From contig CM119372.1 of assembly GCA_051294905.1 (NCBI GenBank), forward strand, positions 33,606,001-33,670,000: 64,000 bases of DNA. The letters run 5' to 3'. The notes beneath the pieces are model-generated. The model had not been told where the DNA came from and did no database searches. It was given only the letters and a program-made list of their open reading frames with translations. This DNA is from Botryllus schlosseri (taxonomy: Eukaryota). Numbering within the stretch: position 1 is the stretch's first letter; the number at the start of each line of letters is the position of its first letter. The translations under genes were made by a program, and so were the position numbers. Below are positions 1-64,000 of this stretch, in pieces.

Positions 1-1428
1 CATCTGAATGCTCATGAATTGTTCTTCGCTGCGGCATGTGTACAATCCTTCGCCGTTTTGCCTCTGCCATGACTGCAATATTGTTGCTCCAAATCATAAA
101 CTAGGCTACTGCTATCGACTCTAAAGCATTCAAAGAACACGTGTTACAGTACTATTAATGACTCATCAACCCACAACGCGCTCGAACAGAACCACAGCCG
201 CTACTAACAGACTCGACTTCAGCAAAGCAGACTTTATATTTAGTAAAGCGACGCACCCGAATTCGAGTCAGCTGTTGCAGTAATCATTGAAGCCTAGCCG
301 ATTACCCAATCAAGAACCGTGCTGTCCGGATTCCCCGCCTTTTTGCAAGTCTGATGTCGGTGGCCCGCCCACTCTTCACCAACGACTTTCAAACGCATTT
401 AGACAAATATTACCGGCTTTCCTGCGAGCTTCTTTCAGGCCCATTATTGTTTTTTTTTTAACAATAATCTACAGAATAAGCCACGGATACGCAGTATTCC
501 AAACATTTTCCAAATTTTGAACAACCCTAATATACAATGATTGGAAACTGCCACGCCCCTCAACGCTATAAGATAGGTTCCCGGCAAAATCAGTCCGTCG
601 CGGGATATGCTTGAGTAGAGGTACGGGATTCCGTATGTCGATTGTGGTGGAGTGCTGCAATCGACCTTGCTAGCGTAATAATTCACTGATTTTCCCTGAT
701 TGGTTTAGTTTTAGTTGGTTTCTTGAGCATAGTGAGGCAGTACTGCATACTATAGGATGTAATACAACTTAACGATGCACATTTATCAAAGTACCGACTA
801 GCTGCGAGGCATTTTAGCATCGGTTGCAACCATGCATGTACGACACAGCCTAAAAAATTAACAGAGACTGTGCGTGAGCGTCAACATAGATGTGCAGAAC
901 CTGGAAGGATTGTTAAAGGTCAACTGCATCTTTACAGACAACTTTGCGGAATCATGTTCAGAACTTTTTTTTATACCGAAATTACCAACTTTCCGTGTTT
1001 CAACTCAATCGGAAATTGCCGTAATTTTGACTGAAAGTCCCAATATTGGCATGTTTACAGAAAAAGCAGAATGTGCATCGTGACGTCAAGTACATGATAT
1101 CTATATTCTCACCACAGCGGATATATGTATTCGCCAAGACGCTGGGCGAATATTTGAGTTAGTTGTATGGCGAAGGACTCGCTTGTATGGTGTTGAAACT
1201 GAGTCTGAGTACTTGAATGTAAGTATGAAATGCGGACGCGCTTCAGGTGGGGATTCGCTCGATCCCACATCAGTGGAACCCCTATCAGCTTCGTATAATG
1301 ATAGGTCGGTTGGTAATCTGTAGTGTGATCAGCGTAAAAGCTAAATGAAATGCAGTATGGTAGCGGCCTATGTATAATTCGGTGGATTACTTCGTTTCAA
1401 ATAGGAATCTTGCTACAATCAATCACAG

Positions 1429-1836
1429 GTGTTAATATGGAGGTTGCCAGCTTAAATGCCAACTATCAGGGAGAGTTTGTGCTGACAGAATAAGAGTGAA
1501 TCACAGCATTACCATGATTTCAATCAGCTTGTTGGGATGGTGATGCATTAAAGATGTCTTACTATAGAACTGAACAGGATTATGGCCACAGAATTATAAC
1601 ATCTAGTTTGATGCATGAGTGAATGAGCCTCATTAAGATGAAACGGCGAGTCCGTTGCCAAGTAATTTCCTAACACAACTACACTTTTCAGGAAGCTGAG
1701 AAACACTGCACAGGAATTTCGTCCGATCGCTACGGGGATTCTGCAGAAAACAACACGGAAAATCCTGCCTGCGCATGTCGTTACTGCCATCCGATCAAAA
1801 GTCACATCCAGTAGTTTCAAAGGATTTCAATTTTGA
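1429..1836 (+). pseudogene. KolX-like (P2X7 C-terminal-like Cys-rich) accessory gene remnant of Kolobok
   Basis: Hand translation gives C*YGGCQL/MPTIRESLC*Q (1430-1488, frameshift and stops). After the ttttcag acceptor, 1693-1836 reads KLRNTAQEFRPIATGILQKTTRKILPAHVVTAIRSKVTSSSFKGFQF*, matching the R..AYR.F...G.L...R..LP.CVV..IR..F....Y.GF pattern. Confidence 0.7.
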
Positions 1837-2533
1837 AATGCTTCATTGTGAATGAAAATAGTTTTATTGAAAATAGTAAACGCAACAAACTAATCCATTA
1901 ACACTGCTACTGTATCAGGAAGAGAAATATATCGGGTTTTGTGTCCAGCAATATCATCATCCGAGCTAGTTTTGACGATGCCGCCACTCAAATAAAATTG
2001 ATGAACTCTGCCGTTCCTGGTCATGTTTTGATGAGTGCATTGACTTCTTCATTGCAGTAATCTAGAGAAGGCAAAAAATATCACAAGGTGTTATAACGCC
2101 GTCAGATTGAAGGCAGTATTCCTAACGTTGTATTCTTAAGTATCATTAAATAAAGGATTGCCAACTGCATCCTACAATGATGCGTATGGCCTGTGAATAT
2201 GGTGAAATCTTATAAGGGTTGTTTTGAACAGTTATCACAGTACTTTACGACAGTTATGGATGGTGATACTGGTACTTTCTCATCTCCGCTGAGCTGCCAA
2301 CATCTTGAGAGGGACATAGATTACGATATAGTAATGGATCATCGGTATTATCTTGTTGCTTTTGCTGCTTACATCAGTGGTTCCCAACCTTTTTCCACCC
2401 ACGTACCATTTTGAGGTTTTATGCAGTGCCCGCGTACCACCTATATAAGTTATGCGCGTTTCCACCATTTATGACGTCATACTCACGTATTTGACGTATG
2501 CGAGGTGTATTAACAAATTCTATCGAACTAAGC

Positions 2534-3852
2534 CAGGGATGTCAAATATACGGCCATGGGCCGGATCCGGCCCGCCAGACGATTTTATCCAGCCCGCATA
2601 GCAATTCTGAGTACACTGAAAAAAGATTATATCTTCAATCACATCCGCAGTAATAAACAAATTACAACGTCCGCGTTGACAGTTAAATATCTTGTATTCA
2701 TCACAACGCATACGCAGGGCTAACGCCAGATTATGACTAAAGCAAGGGTGGCCAACCTTTTTGCAATTCAGGGCCGCATTTCGACTACTCGTGTAGCCTA
2801 CGGCCGCATTCCAGGGCATAGTCGAAATGAACGAGCTGATGGACGCCAAATACCCAGGTTAAAGTGTCTATGTCCATGTCCATTTCCGGTGAACTCCGGA
2901 CTAATCTAATTAATGATAGGCTTACTATGTGCACAAAATCGCGAGTGGTCACTGGTAATGTTAAGGAAGGAAGTCATCATAGTCGCGCGAAGCGCGAAAA
3001 AAAATCAGATTCACGAATGAATTTCGTCATTGATATTACTAGTTTTACATATTACCCTCAAACATTTATCCTTTCTCATCCCGTGTGATCAGATTCACTG
3101 GTATAGAGTGTATGTAGGGGTGTTTTCGAAAATTTAAAGCAAGTTATAAATTATGATGCATCTTCGGGTGGGCCAATTGGTATTAGTCACTTTGTAGCAT
3201 GCTGTTATTTCTTGACCTCCCATCAGGATTGTTAGCATAGTGAGGAGCACACGATTCCGCGCTGATATTTCCATGTGAGGCGCATCATTTCCCACTGATG
3301 TTCGCATCTGTATTTTGAGGCTGTGGTTGCAAAGGGTGCTACTATAGTAAAATTGAAAATTGTAATCGCATTGAATCACGCGCAACGCGAAGAAAATTTC
3401 AAAATTAATGAAAATCTTTCAAGAAATCGGGAGTCAATTCCTAAATTCAAATTTCATGTCGGCGGCCGCTAACACATACTAATTGAATTGCGTGCCTACG
3501 CCCACACAAATTCCCTCTTACGGCCGCAGGTTGGCCACCCCTGGACTGAAGCAAAGGGAACACTTAAATATGTCTACTTGTATCGCCGGTAATGCCATTG
3601 TTTTAGCGGTTCTTAACTGTATTCAACCGGACAAACATCATATTTTCGCATTGCTCGCAAATAATGGTGTTGCGACTCGCTAGAATGAAACCCCTACGAT
3701 TCGTGTATTATCTATATATGCTTGATAATAAAGTATTCCAGCGAGAAGCAATGGCACGAGGCAACATTTACGATTCCGTTGACTGGTCCGGCCCGCGAGC
3801 GATTTCATGACTTCGATCCGGCCCGCGATGCAATTTGAGTTTGACACCCCTG
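2534..3852. mobile_element. hAT MITE nested in 2375-4305
   Basis: TIR CAGGGATGTCAAA / TTTGACACCCCTG; TSD AACTAAGC on both sides; GGCCCGC subterminal motifs. Confidence 0.9.
2743..3543. mobile_element. hAT MITE nested in 2534-3852 (same family as 40400-42607)
   Basis: TIR CAAGGGTGGCCAACC / GGTTGGCCACCCCTG; TSD GACTAAAG / GACTGAAG (1 mismatch). Confidence 0.85.
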
Positions 3853-4733
3853 AACTAAGCATTATCAGCCAGGGTTGATGGGATGTATGGAATTTTTTTT
3901 CACCACCAGTCACAAGAAGAACAGCGTAATGATATACCAACGCACAACAAAAGTCAATTTATTTAATGCGATGGCTGCATTTGTTTATTTTCCACTAGCT
4001 TGTCGATGCGTGGCATACGTTTGCTTACAGCGCATCGAAAGTCATGTATGGGCGCAACAAGTCGGTTTAGTTTCTTCGACTTGATAATCATCAGGGATGA
4101 AAATCCTTGCTCGCATTCCCATGTATAAGGGAAAATCAGCAGCTATGGGGAATAGCGGGAGACGACGGCTTCAAAAAACTCAAAATCAACCTCGCCTGAG
4201 TTAATAACTCCCTTTGATCGAAAAAAAACAGAATCTGCTCGCGTACCACCTGGAAGACCTTCGCGTACCACTAGTGGTACGCGTACCACAGGTTGGGAAC
4301 CACTGGCTTACATGATAAGCAGGCTTCCTGACTCATAGGCTATAGCTTCATCAGTCTATGATTTAACCAGGGTTGTAGCCAAGTCGCAAATTTCCGAGTC
4401 ACAAGTCAATCTCACTTCTATAGTTTTGGCTCGAGTCGCGTCCTTTTCAATTATCCACGGAGTCCATAAAGGTGGTCAGTGATGTAGCCATCAGGTCATG
4501 CAGTCAGCTGGTTACATATTCCCTTTTCAGTAACTAATGCCACTACTTCATTCAATGAGTGAAGTGGCTTAATTTTAGAATACTTCCACTTCAAAAGTTT
4601 TTGAAGGCATATACTTAAATCTACATGTATACTTGAGTGCAAACAATAACTACTTTCATTACCACCACAGTCAATACTAATAGAAACGGTTAGTTACACT
4701 CTTATAGTACTAGCTGACTCAATACATTTTCAC

Positions 4734-5073
4734 TTACCGATTTCGGACAGTACGTAGCTTTAGAGGAGTACCGGTATTCCTACGTGAAAATAAAGTGTGG
4801 ACGGGAGTACATGCGATAGTTGCCTGTGTTCGGTAGTCAACTAGCTTGTGTATCTCGGATACTTCATTGAAGCAAGATGGTTGGAAGTGATCCGCGCATA
4901 AATATGATTCTGTGCGCAATTTTGGTCTTCACGGTGTTCCGCACTGTTCAGCTACAGACGTCCGGTCGGCTGCCGGCATATGGCTTGTGAAAGCGATGTA
5001 AGGACACTTTGAGTACCGCATATTGCGTATTGTAGCAGCCATACGCGACATAACGTCTACCTCCATTCCTCAT
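4734..5073 (-). pseudogene. THAP zinc-finger N-terminus of the Kolobok transposase (degenerate)
   Basis: From ATG at 5073: MRNGGRRYVAYGCYN...VSLHRF; after a frameshift/stop: *RPKLRTESYLCADHFQPSCF...VHTLF. This is the THAP C..GC.N / HRFP / W.P / LC..HF / VPTLF signature with lesions. Confidence 0.8.
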
Positions 5074-5163
5074 CTTCTTTACAGCTTTCACGATCACACT
5101 GAAATACTCAAATCCACAGCAACAGGGATAACCTTATGCAAACTAGGTATCAAGACTTCTGCT

Positions 5164-6318
5164 CAGTGTTGCCACTCTAGGTTCCTAGAAAAACACAAGA
5201 TTATGTCGTGAAAAAACACTAGATTGGCGAAAAAAACACTAGATTAGTAAATTGCAGGAAAAATTTGCCGTTGCCAAGTAATCATGATGACCAAGGTACA
5301 AATCCATAGATAAGAAGTGTTCCACACATGAATTCGATACGTATGTATGATATACTGCATGATTAATGATTATTCAACGAAAATTAATGAACCAAATTGA
5401 TATACTGCATGATTATTCCACGAAAATTAATGAAACGAATTTAACAGAGTAGGAAAAAGTAAAATATTGTCGCTTTCGACTTTTACGGCATCATAAAAAT
5501 TATCTTTCGATTGTTCACCATCCTTCAAACATAAGTTTCTTTTGTGTGGCATCTTACTCACTGCCGTAGGCTACATCTTCAACCAAACAATGGGGAGGTG
5601 TCCATGTGCAGCATACTTCATTTTCACGCATGCAGTGGAATGTGGCAACGCCAAGAGATTCGTCATGAGCTTCCCCAGTAAAGGAAATTTTGATTCACCG
5701 AATCCATTGTGCACAGATTGCAATTTTTGCCAAAATTCTGTTGGAGGGCTTTGACTGATTGAAAGCTCATTTTGCGAATTTGCCAAAGCAGCCCATTCTT
5801 CAAACAAATCATCAACTTCATCAAATAATATCACAGAGGGAAATTGCACAGCTTGAGGAATGATTGATTTTACTTTTCTTTGTGTTGATAAGGCTGTTCA
5901 CGGATTCAATACACTCAAGTACGAAAGTATGCTGTCCGCGGCTAATGAAAATCTTGCCCGAATCTGCAAGAGTGAGTTCAACAAGAAACGACAGAGCATC
6001 AGAGCGAAATCGCTCTTCATTTTTTCCGAGACTTTTGCTCTTAAGTACGGATTCATAGCGCACCTTGTTACATAATAATTGCATTGTTACTGCACCACCA
6101 CATAGAATTGTTGATAACAAACACAGCCAGAGACACCAAATCGCCTTAGTAGCGATAAATTAGCGTATAATTCAGTAGTCTTATGTTAGAATATTCATTG
6201 TTCGCTCAATTGCAGAAAAACACTAGATTAGCAAAATTGTGCGAAAAAAACACTAGAACACTGAGACGACCGAAAAAACACTAGATCTAGTGTTAAAACA
6301 CTAGGAGTGGCACCACTG
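5164..6318 (-). mobile_element. hAT deletion derivative retaining the transposase C-terminal dimerisation domain
   Basis: TIR CAGTGTTGCCACTC / GAGTGGCACCACTG; TSD CTTCTGCT; subterminal AAAACACTAGAT repeats. ORF 5571-5849(-) reads EFWQKL...KFPLLGKLMTNLLALPHSTACV, the hAT dimerisation motif. Confidence 0.9.
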
Positions 6319-7009
6319 CTTCTGCTGTGTCAGTTACATGACGTCATTTCATGGCTGAATGGTTTCGTTTCCGTTTTTTGGCTTTTCGATTTATAATTTA
6401 AATTACTTCAAAATTATGCAGAAATTACAATTTTTATTATTTTATTCATATTGCTAGCGACATAATGTATGAAATAAGCAAAAGTCTTTTTGAAGATGCA
6501 GTTGACCTTTAAAAGAGGATTTGAAAATTTTCTGGCATCATTTACGTCACTTGATTTCTTAAAAGAGAAGGGTTGATTACGATAATTCTGTGAGCAACTA
6601 AATTGTTTTATATAGTATAGTATCAATATAGCGATTGTACCTTAATAATATAAAATCTAACCGAAAACTATCCCCATCAATGATGAGAATCGGCATTTTT
6701 CCAAACAATATTCCATCGGCAAAACAATGCACTAGAATGACATTGAGGATAGTCACTCATAGTTAGTGTTGTTCACATCGACCTGGCGTGATATGTCGTA
6801 CTCCACTCAACAGTTGAATCTTTCACAGCGGGTGTGCGAAAACGTCTGCCAATGCCCATTTATTGAAAATATTCCTGGTAAACGTTTTGGCACTTCTTCG
6901 ATATAAACTACACGTTGTGAAGTGTTCCCCATGAATTGCCTGTACACCTTGAAAATTAACAAGGAGTACTCGTCAAGATTGATAGCTGGAAGGGTTGTAC
7001 ATAATAGAT

Positions 7010-8107
7010 GATTTGTGCATTTGCGAGCAACATTCTATGGCGTCTTATTCATTGAAAGGTTTGGAAATCTGCGCACACTAATAATCGTTGCAATTCCATA
7101 TTTTACAATACATGTAGGACTGGTCACTATTTGTGCTAAATGGGCAGGCTTTGACAGATAGTAATTACTATCTCTTCAAGTACCGGTATAAATTATTCGA
7201 GGCACATGAAAAGAGCATCCTTAGTTACAATTTTGTTCAGTAAAAAACACTAGATTTACCGAATTTCGAAGGAAAATGTACTAGGCCAAGTCAAAATACA
7301 CTAGATCTAGTGTAAAAACACTAGGAGTGGCACCACTGACCAAACAACGACAACGCAGGCTGTGTAAGCATAGCTATCACATACCACAATTAGGGGTTAT
7401 AGGTATTGCAGTCGAACACAGCATAAAGGACACAAACAGCGACAATGTAGCTTATGCAAGGAGCTATCACATACCACAATTTAGCGTAGCTATGGATGGA
7501 AAATATATAACAGCTACATAAGTAAAGGATTGTATTGGCTCCGCATTGCGTATTTGCCTTCGCTACTATATAATTCCTAGCTACAAGACTGCTGGATTCT
7601 GGAACCGATAGCGCGTTTCACTGCGCTTCGATTGTCCAATTGTAAGCGAATAGTGCATGCAGCCGGTTCGTTTGTGCCTCACCTGGCCATTGTTTCGCTG
7701 CGATGGCATTATCTGTAATAAAGCCGAATGTCACCTTCATTGGTGATTTTGAGGGGGTTCTGGTGGTCTGACACTGTTAATATTTGGATTTTCGGAATCA
7801 GTGTGACAATAGCCTTTGATTGATATCAGTTATTGTGAATTCCGAGCTATTTATGATGAATTGCATTGTCGCAGGTGAGGCACGACCCGCCCGTGCCTCA
7901 CCTTACGTTTGGCGCTGTATTTTGAATAATAATTATGCAGATTGATTAATTTGGGTGATAAAAATGTTCAAATTTAGGTATTTATGAACATCGATGTAAA
8001 ACATCAATAAATCATCGACTCATCGAGGGTTTTCACGATGTTCACTTACTCATCCAGACGACAGGTGAGGAACTGCCTCACCTGCCTCATTGGACCGCAC
8101 GTCACTG
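7010..8107. mobile_element. Partial hAT MITE, inverted paralogue of 32503-33705
   Basis: Ends in GGACCGCACGTCACTG (8107) and aligns by eye with the reverse complement of 32503-33620. Left end not found; left coordinate approximate. Confidence 0.8.
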
Positions 8108-9372
8108 CATCTATGGTATTTTATGTATAACCTTCATAATTTTTCGCTATTTGAATCACGCTTTATGACCTGAGCATGAGCATGAGCATCAACTTGCATT
8201 TGTATATGCTGCTGCCTCAAATGCCCAGGTTATTTTTCCAGCAACTCCATAATCCTCCATTGCAAGATCTCTCTCTTGAATATGCTCATATATAATGCAT
8301 ATGCGGTAATACAGAAAATACTTATTTAACTTGATTTCAATTGTAGTTGACTGGCAAAACTGTTACATAACAAATTCCCATTTTGTAAATATCTAATGCA
8401 TAAATTTTTTACAGGACCTTTATTGACCAATTTGAAAATTGTAGTCCATTCTAACTTTCAAGAAAAGATTGTTCGTGTATTGAAACAGCCGCAAAGCAAC
8501 CAACAACCGCGAGGAAATTGGAAAGAATTTAGGGATGTTAATATAAGTGCAAATCATTATCTTATGGGATTCTGGCACGGCAGGCACTACATGAGAAGCA
8601 ACCATGTCATGTTCCACTCTGCTTCAGACATTGAGATATTTCCAAAGATTGTAGTCAAAATGAATAATACTTCACGATTGGTGCCAGATTGGATTGATAC
8701 TCATTGGGTCGATTGATGTGAAGAAAAATAGTCTTGCTGAAAGACTATGCATATTATCCGAGTGCGAGAGGTGAGGAGATGGACACTACAATGCAATCTG
8801 TGGATAATTTTGTGTGCCTTGTGAATACGACACCAAGTTCAGCTACAACTGCCATTTTAAGCCATATTGCATTACGGGTAATATTGCTTCACTTGTACTA
8901 GCTGGAAAAGGATATGCCGCTACTGCAATACTGGAGATATTCTTATGCCGCAGAAACAGCAATGTCCAGAGCAATGAAATTCGTGAGCAGGGAAACTTAT
9001 CAAGGCGACAAGAAAACAACAGCAATGATAAATTTGATACGGACATTTTTGCCAATCCATCGAGCAGACTACATCATTACCACCAAGAGATTGAGTCTTG
9101 ATCTGTTATTGGAATCATTTTTAGCCTGATCAGGAAATCTGGCCGTACTTGCGATATGGTAATTTTCAAAGAATAATTGATTTCTAAAGAGGCTTGAAAC
9201 ATACTAGTATTCAAATGCCATGGAACTTGATGCTTCAATGCCCTCCGATGCTCAACATCATATAAAATCGCCGCTCTACCATCCAACTGCAGTCCTGTTA
9301 TAGTCATTAAGAGAGAATAGAAACGATCGAAAAAATAACATTTGAGAATATATATTTTTGTTACGTGACAAG

Positions 9373-12300
9373 AGTAGTATATAGGATCGGTCGTGACCTG
9401 GCAGGGGCTCTTATGGGCGGGGTGGTGAGGTGCCTGAAAACCGGGGGTGGCATGCGGCTCTTATCTCTTATGGCGGGGGTGGCATGCGGCTATTTCGTCT
9501 TATGGCGGGGGTGGCATGCGGCTCTTATTTCTTATGGCGGGGGTGGCGAGCGGCACTTATTTCTTATGGCGGCGGCTCTTATTTCTTATGGGTGCGGTCG
9601 CATGCGGCTATTGCGTCTTATGGCGGGGGTGACGAGCGGCACTTATGTCTTATGGCGGGGGTCGCAAGCGGCTCTCGCCTTTTTTGCTATAGGTGGTGGC
9701 GGTGATTCGCCTGTCGTGTATTCTTACGAGATCTGTGGTGATTCGCCATGTGTTCTTATGGGCGCGGTCGTGATTCGCACTTTCGAGTATAGGCATCTCT
9801 CGCATATCGCGTTGAAACTCGGGGTCGTGACTCGCCTTTTTTGCTATAGGGGGGTAGCGGTGATTCGCCTGTCGTGTATTCTTACGGGATCTGTGGTGAC
9901 TCGCCATGTGTTCTTATGGGTGCGGTCGCATGCGGCTATTGCGTCTTATGGGTGCGGTCGTGATTCGTACTTTCGGGTATAGGCTGCGGCGGTGACTCGT
10001 ATTGAAAAACTCGGGGTCGTGATTCGTACTTTCGGGTATAGGCTCCGGTCGCATGATAGCGTTATGGAGATAGGGATCGGTCGCATGCTAACGTTTTCGG
10101 ATATAGGCGGCGGCGGCAAGTCCTACTCTCGGGTATTTAGTTTGCCACAGAGCCGGCGTAGACGGCGATTCGAATATCAACAATAGTCGCGTTCGCAAAC
10201 TAACACTTCAAAAAAGATGTGAAAAATTTTTGTAAAATCCTACGATCGCTCACAAGATACCACTTCCGGCATATCGATCTATCACTCAATACACAACCGA
10301 AGTTGAATTGTAATTGAATGCGTAACTTTATCACCTCGACATCAAAATTCGAAAACAACAACTTGATGCTTTATGTTCTCACTCTAATTTCATGATAAGT
10401 GTAATAAGTACCGAATAACAGATACACCACCGGCGAGACTTGAATACCAACAAATTGTCACTTATTTCTATTCTAGCCGTAATCCTTTGTGAAGTTAACG
10501 CTTATTCAAAAAGGTGTGAAATATTTGCAAAACCCCGCGATCACTGACAAGATAATGTCTCGGACATAGTCATCTTTCACGACTTGGTGTCATAGCCATA
10601 CCGATCGCTCACGCGGTGAAATTTTAGTAATCAGTTTGTCACAGAACTGGATTTCACTGGTAAGATTTAATAAATACCGACTAACAGAACCATCAGTGTG
10701 GGTAACTTGAATAGCAACAAATTGTCAGTTATTTCCGACGGGAAATTCACTAAACCGCAGTACAATGTGTGATTTTGAAAAACAGATGTTTGCGCTTGCG
10801 TTTTGATATGTGTGACCCACTAACTACGTCCGTTTTGGAAACGCGATCTGTTGTGAGGATTACGCAGCGCGTGCGGGCTATATTTCGAATGACCTGTGCG
10901 CTGAATTATTTCCCGTCCAGCCGTGTGCTACTATCGATTAACACACTAGCCCAGTCAGTGCGAAATAGTTTGCTAAATCTAGGAATCAGTCGCATGGTAA
11001 TGTTTTGGTAATTAGTTGTCGCAGGGCCGGCGTAGATGGTGATTCGAAAACCAACAATAACCGCACTCGCAAATTCACACTTCAAAAAAGTGTAAAAAAT
11101 AGATTGCAAATCCCACAACCCGGATTAAAGTGGTTTTATCTCAAGCGCCTAGACATGGTAATATGTTATATTCATTAATTATATTCAGCTGCGACACGAA
11201 AAGCGCGTGCGAAATAGTTTGCTAAATCTTGGAATTACTCGCATGTTAATATTTTGGTAATTAATTGACCCCAGAGCCAGAGTAGACGGTGATTCGAAAA
11301 CCAACAATAACCGTGCAGACGGAAACATGGCTTGTTGTGAGGATATCGAGCGTGCGCGACCTATATTTCGAATGACCTGTGCGCTGAATCGTTTCCCTTG
11401 CAGTCGTGTGTCACTTCCACAAAAACATTGTCAAGTAAATCCGTTACCCGACCAACTCAAACAGTATCAATATGAAAAACAGCCAAACATACACGAATCC
11501 ATACAATCACTAAAACCTAAAATCCATAACAAGCTTGGCTGTATTCATATCCCTACGCAACTTGAAAAGTCGTTACTATTCTGTAAGATAAAGGAATTAC
11601 TACGCGGTATATTCTGCAAGACAAACTAATTACTACTCGGTATATTTTGAAAGACAAAAGTAATTACTTCTCAGTGTCGGCGACTTGAGATTAACATAAT
11701 ATGTTTGAGTATACGAGATTTGACAGTCTGACCATCGTAGTTGAGAATTCATTTCTTACAATCGAACACAGGTGTTATATCAAAAATTATCATGATCATA
11801 AGGATTGACACATTGATTTGACATATGAGATTTTGTAATAGTTGATCATTACTTTATTATTAAATTATTTGCGTTAATTAGACCCCGCGTTGCGGTAAAT
11901 GTTATGACAACAACAAACTTTTCAGTACCAATGTTATTAACATATTAAGCTGTAAAACTATGTGTGTCTGAAATGTTCTTGATAGGAAAATTACTCCACC
12001 TTGGTAAAAATCACTCTGTGTATCGCGGATATCAGAAAATATTTCCAGTAACCAAGACTAAAGATGAAACGACAATATCGGTATTATTACATTCAACAAT
12101 CAGTACAATTATTAAAATCTATCGTTTGCGATAAACAGCACTAAAGATGTAATAATTCCAGTATTCATACACTGAACATCCGATACAAAATGCTTTATTA
12201 TCCCGATTCCCAACGGGTAATTGAAACGACTAAGTGTAGAATCAGTATATCACAATATCGTTACTATTGAATCCAACGATTTATTGTCGGAATTTGTGAC

Positions 12301-12900
12301 AGAGAATTTAAACATATGCACTTTACAGAGTGTGAAAATATCACTTTGAGTATCGCGTACCGTTCGAAGCTAGCGATCAATTCTTAATCATTTCAGTAAC
12401 TCCCCATTGTGCGTGCTAAATGTAAAATATCGCGAGGTTATACACTCTAAGACTTTGATTATTGCAAAAGTAAATTGTGATATGTTTGTTAGATGCATCC
12501 AATTCAACTAGAAGTGTCTAGTGCCCAACACTCGTAATATCAAAAAAGTACTTGCTACACTATAATTCACTAAACGTGTTTTGCATTGTTGTTCATTTGT
12601 AGTATTGATTGAAATTGTTTTGAACCCTCAAATAATAATTCCCGACATGAAACTTAAGCCGCCGAAAGTCGTTACCATCACAAAGAAACAATTTGCACGA
12701 TGTTTACCAAATGTGTCCTACCTGACCATCAGAAAACAATTTTCACTCACTCGAAATGAAACCAATGTGATGGTCTCCATTCGATATTTTGTTTGTGTCA
12801 AATACTTTGCAATGAACACATTTGCGTGGTTGAGCTTTACATCATCAAGCTGTTATTTGTAAATCAAGATTTCGGTAAACTTGTAAATGTATCGTTTAAC
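9373..12900. mobile_element. Long non-coding repeat with AGTAGT terminus and subterminal GC-rich minisatellite (Polinton/Maverick-like end?)
   Basis: Starts AGTAGTATATAGG; internal direct repeats at ~10146, 10490, 11020, 11270; blocks at 10440-12722 recur inverted at 46833-50930. No coding signature recognised; right boundary uncertain. Confidence 0.45.
9408..10100. repeat. GC-rich ~30-bp minisatellite
   Basis: Repeated CTTATGGCGGGGGTGGCATGCGGC grading into GGTCGTGATTCG variants; higher-order duplication of 9670-9790 at 9830-9980. Confidence 0.9.
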
Positions 12901-14349
12901 TAACCGACATTTAGTGATTGGGGAACACACCAAACGATACACATCCATCTCCGAAATACTGCATTGATCTTAATTTCCATCATCGTGATAAGCGAAGTAC
13001 ATTTGTTTTGAATTCATAACAATAGGCTTTTCTATGGCATGATAAATTATTGACAAGTTCTGCTTAGAAGATTGGTTGCATATCACTAAAAATAATATAC
13101 CACACATATTATTACTGTTACTCCATTCATCGGTATTTTTTCCGTTGTCGATTTTCAAACGAGTAAAATTTATTACTTGAGTTGCTCTGCTTAATGTAAA
13201 TGTAAACTCACCCGTCTTTCAACAACAAACAATGTTTAAAAAGTATGCAATCAAACACAACAAGTTTTACGATACTAATTATTATCCCACATAATACATT
13301 TCTTACCGAAGACATATGAAATATATTCATGTTACACGAAAATATTCGCTCATGCTGCAAACCTGTAAAATGATTGGTGGCGCTTTCAAACTATTTCGAT
13401 ACCTCAAGAACTTTATTGGCTGAATGGTTGTTCATGTATCGTAATAATCAAGTAGTTCAACACAGAACTAGTATTAACAGAAACACCAGAGTTGTTTACA
13501 CAAAAGTTTGTATGTGTACAGTATACGAATACCATGTGTAAGTCCAGCACAATTGCGGTATCCATACGAGTTTAGTTAACACAATTTACGACACCGAGGT
13601 CGCCTCATCTTTCGTAAGACAACAAACCAAGGCTTCAGGATATGTCCATGTCATAACAATAAATCAGCTACTCCAACAACAGAGTACATATGTTTTCTAG
13701 TACGGTGCTTACATCTTACACACAATTCATCACATGGTTGTCCTCACAACAATAAAACTAAAACATACTATCATACATAATGGTCGTTATAGTTTGCACA
13801 CCAACGATACATCGTGCAAGTAGCAAGTCTCGAGAATCCAGTTATTCAAAAAAACGTGAAAGTGTTTCTACACCAAGTCGGTATGTTGGCGAAAGCCTAT
13901 ATTGTAATATCATGATCGATTTACATTCGTTGGTCGCAAAATGTCACTACTCTAAATAATTATTTTTCACTCAAAGCCTACTTGTCACCATTCGTTTCAT
14001 CAAGCACGAGTTCAAGAAACCTGCTACGACATGAATTGTTATTTTTTATGTTGTGTAAATAGGTAATAATTAATTTTAGTAACACTATATCAACATCATC
14101 GAGTTGTGCGAATAGATTTACATGTGGTCTTGTGGTTTTAATCGAAGTATACAGCACGGTCTAATGTGGAGTCATCTCTATTGTACAGCAACTCGGTAAT
14201 CGAAATGCATTAAAATTTAAACAGCGATCTTGTGTCGTCACGCGAAAAATATGTTCACTATCGCGATAATCCTTTTCACACTCGTAATGGTATACCAACG
14301 GCAAGCGATAACGTTTAACAACACCAACGACACTAAACATACGATACCT

Positions 14350-14820
14350 ACCCAAGTAAAATTACCATTTTCACCTGGAGGTCAGTCGTTACCCGAGTAG
14401 AAATACCATTGTCCTTTGGAGATTTATCGTTTACTCAGAGTAACAAACCCCTTTTCACTTGGAAATCTATTTTTGCCCTGGATAACAAACCCCTTTTTCA
14501 CTTGGAAATATATTTTTTCTCTCGGTTACAAACCTTTTTCACTTGGAAATATATTTTTTCTCTTGGTAACAAACCTTTTTCACTTGGAAATATATTTTTT
14601 CTCTGGGTAACAAACCTTTTTTCACTTGGAAATATATTTTTTTCTCTGGACAACAAACCTTTTTCCCCGGGTAACAAACCTTTTTCTCTGAGCAACAAGC
14701 CATTTTCGCTTGGTGGTCCGTCGTTTACCTGAGTAAAAATATCATTTTCCTTTGGGGGTCTGGCGTTTACCCAGTGTAACAATACATTTTCTCTTGGTCA
14801 TCTAGCTTTTCCTAGAGTAA
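14350..14820. repeat. AT-rich ~40-bp minisatellite
   Basis: Repeated GTAACAAACCTTTTTCACTTGGAAATATATTTTTTCTCT with degenerate flanking units. Confidence 0.85.
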
Positions 14821-17026
14821 CATGTAATGCGCTGTACATCGATGTGAATGTTTTGGAATATTGGACAATCGACTTCGATAGTTCTGTGATGTCCGGGTTC
14901 GTGCTTTGGATTTTCCAGAGTCAAAAGGTCTGAATAAAAAACCTCCTCGACGATGGTTGGTATGTGGATAACGGTGTTCGGAAAACGGTTGGATTTATGT
15001 CACCCATCGCGATAACAATTCCAGGTCGAGTTTCCCCCCCCCCCGCATGTTTACTATATTGTGTCTTTATTGGTCAATGTATGTCTCGACATTCAGTTTG
15101 AAATCGGAAACCCTGATAAAGTATGTAACCGGATCCGGATATCAACTCTGAATCGATAAACCAATGAACAATATTCAAAGTAAACATGTTACACCCTGTG
15201 TTTCCACGAAAAAATACCATCCAGACATACGTCGCGCTTGTTTACCCACAACAGTATACGCGCAAATGGAGGTGTGTGACATTGCATGCAATGTGTTGGT
15301 ATACAAATATCGATCCACAGACATTATCATAGCCGGTAGTTTTGATGTAGATCGAATGTCATCACACCCGATAACAATGTCATACCAATAAGCCACATTG
15401 CAATGACTCTGAGTCCGCGCTATTACATCGATATTTCGACGCCGTCCTCTTTCTTGAGAATTGTTCCTCTTTTTTGTAATTTTTGGTTAAATGTACGTGG
15501 AAATTGGACTGAGATATAGGAAATCAGCGCCCGAATAACGGTCTGGCGGGTTTTTCGGAACCTGAGCCAGAAAATGACTTTTTTTAGTCAATTAGCCACA
15601 AACTCGGGAAAAATTTACCCTTTTTCCGGATTTTACTCCATCATTGTAAATCTGAAAATTTTGAAAAAGCGTCATTTTTTCAGATTTCGAAAATATGGTA
15701 ACCCTAATTGTAGTGTAGAACTATTTTGAGTTCAACCAGAAGTTCAATATCTCCAATCAATCGTTCTGGGTACACAACTGAATAAAAAAATAAACACTCT
15801 CACTGAAGTTGGGCTTGGCTTTTTCGCCGTTACCCTTCCCCGCTCATATTTGATAGAACGCGTTTTTTTGGCTAATCAAGGAGGGTCTTCGACGGGCACT
15901 ACACCAACCTTGAAATTTGATACTACAATTATTGTAGATAAATAGGGGAACGTCGCAGACGTAGTCTAATGTTTGTTCTGGAAGCGATTGTAGCAGGTAC
16001 ATTTCAATTCTTACATGCAATCAGGTTGTAGTGCTCTTGCAATTGAAAATTGGGTTAATCAGTTGACTCATATCTTGACATGTACTTGACAATGTCAATA
16101 AATATGTGTAAAATCATTCGCAAAACCAAACATTCGTATTCGCCCTATCTAGAAAAGAGGTTCTCGAACTTTTTTAGACACGCCCCGCTTGATTATAGTG
16201 AAATTTCACGCCCCGTCATCGACATATATAAAAAAAAAACGTAATAAAATGGGCGACCAGAATGTTTGCAATCCCAACGCATAGTTTGATGGCATGGAAA
16301 ATTATGAATAATGAGAGGCTAATTCAACTTATCCTTTTTTTTCGATTAATGATGCATATTATACATGGCATATGACACGGCCTGGTAAGGATCTTATTTC
16401 TTAATAAAACGGTGCTTTTCGACGCACTCTGCACAGATGCTTGACAGACAGACCATAAAACGTCAGCTAGCAGTTGTGCTACGCTGTACAGTGTACAGTT
16501 TACGAACCATTGTGCGGTCCTCTTGAATGTTTATGACCTTGTTTAGTCTTCCGATAAAAACGAAGCGGATTAGGTAATGGTGAAACAAGACTTACATTAC
16601 TCTATGCATCAACATCGATTACAGTTATGTCATGAAAACTCTGTGTAAAAAAGGGTTGTCCAAAATTGGGAGAATCTTAAAAATACTCCGCGACTGATGT
16701 GTTTCATTCTACAGATTATTTATTTAAAAAAAACAATGAGCCAGAACGAAGCTAACAGGAGAGCCGTTCAGATTTCAATCAAAGCGTTTGAAAGTAGCTG
16801 CTCAAGAATGGGTGTGCCACCGACCATAGAACGGCGAGAAGACTAGTAATCACATAACCATTACTCTTGATTAGCAAATCGGCTATGCTTCAATGATCAC
16901 GACAGCAGCAGCTTGATGATTAGGTGTTCAAGGAGTCTGTAACCGGCGGGGATTCAGAAAGCGCATTGTTGGTAGGTTGGCAGATGATGATTTAAGATTA
17001 TTTCACGACATGTTGAGGTACATAGC

Positions 17027-17235
17027 GGGGGACATAGCGTAGTGGTGACGATAAGCGCCTACAAATCTGGCGGATCCAACTCGATTCCCGTCGGAGGTTT
17101 ATCTGGGCTCCTCTTCCCCCGCCGTTGCCGTTCTTTACGGCGACAAAAAAGTACAGAAAAATACCCGACGAAAGAAAGCACTCACAAGGAATGGAAAGAA
17201 CTGGTAGAAAGGGCCGCAGCTTCAAAAATATAAAC
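17027..17235 (+). mobile_element. Possible tRNA-derived SINE
   Basis: A-box-like TAGCGTAGTGG (17035) and B-box-like ACTCGATTCCC (17079) at tRNA spacing; no complete cloverleaf. Confidence 0.4.
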
Positions 17236-17490
17236 TTCGAAAAGAACTGTGACATCGGGCACTCTAGGCCGAGGTGGATGTTAGATTAAAAGGATCGCTA
17301 CTGATGCGTGTCGTTCGACATCGTCCTATCTATTCATGACATCGCATTATATCTTATCGAATTGTACATTGTGTGTGACTTGTTCAGATGAAAAATATAA
17401 CTCAAAGATTTACGAAATACATGATGAAGAAACAACAGCTTCTTCACAAAAATTTCTACAGCACGACTGCTTTATTGTGAAGGTAGCGGC

Positions 17491-19831
17491 TAGGGGTGGT
17501 GTGAACCTCTAAAAGGTTCAGGTTCGTGTGAACGCGAACCTTTTTGAAAGGTTCTGTGTGAACACGAACGTGAACCTCATGACGTCACGGGACGTCATAT
17601 TGCTAATTCCAATCTATCCTTCAATGAAATGATAGCCTATATTAATGTACACCAGAGGTATCAAACACGCGGCCCGCGGGCCGCATGCGGCCCGCCAGAG
17701 TATTTTGAGCGGCCCGCGACGACATTTTAGATTTTTATTAATTTGACAAAATATAAATTTCACATATGTTTTTTTCAGGTTATAAAGTGAAAAATCCCTC
17801 TTAAATTGCTCCGAAAACCTTAAATCAAACTTTATTATCACATCAATTGCAAACGCTATCATGCAGTGGAACATTCACTATTTCGCCGCATTTCCAATTC
17901 ATGATGATAAAATCGGACCCTTAGACGATTCTAGACTGAAATTTGTGAGTTGGAATGGGACGCGACCTTCCTTAGAATTACTCAGACTCGGGCTAACTCG
18001 ATGACAAAATGAAAATGACTCGAGTGGACTTGAAGTGACTCGGAATGCCGTGAATTTGTTAGAACCATGGACGCAACAAACTAATCCCGTATCAGGGGAA
18101 TAGTAATAGATCAGAAGGTCGCAGCTTGGTATTTCGCTAACTAAGCAAGTATAGTTATGACAACCATTGGCAATCTGTTAGTTACATCGCTAAACCATGT
18201 TATTACAGCCACTTAAAGGTACCGAGTACCGTAGTGGAACGCTCCAACGATGTAACAGCAATGGGCCGTTCGGCGTTCCGACATTTCAATCACTAGGACA
18301 AATTCATTAATATATTTATATTATATTTATATTTTTTCTGCTCCTATATTTGAAGATTTCGCTATGTGATTAATAGCCTACTGATCAGAAGTATACCCGA
18401 ATCATGGATTGGAATTACAATGCTCAACTTAAAAATGTTTTGATGTCAGATCAGTCTTTATTATCAGTCTGTTAGATTCAAAATATTCATAGTAGCTGAA
18501 AATTATAACCTGATAGCTTTTATGATGGCATCACACATTTGTCCGCCCATATGGTGTCTATATCTTATACTTAATATATATCAAGTACAACAACAATTCT
18601 ATTCAAATAGTTATAAATGTGATTATTCTTTTCGTGCCAGGCCTAAATTGATACAAACGTAAATCACATTTTGACGATGTGTGTTTACTATGAGTCTGCT
18701 GGATCGGCTCACTTTCAATAGGAAAAGTCATTCCCCCCAAATAAGGCCGACTTGGAAAGACATAGAATATCCATATAAATGCTGCGGCCCGCGGCGTCGT
18801 CAAAACTGGAGAAATGGCCCGCAAGAACATTTGAGTTTGAGACCTCTGATGTACACGATACCTAGCGACGACTCGGGCAACATTACGTCACAATGCTGAA
18901 ATACATATTGACGTTTTAAATGTCGCCAAATGTATCAACTGGGGCAATCAAATGATATAATAATCCCATAAAATCAATATCTTCCGTCGCTTTGCCAACA
19001 ATTTTGACGAGGACTTACCAGGGAATATAAGGAAACGAAGGGACGTAGTATATTTTTGTCCTTGATGTTCTTGCGGCATATACACCGACTCATGATATAC
19101 ATACACACGATCTGCGTATATGCATACCATGAGTAGATATGCAAGATGCAGATATAGCCTTGTAGCAGTGTTGGGATGACTCGAGTTATGACTTGACTCA
19201 AGTCAGACTCGAGTCACCTTTTTCGTATGACAGATCGGAAAATGTATTCGGCGTCTGAGTACATTGATATTGAGCAGAGTGTGAAACGGGTTTCTATACT
19301 TGCTACCGATAGTAGGCCTACCCCAGTTACAAGTGTGTAGTCACAGTAGCCAACACCTCAATCGCACCGATTTGGTTTTAATGATCCAGTAAACATATGA
19401 AGTCAAAATTGACCCCAAACGTCTGCTAGATTGATTAGTTGAATAAACATCATTCGCTGACTACGTTGCTTATTTCGCTCGTGATATTTTGTGATTGTGG
19501 GTCAAGCTCGCAGCAGAAAGTCAATAGATATATTTACAAACGGAAAGTTGGATATTTCGAGGAAACTTTTGCAACAAAGCAAGTAAAACTTTTGAGATTG
19601 TCAAGGTACATGCTCGTTTAGTGTTGATTTTTTATGCCTATTGCGCCATGCATAGAGTGGCCTGCAGTTGAAATGCAATAAATTTGAACCAACGATGAAG
19701 TGAAAATTGTAATATATGAAAAAGGTTCACAGTGCAGAACCTACCAAGGTTCTGTTGTGAACGCGAACCTCTAAATTTCCGAGGTTCACACACAGAACGC
19801 GAACTTGAACCTCACGTTCACACCATCCCTA
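17491..19831. mobile_element. hAT (Ac-like) non-autonomous element with GTGAAC subterminal motifs
   Basis: TIR TAGGGGTGGTGTGAAC / GTTCACACCATCCCTA; TSD GTAGCGGC. Partial relatives at ~22880-23190 and ~55340-56475. Confidence 0.9.
17653..18848. mobile_element. hAT MITE nested in 17491-19831
   Basis: TIR CAGAGGTATCAAAC / GTTTGAGACCTCTG; TSD ATGTACAC. Confidence 0.9.
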
Positions 19832-20025
19832 GTAGCGGCTGTAGTCAACATGCCGTGTTTCCATCGAGGGAAAGCAAATGCGCTTATGCAAGTGGCGAAC
19901 GAATTCCCCATTGCAGAAGGGATCCATCATCAGTGAATACAAATATAAAGTGTGACTATGGCACTATACTTTGTGTGATCTTATTGGACCCAAGTTGTAG
20001 TATATAGCGGATGTTTTGAATGCTT

Positions 20026-20339
20026 GGTTATGCTTGGCAATTATACTTACAGCAGATCGAATTCACTTGTAAGTGTTGGCAAAGTCCCTAATGATGCTGC
20101 AGAAAAGAGGTATAAGGCAAGCACAAACTATGCTAGATACTATGCAGCATAATCTGTGCTTTTCGTTACACCTCTTTTCTGCGGGATCATTTAGGACTTT
20201 GACATATAGGCTACCATATCCAGCATAGCCTGTGGGTGCATTTACACTTCTCTTTTCTGTGTTTATCATTAAGGACATTGACAACACTTACAAGTGACTT
20301 CAAATTGCTGTAAGCATCTGATAAGTACTAAGTGTAACC
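20026..20339. repeat. Fold-back (palindromic) MITE-like element
   Basis: Left arm CTTACAGCA..TCACTTGTAAGTGTTG..CAGAAAAGAG is inverted at right as CTCTTTTCTG..CAACACTTACAAGTGA..TGCTGTAAG; an extra inverted arm copy lies in the middle. Confidence 0.7.
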
Positions 20340-20362
20340 CATTACATTCTCTTACATTCTAT

Positions 20363-21334
20363 CAGTGTTGGGATCAAGTCACTACCTTCGAGTCACGAGT
20401 CATTTCGAGTCATTGGATATTTTGACTCGAGTCAAGTCAAGTCATTCGATCTTCGAAGGTGACTCGAGTCAAGTCAAGTCACTCGATTTTTGGAAGTGAC
20501 TCGAGTCAAGTCAAGTCAAGTCAAGTCAAGTCACGAGTCAAGTCATATTTCAAGTCAAGTTGCCTTTTCGAAGTATGAGGCATGCCTACGCCATTGCATT
20601 TTTGTAGTTGTCCGAAACACAGATTCACTGGTCATTGATTTTGAACCGATGAACGAATATGAAGTTGAATATACACGTAAGACGGCGCTGTATCGCTCGC
20701 ATATAGGCTACGTAGAAATGCTAAACTACGCAAGTATAATTGCATAGCCTCAGTTTATAGTTTCCAGCCAAAATAGAGAATCGAGAAACGAATTGATAAG
20801 ATACAATTTATTACCCATTTACAAATGGATATGATACAATTCGAGCCTGCGCCAATGGTCGAGGACTATATAAAGTATCTTCGAATTTAATTTCAAGAAA
20901 ACAAGAGGTTTGGTTCAGGTACAGAGAACAGTAATACACATTTTTCTTTAAAATACTTTACTTAATAGTTTACGACAGCGTTAGCTGTAAGCTTCGATCA
21001 CTTCGTAAGCGGTCCATTTATTTGTGAGAGAACAATCGGGGCTCAGTAAAACGCACGATCATTGAATAATTGGTCGCTCTCACGGGTTACACCAGCGTTT
21101 CGCGATCAATTCGATTGCAAGATACAGTGATTTTTATCGACATCGATTGCTTGATGACTTGAAATTGACTCGTGAATTTTGCTTCGAGTCACGAGTCAAT
21201 CCACATTTCTGATACGCCGAGTCAAGTCAAGTCAAGTCATTTTCACAAAGTGACTCGAGTCAAGTCAAGTCATACGAAAAAGGTGACTCGAGTCTGACTC
21301 GAGTCAAGTCATGACTCGAGTCATCCCAACACTG
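20363..21334. mobile_element. hAT MITE with GACTCGAGTC/AAGTC subterminal arrays
   Basis: TIR CAGTGTTGGGAT / ATCCCAACACTG; TSD CATTCTAT. Fragments of the family at ~19166, ~23505, ~55560-56093. Confidence 0.9.
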
Positions 21335-21395
21335 CATTCTATCACGGAAATATAGCTGTCATGTACTGCTCTCAGCATTATGTCAATTTCACAAC

Positions 21396-21919
21396 CAGAC
21401 TTGAACAAACTCGTAACTATAAGTAGGCCTATATCTAGAACTACCCTCCTTCAAAATCCGCAACTATACTAACTAAAATACATCTACGGCAACTAGATTC
21501 AATTCCAAAGCGACTTCTTAAATTTTACTTTATCGGAATCGGATCGGTTCTCCATATGAACTTCATTGCAAGTTTGAAATAGGAGGGGCTATGACCCACG
21601 CGCCCCCCACAGCCACGCCGGGCTTCGCCACTGGTAGAGATGGCTCTGAGCTAGCAATAGGGGAAAGAACATCAGACAACAGAACACAGGTATCGCGATT
21701 TCCGCAAGACGACGAAACGTATTTTTTTAGTCGTTCGGCAACTAATATTACTAGAACTAACTAGAACTACTCATTCATCGAAGTGCGCAACTAGAACTAG
21801 AACCAGAACTATCCACTTTTAAAAATACGCAACTAGAACTAGAATTAGAAGTAGGCTGCTCAAAAAACCTGTAGTAAGTTGACAATCTACAAACTAGATT
21901 GTTAGTTTGTACAAGTTTG
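21396..21919. mobile_element. hAT MITE with AACTAG arrays
   Basis: TIR CAGACTTGAACAAAC / GTTTGTACAAGTTTG; degenerate TSD TTCACAAC / TTGACAAG. Confidence 0.6.
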
Positions 21920-24069
21920 TTGACAAGGCCTTTTTACCCAGTTTTACGAATTTAATAGGTTATAGAGTAGTTGTTCTCAATTATTTGAAGCCGCGACCCA
22001 CTTTCCAGTTTAAAAATAGTCTGTGAACCAGTTTTCAAAATTCTACTCGAACTATAAATAAAGATATGTTTTTGTAACGTTATAGCGACAACTGAGCAAA
22101 ATTTATATCTGACGTGTGAGTGAGTGAGAAATATCAATTGCGATATTTCATTACTGTTATATTGTTTACGGATTATTTTCTTGTAAGCTTTGCTGGTTAA
22201 TCTTACCGATATCAGCTACTGATGCAGCAAGTTTCAAGTTTCCATCACCTTTCAAAGCTAGAACAACTTATCGTTAAAATATTGTAGGTCTCGAAAATTG
22301 TGGCGAAGCAGAAGAAACAGCAACAACATAAGTATCATTGATACATATCATTGATACAATAATGTGTTACTAGTAAATGTGGTGGATTTATGTTTTAGTC
22401 GCACAAGCTAAAAATTGGGGTTCGCCGAAAGCTTGCAGCGTATGGTTTCGGCATGTAGATAAACGTTAATAACCACCTGGCATTAGAGTTACTCATGTTA
22501 ACGAATTCTTTAAATTTTAGATGCTCAGATGCTCATTGTTCATTCGTATGAAAATTGCGTCAACTTGCACAACTGTCGTGTATGTGTATATAGACAAGAC
22601 AAATAACTAGGAATTTTTCGATGAATATAATCCTACTATTTTCTCGCACGCGGATCTTTTTTCTAATCAACGTAGAATACGTGCACCACACCTTTTCGTT
22701 ATAAACACAAGGATCAGAAAAATATCCTCACATTCTCGGGACAGAAGTAGTTTTTAGTACTGACCGTGCCATATGCCACGACCAACGACGAAAGTATTCT
22801 CGTACAGCTCGTCAGTCGTCAGCTTCCATTCTGAAAACGGAAGTTACGGGAAGTTTCTTTATATAATTTTCCACAAAGCTAAAATGCTGTGTGAACCTCG
22901 GATATTTGGAGGTTCGCGTTCGCGAACGAACCTTGGTGGATTCTGCACTGTGAAACTTTTTCATACATTAAAATTTTTCGCGTCATAATACCATCTTTGG
23001 TTGAATATATCTATATTTCAACTTCGAACTACTTTCCTCATGACACTGGTGGTATGAAAAAAATCAGCACTAAACGAGCATGCACCTTGCCAATTTGAAA
23101 ATTATTCGCTTTGTTGGAAAGTTTGATCGAAATTTTCAGCTTGCCATTTGTGAATTTTTACTGACTCTTTTATATAAGCTTTGCCCACAATCACACAATA
23201 GCTAGAACTAATATACTAGACCAGTGGTTCTCAGACTGGGGACGCGCCACCGTTGGGGGACGTGATAACATCTGAAAGGGGGCGCAAAGCTCCAGTCAAC
23301 TGATTTTTTCGCGCCTCAAGCGATTTACCTCTAATTCATTGTTATTCCTCTGTGTATAGTCTGAATTTCTTACATGAGAATTCTCTCATCAACAGTCATA
23401 ACCTTCCATGGCAGTTAACTATCCGTTGGGATTGCTATAGCATTATGTTTGTATTTTGTGATATGACGATAAAGGGGGCAAGAATATTTTCACTGTCATA
23501 AAGCAAAAGTCAGACTCGAGTCAACTTATCGTATGACTTGACTTGACTCGAGTCACTTTGCAAAAATGACTTGTTTTGACTTAACTAGGCGGTTCAGAAA
23601 TGTGGATTAACTCGTGACTCGGTGCAAAATTTACGAGTTAATTTCAAGTCATCAAGTAAATGGTGTCGATTAAATCTCTTTACCTTGTTTATGTTCGGAT
23701 TGTTCTCGATGCGCCGGTGTGACTTGTGAGAGCAAATGAAATGATCACAGATTATGTTCTAGTAGTAGAATAATCTAATAACAACGTATCTCTGTTTCTT
23801 AGACTGCCCTAGGTTTGCATTTAAAACAAATGGTGTCTTGAAACACCTCATCACCTTTGTAAACACGATTCAACAACAAACACACTATATCCGTATCGAT
23901 TGCAGTCCACGGTTACCCACTTCACAAACGCAAGACTTATATATATTTGTTTATAGTGTAACGACAGGCTTTTTTATTCACTGACCGCCCACGTGCACAG
24001 ATTAGCCGGTAGAGGTCATAAATTCGAAAACATAGTGCACCACATTGTATACAATGTATAGTTGTACAC

Positions 24070-25611
24070 TAGGGTTATGACTTGAACGAAAAATTCAAAA
24101 TTTTGTGTGTCCTGTAGTCATGAATGATGAACTTTTGTGTCCTGATTTGAAAACTCACAAAAGTTAAGACTGTTCAAACAAAAACCTACCGCACAAAAGT
24201 TTTCCAGTTTTCAGTGTGTGAAGGATAGGTTTATTTTGGAGATACAGACTATATAATATATGTATCGACTGATTTGAATGTAACTTAATCAATTCCAATT
24301 GCGAAGATTTAAAATAGTATTTTGGTATATTGTTATTGCCCAGATTGAATTAATTCTATCGTGTTCTTGTTTACAGTCAAAAATAAATAATCATTAAATA
24401 ATGAAGAATTTCGATTTTAGATGTAGACAGTATGGTATAATTTCAATTGGTTCGACACAAATCAAATTGGGTGTTCGAAAATGGGAAAATAGAACAACTC
24501 AAGATATTTTCAGCTGTCTAGAAAACCGATTAGAGGAATATGATGCATAGGGAAATTTGAAAATGTCATATCATATGTGACACAGCATCTGTTGATACTC
24601 GACGGCGAAATGGCGTTGTTGTGAAATTGCAAAATGCAATGATGAGCAAGGGTTTTGATAAACCACCATACATTGGTTGCCAACATCATATTATTGAGTC
24701 TTAAAGCATATATCAGAGTCCTTCGATCCAACGTCTTCAACAAATCCAACTCTCAGCTACAAATTTGGAGATGATGTGGTAAAACACCACGAAAACTTGG
24801 TACAATCCACCAAGCCAGAACTTCAGATGAAAATATTAGAAAACCAAGGATGGAGGGATGATTTTAAGTTTATCTTTGAGCTGTGCAGAGCATGCCGCTC
24901 TTTCAACAAAAATAGTAGATTACCACTAATCGGCATCGGTATCGGTATCGGTCATTGAAGGTGAAAAATTACGTCACAACATGGCGGTAGGAATAAGTCA
25001 GCAAACTATAATCTTTGACCGCTAGACTCAGAATATTGATAGCAGCCTTTCTATAGTTTATTTCATGTTCAAGTATAACAATGGCTGTAAAGCTGTTCAA
25101 ATAAATGCTCCAAAGCGTTGAAAATGTGCCTATTAAGATATATTCCACTTCTTTTGAATATCGGGTTTATCGGTCAAGGTGTGAGCTATCGTTTTTATCG
25201 GGATCGACCCAAAATTCCAATATCGGCCGGGCTCTAAAATATAACAAATATTATTTGCTGCTATCTTTGAGCTCGAATGTCCTGCAGCGATAAAGTGCCT
25301 TAAAACCCCATCGGAATTAGGATAAGTACATTGTATATGTCTCTGGCACTAACACAATTACAGAAAGGGAAGTCAAATTCATGGAAGAACTTTACCAGAA
25401 GTGTAAAAGAAAAATATTTGAAGATTAAATTTGTAGCGTAGAATAATCTTCGAATTGTAATTTTTTTCTATCTTTAAATCAATGTCCAAAATTGAATTTA
25501 GTTTGCGCGGGACATTTTTTACGATTTGAACAAAATAATTATAATTTGATCAATTTATACCGAAATGTTCATTAATTCCTGCTAAAGGCATTTTTTCAAG
25601 TCATAACCCTA
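24070..25611. mobile_element. hAT non-autonomous element
   Basis: Perfect 17-bp TIR TAGGGTTATGACTTGAA / TTCAAGTCATAACCCTA; TSD TTGTACAC / TTGTAAAC. Confidence 0.85.
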
Positions 25612-26526
25612 TTGTAAACCTTAAATTAAGTCATGGATTCCCAATTCGCATTTATTCAAGGGGCACATTGTCTGCTCTGATGATCACATTTGTAACGCGG
25701 GGCTCAGATTGCAGGACGGGACTATTCGGCACCGGCTATATTTGCGGATGAAGATATCACTATCGTAAGTTTCGCCACTTTTTCGGGGCCAACGTTGTAT
25801 CGCCTCCGATCTCGGGGCCAACACTGCATACGTCTGTGGTCAAGTATGCCTTGTGGCGTGATGTATAACCGAATAGCATTACCTAGTATAGTACTTATTA
25901 TTACTAATATTTGAGAGTGCGGTACCCATAATCGAGTTTTTGTATAACTATTTACATGAAATTGTGCCTAGCGCGAAGAGAATTTTCTATTTAAATGTAA
26001 ACTGCTCAGCAAATTTTCCACCAAATGATGGCTTTCGAAATAATTTTGGTCTCCAAGCAGTGCATGATTCCACAATCCATCTCGTACACCTTTTTTGGAA
26101 CTTCGCATACCTCCAATGGGATCCTGCACTCCTGGCTAGCTAAGAATCCACGATCTGTATATTCCTATACATACTCGGTGATTTCGTTCTAACAAATGTT
26201 CCTGTTACCTGTATGAAAACTACCGATATTGCACTCAGCACCCGGCAGTCAATTTACTTTACTATCATACGTCATTTTCTATATGTCTACTCTACATGTA
26301 ACTCGAAATCGAACCCTCAGAAATAATAAACGAACTACTCGACAATATCGAATGCCAGATGTTCATTTATTTTGAATAAGGTGAACATGAACAATTTACC
26401 TGATCAAGCGCAATGCATTCTGTCCAAAATTCGTGTTATATGAGGGATACAGAACAATTGAAATTCGCCACCGGATTACATCATTTAGCATCAGGCTATT
26501 CCCTTTCTCATCCTTAACAGGAGAGT

Positions 26527-27531
26527 CTAATTAATACTGAGTGTATTACTATCGAGGGTGACGGTTTCCCACATTTTCTGCCGAGTAAATTCCGCCAATC
26601 CGTGGACAGCGATTGTAAGAGGGAACTTGATTCCCACTCGACTGCCATCAAAAAAGAAATCGTGATCCAACGCCTGGGCGGCGGTGATGCGATCTCGATC
26701 ATCGTAAGTCAGCAGTTTAATCGCCAAGTCCTTTGCCTGTGACGACAGGACTCGCCAACCCTCCGAAACGAAAGACGGATCCTTACCCGTGGCAAAGTAG
26801 TGAGGATGTGAACCAGTCAGCAGATTGTACACGATGCAGCCGCTTGCGAATACGTCGACACCACAGTGGTATCCGTGCACAAAAGTTGTTTCCGGAGCTC
26901 TGTAGCCCACCGTGCCGACGGATCCGTAACAACCGTCACCGTGCTTTGCTTCAACCGCTGAACTAAAGCCAAGGAGCTTCACAGATTCACCACGATACGT
27001 TCTGGCGAGGAATAAATTCGGAGGAATCACGTTTTTGTGGATGATTTTCTTATCGTGACAGTATCGAAGTGCGTTGAAGATATCACGCATGTACCACGTC
27101 ACATGCATTTCGCAGTGCGATCTATCTTATTGGCCGATAACGGACTTGAAGAGTTCTTCTCCTACCATCTTTTCAAATACTTGGAAATGTATGGCTTGTT
27201 CGTGATAACTTCTGCAGAAATACACTATATTTGGATGACCGCGCAGTTTATCCAATATCTTCTCTTCCCTATCGAAGTTCCACTTCAGGTTTTCGGGCAT
27301 ACCCATTCGGAACATCGCCAAGTCTTTTTTGAACCTCAACTTCACGGCAAATTCACCCGGTTCCGGTTCATCATCTTCATTACAGTACGACTTCACAATT
27401 GAAAATTCGCCTTTAGCAATCACAGTCAACTTATCACGGAGGTCCTTGGTTATTGAACGGGGTAGACGGGCATTCTTGGAGCGGTCGACACCACGCAGGA
27501 TATCCACGATCGCGAATGGCGAAATAAACAT
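26527..27531 (-). pseudogene. CASK/CaMKII-like pseudokinase paralogue with one in-frame stop
   Basis: ORFs 27127-27537 and 26527-27108 are in the same frame, separated only by TAA at 27129-27127 (VIGQ*DRSHCE versus VTGKYGGSHCE in the paralogue). Motifs IAKGEFS, FAVK, HKNVIPPN, LGFS, YRAPE, DVFASG. Confidence 0.88.
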
Positions 27532-28318
27532 AGTCAAATGAAATGTAGACAGAACAGACCTTCAGCAATATGAATGACCTGTTGTTGGATTCGGAGCAGC
27601 CTACACGCCGTCTCGGAGTCTCGCAGTCATCGCCGATAATTACCTTCACATGAGACGACGAATTACCAGACTGATTGATATGCGCACGGGCAAGACATCA
27701 GCTCAGTCCCGTTCGTCCGTTGGATTATAGAAAATGATCATATCACATGCAGTTGCTTGGACTGTATCAGTCTCGAAATATTGTCATTTTTCTCAGTACC
27801 TTGAACAGTTTTGAAAGATGTCATCAAATGATCGATTGATCAGTATCAGAAGTCTGCGAAACCCGGACCTAGCTCGGCAAGCTACTTACACGAAACATTT
27901 TGACACCCTTCACTTACATGGATCATTCAGGCACCTACAGTTGTTTTCAGATGTCTTGAAAGCAGCTACCTACACGCATACAGCGCCATAATATACAACA
28001 TTACTTTTCTCTTTTATTGAGTGATATATCAGTCCTGAAGAGTCGGTTCAGTCCATACCAGCGACTTCAAACATGATCAATATACGGACTTCAACCCTGA
28101 CTCAGACCACGGAAACGTCAAAAACACGGACCCCGGACTCCAGCTCCGGCTGCAAAAATTTTATTTGTATCTCCATTATTCCTACAAATTACCTCAGAAA
28201 ACTACATGTCACATTCACAATCAATCACATGTACTCAAATTAGTGAGCATTTCTACTCAACCGGACGTAGAAATAACGTCGTAAACTAAATTTGAATAGT
28301 ATATTCCTTTCGAAATGA

Positions 28319-28352
28319 GCCCGAATATTTTCGGCTGACACTCGTCAGGGGT
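28319..28352 (-). ncRNA. Minimal type I hammerhead ribozyme motif in Penelope pLTR
   Basis: Minus strand reads ACCC-CUGACGA-GUGUCAGCC-GAAA-AUAU-UC-GGGC: intact core, palindromic stem III (AAUAUU), short stem I, directly downstream of the GIY-YIG ORF. Confidence 0.7.
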
Positions 28353-29680
28353 AATCGTCAGCAACTAGTAGAGAATTCAAAACAACATTGCATATCAAGA
28401 ATGGTATCAGAAAATATGACGTCACCAGCATGAAATTTCGAATACAATAGCGTTCAATGTACTATTTTCAGATGATACACGAACTCCTTTTGTTGACACA
28501 GCCTTGGCTGGTGTATTTTGATAAAAGTCGACTCCAAGGCACACATATGAAAGTGTGAACTTTCCGAGTGCGCGAAATCTGTTGTCTCGATAATTTTTCG
28601 CACAGACGGGTTCATCCAACAAGTGTTTTCCGAATGCAGAATTTATGGCCTTGATTGTTCCGCATCAATCATGAGCGGATGAGTCAAGGGTGAGCTTTTC
28701 ACCGAGCGTGACGAGCGCGTTCTAATGAATCTAGGGACATGGTGATTTATGCGTTCCTGCAAGCGCTTCGACGTTCTTCCCACGTAGCCACAATCGCAGT
28801 GACATTTAAATTCGTAAACTATATTGCTCTGTTGTAGTGCAGGAAACACGTCTTTACGTGTGTAGCAACAATATGTATCGCTGATTATGACGTCAAGTCG
28901 AGTGAACTACAAAAATTCGAAATGCGAGAGAGCTATAGCGCAGTCAGGATGAGAACGGGACAAAACTAGTTGATGTGCGATATCGAAGCATACGATTTGA
29001 TACACAGTTCAAAGTGTTCATTGATGCGGTCCTGCAACAGTTTGGACGTTCTCCATATGGCGTAACCAGGAGGAGACAAAAGGGGTCATGGCCCTATAAT
29101 GAAAAATAATATTTGGAAATTTGTTGAAAATTGACACACAAGTTGAGTTTTAAGCAGATATATTAAACATGAACTTTTTCTTCGCACTTCGCGTGATATA
29201 TCGTGTCGGTCGATTTTAATTATTGTGTAGCCGCCTTCCCATCAATATAATGAAAGAATATGCCCATGCCTAAATACAGAATTTAATCCAACACGAAGTG
29301 CAATCCCAGAAAGGTTGCCGGTTATAGAACCGTGGTCGAAGATCGCGCCGGATTGCTCTCGCCTTGCCCTAAGTCCCGCGGTAAAAATACCAGCAGAGTG
29401 AAATATTATATCCCGTGAATAAATGCGATTTGGGAACAGTGTGCGCTTCAAAGAAGTTCTCTTTCAATGAGTTGTGGTACGCGTGCGCTATCTTTTGAGT
29501 GGCGACAACTTTCGGCGGGGATCAGGAAATAACAACATGCATCAACTAACTAAGTTTACAAAATCCCATCCACTAACTAACTATCCTCAGAGCAAATCAT
29601 CAGCGCGCGATGGACCAAGGTGCCGACCTAATTGATTTTAAAATCTTTTGGACTAAGAGAGTTCTATAGAAGGTAATAAC

Positions 29681-30498
29681 TAGGGAGGTTTTTTTTACCT
29701 AAAAAAAAAGAAAAATTTGACCTAAAAAATCTGAATTTTGACCAAATTTTGACCTAACGTTAGCAAATTATGTGTTTTCCCAAATAATGTCAAAATTGTA
29801 CCAGTTATCTACATTTCCGGTTGTAACTGGCTGTCCCAACGAAGTAGTTTGGCCTGAAAAAACGTTTTTGGCATAGAAACAGGCAACTTTGTACTATACA
29901 TATAAAAAACAATATTTAACGAAATCTGGCCCTATGAAGAATTCCAGTAGTTGCAGTACGTATTATGGTGAGAATAATTAAAAAAAAATTGTAGTACAAC
30001 GAGAGATACTTTCATACATTCTTGGGTAAAAAGTGCATGTCCTTACTTGCCAAGGACGTTCAACAGCAGCAGTTGTTGGCTGACAACACTCAAATTGTGC
30101 GTACACTACTGGTGACACACCATGTTGCTTCATTCTGACAATGTTGTCTATTAATATTTTTCATCATGCGCTTCTCAATATAAGAATGATGCTCCAGTTA
30201 GGATATTGCGGTACGTTGACCATAATACCATGTCCACCTATTTGTTTTTTTTTTTGACCGTTGATGATTCAGTATGAGCAGACAATTCGCCGTTTACAAC
30301 AGTAGGCCTATAAAGTAGGCTACAAGCTGTAAAATATCAAATGATACATTCACCGACAGTGCAAAATCTACGATACAAACGAAATAAAGACGTCAAATAA
30401 TTTTGACTTTATGACCAATTTTGACAAATTTTGACCTAACACTACAATTTTGACAAAATTTTGACAAATTTTGACATGTCAAAAAAAAAAACGCCCTA
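29681..30498. mobile_element. hAT MITE inserted in Penelope RT
   Basis: TIR TAGGGAGGTTTTTT / AAAAAACGCCCTA; TSD GTAATAAC; TTTGAC arrays. Partial second copy at ~31184-31700. Confidence 0.85.
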
Positions 30499-32502
30499 GT
30501 AATAACCTATAAACGCAGGCTTCCTATTAGCAGAGGTCAGAAATTGATCGTCCCCCTTTTCCACCAGGACGTCAAGGAATGCTATGCGGTTGTGTAGTTC
30601 CTTTTCCGACGTGAATTTCAATGCTGGATGCAATTTATTTAGATCATTTAGGAAACTGTTGCAGTAAGATTTACTATCGAAAATCACGACTGTGTCATCG
30701 ACGTACCGATAGTATAAGGGTATATTACTGCAATAAGTGAAGAGCTAAATCTTCATAGAACACCGCAAATATATCAGCTAGAATAGGCCCCAATGATGAT
30801 CTCGTGGCTCAACCTCTTTCTACATTATACTGTTGAAACTAAATGCAACGGAGCAAACAGCGTTTCTCATCCATTCAATGATGACAGCTCTCGAAAACGG
30901 AGCGGTAATATAGCTTACCGTTATATAGAGCAGGGCTCTTCAACCAGGTGTACACCCTGGGCTGTGCCATAATTTCAAGGGGTGTACCACTCGGATGGGG
31001 TGTACTGGAAAGTACCAGATCCGCAATACAAAGAACTGATGACCAGCTACCACAATAGATTGGCAAGTTTATGCTTCAGAACAGATCGACCAGATGTGTT
31101 ATATCGTACAATGTTCCACTTAATTGTAGGAAATTGTAAATTTGATTTCCTTTGTTATGCCATAAGCAAATGCTTCTCCTCATTGGGGCGATTTTTTTAC
31201 CTAAAGAAAGAAAAATTTTGACCTAAAAATCAAAATTTTGACATTTTTTGACCATAACAAGCTTAATTTGGACCAAATTATGACCTCATGTATGTAAATT
31301 AGATGTTTTCCCACATAATGTTAGAATTGTACAAGTTATCTTCATTTCTGGTTGGAACTGTCTGCCTTATGAAGTAGTTTGACCTGAAAAAACTTCATTT
31401 TAACGGAATCTAGACCTATGAAGAATTCCGGTAGTTACATCACGCATTATGGTAGATATAATTAAAAAAATTTGTTGTACAACGAAAGATACAATCCTAC
31501 ATTCTCAGGTGCCTGTCCTTACTAAGTAGCTTGTCGAGAATGGAGAAAGACCATTCAACAGCAGCAGTTGTTGGCTGGCAACATCAGGTTAGGTGTACAC
31601 TGCTGGTGACACACCGTGTTGCTTCATACTGACAATGTTGTTTACATCACAATTTTTCAGCATGCACTTCTTGATATAAGAACCAATGCCCACGCAGTCT
31701 TGTTTCGGTGGGGGGGGGGGGGCGCTGAACAAAAATGAGATCGCGGTAGATGATGTGGCGGTATGACATATCCTTAATGAGTATTTAGAGCAAATTAACA
31801 TTCCACGAAACATGTCAAATCTCGAAATTTTTGGTCGTTGTGTTTGTTACGTATGTTTTCATAAATGTAGTTGGCTATTATAATTCATATAAAACGAATT
31901 GCGCGTACTTCTAGATCGCCAATTCCCCGTTAAAACAATGCCGCCACGCTTGCTAGGGTTATTTTAAACAAAATGTTGCGAATTAGATATTATATCCTGC
32001 AGCGCACAGCGTGTAAAAATTAAAAAAGCAGTCACTCTCTATCCCTTTTGAGAGTGAGAGTCCTTTGTACATAAAACATATTTTGAAGCTTTGGGCACGA
32101 AATGAATAACTAAATATACCTGTATTTGAGAGCTACAAAATTAAATCGTCAGAATATTTCTTCATCATATCATAAGGATGATACTATCTAGTGTTGTGGT
32201 TCACAACCTCACATGACCGTTATATAAGATAAGTTGATTTGTTTGGAATACATTCATGTTGATATTAATAACTGGGTACAGTACTAAATTCAATGTGACT
32301 AGATATACGCATCCCATTTTCAGTTGACTTACTTAGCCACACAAAGCCCTAAGACAAAATCCAATACCATTAATTTCTTCGTATTTCCTATCGCAGATAT
32401 GAATTCGAGATGGTTCGAACCACAGGGTATGAGACCGTACCCGATTGCTGTTATAACAACCTCGATTTGACCCTGAGTATACCACACACAATCATTATAT
32501 GG

Positions 32503-33705
32503 CAGTGACATGCGGTCCAATGAGGCAGGTGAGGCACTGCCTCATCTGTCGTCTGGATGAGTAAGTGAAAATTGTGAAACCCCTCCATGAGTCGATGATT
32601 ATATTGATGTTACACATCGATGTTCTTAAATAACTAAATTGGAACATTTTTTTTCATCAAACATCATCAATTTGCATCATTATTATTCAAAAATACAGCG
32701 CGAAAGGAGAGGTGAGGCACAGGTGAGGCACGGGCGCGTCGTGCCTCACCTGCAACAATGCAATTCATCATAAACAGCTCGGAATTCTAAATAACTGGAA
32801 TCAATGAAATGCTATAGTGACACTGATTCCGGAAATCTTTAACAGTGTCAGAGCACCAGAAACCCCAAAAATCGCCAAGGAAGGTGACCTTCGCCTTTAT
32901 TACAGAAAATGCCATCGTAGAGAAACAATGGCTAGGTGAGGCACAAACGAATCTGCTTCATGCACTATTCGCTAACAATTGGACAATCGAAACCGAGTGA
33001 AACGCGCTACCGACTTCGGAATCCAATAATCTTGAAGGAATTATATAAGATTGAAGCGACGGCCAATGCGTAGCCAATACATTCCCTTACTTATTATGTA
33101 GCTGCATGGCCTACTTTTTAGTAGGCCATGGTAGCTGTTATGTATTTTGCACCCATAGCTACGTTAAATTGTGGTATGTGATAGCTATTTGCATAGGCTG
33201 CATTGTCGTTGTTTGTGTCCTGTATGCTGTGTTCGACTGCAATCCCTTTAACCGTTAATTGTGGTATGTGATTGAGATAGCCATACTTACAAAGCCTGCG
33301 TTGTTGTTTGTGGTAGTGGTGCCACTCCCGAACACTAGATCACTGTATTTTGACTTGACCCAGTGCATTTTCTTTCGAAATTCAGCAAATCTAGTGTTTT
33401 TTACTAAATAAAATTTGTAACTGAGGATGCTTATTTCATGTTCTTCGAAGAATTTACACCGGAAGGCCTACTTGAAAAGATCGTAATCAGTATTTGTCTA
33501 AACATGCCCATTTGGCACAATAGCGACCAATCCTACATCTATTATAGAATGCGAAATTGCAGCGGCTACCAATGTGCAAAGAAAATGCTCTCTATACCCG
33601 CTGTTGTTGTAATTCACATTTCAAGTCTCTTTACGTGCGTGTTGTTCTTTTGTGTGTGGGGGGGGAGCGTGCCTCACCAGCCATGAACCTCACCGCACGT
33701 CACTG
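32503..33705. mobile_element. hAT (Tip100-like) MITE with TGAGGCA motifs
   Basis: TIR CAGTGACATGCGGT / ACCGCACGTCACTG; TSD TTATATGG. Confidence 0.9.
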
Positions 33706-33879
33706 TTATATGGTTTATTATAGTCGAATGGTCCTCGAGCGCGATTAAAGCTCGAAATGTTTCCAATACCAAAGTCCCGAAAAGACCGACTGGACTTTGA
33801 CCTCTTACCAGGACCGAAACTGCTGCAACCCTAACCCCCAATCGGTGAGCTAAGGCAAAGGGTGCGTTAAATTAATTCG

Positions 33880-34343
33880 GTGAATGAACATTAAATACAG
33901 ATCATATTTTCACGACTCCCGTAACCTAACTAAGAGATCTATCGACTACTCGGGACCTGTCATATGGAATGCATTACCACCACACATCCGTGAATTGCCT
34001 TATAATAGATTCAAAGAAGCCCTACTTGATCACCTCTTGTCGTTACACTAACACTGTTGCCCTACCTCGCCCAGACATTGCTTCATTGATCATTTGCTAC
34101 CATCGTTATGATTTGTCTTCTATTTTATATTTTTAACTACTGTAACCTTTTTTACAGCCAGACTGCTTAGAGTCAAGTGTACCTGTTTGATGCTGGTGTG
34201 ATCAGACTAGATGACCCCCACGGTCTTATCGATCATTCCTATCTAATACCGAATACTGTGCAAGCATATTTTCTGTACCACCATCACTGCCGTGTGCTAT
34301 GTATTTTGGTTGGATGAAAATAAATACTCTCTCTCTCTCTCTC
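33880..34343 (+). mobile_element. 5'-truncated CR1/L2-group LINE 3' end
   Basis: KRSIDYSGPVIWNALPPHIRELPYNRFKEALLDHLL..* (stop 34049-34051), followed by a 3' UTR, AATAAA and a (CT)n tail. Confidence 0.75.
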
Positions 34344-35254
34344 GTACGAAAATACACATAATTAGAGAAAATAGAAATAGGCATTTCGGCGTCGACCATT
34401 ACAACACAACACGATGCACGAAGGCATATGAAGTTCCGGCCAATATGGGACTCCGAGAAATGCGTCAAAAAGATCGTTTTTAGGGGGAGCTGACAAAGTA
34501 CTGTTACGACCCTTACCCATTGTCTTTATTACAGTCGTTACAATATGAGGTGGGGGCGCTAGAGCACGACAATTTTTGAAAGGGGGCACTGGAGAAAAAA
34601 AGGTTAAGAACCACTGATATAGACCATCGACGCAAATATTCAAAGTCTCATTTAGTTGATGAAAAGGCTCTTTATGTTGAATGAGCCTAGAAAATTACAG
34701 CAGCATGTGCAGTGCGTATAGTTGTGAACAACGCATCTCATCGCACTGAGACCGTATAGGTGTACAACAGGTTCCAGTGTGTTGATTAACCACTTCACCA
34801 ACTTGTGCTGGGTTGACCAAGTCATGCTGCATATCGGTGTGAGTGGCACATCGTCTTTAATAAGGTTACCATATTTTGAGATCCGAAAATAAAGGTCACC
34901 TTTCAAAAATTCCTAAAGCTCCAGTACCGGATTAGAAAACTAGTGACTTTGAAAATTTTTCAACCAATAGCACTAAAAAATGGTCATAACTTTGACTCGA
35001 CTTCCGAATTACCCGCTTTTTACGATACTTCTGTGATGTTGACTAAAAAAAGGTCATCCTTTCCGTCTCTACTCCCGAAATACCCGTGGGGCCTTTTGAT
35101 CTCATTTTTATACATTTTCTAGAAAAAGAGGACAAATTCTTGGAATAGAGGACATTTAGGCGTCCTCCGAGAACACTTTAAATTAATTTAAGAAAGAGGA
35201 CAAATCCTCTTAAAAGAGGACCTGATGCAGTCGTATGACTCTGTCGATAATATG

Positions 35255-36524
35255 CAGAGGTGGTCAGTAACGAAGTACTTCTACTTTTACGAAGTACTCA
35301 AGTAGTTTTCCTCTACTTCTGGTACTTACTCAAGTAGATCTGATTTTCGCTACTTTTACTTCTACTTCGTAATATTTTGTGATCTACTTACTTACTTTTC
35401 GCTAGTTTCAGTTTGTCAAGTAGAAGTAGTTCAATCTTTCAATCTGGAAGATAGCCTGAGGAATTTTGAGACTGTTTTCACGGAGTATCAACATTTAATT
35501 TTCATAGTAGTTTAGTGAAGCCCAGAATTTTCGTCGCGTTTCGCGAGCAGTGCTGGATACGGAGTGACCAGTATGAATTCACGAAAGTATCGGTGAATAT
35601 AATTTAGGTAGATGGTTGGCGTGGTTCCGTTCACACCCCATTGTCGCCCTTCTTCCATATCAAATAATTCATCACAGTTTATATGGCTCATCATAACGTT
35701 TGAAACTGATGTTTGGCAATATAGCATTTATTTGTCATATCGTAATCTGGCATGTCCATGGCGTGTCCAAATCTGGAAAAGTGGACTCCGACTTTTTTTA
35801 GTTTTAGAGCTGTTTTAGCATACCACCTTTGAAAATTTCTGGACCAAAAACATGAAATACATGTTCTGCTTTTAGAAGTAGTATTTATATTTCACTTTCA
35901 ATTCCCAGTATCATCTTTTGTCTGGATAACATACATGTTGAAGTATAAAAGCAAGTGTAGTAATGCCTTTAATTTTTGGAAATGAAGCTACACAATATGG
36001 CATTTTTACGGTCCACTATATTTTTTATTAACGTTTACTAATCGCGCAAAGTGTTTACACCGTATCCTATACAGCTTCTCCGTATTGCTCTTCGACTAAA
36101 CTACGGGCCTTATAATATGGGGAATGGCGCCATACCATGGTATTTCCTAAAACGTGCTGTTCGAGAAAACAGAGGATTAGCATCGCATTTCCATATCAAT
36201 ACTATCATTTTCATCCCATGATGTGGACGAATACTTATGCTATCGAAAATTGGATACCTGCTGGTATGCATCAATATGAATCAAGCTCGTCACCTATCGC
36301 ATAGCTCAACTTGCACCTTTTTACAATCCATGTGGACGAATTAGGATCGTTTTCATAACTACTTACTTACTTGAGTACATTTAAAGTCACTCAATTCTAC
36401 TTCTACTTCAAGTAGTTTTAGGTTGCTTATGGAAGAAGTACTTCTATTCAAACTTGAGTAGATTTTTTCATCGCTACTTCTACTTCTACTTGAGTAGATT
36501 TCTTGACTACTTTGACCACCTCTG
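35255..36524. mobile_element. hAT MITE with AAGTA/TACTT arrays, inserted in the Penelope ORF
   Basis: TIR CAGAGGTGGTCA / TGACCACCTCTG; TSD ATAATATG. Its right half is repeated at 54841-55283. Confidence 0.9.
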
Positions 36525-37104
36525 ATAATATGTCGTCATTTGTCAATCTTCGAAGGCGTCATTGTAGTCGCGCTTCAATCTTTGCGGCGATGTCATATTT
36601 CAAAATCGGGTCAAGTACGACGAATAGATTTATTTTCAGGAATTGACAACATTTTCGATTCGTAATCATTCTTGTTTAGAATTGGCACGCCTGTACCTTT
36701 ATCAGGTTTTTATGTGGCTGTTGGGGTTGCTTCGCAAATATGTTATTTGGCACTGAATCATTCCATGGTCATCAGGAAATCGGCCTTGTCAACCGGATAT
36801 CCGCAATACGAGTGTTTCAGGTCCGCAATCTTATTTTTGAGCGCCGGCCCGTCATCAATCCATTTTACCTCACGATGCTTCAACTCAGCTATTAGTATCT
36901 CGAATTCGGAGAAAACTTCTTCACTCTTAACATTAGGTGGTGGTATGCAAAGTTCAATCCGTGTGATGAAGCAAACTTTCCAGTCGATGACAGTGCGTTA
37001 TCAGATAGGTCAGCGACTAGCCGGTTTAAATTTCGTTCGATTTTTGATAGATATTGATTATTGTTAAACCTAGTTTGTTGAATGCTCGCATTATTGATGA
37101 CGGT

Positions 37105-37140
37105 ATCCCTTGATGAGTGTCAGCCGACAAGCTTCGGGAA
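37105..37140 (+). ncRNA. Degenerate hammerhead motif in an inverted Penelope pLTR
   Basis: ATCCC-TTGATGA-GTGTCAGCC-GACA-AGCT-TC-GGGAA: same stem II as 28319-28352 but with two core substitutions, so probably inactive. Confidence 0.55.
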
Positions 37141-37469
37141 TAAATATGAATAAAAAATTCAAATGCAATATGAGGTTCTTTACTCTACAGCTTCCTTTAA
37201 TCTGCGTCCATGGGAAAATGCCAAAATGTGCCTTAATTGGGGGGACCATGCGTCCCGAATTTCCCGGACATTTCCGGGATTTCACTGTAAAAACTGCGTC
37301 AGGGAGGAAATTCTAAAATATGCTGAAATGTCTGAATTTCAAAGGTTTGAAGTGGGGTCAAATGTTTTTTGCTCATGTCCATTTCTGCTGAACTCCGGAT
37401 TAATCCACTTTTTACATCTCGTTTAAACGATACCTAGCCATCCACAAAATTAATGAATCGAGAACGAAT

Positions 37470-38050
37470 GATCTTACGTCTAAGCGCTTGCAGCAAAGAA
37501 TTCGCCAGCATATCCCACGGCAGATTAGAATAAGTAATGTTTCTACAACTCCATCATCGCAGTCTGTTGACACACTGCGTGATTATGATCAAGTTACTGC
37601 TTGTAATTCGGCTATTGGACAGCATCTGTTATCCCATCCTGCTGGTGCTAATCATTACAATGACATTTGCTCGTGGCCGATCTCTTTTTCATTTGAAGGT
37701 CCTGGAATCTACGATCATTAGGCTGCGAAAGCCGATTCTCTGTCGCCAGAAGGAACGCCTCTACAGTGTACACTCGTGGAATATTTCATTAATGTTGTGT
37801 GCTGTGTTCTCGGTTATTTATAACCGAATATGTGCTCGTTAACGTTTGTTTTGTATCGTTACTACCGTATCTTGCCCGTCTACTAGCTGTTTGTTTTTGT
37901 TGTTATTACGTCATAGACACAAAATAGTTCTTGCATTTCGAATTTGATCCACCCTATCACTGACGTTCGCTACTGATGAGGGTCAGTCGAAAAGCTTTTA
38001 GCGAATACAGTAACAATATGAAGTTATTGTTTCGCGTAATTTCACTATCG
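37470..38050 (+). mobile_element. Second Penelope-like element, 3' fragment (GIY-YIG end plus pLTR)
   Basis: TSKRLQQRIRQHIP...SAIGQHLLSHP...ARGRSLFHLKVLESTIIRLRKPILCRQKE, followed by a hammerhead motif. Confidence 0.8.
37966..38005 (+). ncRNA. Minimal type I hammerhead ribozyme motif
   Basis: TTCGCTA-CTGATGA-GGGTCAGTC-GAAA-AGCT-TT-TAGCGAA: perfect 7-bp stem I, intact CUGAUGA/GAAA core, palindromic stem III AAAGCUUU. Confidence 0.75.
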
Positions 38051-38203
38051 ATTAATTGATCAGAGGTAGCATACATAGGGCTGCATACTGTATTCACCAA
38101 CTAGCGTAGGGTACAGCGTACGTCTGTTTATTTTCCAGTTTAACTGGCAAGAAGGTAACGAACAGTTGCATATCTCAAAAGTTCGTTGGCACAAGGTATA
38201 TAC

Positions 38204-38629
38204 CAGAGATGAGCATGGATTAGGATTAGGTTTTGAAAAAACAGGATTTGTGAAATTTTGTCGGATTAGGATTGGATTTGGATTAGACATTTTTTTCAGA
38301 ACGGATTAGGATTTGGATTGGATTTACCTATTTTCTGGGAGATTGAAATGTCGTGTGGCGAATGGCGAATAACTTTATTCAGATCAGTTATTAATGTAAT
38401 TATGGTTACTAAGTTATCTTGAATCATGTGAATCGTTGGTTGTGAAAGAAAATTTTCGAGTCCCTTCATTGCATAAATTAGTATTTTTCTGAATTTCCTG
38501 TTGGAATCGGATTAGGATTGGACATGGACTTGAATATGAAAAAGTTATGGATTAGGATTTGGATTTGAATTTGAAGGTTCGGATTTGGATTGGATTAGGA
38601 CATAGAAATTTCAAATCCGCTCATCTCTG
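38204..38629. mobile_element. hAT MITE with GGATTA/GGATTT arrays
   Basis: TIR CAGAGATGAGC / GCTCATCTCTG; TSD GTATATAC. Confidence 0.9.
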
Positions 38630-38789
38630 GTATATACCGTACATATATATATGGATATAATCAGATCTGTCCACCGACATCTTTTTACTGCCCGAAAACC
38701 GACATCATATAATGAGCGAACTGAAAAATTACAACCTAACAATTGCATCAATCTTTCGGTACTGCAACTTCTATAAATGGGACAGTGGT

Positions 38790-39800
38790 TTAACATGATT
38801 CTTTCACGGCATCGTCCATAGATGCGCCGGCGTGCTGCGAGCCTCTTGGTGGCGATGGCATTACGCTGGCCATGATCGGTGCTAATACTGAATTAGTAAC
38901 TATCCCGACTCCCCCAGCCGTTTTCCACATTTTCTTTTGAGTGAATTCGGTCAGATGCACTATAGCGTCGCCAAGATACTGGCTCTCTTCCCGCATGGGA
39001 TTGAAAAACGAATGATTCAGCGCTTCTGCGGCGGTGATGCGACTGTCTTGATCTTCATTCAAAAGCTGCTTTATCAAGTCCTTCGCAGACTCCGAAACGC
39101 GACCCCAATAAAGTGAAGGGAAGGAAGCACCAGACGGGTGTGTTCCGCTGAGCAAATTGTAAAGTACGCACCCACACGCCCATAAGTCGATTGGCGTGCC
39201 GTACTTGAGACCTTGGATCATCTCCGGCGCTTTATATTTACGCGTACCGAGGTCTCCGAGTTTTCGCCTCGCTTTGCCCTTTGTGTCGACCGCCAAACCG
39301 AAGTCCACTAGCTTCACAACTTCTCTTTTGTCTTCGATAGTCAACGATAGATTGGGAGGCTTCACGTCACGGTGTATGATATTTTTAGTGTGGCAGTATT
39401 GTAGTCCGGTGAATATGTCTCTCATATAACGCATCACGTTGCTTTCGCAATGAGAAGCACGCTGTCTGTCGATGACATACTGGTAGAGATCGCCACCATT
39501 CAACAGCTCGAATACCAGTCGATAATCCTTCGCGCCCGAGAAGCTGCCGTAGAACTTCACAATGTTACGATGGTCAAGTTTCTTGATAATATCCTTCTCT
39601 TCGGACAATATCTCGATTTCCGGCCGCTGCATACCTTCTTTACTGATGATCTTAACGGCGTATTCTCTCGCCGATTCTCTATGAATGCATTTCTTAACTA
39701 TAGCGCAGGCCCCAGTGCCAAGAACTTCTTCCTCTTCGTACAAGTCATCGAACCTCAACCTTCTGCTAGGGCACACGCAGGCACCACACAAAAAGTCCAT
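38790..39800 (-). CDS. Intronless stand-alone CASK/CaMKII-like Ser/Thr kinase with canonical catalytic motifs (336 aa from ATG 39800)
   Basis: LGTGACAIV, YAVK, alphaC Glu, HRDVKPPN, DFG, KAPE, DLWACG, SESAKDL..RITAAEALNH, then a regulatory-like segment YLGDAIVHLTEFTQKKMWKTA. The ORF track starts at an upstream GTG (39806). Confidence 0.92.
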   Translation of the reverse strand: MDFLCGACVCPSRRLRFDDLYEEEEVLGTGACAIVKKCIHRESAREYAVKIISKEGMQRPEIEILSEEKDIIKKLDHRNIVKFYGSFSGAKDYRLVFELLNGGDLYQYVIDRQRASHCESNVMRYMRDIFTGLQYCHTKNIIHRDVKPPNLSLTIEDKREVVKLVDFGLAVDTKGKARRKLGDLGTRKYKAPEMIQGLKYGTPIDLWACGCVLYNLLSGTHPSGASFPSLYWGRVSESAKDLIKQLLNEDQDSRITAAEALNHSFFNPMREESQYLGDAIVHLTEFTQKKMWKTAGGVGIVTNSVLAPIMASVMPSPPRGSQHAGASMDDAVKESC

Positions 39801-40191
39801 CTTCACTGCAAACCGTACTGGTGAGACTGCTCAAACAGTGTCCCCGAAACAAAAGCTCTTTTTCTGATGAACAACGGCAATATTAAGCTTCGCGCTGACA
39901 AGCGGCTATCTGTAATAAACATTGCTTGCATTGTAATTTCACAGGCGACACGTTTAGTACGATTGTTTCATAATTACTCTTCCGCACCGCAGAGCCCCAA
40001 CTCAGACTTCTTGAGCGGTTGACTTTAAAAAAGCTTTAGCAAGTACAGTATGGTTTAAGAGTAAGACGGTATACTATATCGGTTTTATACAGCCATAGTC
40101 GCTTATTTTGTTTCAGCGAATCTGAGAATCACAACCAACTTCTATAGTCAATGGGCAGCGATTAGAAAAGGGCAAAATATATTATGTAACT

Positions 40192-43100
40192 CAGAGGCGG
40201 GCAACTTCTCCAGTCGGCGGGTCGGCGGGCCGGCTGGCCGGATTGCTGAATCTATACATTATTCGCCCATTTATCCACGTATACAAGGAATAAATCGTAT
40301 TTTATGAATGTATTTTAACGACAGCAATGCAACTTCAAAGCAATTTCTCGCCGATAATGACGAAGACAATGTGGATTTGAGAACAGCATTGTCATACAGC
40401 AGGGGCGGCCAAACCTTTTTGTCAGTCACGGCCGCATTTCGACTACTCATGTCGCCTACGGCCGCATTCCAGGGCATAGTCGTAATGAACAGGACGCCAA
40501 ATACTCATGTTAAAGTGTCTCTGTCCATTTCCGGTGATCTCCGTACCAGACATGGGGTAATCGCGATTAGTAATCGTAATCGATTACGACGATTACAGCA
40601 TTTTCAAGTAATCGTAATCGCAATCGATTACAATCGAAAAAATCCCGAAGTAATCGTAATCGTAATCGACTACTTCCCATATTTAATCGATTTATGTGTG
40701 AAAGAACGATTACTTTTTATTTGTACCAGGACTGTGACATAAACTGAACACTCGTGAACAAGGAAGAGATATTATACCAGTTATTGATAGCATAAACGTC
40801 TGATTCTCAAATGCCACTGCTCATTATTACGTCAGAGGTAGCCTATTAGCTTTGCTCGTCTCTGCGTAGGAAGTGTCCACACATAGTAAATAGATATTCA
40901 ATGTACATTAGTGTGATTGTAAGAAAACCCACCGTGCTGTATATCGGTTCATAAATACATTTCAGACGCCACTACCTCGCATCAGGATAATTAATCATAA
41001 TCACCTCTCTGCCTAAGTTAAAATAGCAACTTTTGTATTGATGTTTGGTTATGCTTCGTTAAACTATAGAATATAATAATTCGAGTTCTAGAGTTAAATG
41101 CAGTTTCACCGTTGCTGCTTGGCGAGCAGTAGGCCTATATGGCGCGAACGTACAGCAGACAAAGGATTTTGTACTCGCCAAATAAAACACTACGGTTTCC
41201 ACAACGAAGCATTAAAATCAGCAGCTGCTGATATATATTATAACTGGGCTGTTGTTTTGCCGTTTTTCGTAATGGCAGCTTGCATTGCATTATCTGCATA
41301 AGTTGAAGGCAGAATTTTATGTTCACTTTCTGTTATTCTCTTATTATTCTGCTCAAAATGGGCGCCAATCGCTAATTCACGAATCTTGACTGAACATTTG
41401 GACTTGCCGCCATAGCCATCGGCTTATAACATGTTAGCGTGGGTTGTAGCTAGAATCAGGATCAAAACAGCAAAAGCGTCCCCCAACCAAACTTTGGTCT
41501 TGGGCCTCCGTAGGGTAGTCAATTGTGAAGTTGAAGATTTAATTTCGTCAATATTATTGGTAATTGCATAATATTGCATTTTTAATCCGATCTCAGCGCC
41601 CCATGGTCAGATTTACCTGAAGAGCGGGGGGACGGGAGGGGGGGCGTAATTCATAATTATAACATCTGGTATCTTGCAATAATTACTTTATTGTATGTTG
41701 TTAATTCGTGACCTCCGGTCTGTTATATAGCCAAAAGATATTGATTGTAGTGGCCGAAACAGCAGACTAAAAGAAAAACTTGCGTGAGACGCACACACAA
41801 ATTGTCATGTCTAATGCTCTGTGGGTGCTCGGGTGGCATTTGCATCGTGGGCTCAGATTGGAAGGAATGGACTGTTAGTCACGCCCACCCAGCGCGGCTA
41901 TTAACAATGGACACATACCCTAAGTTTTGGCCAATGTCTTTCTTTAATAGCACACTTCGTGGAGTCTCATGTTGGCCGAAACTCCATATGTCTTTTGATG
42001 TGTCGAGGAGCGGTATTGACTGGCACCTAAATGCCTATTACTATGAAATATGCATGCTTTATTTCTTGGGGGGGGAAGGGGGGACGTATGCATTTCGAAA
42101 TCAAGCACTCTAGAGACATTTAAATCGCAAGGCTCAAAGAGAAATTCCAAGTTAATGACATCTCACGAAAATACTCTATAATTTATGTTGGTTTGCAAAA
42201 TACTTTTGAGTCCCCTCCAACCACGCTCCCCGCCCCGGCAGGCCAATTATTATTAGTCACTTTGTTGCATGCTGTTCTTTGCATGTCTTGACCTCCCGTC
42301 AGGATTGTCGGTATGCTGAGGAGCACACGATTCCGAGTTGGTATTTCTATATGAGGCGCATCTGTTCGCAATTGTACTGTGGGGCTCTGATTGCCAAGTG
42401 CGCAACTATGTTAAAATCGAAAAATGAAGTCGCGTTGAATTGCGCGCTACGCGAAGAAAATTTCAAGAATAAATAAGATCTTTCAATAAATCTGGAGTCA
42501 ATTCGTAAATTCAAATTCCATGTCGACGGCCGTCAACACCTACTAATTGAATTACGCGTCCACGGCCGCACGAAATTGCTTCTACGCCCGCAGGTTGGCC
42601 ACCCCTGTCATACAGGTACCACCATGTCTGCTTCTCTCTGATCAATCAACACACGGTGCAATCCTTCATTAAGATTTCAAGGCATTCATTAAGCCCGGTA
42701 CCCCCAATTTACCAAGATATCAATGCATTAATTAGGGTTTGGTAGGTGACGAGATAGCGTGGTTGCTAAACTATGTGGCCTGTTTATCTCGATACTGAAT
42801 TCATGCGGGCCACGGCCTCGAAATTTGAAATTGGCCCGCGACCCGTTTTCAGTTGGCGACACCTGGCACAAGCGGTGTGTTACAAAAGCCTAGAAGTGTG
42901 CGCCGTGCTACAAGTCGACGGTTACGGAATCAAAAATAGGAAATATCGGCTTGGTGTAAATGACCATTGTCGTCGACAAACACCATGATTACCACAAATT
43001 ACATTAGGGTTCAGTACATCGTAAATGCCGATGCTGCAAGTCTTCTCGCTTCGACTAACTTACGCGTAAGCTCCATACTCGCTCGCTGCGCATACTTGTA

Positions 43101-43254
43101 TATAATGACGTACAGTCACTAAAATTTGATGTATGTAAGCAATTAGGGGGAATCTCGGAAGACTGAAGCCGGCGGGCCGCAATATCATGTAAGACGAAAA
43201 ACTCTCCGCGGGCCGGACAAATTCCCTTCGCGGGCCGTATGTTGCCCGCCCCTG
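40192..43254. mobile_element. hAT element with nested insertions, ~390 bp upstream of the kinase ATG
   Basis: TIR CAGAGGCGGGCAAC / GTTGCCCGCCCCTG; TSD ATGTAACT. Confidence 0.88.
40400..42607. mobile_element. hAT MITE (family of 2743-3543), itself interrupted
   Basis: TIR CAGGGGCGGCCAA / TTGGCCACCCCTG; TSD TCATACAG. An internal element end with a GTAATC array lies at ~40547-40690. Confidence 0.88.
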
Positions 43255-43373
43255 ATGTAACTGAATCAATTCCGAATCTAACACTAGGCTTAAAGTCGAG
43301 AAGTCGATTGCCACACATTATGACGTCATACATAATAAGAATAAATAACTAAGTTTTAGTTTGTACCTTAGAC

Positions 43374-45498
43374 CAGTGCTCTTCAACCGGGGTTTTCGTA
43401 CACCCTGGGGTGTACCAAAATTTTAAAAGGGTGTACCACTCACATGGGGTGTACAGGGGTGTACCAGATCCGAATTAAACTTGACCGATGACTATATAGC
43501 TATCACAATAAACAGGCAGTGGTATGCTTCAGAAATTCAATATGTTGACCGGGCGTGCATCATCGTAAAATATGTTCATATCAGCTGTACGAGCTTGTAA
43601 GCTATATTCCTTTTGGTGTATCATAAGCATATGTTTGTGCACATCACTTGAATGTTGGTATGGACTTTTTGATTCCTTTTGGAGTAGAAAAGAATGGAGA
43701 TGACACGTGTTTCGCTTGCAATATCCATCTATAATGATGCTTGACGAAACCACTGCGACGGTTCAGAAATATTGAATTTGTACTTTCTGTGAGCTCCTTA
43801 TAAATAGCGCAGTGTACATCATTACAGGGGCGTAGCCAGGTTGTCTCGAAGGGGTCTAGTTTGAGAACCACTGTGCTAGCTGGTGGTCCGGATCCTCGAG
43901 CCCTGATTAGTATTTAGCATTTCAAATACGTTACAGCATTGTTCATCCTTATTTCAACAGGCCAGCACCTGCAGACATACGGTCGCATGCAGCCGTTAAA
44001 CAATATTTATGCAAAACATATTAATTAAATTAGAGCGTGTTTCGGGGTCCGTTATTATGAAATTTGAATTAACGAATAGGTTCTCAAATCTTTTAGTGAT
44101 TTTAAACTTGAAAATTTTATTCACGCTTGCGCTATTCAGAGGAGCAGGATTTTTCGTATTTTATATATAGTGTAATCTGAGTCCCACCGAACAAATGCAA
44201 ACCGTAAAGGAAAATGATGCACCCCATAAAGAAATACCAAGACGGATTCGTATGCGTGTATGCCTACAACCCCTCCATCTGCTCCATCGCTCAATCAATC
44301 ACGTGTGCCAAGAATGGATAAATAGTTGACAGTAATATATGAAACTACCCATATTATAGACGAAATAAATATTCCGCATGTAAAAGTTTTTAGCGCCCGC
44401 GCGACTACTGTTACGATTAAAAACTTCTATACGCAATGTATACCTCAAGAAATCAGTGATGGCGCAGAACACCACAAGCGCTCTCCGCGGTATCAAGTTG
44501 CCAGTAGCCAATTTAACATGAGTAATGAGTATATGCGGGGCCGAAACAGCTCTTCGTCAGCCCCCCCCCCGCCTAAACAAACGTTGGTCTTGGGCCCCCA
44601 TAGCGTCGTGACATAAACCAAACAGTAGACCCCTCATCACGGTCTACTTTTTATAACCGCTATTTTGTTATACACGTTAGTGGGCTAGTTTATACCGTAA
44701 GATCGCGTGAGGCGTAAAATTTTCTATCATTCGTGGGTGAATCCGTCAATAATATCAGAAATTGCATACATATTGTTATAAATTATGTTATTCTCTCACT
44801 CTGCCCAGGTAATCAGATTTACTTTGAGATTTACAATCAAAATGAAATGTTTTGGAAAATGTAGAGCCCGTAAATAAAAATAATTCGGGAGGGCCCCTTG
44901 GTCCCCTCGGGGTTTTCAGTCAGCACGAGGCGGTCCTTTTTGACCAATGTTTTCTCGCTGCAGATCATTCTGCCACACTTCTAGGATTGCATTTTGTTAC
45001 ATGGCCTAAAACTTCATATGTCTTGCAGCCTCGTGGCGCGGTAATGGCCGACACCGAAATGCCCATTGCTATTAATCTCGCATATTTTTTCTTGGGGAAG
45101 GCTACCCAATAATGAAGAAATTTGACATTAAATTGAGCGTAGGGCGAAAAAAATTGAATGAAGTTGAACAAATTTTTAAAAATATACTCGATAATTTATG
45201 TTTATTCAAGAAATAATTTTGGGACCCCTTCGAGCTCGCCCCCCCAATCGACGGGTTTCGGGTGCGGCAGTTAGAGTCCTGATGATATGACGACCAGATG
45301 AGCCATTCCGACTCTACGCCGGAATGCGGTATAGTATGCTATGTAAGAAATCGAAGCACGGCCGTGAATAACAAGGAGGTTGAACACCCCTAGTCTAGGC
45401 TTACTATACGGAATCAATGAGTTATCCGGTCAGGGGTGTACCAGTTTCAAGTAAACCTCAAAAGGGTGTACCACGATGAAAAAGGTTGAAGAGCACTG
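43374..45498. mobile_element. hAT (Charlie-like) element with GGGTGTACC motifs
   Basis: Perfect TIR CAGTGCTCTTCAACC / GGTTGAAGAGCACTG; TSD CCTTAGAC. Confidence 0.9.
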
Positions 45499-47761
45499 CC
45501 TTAGACAGTCTGAATGAAAATATCGACAGTTACACTCACTCAAATCAGTATGGCAATATCTATTCATTATTTAGCCTCATGCTGCATGTCTTGTCTACTG
45601 TTATGACTTGAGTATAGGTGTCATAGTTTCGACAGTGGGATGAAAGTGTCGAAATGATAATTCCTGTCTATTAAATAGTTCTTCATCACACATTTTGGCA
45701 GTAGAAAAAAAATTCCGCTCTTCGACCAGAATTACTGCAATCTATAATCATCTCGATTTCGATAACTCGGATCGTTTTGGCTAGCCTAGATCAGAGCCAA
45801 AGAAATTACTTTCCATAGTGATGACGCACGCTAAATTCTTCGGATCTAACCCTGCTATGATTCGCATCTCCAACCGAACAAACAAGAGCGACGTCTAATT
45901 TCAGACGCCTTGTCGTGATTATTTCTTTTCGATTTGTAGGCCTACTGCTATCCCAGACATCGATATAGAGTCGATGACAATGTATTGACGTGCTGTGCAC
46001 AGTAATAAACAGGGAAGGGGAGCTTTTCATCCGTCTAATTGGTGTAATTCCTCAAATAGCCTTTCAATAATAATTGACTGTTCCCACGCACTACATCCAT
46101 ACTCGTATCGTGGTAAATATACGGAAAAGTAAATTAGGATTACAATTCTGCGAATGAAATCATGACAGCTCTTACCGAAATTGCGATGTGATTTGAGGTA
46201 TGATTTATTTCAATTCAACTGGGATTTATATGTGTTGTATGGAATTTCAAGCTTAGCGTATGAATTAGTTTGGGAGACTCGCCTTTCTGCCATTGCCGAT
46301 TGCCGGAACCGGTCATACACTGCAGAAACCTTGTATATATTAACTTGGCAAAGTCCGTTCCCTATCTGCGCATGCATTTTTGTCAGATAATTCATTTTCC
46401 ATACAATTATAAATTAGGAAGGAGTTGGGATAGCAGTCAATCGAAGGTCATTACTGTACAATGGCGGGTATTCCTCACATTTCCTGACAACAGAAGTACC
46501 AATATAACAGTGCGAGAGATTGAGAAGGGCCATTGAGGTTTCTTGAGAAGGTCGTATGGTTCAGTGGCGGCTCGTAACAATATCGGGTGGTGGGACAAGG
46601 GCTTCGAGCGACTTTTATCAACATGACGTCACAGTGGCGTTTTCCAACGTCAAAAAGTAACTTTATGATGGTCACATGAATTTTCCGACAACTATTTGCT
46701 AGGGATTCAATTACATACAAGTAAGGTATTTTAATGACTGAGTATTGTGATGGCATTCACTTTAGCGAACGACAACGGAAAAATTTCCGATTTCTTTGTC
46801 GGTGTATGTGTTACACAGCTAATTCTAGTACACCTAACTATAGGACACATTTGGTAAACATCGTACAAAGTGTTTCTTTGTGATGGTAACGACTTTCAGC
46901 GGCTCGGTTTCATGTCGGGAATTATTATTCGGGGGTTCAAGAACAGTTTCAATCAATACTACAAATGAACAACAATGCGAAACACGTTTAGCGAATTGCA
47001 GTGTAGCAAGTACTTCCTTGATATTACGAGTGTTGTGCACTAGACACTTTTAGTTGAATTGGATGCGTCTAGCAAACATATCCCAATTTACTTTTGTAAT
47101 GATCAAAGTCTTGGAGTGTAACCTCGCGATATTTTACATTTAGCACGTTCCATAGGAAGTGTGAACGGAGTTGAGTATTAATCGTGTACTTGGGATAGTG
47201 CTTTGATATCAAAGAGATATCTTCACACTGTGTAATGTTTTCAATTATCTGTTTCGAATTCCGACAGTAACCACATTGATGTTAAATCCTCACTCTCGGT
47301 CATTGTAAGTGTATCCTAAACATCGCAACAGTCGGTATGGAAATCGAACGCATGCATACTTTTAGATAGGCGACACTAACAAGTTTATTACATCCATGAA
47401 ATACTCAGAAACGTCGATTCGTGATTGTGTCAGCTTGATTCATCCTCTATACCCGTGGACACAAAGATATCTTAACTTTGGTTACAACTCATTCGAAACG
47501 AATTGTCGCGTGCAATCTAAAAAAGCCCAAGTCGACGAGGAATGATTTGATTTTAATCAACTAAAAAGTTCTTTTGTTTTGATGTTGGATTTAATACAAT
47601 TTGTATGACTATAACGAATCCGATTCCAAAAGTGAAATGTTACTTTAAACATAAGTTTGACGACTTGCAGTCTGATATTGATAGATGTGTAGAGTAATAT
47701 GACTAGTTTATAAAATCTCGGTAATGTTTCTTGTCATGTCTGTGTTATCATCAAACAAATA

Positions 47762-48723
47762 GGGGAGATGTGGTACCGATGGATCACTGGGACCGAAGAT
47801 ACTTTAAAAATTCTCCATGATAATTCCATGATTACACTCCGTGAATTTTTCTACAAGTACATGCTGACAGAATCTTTTCTCACATGCAAAAAAATTCTAC
47901 CTGCATGAGTTATGGGGTCTGTGACGAATGATTTACGTTTTAGGGGGTGTAAAGTAAATTTGGATCGACATTTGCATTTTTCTATATCACCTTTCAGACT
48001 AATAAACCCGCTATAATTTTTGATGTGAAGTATAGGGCTTGTATCAGGGTATATAATGGCACATATTTTTTGAATCAATACCACCCTCGAGTGGACTATT
48101 TTCAAGTCAATTACAATATCTATGGGGTGGGGGACCTATGGTACCATAGCCAAATCAAGCAAAATAGATGGACCAACTAATCACTCAGCAACAGAAACGC
48201 GCCTGCATATATATAGGCTGTAAATCATAGTTACATGCGGTGTTTTATCGCTATTACGAGGTATTTGAAAGTCAAAATGTCGATTTGCGGGTAATATGTA
48301 TGTAGCATTAATTTTATAAGTTTAGGCGTAAATCAAAACATGATTTTTTGCCAACATTTGAGTTGATATAATCTATTTCATTCTTGAAGGTCGCGACGAA
48401 ACATTCTTCATTGACTTACTGTAGCTTAGCTTACAGTACACAACAAAACAAGTCAACAAATTTGAGTTTTTGAGCGTATGTCTCATAGGTCCCGTGGTCG
48501 TGTGCCTTTGGACCCACCGGGTGGGGACCGATGACACGTTCGAGCAACAAATTTTAAACGTTTATAATTATTTTTTGAAAAGGCGGATATTCATGTAAAT
48601 GTCCGCGATAGGTAGAGCTTGTATCGAAGTGTTGAGACAGCAAAAGATCTGCTATTCTCGGCTGAAGATTTGAGGGCCAGAGATCATTTTGTAATTTTTG
48701 ATCCATCGGTACCACAGCTCCCC
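47762..48723. mobile_element. TA-targeting (Tc1/mariner/pogo-type) MITE
   Basis: 25-bp TIR GGGGAGATGTGGTACCGATGGATCA (1 mismatch), flanked by TA on both sides. Confidence 0.85.
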
Positions 48724-51649
48724 TATGTGATTTGTTTCAAGTCTTACGATTAGATGTTATCTTTCGCGGTTGTAATAAAACGAAAGTTCTTTTAGAATAC
48801 TTACGAGTTCAATAATATTCTCTATCGACGAATGTTCCTGTGTCTTGCTGAATTTAGCTCTGTGTGGGTAAATTGATAGTAATTCAATTATAACTCAAAT
48901 TCATATTAACCGAAAAATACCTTTCGGTGATTTGGATTTTGTGATAATATTTGGTTCCAATACTGCGAATGAACAGTGATACAAAACACCAGATTACCAG
49001 ATTGGCCAGATTACGGTGTACAATTCCGATGTCTTTGATATTCCGAATTCAACATATAAACCAATAAGTGTACCAAACTAGTTTAAGCCTTGAAACCACA
49101 TGTCGAAGGTGAACGATTTGTTTTATTCAAATAAAAAAATACTTTGCTTCGGTGTCGCAGAAATGTAATTTGTATGAATTACATACACAACAATGAATCT
49201 ATTTCTACAATTTGGAATGCCACTTTTACCAGAATGTCTGTCGACTTGTATTCTAATATTCACAGACGGGTTAATCAAGATGAACGGTTTATAAAATCGC
49301 GGCGGTGTTTTTTGTTATACGACTGTTATCATCAAACAAATTTGTTTGTTTCAAGTCTTACGATTAGGCATTATCTTTCGTAGTTGAAATAAAACGAAAG
49401 TTTGTTGTTATGAGTTCAATAATATTCTCTATCGATGAATGCGAATGATACGACAGCTTGATACAGTTTTGTGGTTAACTCAAGTCAGGGATCATGTTTG
49501 CGTTGATTTCGAGAATGAACATGACGGGGTAGCAGATAATTTAGTTAATGTGGTAATAACCATGTCGTAAAGAGTTGCTGACATTAAAATATATTTTACG
49601 GTGTAATGTACGGATTCACTTGTGGTAATTTAATTCTCAGTCCCTGATCGGACGAGTATTCAAATATCGTATACTCAAAATATAATTTGTTTATGTCAAG
49701 TCGGGTATGCACCGATTAGTAAATACTTTGTCTTACAGAATAGTGATGAGATTTACAGTTGAATAAAAAGATCGGTCATATGTGTACAGTCAGGATGAAT
49801 TATTCAAGTTTGCAAGTTGTAGTGATATAATCAAGTAAGTCAAAATCGGATTTATGACTTGTGAATGTTGTTTGTGAAGTCCTTTGAGTGTGGTAAGATA
49901 TTGAAACGTCGGGATGTACTAGCGCTTTCATTTCCCTAAACTCAGTTGCAACAAAAAACAATTATAGACCAATGATAAAGTTGTAAGTTTCAACGTTCTG
50001 TTTCAAATCATTGTGTGAATAATCCGACAAACACGCATTCAACATTCTTAATATTATTGATATAAGACATTACCATGTTTACTGACTTTGAATAATATTA
50101 TCCTGATGTCAAGGCGGTAGATTAACATATTCCGATACAATTCAGCTTCACTTGTAGCGCGAGTGAGATTTCGAGTTGGTAAATTAACACATTGATTGAA
50201 TATTATCATGATTCTTATGACGCAACTAAAGTCAATCCTATTCTAGAAGCGTGAAAACTTATAGCGACTGTGTGGAAATCGAAAACGGAGCTGAAAGTTG
50301 GTCAAGTCAAGTAATATTCAGTTTCAAAAAGATTAAACTCCTAAAAAGATTAGAGTTATACCGACAATTGACAATTTGTTGGTATTCAAGTTACCCATGC
50401 TGGAGGTTCTTTTATTCGTTACATATTAAATCTTACCAGCGAAATCAAGTTCTGTGACAAAATGATTACTAAAATTTCACCGCGTGAGCGATCGGTATGG
50501 CTGTAACACCAAGTCACTAAAGATGGTTATGTCCGAGACATTATCTTGTCAGCGATCGCGGGATTTGCAATCTATTTTACACTTTTGTGAAGTGTTAATT
50601 TGCGAGCGCGGTTATTGTTGGTTTTCGAACACCGTCTATGCCGGCTCTGTGACCAATTAATTACCAAAATATTAACATGCGAGTAATTCCTAGATTTAGC
50701 AAACTATTTCACACCATTTTGCTGTAGGGCTTGACCGAACTACTGTACAATATACTGTAGCGGCACAAAACATCCAACCAGCTGTTCAACGGGAAACAAT
50801 TCAGGATGTGAGAGGGCAGGATGCCAGAGTCATTTGTCGCACGGAATATAGGTCGCGCTCGAAAACATGTTTTCAAAATCCACTTGCGATGAAATGCACA
50901 ACGCGCCGCGTTTCTGAATTTCCTGTGTCTGCTTATTGATTATATTTTGCGAAACGATATAGGCCGATTTTAACGTGTCACACAGGTCAAAATGCAGCGT
51001 TTGCGACTTCCGAAATGCACTTTTCTGACTTCCGCTAGGCTAGGGTTGCCATACGTCCGGAATTACCCGGACATGTCCGGAATTTCACTGAAAAATTTGC
51101 GTCCGGGAGGAATTTCTAAAATATGCCTAAATGTCCGGAATTTTGAAGGCTTGAAGCAGGCTCAAAAGTTTTTCGTAAATCAACATAAACAATATTTTTT
51201 TCAAGCAGATTTATGCTATTCAAAATTGTTCTTCACGCCACGCGCGAGCTTGTAACGTATAAGGATATTATTATGGGCTTCAGGCACCACCCTCGCAAAA
51301 AAATGCAATCAAAATAAATATAAATAACCATCATTTACTGAAATAAGTCTGATTGTAATCGCTATATAAGCTAATAAGCTAACGGTATATTCCTAGAGTT
51401 GGTTAAGGCTGATTGGATGCTTCAATCACATACAGTTGCTCCAAATCTTGGGGTCGTCCGCCTTTATCTGGAGATCGCGATGATGTTGAACGTAATCAGC
51501 TTCCTATGCCGTGTGCAAGTTTGGGCAAGCTGAATTTTTTTAGTAATCTGCTTATCAAGTTTTGAGCTTTGCCACGGAACATTTTCTAGTGGGAAATGAG
51601 GTCGCGAGCATAAAAGGTTGGAAATCACCGGATTTGCAACCAGCTAGTA

Positions 51650-51968
51650 CAGTGGTTCTCAACCTTTTTTTGACGCGCCGCCCTTTTTAATAGTGAAAAA
51701 TTTCGCGCCCCCCCTTATCGTCATATCACAAAATCTAACTGGGATGCTAGCAACCCCAACAGATTGTTTGGTGGTATGGTCGCGGTCGGTTATGAATGTT
51801 GATGAGAGAATAAAAAATATGAAATTGCGTCTATATAGAGAAACACGCCTGCATTGAAGGCAAATCGCGCAAAGCACGAAAAATTTTTTCAGGTGACCGC
51901 TTCTTCGCGCCCCCTTCAGATGTTTCACGCCCCCCAAGGGGGGCGCGCCCCCAGGTTGAGAACCCCTG
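51650..51968. mobile_element. hAT MITE nested in 51041-54068
   Basis: TIR CAGTGGTTCTCAACC / GGTTGAGAACCCCTG; TSD AGCTAGTA / TGCTAGTG (2 mismatches). Relative at ~23222. Confidence 0.75.
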
Positions 51969-52158
51969 TGCTAGTGCATTTTATAGTAGGCTAATATATC
52001 GAAGAATCAATATTATTGACAGAATTCATACATAAAATATAACAGTCAAATGCAAATAGTAAGTGCCCACCAAGTTACATCGACTACCCTATGGTGGCCC
52101 AAGATCAGTGCTTTTTGGGCGGAAGGGGGGGAGGGGAGAAAAAAATGTTGTTTCGGAC

Positions 52159-53715
52159 CAGAGTTGGATCAATTACATTATTTCAGTTCAATTACAATTA
52201 CAATTACAATTACTTTCATGCATGTTTCAATTACATTACAATTACAATTACTCCATGCTAAAAATATCAAATTACAATTACAATTACAATTACTCCTTGC
52301 ATGCTTCAATTACATTACAATTACAATTACAATTACTGCTGTTGAATATGTAATTGAATAATCATAAATTCAACCGTGCTCCTTGACAACCGTAGCGTCG
52401 TATTTAACAACAATTCAAGTCTAGTTCAGATTGTGTAGTAATAAATGCGTTTATGTGCGTACATAGTATGCTATGTAAGATGTCATCGTGACGTAAGACG
52501 TAATATAAGCGTGTTTTGTATGCTCGGTAATTATGGTTCACGTAATTGGAAATGTAAAATGTTATTTACCTAATTTCCTATGGGTTAGGATTAACGATAG
52601 GGTGCAGTATGTCGTTGAAAAAGTATTATAATATATGCACGTGTTGGATTTGCGTATATAGTATATAATTAAAGAAATAATATTATTTTCATCGAGAGAC
52701 GTAGGAATTAGGATGAGGAGTAAAAAAAAACCGTGAATTGTCAGATAAGACGTTATATAATATCCAGTGGTCTGGTTAGTTAGCCAAACGAAGTAACGAT
52801 GCAGCATCGTGATCTGAAATCGTATTGTAGATTGCCAACCCACGGATAGATGCGCAGGATGTGAGTCACGGATGAATGCACCGACAAACGTACTGCAGAG
52901 CCGGCTAAAAGCAGCAAACTTTGTAGTCCTAGAGCTGGCGATCCATGCGTCCAAATTTGATGCATCTGGTCTTTATCGTAAGCTATTGATGTACTAATTC
53001 CGAAAATACAAAATAAAATCTCGTCAGGGCAATGTATCTGCTCCAAAATAGCCGTTTAAGGCCGACTGTTCTGGAAAGTGAGAGCGCTGCAGCATGACCA
53101 CAACAATTACCAATTACGCCCAGCGATTGTTCAGAACAATGCCGATTCCCAGACTTTCACGACTATTTTGGGATGGTACCATTGCCTGGAAATATACTTT
53201 TATTGCGGAATCAGTGTGACACTAGCTTTTGATTAGGACCATACATATCAAATTTCGACGCTTGGATCGCCAGCTATGGGACTGTCAATTCTGCTGCTTT
53301 TAGCCGGCTCAGCAGTCCGCTTCTCGCTTCTCTGAGTCACGTGTTGCGAATCCATCCGTTGGTTAGTAATCTAAAAATTGTATACAATGGCAGCCGAGGC
53401 CAGCATAGCGGTAAAAAAAAAAAACTTCGCCCGCAAGGGCGCAGTCAAGGGCTTCCGCGAATGGATCCACCAAATTCCTTGTCGACATTTGAAGAGAATG
53501 CATTATAAGTCAAATATTTTATGTTGTACTTGTCAGGTCTCAATAGCAATTCAATGTAATTGAAATGTAATTGAGCAAAATTTTTGTCAAATTACAATTA
53601 CAATTACAATTACACAAAATAAAAATGCTTCAATTACAATTAAATTACAATTACATTGAAAAATGTAATTAATTACATTCAATTACAATTACAAATTACA
53701 ATTGATCCAACTCTG
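52159..53715. mobile_element. hAT MITE with (AATTAC)n arrays
   Basis: TIR CAGAGTTGGATCAATT / AATTGATCCAACTCTG; TSD TTTCGGAC. Contains an internal inverted repeat ~52825-52985 / 53220-53375. Confidence 0.9.
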
Positions 53716-56700
53716 TTTCGGACCTGATTAAAACACATAAACAGATAGCCGCACCGACCTAACTGTATAGCAGGGCTGTCAAACACAATCCTGACAGCCC
53801 AGACACGGCCCGCCAGATGATTTCATCCGGCCCGTGGAGTCATCTATTGCTAACCCTAGCAAGAAGCAATCACCAGAGCTCACATTACATATGGCCCAAT
53901 TCATGACCTATGTTCCACTTCATTCCTGTATAGTGTATACAGTCGATGGGCAATGCTTTGCTAGTGTGACGTCATATTGACGGCCAATGTGTTACACCTC
54001 ATTTTAAAATCCGCTAGGGGGCGCTAAAGAGTGTCCGGAATTTGCTTCACAAAAATATGGCAACCCTACGCTAGGCCTATTTTCGACCACAAGGCAGCTC
54101 AAAATACAGCGTTTCTGACTCCAAAATGCGCGTTTTCTGAATTTCCGGTCGCTTGTTTATTTATTATATTCCCATATCACCAGCGGGTACTTACACTACT
54201 CATATTCGTCGGTGCAGCAAAACATGTTCACTACAGCAGTATATATCCACCTCTAAACCCAAGGACGACATCGCCTTTACCCCTCAAAGACATGTTTATA
54301 CTGTCACGAGAATAATTATTCTGGCCGTGATGAAAATTTATTAAAAAGATGCGGCAATATTGATCTATTCAATACAAAAAATAAATATTTGGCAAAGAGC
54401 CATATTTTATACCAAGAAGAGCCATATATGGCTCGCGAGCCATAGGTTCCTGACCACTGGTATAGTGGGAAGATATTGGATTTTCCAAAACGTAGGTCTA
54501 CCAGAAAAAGAAATTTCCTTCGTGATGAGGAGAACACGATTAAAAATTACTATTTATATATGGGGTGCATCATTTTCCTCTGCTGGTCCCATCTATACTG
54601 TCGGGCTCATATTGCAAAGGACACTGCTACATAAATATCGAAAAGCAACCCGCACTGAATCGCGCGCAGCGCGAAGACAATTTCAAGAATAATTCAAACC
54701 TCTCATTAATTAGGCAGCTTACTTTGAATAACAACCACAAAATGTTTGAACTGAAATCAATTTCAGCATTTCAAAATGCTTTACTAAGCGTTCTTTCAAA
54801 ATTTCAAATCAGGTCGTTGGTCGCGTGTTGCTGACCCCTGGTTTACACCGTATCCTACACAACTTCTCCGTATTGCTTTACGACTAAAGTACGGTCCTAA
54901 TAATATGGTGGAGGGTGCCATACCATGATATTTTCTGAAACGTGCTGTTCGAGAAAACAGAGGATTAGGATCGCATTTCCATGTCAAAACTATCATTTTC
55001 ATCCCATGATGCGAACGGATGCTTATGCTGTTGAAAATAGGATACCTCCAGGTATGCATCAATATAAATCAAGCTGGGCACAGTTCGCATAGCTCAATTT
55101 GAACGTTTTCACAATCCATGGGAACGAATTAGGATCGAGTAGGATGAGTCAATTCTGCTTCTACTTCAAGTAGTTTTAGGTTGCTTATCGGAGAAGTACT
55201 TCTACTCGTACTTGAGTAGATTTTTTCCTCGCTACTTCCACTTCTACTTGAGTAGTTTTCTTGACTACATTGACCCCCTCTCTGTATACTTGCTTCCGAT
55301 AATACTTTAACACGTTTAACACGTTATAACATTAACACGTTATACAGTAGCCAATACCACAATCGCACGGATTTGGTTTTTATGATACGATAAGCATGCA
55401 AAATAAAGATCGATCCCATACGCCTGTTAGATTTTTTACAGTAGACAGCGATGTATTCTTGATATCAACTTCATTGATTGGAGGAATGAGAAGGATGATT
55501 TGCTGACTGACAGGTTGTAACCAAGTTAGAAAGCTCCGAGTAGGAAAGTCAATCTTACTTGTATGGTTTTGACTCGAGTCAAGTCGAATCATTTTCAATT
55601 CACCGCCGAGTCAAGTCCGAGTCCAAGTCAGTGAGTAGAGGGTCGAGTCCGAGTCATGGTATTATGACTCGAGGCCGAGTCCAAGTCACTGTGTTGACTG
55701 CTCAGTTTCCGGTCAAAGTCTTGTTAAAACCTCTTTTTATAACTCCGTTTGTTGATATCGAATGGTTCGCATTTATAATATACTAATTTTCCTCACTTTT
55801 AGCAGTTTCTGGTCGCATTTTCAAGTACCAGTACCAATAGACGAAATCCTAATAGTATTGTTACTTCACTATTCTTCGAAGTTACAATGAAATGTCGGTC
55901 TTGGCCGCCCGAGTCTCCAGTCATATGACTTGGTTCGAGTCATACGCAATTACTCGAGTCCAAGTCGAGTCAATACACAGATTGATTCCAGTCGAGTCAT
56001 TTTCGTATTTTAAGAAAATGACTCGAGTCAAGTCGAGTCATTAGAAAATCGTGACTCGAGTCGAGTCATGACTCGAGTCATTACCACCCTGCTGAGTACC
56101 TACATGTAGCGTATTCCGCTCTTGGTGATGTGTGACTGCGGGTCATGCTCAAAGTAGAGAGTCACTAAATATTCACAAACGGAAAGGTGGATATTTCAAG
56201 CAAACTATTGTGTCAAAGCAAGGAAAATATTTGAGATTGGCAGGGTGCATGCTCGATTAGTGTTGATTTTTTTTTATATTGCCAGCATCATGCATAGTGG
56301 CCCGAAGTAGAAAAGCAAAGAATTTCAACCAATAATGTTATGATGTGAAAAATTGTAACATATGATTAAGGTTCACAGCCCTGAACCTACGAAGGTTCGT
56401 TTGTGAACGTGAGCCTCTAAATTTCCGACGTTCAGACACAGAACGCGAACGTGAACCTCATGTTCACACCGTACTAAATTCTAATTCATAGTGTAGCCAG
56501 AGTAACCTACGACTGGTGGTAGTGGGCAATTAGCAAGATAACACGACAAGGTGCTTGGTTCGACTTGAAAACGCTTGTTTTCTCGATATTATCGAAGAGA
56601 ATATTATTATTCGAATTGACGTGGTCGGTTAAATACATGGCGTTAGGCGCCAAAGACCGTAACGGCTCTCGGCTCTAAGGGCAATATTAACTAGACTCTG

Positions 56701-57447
56701 CAAACCCACTACGGTATATTCAGATGGATGTATCATGATTATATTCAATTACGATCAAACCCCTCAAAACGGCCCTCTCTAGCATTATATACTTGCATAA
56801 AACAATTGCATACTCCACGTTTTGAGTTGATTTTAATTTTTGAAAGTTCACCGGTTCGCCGAATACTTTTTGAAATTTTACCGGTCCGCGAGGTGAAAAG
56901 GTTGTGATTCACTGTGACAGACTAAAAAGTCAATCTGCTTCACGACTAGACTTCTATGTCGGTTTCACATTGGGGCGGAAATGGGCACCCACACAAAAAT
57001 CAAGAACTGCCATGACACTATTGCGCGCAAGCACGATGGAATATCCAATTTGAATAAACCTGACCAAAAAGTGCTGTACGTTACGTTAATTCACGTAATC
57101 TTCTCCGAATACAAGTTACCCATACATTACGTACGAGATTTCTTATCCCTCTCAAATATTAATACACGGACCACTCAGAACCTTCTCGTGGGTCACGTAC
57201 CTGCAACCTATTGTCTGTATATATAACTCTACATCGAATTCGTAACGACATTTCTCATTGCAGCTGCAGCCCCCGTCTTCAACCATCCTTCATATTTGAA
57301 AATCACGAACTACCTGGCAACGTCGGATGTCACATATTTATATTTCGAAGGTAAACAGATAACGAATATATTGTCTCCTGACCAAATTTCAAGCTTTTTG
57401 TGGATATTGGATAACCGAAATTTACTAACGGAATAGATTGGTTATTT

Positions 57448-58446
57448 TCAGACCTTTCCGTAGTGTTTCCTAATCCTCAGAGACTGACAAAGATACGGCC
57501 TATCATCACATGAGGCGACCCTTTCCCACAACTTGTGCTCAGTGAATTTGGTCAATTCCTCGACAGCAATTGTAAGATTGTCGTTCAGTCCCACTCGCCC
57601 GACATCATGGAAAAAAGGATGATCCAACGCCTGTGCGGCGGTAATGCGCTTATTAGGATCGAAAAACAGCATTTTCGTCACCAAGTCCCTAGCCCATCTG
57701 GATATGAGCTTCCAAGCAGGGGTGAGGGAAAATGGGCGTTCACGCGTGTTATGGATGAAAGGGTGTGATCCGGTCAGCAAATTGTAAAGGATGCAGCCGC
57801 ACGCGAATAAGTCGACTCGATAGCAGTATACATCCACCCATGTTATTTCCGGGGCTCTGTAACCCGCCGTACCAACGATTCCGTAGCAGCCCGCGTCGTG
57901 CTTTGCATATAACGCCAAGCTAAAGCCAACCAGCTTCACAGATCCACTATTAGTGAGGAACAAGTTCGGGGGTATCACGTTTCTGTGAATGATTTTCTTT
58001 TCGTGGCAGTATCGCAGTCCGTTCAAGATATCGCGCATGTATCCAACCACATCTTTTTCGCAGTGCGAACCGCCGTATTTGCCAGTAACAGATGGATATA
58101 GGTCGGCTCCATATAGCCGTTCAAACACCTGGAAATGTTGCGCTTGCTCCGTGAAACTCGTGATGAACAACACAATATTTGAATGAAGACCCAGCTTCGA
58201 TAATATTTTCTTTTCTTCAGCGAACTCCCACTTGTGTTTCTCGGCGTACTTCCATGTCTGTCTCACTGGCATTTTATGTTTTTGCCTCACTTTCACGGCA
58301 TATGCATTTGCGCTGCCTTTACAAAGGTATACTTTCACAAACGACCATGTGCCTCTACCAATCACCTCGAACGAGTCCCTGTAGAAATCGGTAATAGCCT
58401 CCGGGCGTTCGTCGGAATTCCGCGAACAGCCTGCCCCGCAAATCAT
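57448..58446 (-). CDS. Intronless CASK/CaMKII-like pseudokinase (332 aa)
   Basis: Full kinase fold (IGRGTWS, YAVK, VFERLYGADL, YRAPE, DLFACG, RITAAQALDHPFF), but the catalytic loop is HRNVIPPN and DFG is replaced by GFS. ORF uninterrupted. Confidence 0.9.
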   Translation of the reverse strand: MICGAGCSRNSDERPEAITDFYRDSFEVIGRGTWSFVKVYLCKGSANAYAVKVRQKHKMPVRQTWKYAEKHKWEFAEEKKILSKLGLHSNIVLFITSFTEQAQHFQVFERLYGADLYPSVTGKYGGSHCEKDVVGYMRDILNGLRYCHEKKIIHRNVIPPNLFLTNSGSVKLVGFSLALYAKHDAGCYGIVGTAGYRAPEITWVDVYCYRVDLFACGCILYNLLTGSHPFIHNTRERPFSLTPAWKLISRWARDLVTKMLFFDPNKRITAAQALDHPFFHDVGRVGLNDNLTIAVEELTKFTEHKLWERVASCDDRPYLCQSLRIRKHYGKV

Positions 58447-58849
58447 CTTAATAGCAGTGACGAGAACACAATCGAAACGCAGACAAACGAAACATACAGA
58501 GCCAAGATCTCATGCGAAATGAATAAGTTGGTAGCGGAATCGAGCTAGACTGCACACTGTCTCAGATCAGCAATCTGCGGTGATTATTACCATGGCGTAG
58601 GCTAATTTTCCACCGGAATTTAAATGTGCTCGAGGAACTCGCTAGTTGCACAGCGTTCGTCCGTGGAAACCAAGGTAAGGGCACTATGGAAAAGGCTTGT
58701 TTAACGAAGTATACGGCTTGAAGCCAGAAGTTCGCTACCTTGCTTCTGATTGGTCAGAATTTGTTGTTCTTAGTGATGACTGACAGCGTCGTCGTCAATA
58801 GAGATATGATATTCTTTCTCGCCTGTACCATCGAGATGCTTTGGCGACA

Positions 58850-59010
58850 GAGTTGCGATACGGCCCCATGAGGTCATCTAGCCTGCGCCCCCGTTTTTTT
58901 TTCTCCTCCATGCTATCCGTGATTGCTGAGCGCCTAGCAGGATAGCTGCGAATACCATTTTTCGAGTCTTTGGTCTCGAGAAGCCGGACGCATAACCATT
59001 ACACTATCTC
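58850..59010 (-). mobile_element. Possible tRNA-derived SINE fragment
   Basis: Minus strand has an A-box-like TAGTGTAATGG followed by ACCAAAGACT..AAAAATGGTATTC..CCTGCT; no B-box. Confidence 0.35.
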
Positions 59011-59633
59011 GCTCAAGGGCATGCTGACTGCGCTATACACTGTAAAAAATAATCATGGGTGTACCCATAGTCTAGACCTGGTCCCACCTGAGTCATGTTG
59101 ACATGGAAAAGGCCCATGATAACTTGTCGACATCCATGTTCCTACCCATGTCCTAATATTGCCTCAAATTGACCTTTCACCTCTACTAATGTACACATAC
59201 CCTGTGGTTAGATGTATTTAGCTGTATTTGACATCTGGAATGTTTGCAAGAGAATCTGCGAAAAGTTCAATGAACTCGCTGACGCTGGCGCAAACTTGAT
59301 GTTGAAACGCAATATGCTAGTCCAGAGGGAGTGTAGACAAAAATATTGAAACAATGTTTTGCAACCGTTTCAAAGTTCCAGACTTTGTCAGGATGAGTCT
59401 GTTTGGTTATAACCTGAGATATAACATTCTATCGGTTGCAGTAACATCACCCCAGCAGGAGAAATACCATACTTTTCGGGAATTTCCAGAGTTATTTTTA
59501 ATTCTAAATGTTACCTGTATCGTAAATAGGGATATTATTAGTAAGACACTTATAATTTGTTGTTATCCACTATGTAGCTCTTGGAGGTACAAAACTTCAA
59601 TTCACAATTTATTGGTATATTCTTATTGAAATA

Positions 59634-59669
59634 TACCCGAATCTTTTAGTCATACACTCTTCAGGGGTA
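59634..59669 (-). ncRNA. Degenerate hammerhead motif in a solo Penelope pLTR fragment
   Basis: Minus strand TACCC-CTGAAGA-GTGTATGAC-TAAA-AGAT-TC-GGGTA; flanks resemble 28270-28380; GAAA is mutated to TAAA. Confidence 0.55.
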
Positions 59670-59818
59670 ATTGTCAGCGAAGAGAAGGGTAGTGTAGAAC
59701 CCTGAGAAAACTCCAGGCATTGTCAGGATAAATTTGTTAGGTTATTCGTCGTGATATTACCTAATATACAGTATAATATTATTTCGATTGCAGTAATATT
59801 GGAAGCTATTCGTAATTC

Positions 59819-62445
59819 ATGGATTCAGCGGTAGTCACCCTAGCAGGAGCGTTATCATTCTTTTCTGAAGACCTGGCTGTAATTGGAAAAGCAGAGTTGA
59901 AAATCAAATCCAATCATGTTATCTCGCTGAAGATAAAAGACTTTCAGATTATTGCAAAGATCAGAGCATCTTGGAAAGACGCTGTTTACAAAGTCACCAT
60001 CAATTTAGATGGAACTAGGGGCATTAGTAGTGCAACGTGTGAATGCCCGCGGGGCAATTGGATTTGCAGCCACATGGCCACAGTTGCGATCTATGTCAAC
60101 AAAAATGGCATGTCTAAAACCGATCTGCCAAATTCGTGGATTACACACCCAAGAAGGGCATGTGAAGAAATCGTACAGCCTATGAAAGAGTTATTTCCTT
60201 CATCCAAAAAATGTTACAGTGCCTTGCCAAGAAAATTTGACATGGAAGATAGAAAATCCTTCCAAACACTTATAATGAAAGCTGACACTACGTGCCCAAT
60301 AAAATGGATTACAGGTCTGGAGCCACCATCACATGTATCTTCATTTGTCAGCATAACAGAAAATATATCTGATCTCTTTACACCAGGGGTTCTCAACCCG
60401 CGGCCCGCAGACGTTCTTTTTGCGGCCCGCGACATCTCTCATCATGAACGCAATTATTAGGGGGACGGTATTGTAACATATCAATTTAGCTACTTGACTC
60501 TCTTATCGCACCGTCTTTGTTTCATTTGATTACTCATTCTTTGATGTGTTCTGGATTCTTGATATACGCTCGAGTTTAGATTGTTCTTGTTTTGAATCGC
60601 TATTCGGCTGGACTCTGGTTCAAGGGGACCCCGCTTCGTAGTAGGCCTATACTTTTATAGAGTGTTTCACTCACCGCGAATGATTTGAACAGAAACAAGA
60701 AAAGGGAACGGGACATTAAACGTCGAAAACTGGGTTTGTAACTCTGCGCGCAACAATGAATTTGCTTTCTCGGATATAAACGGAAACCAATGTGTCATAT
60801 TTGTCGAAGAACACTTGTAGTACAGAAGGGTTGAAGCTTACAATGACACCAAGACAGTTTCTTCTGGAGTTATACATATCACCTGATCTTAGAAAAAACG
60901 CTACTACCTAGGTGTCAAACCAAGCAATTCAAATTTCAAGACATTGTTAAAATTGCTGACGACGTTGCAGGCGCATCGTTCAAAATTGATTGGAATAACC
61001 CTAAACCGAAGAAATCTGCTAGAGAAGGTGTATTTCAATTAAACTTTAATATACTGTGGGAATATTCGCTGTTTCCTGCGCTTAGCGCCAAGGACAACAT
61101 CACCTGAAAAATTTCGACGCTACAGTTGTCTGATTCAACCGTGACGAGACGAGTAACAGCAATGTCAGTCGATCTTTTACCGCATGTTCTGAAACACGTT
61201 GCCGCGGAGACTACTCTAGCCTCGCATTGGACTAATCCACTGGCTCCACATACATTACATAGCTAATTATCTGGGTACATTTATCAGAGGAAGCATATTT
61301 GCAGACGAGATGCTGGCGGGGCAAAAGTGGGGAGGGACCAGCGAAAAACATCAACTTGATAGAGCTGACTTTTGTAACTATGGAATGAAAGGAGAAGGGT
61401 TGATTGGTTTGCTCAGAAATGACACCGAACGCCAGACTTCTTCTCATATATTTGCGAGCTTAAAGTGATAATTGCCTCATTACCGAAAAAGTGACAGTAA
61501 TTTAATGCTTGCTCGTTCACGCATTGAAACAGAGAGTTTGGTTCTCTAGTGGAAGAGTTCGAAGGTGCATATAACGACTTGCACGCTCCATGAATGCAAT
61601 GCACGCTCCATGAAGGGACTTACTTGCGCCGCTTGAAGATACTTATTCTCACAAAAAAACAGCAACTGCAAACTTACGAACGCCGTCCATCAATGCTTTA
61701 GAATTCATAAAAATGTCCTAAATGCCCGTATACGATTGGTATATAGGCTACAGAAGCCCAAATTTATTAGTAGCCCAAAAATACATAGTAATAATGTTCT
61801 GCGGCCCGCAGCGTCATTAACTGTTGAAATGCGGGTCGAATGCGCAGTTACAGACTGACTGGAAGCAACTTTGGACGGGTGATAAAAGCTTTCGACAGAC
61901 ATGGTTGCTCTGGTGTCTACCCCGAGTCCCTATTCAAAACGCTTTGTGGTGAATATAATTTATCTTGCAAAAGTGCAATACTGTGGGGTCAGATGCATGA
62001 GGATGTCGCGATAAAAGCATATGAAGATTACACCGGCAACTCTATTATGAAGGTTGGATTGCTTCTATTCCCTTGTGGTTATCTTGGGTGCAGCCCAGAT
62101 GGAATTATAAGCACTTCTAGTGGCGAAAGAGGGCTATTAGAAATCAAGTGTCCATGGATTCACCGCAATAAAACTTTTGATGATATAATGTTTGAGAAAC
62201 GTGGAAGAGATACTTCTCCACATTTGGATCAATGTGGTTCATTGAAAATCAACCATGAATATTGGCATCAAATCCTGGCCGGAATGGAAGCAGCCAAGAC
62301 TTCATGAGGTCATTTTGTATTATGGACCACAAAAGATATCCACATCATAAAGGCGGCAAAGGACAATCGTTGGGGCGAAACCAACTTCCCCAAGTTGACT
62401 GATTTTTATTTGAATTCGTTTCTGCCTCATTTTACTGCTAAATAA
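59819..62445 (+). pseudogene. SWIM zinc finger + YqaJ (lambda-exonuclease-like) gene of an ISL2EU-type transposon, split by a hAT insertion
   Basis: CECPRGNWICSH (SWIM) in 59819-60383. RLTGSNFG, WGQMHE, LGCSPDG, LEIKCP, HEYWHQ in 61840-62307. Reads through a TGA to FVLWT..KLTDFY..* at 62445. Confidence 0.88.
60384..61835 (+). mobile_element. hAT (Charlie/SPIN-like) deletion derivative, right TIR lost
   Basis: Left TIR CAGGGGTTCTCAACC and GCGGCCCGC motifs; remnant motifs KPMCHIC, LSDSTVTRRVTAMS (~61126) and SLALD*ST. Confidence 0.8.
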
Positions 62446-62719
62446 GTTTTATAAAAACATCCATTGCAGGGATACGTATAATATATTTTGTGTGCTTCTT
62501 ATCAACAGTAATCGGCACATTGAAGGGTTTCAAATATATTCAAAAAGTAAAGTATGTACCAATAAAATTACACACCATGAAGTTCGCACTGTAACAACAC
62601 ACTTTGAATTAGCATATAGGCCTACGGTAGAATAATGACAACGCAATCAAGAAAGAAAAACTGCAGTGTCTCAATCCTTTCCAAATCCAAGCACTATGAT
62701 TATTTTGAATTAAAAAAAT

Positions 62720-63503
62720 CTATATCTGCGCTGGCTCATTCGAGTTTAGGTATCGATCAAATACGCCATCAATAGTTGGAGACTGAAAATTTACTAAAGC
62801 TCAACATAATTGTACTAGCTGATCGACAAATGGTCTCTTCTTACTAGCTAAAATTTTGTAATTACGGATTCTTTCTATTGCTCTCTCCACGTGTATTCGA
62901 CAACTTGCTATCTTTTTGCAGGACCTCGCCTCAGTCTCAGTAAATTGCCTTTTTCCAGCTAGAAATGGTAGAAGATTCAAGGACACTCCACTTGGCATCA
63001 ATTCATGAATAAGAAATCCTTTGTCGGCCAGAACTAAATCCCCAGCCTGTTATAAAGAAGTATAATATCATCCAGGGTTGTAACTTGTAAGTATCAAAGT
63101 CACAAGGAGTGCTATCACACCATGAGACTTCGATCGGGTCATGTCTAATTTCTTGATCTATAATACTTGGTCCGAGTCGAGTCAATGAAAACAATGACAA
63201 AAGTCTATTCACTAGAAAAATTGTTACTCAAGTCATTACAAGCCTGATAATTATCATCTTATAATAGGTTTACCACTGATTCTAATGCTGATACAGACCT
63301 GAAAATGTCGTAAAACCCCTGACAGCTTGGTAATCATTTTATCACTGGTACTGCCAGGGTAGGCCTATCCATCACTGATGTAAGTTATTGCTCCATTCGG
63401 AGCTACTCCAATAAGGTATTTAGCTGTCAGTCACTTTTTGTAGTTGCTAAAACTTGAACAAGCTGCTTCAAGATCTTGTCTTGGAGTCTCTATAAAAAAT
63501 TCG
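62720..63503 (-). pseudogene. PIF/Harbinger (ISL2EU-type, DDE_Tnp_4) transposase, C-terminal part
   Basis: EFFIETP..FSNYKK*LTAKYLIGVAPNGAITYISDG..YPGSTSDK; GT-AG intron 63298-63047; then GDLVLADKGFLI..PFL..QFT..IASCRIHVERAIERIRNYKIL..C*ALVNFQSP. Confidence 0.9.
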
Positions 63504-63509
63504 AGACGG

Positions 63510-63750
63510 ACTCTCAGCATTCCCGTGGCCACTTACTGGCCACGGATAATTTCGTGGCCGGCCACAGATATTCCGTGGCCGGCCATGAAAAGTGCTATTC
63601 TATGGCCGGCCATGGTGATTTTCATGGCCGGCCATGAAATTTCGGTATGGCCGGCCATGAAATATCCATGGCCGGCCATGTCAAACTCATTCTTCTGGCC
63701 GGCCATGACTGAATTTCATGGCCGGCCATAGCCAAATTTCATGGCCGGCT
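63510..63750. repeat. Array of TGGCCGGCCATG motifs (subterminal repeats of an element truncating the transposase)
   Basis: About ten GGCCGGCCA motifs spaced ~22-30 bp, starting ACTCTCAG immediately where the transposase homology stops. Confidence 0.8.
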
Positions 63751-64000
63751 ACAATATATCAAGTTAGTATTGATGATCAGCACTGTACGTGACCCAATCG
63801 TGCTCAAATGTATGATCAATTATGTTCTATTATGGGCGTTTAGTAAATAGAACTAGGTGAGAGCGAGAGTTTAGCTCAGTCTATAAGCATTTTTACCCGA
63901 AATACCGGAAGAATAGCGATACAAAAAACGATAGGAAGAAGTCGAAACGATCCGGCCTAGTCTCTATATATCAATTAAAAACACACAAAATGATGTAAAG

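Follow-up and report, generated by a model that had tools for sequence, protein, structure and literature searches.

Three kinase reading frames without introns lie near one another in the genome of Botryllus schlosseri, and they raise the question of which kinase they descend from and whether they are still genes. The window that we analysed is a 64,000-nt stretch, positions 33,606,001-33,670,000 on the forward strand of contig CM119372.1 (assembly GCA_051294905.1), and the kinase cluster occupies window positions 26,527 to 58,446. The list of window ORFs and their motifs gives three single-exon kinase ORFs, co-oriented and all on the minus strand:

26527..27531, minus strand: copy 1, pseudokinase-type sequence (HKNVIPPN, GFS) with an interrupted frame
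27127..27129, minus strand: in-frame TAA at codon 135 of copy 1, which breaks the reading frame
38790..39800, minus strand: copy 2, an intact single-exon kinase of 336 aa (PF00069, E 4.5e-61)
57448..58446, minus strand: copy 3, an intact pseudokinase of 332 aa (PF00069, E 1.5e-45)

An earlier, sequence-only reading described these as three co-oriented single-exon kinase genes of ~335 codons, one active-looking and two pseudokinases. The ORFs are real, and all three carry the motifs said to unite them (SHCE..V..YMRDI, PPNL, GC..YNLL.G.HP and L.[EK]FT..K.W), but copy 1 is not open: the frame that begins with the ATG at 27531 spans 335 codons up to a stop at 26527, with the TAA inside. Its near-identical paralogue elsewhere in the genome (L019) has Tyr at that codon, and the disabling of copy 1 is recent. 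The division into one active-looking member and two pseudokinases agrees with the catalytic motifs of copy 2 and the HRN/GFS of copy 3, but it overlooked that copy 1 contains a stop and that copy 2 has lost helix alpha-G. The kinases were also taken to be stand-alone and intronless, free of MAGUK or hub domains, and here the domain searches agree. Pkinase is the sole Pfam domain in the three ORFs, none of which matches the PF08332 hub, and a scan of the other window ORFs of at least 75 aa (124 in all) shows no hub or MAGUK domain.

Judged by its motifs, copy 2 looks catalytically competent. The beta-3 Lys, helix-C Glu, HRD Asp, catalytic Asn and DFG Asp are kept, five of five (K50, E68, D145, N150 and D166), in columns of the alignment that are invariant or nearly so, and the catalytic loop reads HRDVKPPN, followed by DFG. 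At the position of alpha-G both the PDB alignment and the family alignment show a gap of 14-15 residues relative to CaMKII, and in the AlphaFold model (pLDDT 84.0, a kinase fold with a C-terminal helix) just a 4-residue turn (229-232) connects helices F and H; active protein kinases do not usually lack alpha-G. The protein begins with MDFLCGACVC and has a derived regulatory helix, LTEFTQKKMWKTAGGVGIV. In copy 3 the catalytic loop is HRNVIPPN (Asn for the catalytic Asp, Ile for Lys), GFS stands for DFG, an 8-aa insert precedes helix C, the N-terminus is MICGAGCS and the regulatory helix is LTKFTEHKLWERVAS. Its AlphaFold model (pLDDT 84.3, pTM 0.85) again shows a kinase fold and a C-terminal helix. 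Copies 1 and 3 are classed as pseudokinases: essential residues are lost (HRN or HKN, Lys to Ile, GFS) and the fold is kept, as seen in the copy 3 model.

To speak of three genes captures part of a local cluster but understates the family. The suggested search for further paralogues proved productive: the genome holds at least 10 family loci, copies 1-3 among them, and seven of the 10 share the minus strand of contig C2, where they span ~207 kb (C2:33.48-33.69 Mb). Searching with copy 3 added no further members. Five of the 10 are damaged, with broken frames in copy 1, L019, L010 and L025 and a truncation in L008. The clustering on C2, together with two subclades in the tree, bears out the proposed expansion into kinase and pseudokinase members by local duplication: copy 2, L002 and L003 make up the catalytically equipped subclade, and copies 1 and 3, L004, L008 and L019 the pseudokinase subclade. 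All family members are without helix alpha-G (9-15 residues of this region are deleted across the family as compared with CaMKII), hub and MAGUK domain, and all five intact ORFs of this genome have a Cys-Gly motif within their first five residues. In another public assembly we found an intact relative, P0001, which is a complete protein of 355 aa with the same architecture. The protein atlas places the family in generic CAMK clusters and nothing more specific, and full-text literature searches turned up no account of such a family. On balance we lean, though not heavily, towards reading the window as three members of a lineage-restricted, single-exon family of the CaMKII/CASK branch, made of a kinase domain and a diverged autoregulatory helix with neither hub nor MAGUK part. 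As a lineage-specific expansion the family is ordinary, although some of its structural traits are unusual.

The DNA around the ORFs has its own traces of homology:

26330..26387, minus strand: stretch of the copy 1 3' flank, contains AATAAA and resembles the copy 3 3' flank
38631..40191, minus strand: DNA homology between copy 2 and L002, covering the CDS plus ~360 nt 5' and ~160 nt 3'
57305..57357, minus strand: stretch of the copy 3 3' flank, ~72% identity to 26330-26387

The 3' flanks of the two outer copies had been said to resemble each other over 26320-26480 and 57295-57440. The resemblance is above chance but weak, consisting of one local alignment of ~58 nt at ~72% identity, with a score of 30 where shuffles average 17.7 +/- 2.5 (1 of 300 shuffles scored as high) and a BLASTN E of 0.038. 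Pairs that involve the flank of copy 2 are at chance level (93 and 100 of 300 shuffles as high). A small inserted element sits in the 3' flank of copy 2, and past it the homology with L002 picks up again at 38038-38202. As to the surroundings, which had been called transposon-saturated, three intergenic stretches (40545-42235, 43364-44400 and 52157-53715) are indeed high-copy interspersed repeats, each with from at least 10 to at least 39 scored copies at 87-97% identity, but the 124 other ORFs yield just one transposase fragment (DDE_Tnp_4); their other Pfam matches are a SWIM finger and a YqaJ domain.

Such surroundings invite the suspicion that the cluster is dead, a set of processed pseudogenes that decay where repeats abound and whose frames have stayed open by chance. 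The repeats between the genes are young, an element has inserted next to copy 2, and half of the family loci are damaged as listed above. Expression data point the same way. Four bulk RNA runs, sampled at 1.1-1.9 billion letters each, have zero depth at 39167-39833, which is most of the copy 2 CDS, and a search of sequencing runs listed no RNA run as containing copy 2. Copy 3 reached a depth of ~2-4 in one of the four runs only, and 91-97% of aligned RNA reads fitted only partly, which points to repeats. Among the checks proposed beforehand, RNA-seq failed to give copy 2 reads over most of the CDS, while dN/dS gave values significantly below 1 in every tested pair (0.23, 0.48, 0.48 and 0.32-0.39). 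Copy 2 differs from L002, its 95%-identical paralogue, by 21 synonymous and 18 non-synonymous changes (dN/dS 0.23, Fisher P-value = 7.3e-6), and the CDS is 96% identical against just 88-90% in the flanks. Copy 3 and L004 (dN/dS 0.48, P-value = 1.1e-6) have both kept frames of 332-342 codons open across a dS of 0.58, and P0001 is intact in another public assembly. Chance survival of open frames is in our view rather unlikely, and copy 2 probably functions as a protein-coding gene.

What, then, is the parent of the family? The sequence-only reading held the kinases to be closer to CASK than to CaMKII, took them for retro-copied CASK kinase domains freed of the MAGUK part, and saw in the DFG-bearing copy a reactivated or ancestral-state CASK enzyme. 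This has some footing: YMR.I...L.YCH, IIHRDVKP and SESAKDL are common to the family and CASK, copies 1 and 3 have Gly for the DFG Asp, there is an insert in a loop where CASK also has one, and the PDB alignment to CASK spans the regulatory segment at 174 bits versus 182 for CaMKII. The premise that CASK is normally a multi-exon gene is also correct, the resident CASK having at least 8 exons, and the resident CaMKII at least 11, over the region matching the kinase ORFs. At 35-36 columns that separate CASK from CaMKII, however, copy 2 is CASK-type in only 5, the level of the outgroups (DCLK3 7, CaMKI 6, DAPK1 4); this count cannot show CaMKII ancestry, because the outgroups share the 'CaMKII-type' states.

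Phylogeny weighs more heavily against CASK. A quick tree of 84 rows, with SH-aLRT only, was reduced to 50 rows for a careful ML tree by leaving out 34 (L013, L018, L020, L021, L022, L024, L026 and the partial L008, all kinases of this genome with long branches, redundant CASK and CaMKII sequences and several other proteins). The best 150 matches of the representative-protein search were mostly multi-kinase proteins, and none of the 53 scanned among them had MAGUK domains; CASK references were taken from a separate search. The family, with 10 loci of this genome and P0001, is a clade with 99 SH-aLRT in the quick tree and 100/100 in the ML tree, where the 10 CASK rows, resident multi-exon CASK included, make up another 100/100 clade that excludes it. 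Instead, the family groups with the intronless paralogues L005, L009, L012 and L014 at 93/91, and this group joins canonical CaMKII at 89/87, so that the family stands outside the canonical CaMKII clade in a sister-side position. Neither of these two branches is starred in the 50-row tree. Grouping with an already described kinase subfamily, which had been named as the outcome that would speak against a new family, is not what the ML tree gives: the family falls outside both the CASK and the canonical CaMKII clades.

Topology tests agree. Forcing the family together with all CASK costs 27 lnL (AU P-value = 0.044), and with resident CASK alone 72 lnL (P-value = 0.0004); these results and the exclusion from the CASK clade therefore leave CASK descent unsupported. 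Resident CaMKII as the sole sister is rejected as well (P-value = 9e-5), and since each of the two resident genes is rejected no parent gene is identified. A union of CASK with all of the intronless group is only 8 lnL worse and is unrejected (p-AU 0.137), so a deep CASK-side position of that group keeps some probability; a deep CaMKII-side origin of the family is favoured, though not proven. As to motifs, the catalytic-loop His-Cys of CASK is missing, the change of Asp to Gly is limited to one derived subclade and is also seen in L009, and the sister intronless genes have the CaMKII hub and not MAGUK domains. As the GFS seen in copies 1 and 3 belongs to a derived subclade, a reactivated or ancestral-state CASK enzyme does not follow. 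We regard the CASK origin as quite improbable. That the ORFs are exons of bigger multi-exon genes, spliced to unrecognised domains, is very improbable: short exons could escape a scan of ORFs of at least 75 aa, but each kinase ORF starts with an ATG shortly past an upstream stop and ends shortly after the regulatory helix, the 124 other window ORFs hold no hub or MAGUK domain, none of the six PF08332 matches genome-wide is on contig C2, P0001 is complete at 355 aa, and the four RNA runs, whose coverage is too low to infer splicing or transcript ends, show no splice joint at the ORFs.

For the lineage-restricted family on the CaMKII side we can propose the following history. An intron-free, probably retro-copied CaMKII-like gene would have lost its hub, the hub-less gene would then have multiplied by local DNA duplication, and the split into the catalytically equipped and the pseudokinase subclade would have followed. 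No poly-A remnant or target-site duplication was noticed that would mark retroposition. The product of copy 2 may be a kinase that works as a monomer and is kept inactive by its regulatory helix, perhaps with some control by calmodulin, and possibly anchored at the membrane through palmitoylated N-terminal cysteines. Copy 3, a conserved non-catalytic relative, may serve as a scaffold or competitor, in which case kinase and pseudokinase members would interact in function.

It should be noted that the defining behaviour of CaMKII rests on its hub-mediated oligomer, and that of CASK on its scaffold domains. A more far-reaching proposal, to which we give rather little credence at present, is that an animal lineage, probably of tunicates, has evolved and keeps under selection a set of hub-less, alpha-G-less descendants of a CaMKII-like kinase with catalytically equipped and conserved pseudokinase members, both having an N-terminal cysteine anchor and a remodelled, strongly conserved regulatory helix. 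If true, monomeric CaMKII-type signalling, with pseudokinase regulators built in, could be studied here as a natural experiment; the family would reveal which parts of CaMKII/CASK-type kinases are dispensable and illustrate how pseudokinases originate through duplication. For now the value of this lineage-specific expansion lies mainly in annotation and comparative kinome work.

Among known systems CaMKII is the nearest. It is the best PDB sequence match, the AlphaFold models best match autoinhibited CaMKII and then CASK, the regulatory helix after the kinase domain can be aligned, and the best tree puts the family on the CaMKII side, beside hub-bearing intronless paralogues. Unlike CaMKII, the family is single-exon and has no association domain (PF08332), the Thr286 column (R-x-x-T) holds Ala, FNARRKLKGA has become FT.[QK]K.W[KE]T, which leaves the calmodulin-binding motif much altered, and two residues are inserted after helix D, in a loop where CASK has four and CaMKII none. 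CASK belongs to the same CAMK branch and shares YMR.I, HRDVKP and SESAKDL with the family. Bilaterian CASK has GFG for DFG and a His-Cys in the catalytic loop (HRD.KPHC). The 17 CASK rows of our set also have a GFG consensus, and copies 1 and 3 likewise are without the DFG Asp, but they have GFS while copy 2 has DFG, all three copies read PPN and not PHC, and the L27, PDZ, SH3 and guanylate-kinase domains that follow the CaMK domain of CASK are absent.

Another parallel is offered by CaMKv, which is described as a hub-less CaMK-family pseudokinase with Asn for the HRD Asp, whose kinase-like domain is followed by a segment that binds calmodulin and whose N-terminal Cys5 is palmitoylated (PMC9371321). 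By analogy with this description copy 3, with its HRN and its N-terminal MICGAGCS, resembles CaMKv; the long disordered C-terminal tail described there is absent from the family, and CaMKv was not among the best named matches. Within the genome the closest comparison is with three intronless genes, L012 (C6:1.316 Mb), L014 (C6:4.156 Mb) and L024 (C16:0.970 Mb), which have a PF08332 match within or adjoining the kinase ORF. In contrast to the family they keep the hub and a full-length alpha-G and are without its tail motif and 2-residue insert. Like the family they are single-exon and fast-evolving, L012 and L014 are its neighbours in the tree, and L024 is a pseudokinase too (HRV, HLD).

In outline, our data support what the sequence-only reading had arrived at: a family of intronless kinases and pseudokinases that stand alone. 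That observation was largely right: the motifs it named were found in all three minus-strand kinase ORFs, and in each of them the whole kinase domain can be read without any intron. What it missed is the stop codon of copy 1, the loss of helix alpha-G and the true size of the family.

Kinase ORFs in the window
26527-27531, minus strand: copy 1, ATG at 27531, stop at 26527, in-frame TAA inside
27127-27129, minus strand: premature stop of copy 1, TAA in the context GGC CAA TAA GAT
38790-39800, minus strand: copy 2, 336 aa, Pfam Pkinase E = 4.5e-61
57448-58446, minus strand: copy 3, 332 aa, Pfam Pkinase E = 1.5e-45

Because of the in-frame TAA, the longest open piece of copy 1 comprises just 199 codons. 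Catalytic residues were judged at invariant or near-invariant columns of a 36-sequence alignment, in which copy 2 carries K50, E68, H143-R144-D145, N150 and D166-F167-G168 as expected. Copies 1 and 3 retain the beta-3 Lys and helix-C Glu; their catalytic loops read HKNVIPPN and HRNVIPPN, respectively, and loss of the catalytic Asp, replacement of the loop Lys by Ile and GFS in place of DFG make them pseudokinases as judged by sequence. The description of copy 2 as active-looking holds for its catalytic motifs, which are complete, but needs qualifying, since helix alpha-G is missing. Where CaMKII has this helix, every member of the family is 9-15 residues short, and the HMMER alignment of copy 2 with Drosophila CaMKII has a 14+1-residue gap there. 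Modelled by AlphaFold, copy 2 (pLDDT 84.0) shows just a four-residue turn (229-232) between helices F and H, and a normal alpha-G is likewise absent from the model of copy 3 (pLDDT 84.3, pTM 0.85).

A six-frame search of the assembly (495.5 Mb, 219 contigs) with copy 2 as query gave at least 78 matches at E <= 1e-10, match counts being lower bounds since 120 of the 328 candidates were scored. Trees place at least 10 B. schlosseri loci in the family, and a genome search with copy 3 as query revealed no additional members. Seven of the ten lie within 33,480,518-33,687,194 of contig C2, which holds the window at 33,606,001-33,670,000, on the minus strand throughout.

Family loci in the B. schlosseri genome
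L001 (copy 2): intact
L002: intact, 95% identity to copy 2
L003: intact
L004: intact
L006 (copy 3): intact
L007 (copy 1): TAA in frame
L008: 5'-truncated
L019: frameshift
L010, C2:33518180-33519053: frameshifted, with a stop
L025, C3:23259518-23261455: frameshifted

Of 1.84 billion representatives, the outside relative P0001 (355 aa, from a 1555-nt Logan contig) alone exceeds 50% identity, and copies 2 and 3 themselves are absent from the 15-billion-protein collection. P0001 has the family tail and, in common with L010 and L025, their C-terminal motif. These two loci, both frameshifted, belong to a third family subclade (HRDLQPPN, DFG) that appears dead in this genome; P0001, which comes from another public assembly, is the sole intact representative seen. 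Full-text literature searches found such a family nowhere described.

Selection was assessed in pairwise comparisons.

Pairwise dN/dS within the family
Copy 2 versus L002: 21 synonymous and 18 non-synonymous differences (219 and 789 sites), dN/dS 0.23, Fisher p 7.3e-6
Copy 3 versus L004: dN/dS 0.48, dS 0.58, Fisher p 1.1e-6
L004 versus L008: dN/dS 0.48, Fisher p 0.012
Copy 3 versus copy 1, C-terminal part: dN/dS 0.48, Fisher p 9e-5
Copy 1 versus L019, first half: dN/dS 0.32, Fisher p 0.033
Copy 1 versus L019, second half: dN/dS 0.39, Fisher p 0.046

Identity between copy 2 and L002 is 96.1% in the CDS, 88.4% in the 360-nt 5' flank and 89.9% in the 160-nt 3' flank. Copy 1 and L019 bear different lesions (the TAA in the former, a frameshift after WYMR in the latter), and the two loci are equally similar in flanks and coding parts (96.5% across 3.5 kb), which fits recent and independent loss of both; alternatively, the stop in copy 1 may mark a null allele or stem from a faulty assembly.

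The proposed derivation of the family from CASK is not supported. In its favour speak the motifs YMR.I, HRDVKP and SESAKDL, common to both, and an insert of 2 residues in the family at a place where that of CASK has 4. Besides the family, the trees included further CAMK ORFs from this genome, 16 proteins named CASK, another 16 that are CaMKII or carry a hub, hits without a name and outgroups (DCLK3-like, DAPK1, fungal CaMKI, EF-hand kinase). For the resident CASK and CaMKII, the rows were pieced together approximately from tblastn exon matches, and each lacks the first exon and any insertions. A quick 84-row search gave SH-aLRT support of 99 for the family clade, 100 for the CASK clade and 92 for the family on the CaMKII side. 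In a careful 50-row search family and CASK each received 100/100, the family together with L005, L009, L012, L014, P0002 and P0310 received 93/91, and this group with canonical CaMKII 89/87.

AU tests on the 50-row tree
Family with all CASK: lnL cost 27.0, p-AU 0.044
Family with resident CASK only: lnL cost 72.0, p-AU 0.0004
Family with resident CaMKII only: lnL cost 39.3, p-AU 9e-5
Whole intronless group with CASK: lnL cost 8.0, p-AU 0.137

Thus the family is no recent offshoot of resident CASK or resident CaMKII, and a CASK origin is disfavoured. At the 36 columns where CASK and CaMKII consensuses differ, copy 2 sides with CASK at 5 and with CaMKII at 11, and copy 3 at 9 and 7; outgroups score 4-7 and 11-12, so the CASK signal of copy 2 does not rise above background, nor is the count specific to CaMKII.

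Both resident genes are conventional and multi-exon: CASK on C14 has at least 8 kinase-region exons (GGFGIA, PHC), CaMKII on C16 at least 11 exons and a hub (PF08332 association domain). An intron of the former contains an unrelated kinase-like open frame (HLDLKPGN; L050-L051, ~C14:913,709-914,140). In the latter (L056), the exon for ...CIQQI...HRD[LV]K exists in two adjacent alternative versions (~C16:6,926,035-6,926,148 and 6,926,798-6,926,890), which may be a tandem duplicate spliced in a mutually exclusive manner. Intronless kinase-hub ORFs also occur in this genome.

Intronless hub-bearing ORFs
C6:1316384-1317826: L012, intact single-exon kinase-hub ORF, 548 aa from first ATG
C6:4155637-4157059: L014/L033, single-exon CaMKII-like, hub retained
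C16:970439-971689: L024/L031, single-exon CaMKII-like pseudokinase (HRV, HLD) with hub

Taken together, these ORFs point to a broader radiation of intronless genes derived from CaMKII in this genome. The hub in L012, L014 and L024 argues for CaMKII ancestry of the wider intronless group, if this group is real. By kinase-domain sequence, the deep place of the group may be on the CaMKII or the CASK side.

Among the 124 other window ORFs of at least 75 aa, Pfam revealed no hub or MAGUK domain and matched three, all just beyond copy 3, which look like mobile-element-derived genes. The intergenic repeats hold no Pfam-recognisable ORF.

Other features of the window
38203-38630: inserted element of ~430 bp in the copy 2 3' flank, inverted ends AGAGATGAGC...GCTCATCTCT, repeated GGTATATACC on both sides; missing from paralogue L002
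40545-42235: high-copy interspersed repeat, at least 27 scored genome copies, 87-97% identity
43364-44400: the same class, at least 10 scored copies, 87-97% identity
52157-53715: the same class, at least 39 scored copies, 87-97% identity, internal inverted self-match
59816-60460, plus strand: SWIM zinc finger ORF
61828-62307, plus strand: YqaJ-like recombinase ORF
62804-63049, minus strand: DDE_Tnp_4 transposase fragment

Downstream of copy 1 and of copy 3, the flanking DNA resembles each other in one short stretch around a poly-A signal.

Copy 2 occurs in none of the indexed RNA runs, a blank rather than evidence of silence. Raw reads of four bulk RNA runs with the same species label (6-13% of each sampled) were aligned to 38500-58490; partial fits make up 91-97% of placed reads. 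At this sampling, depth over 39167-39833 was zero in all four runs. Depth of 1-4 over 38500-39166 probably reflects repeat transcripts from other copies of the 38203-38630 element, as every read carries an A>G difference at 38568, inside it. Copy 3 bins reached ~2-4 in run X8 only. In these four samples, then, the copy 2 CDS is mostly without reads and copy 3 expression is weak at best; expression of both may be restricted.

In each protein the helix behind the kinase domain (residues 277-297 in the copy 2 AlphaFold model) aligns with the CaMKII/CASK autoregulatory segment. Its motif is L[TI]EFT.[QK]K.W[KE]T in the family versus L.KFNARRKLKGA in CaMKII and CASK, Ala stands at the CaMKII Thr286 column of the alignment, and the proteins terminate 20-40 residues past the helix. 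Each of the five family ORFs that are intact in this genome has a Cys-Gly motif no more than 5 residues from the start (MDFLCGACVC, MDFSCGAFVC, MAICGT, MLCGAGCS and MICGAGCS). CaMKv is described in PMC9371321 as a hub-less CaMK-family pseudokinase with HRD Asp changed to Asn and Cys5 palmitoylated; by parallel with it, we infer that the N-terminal Cys of the family would be palmitoylated as well.
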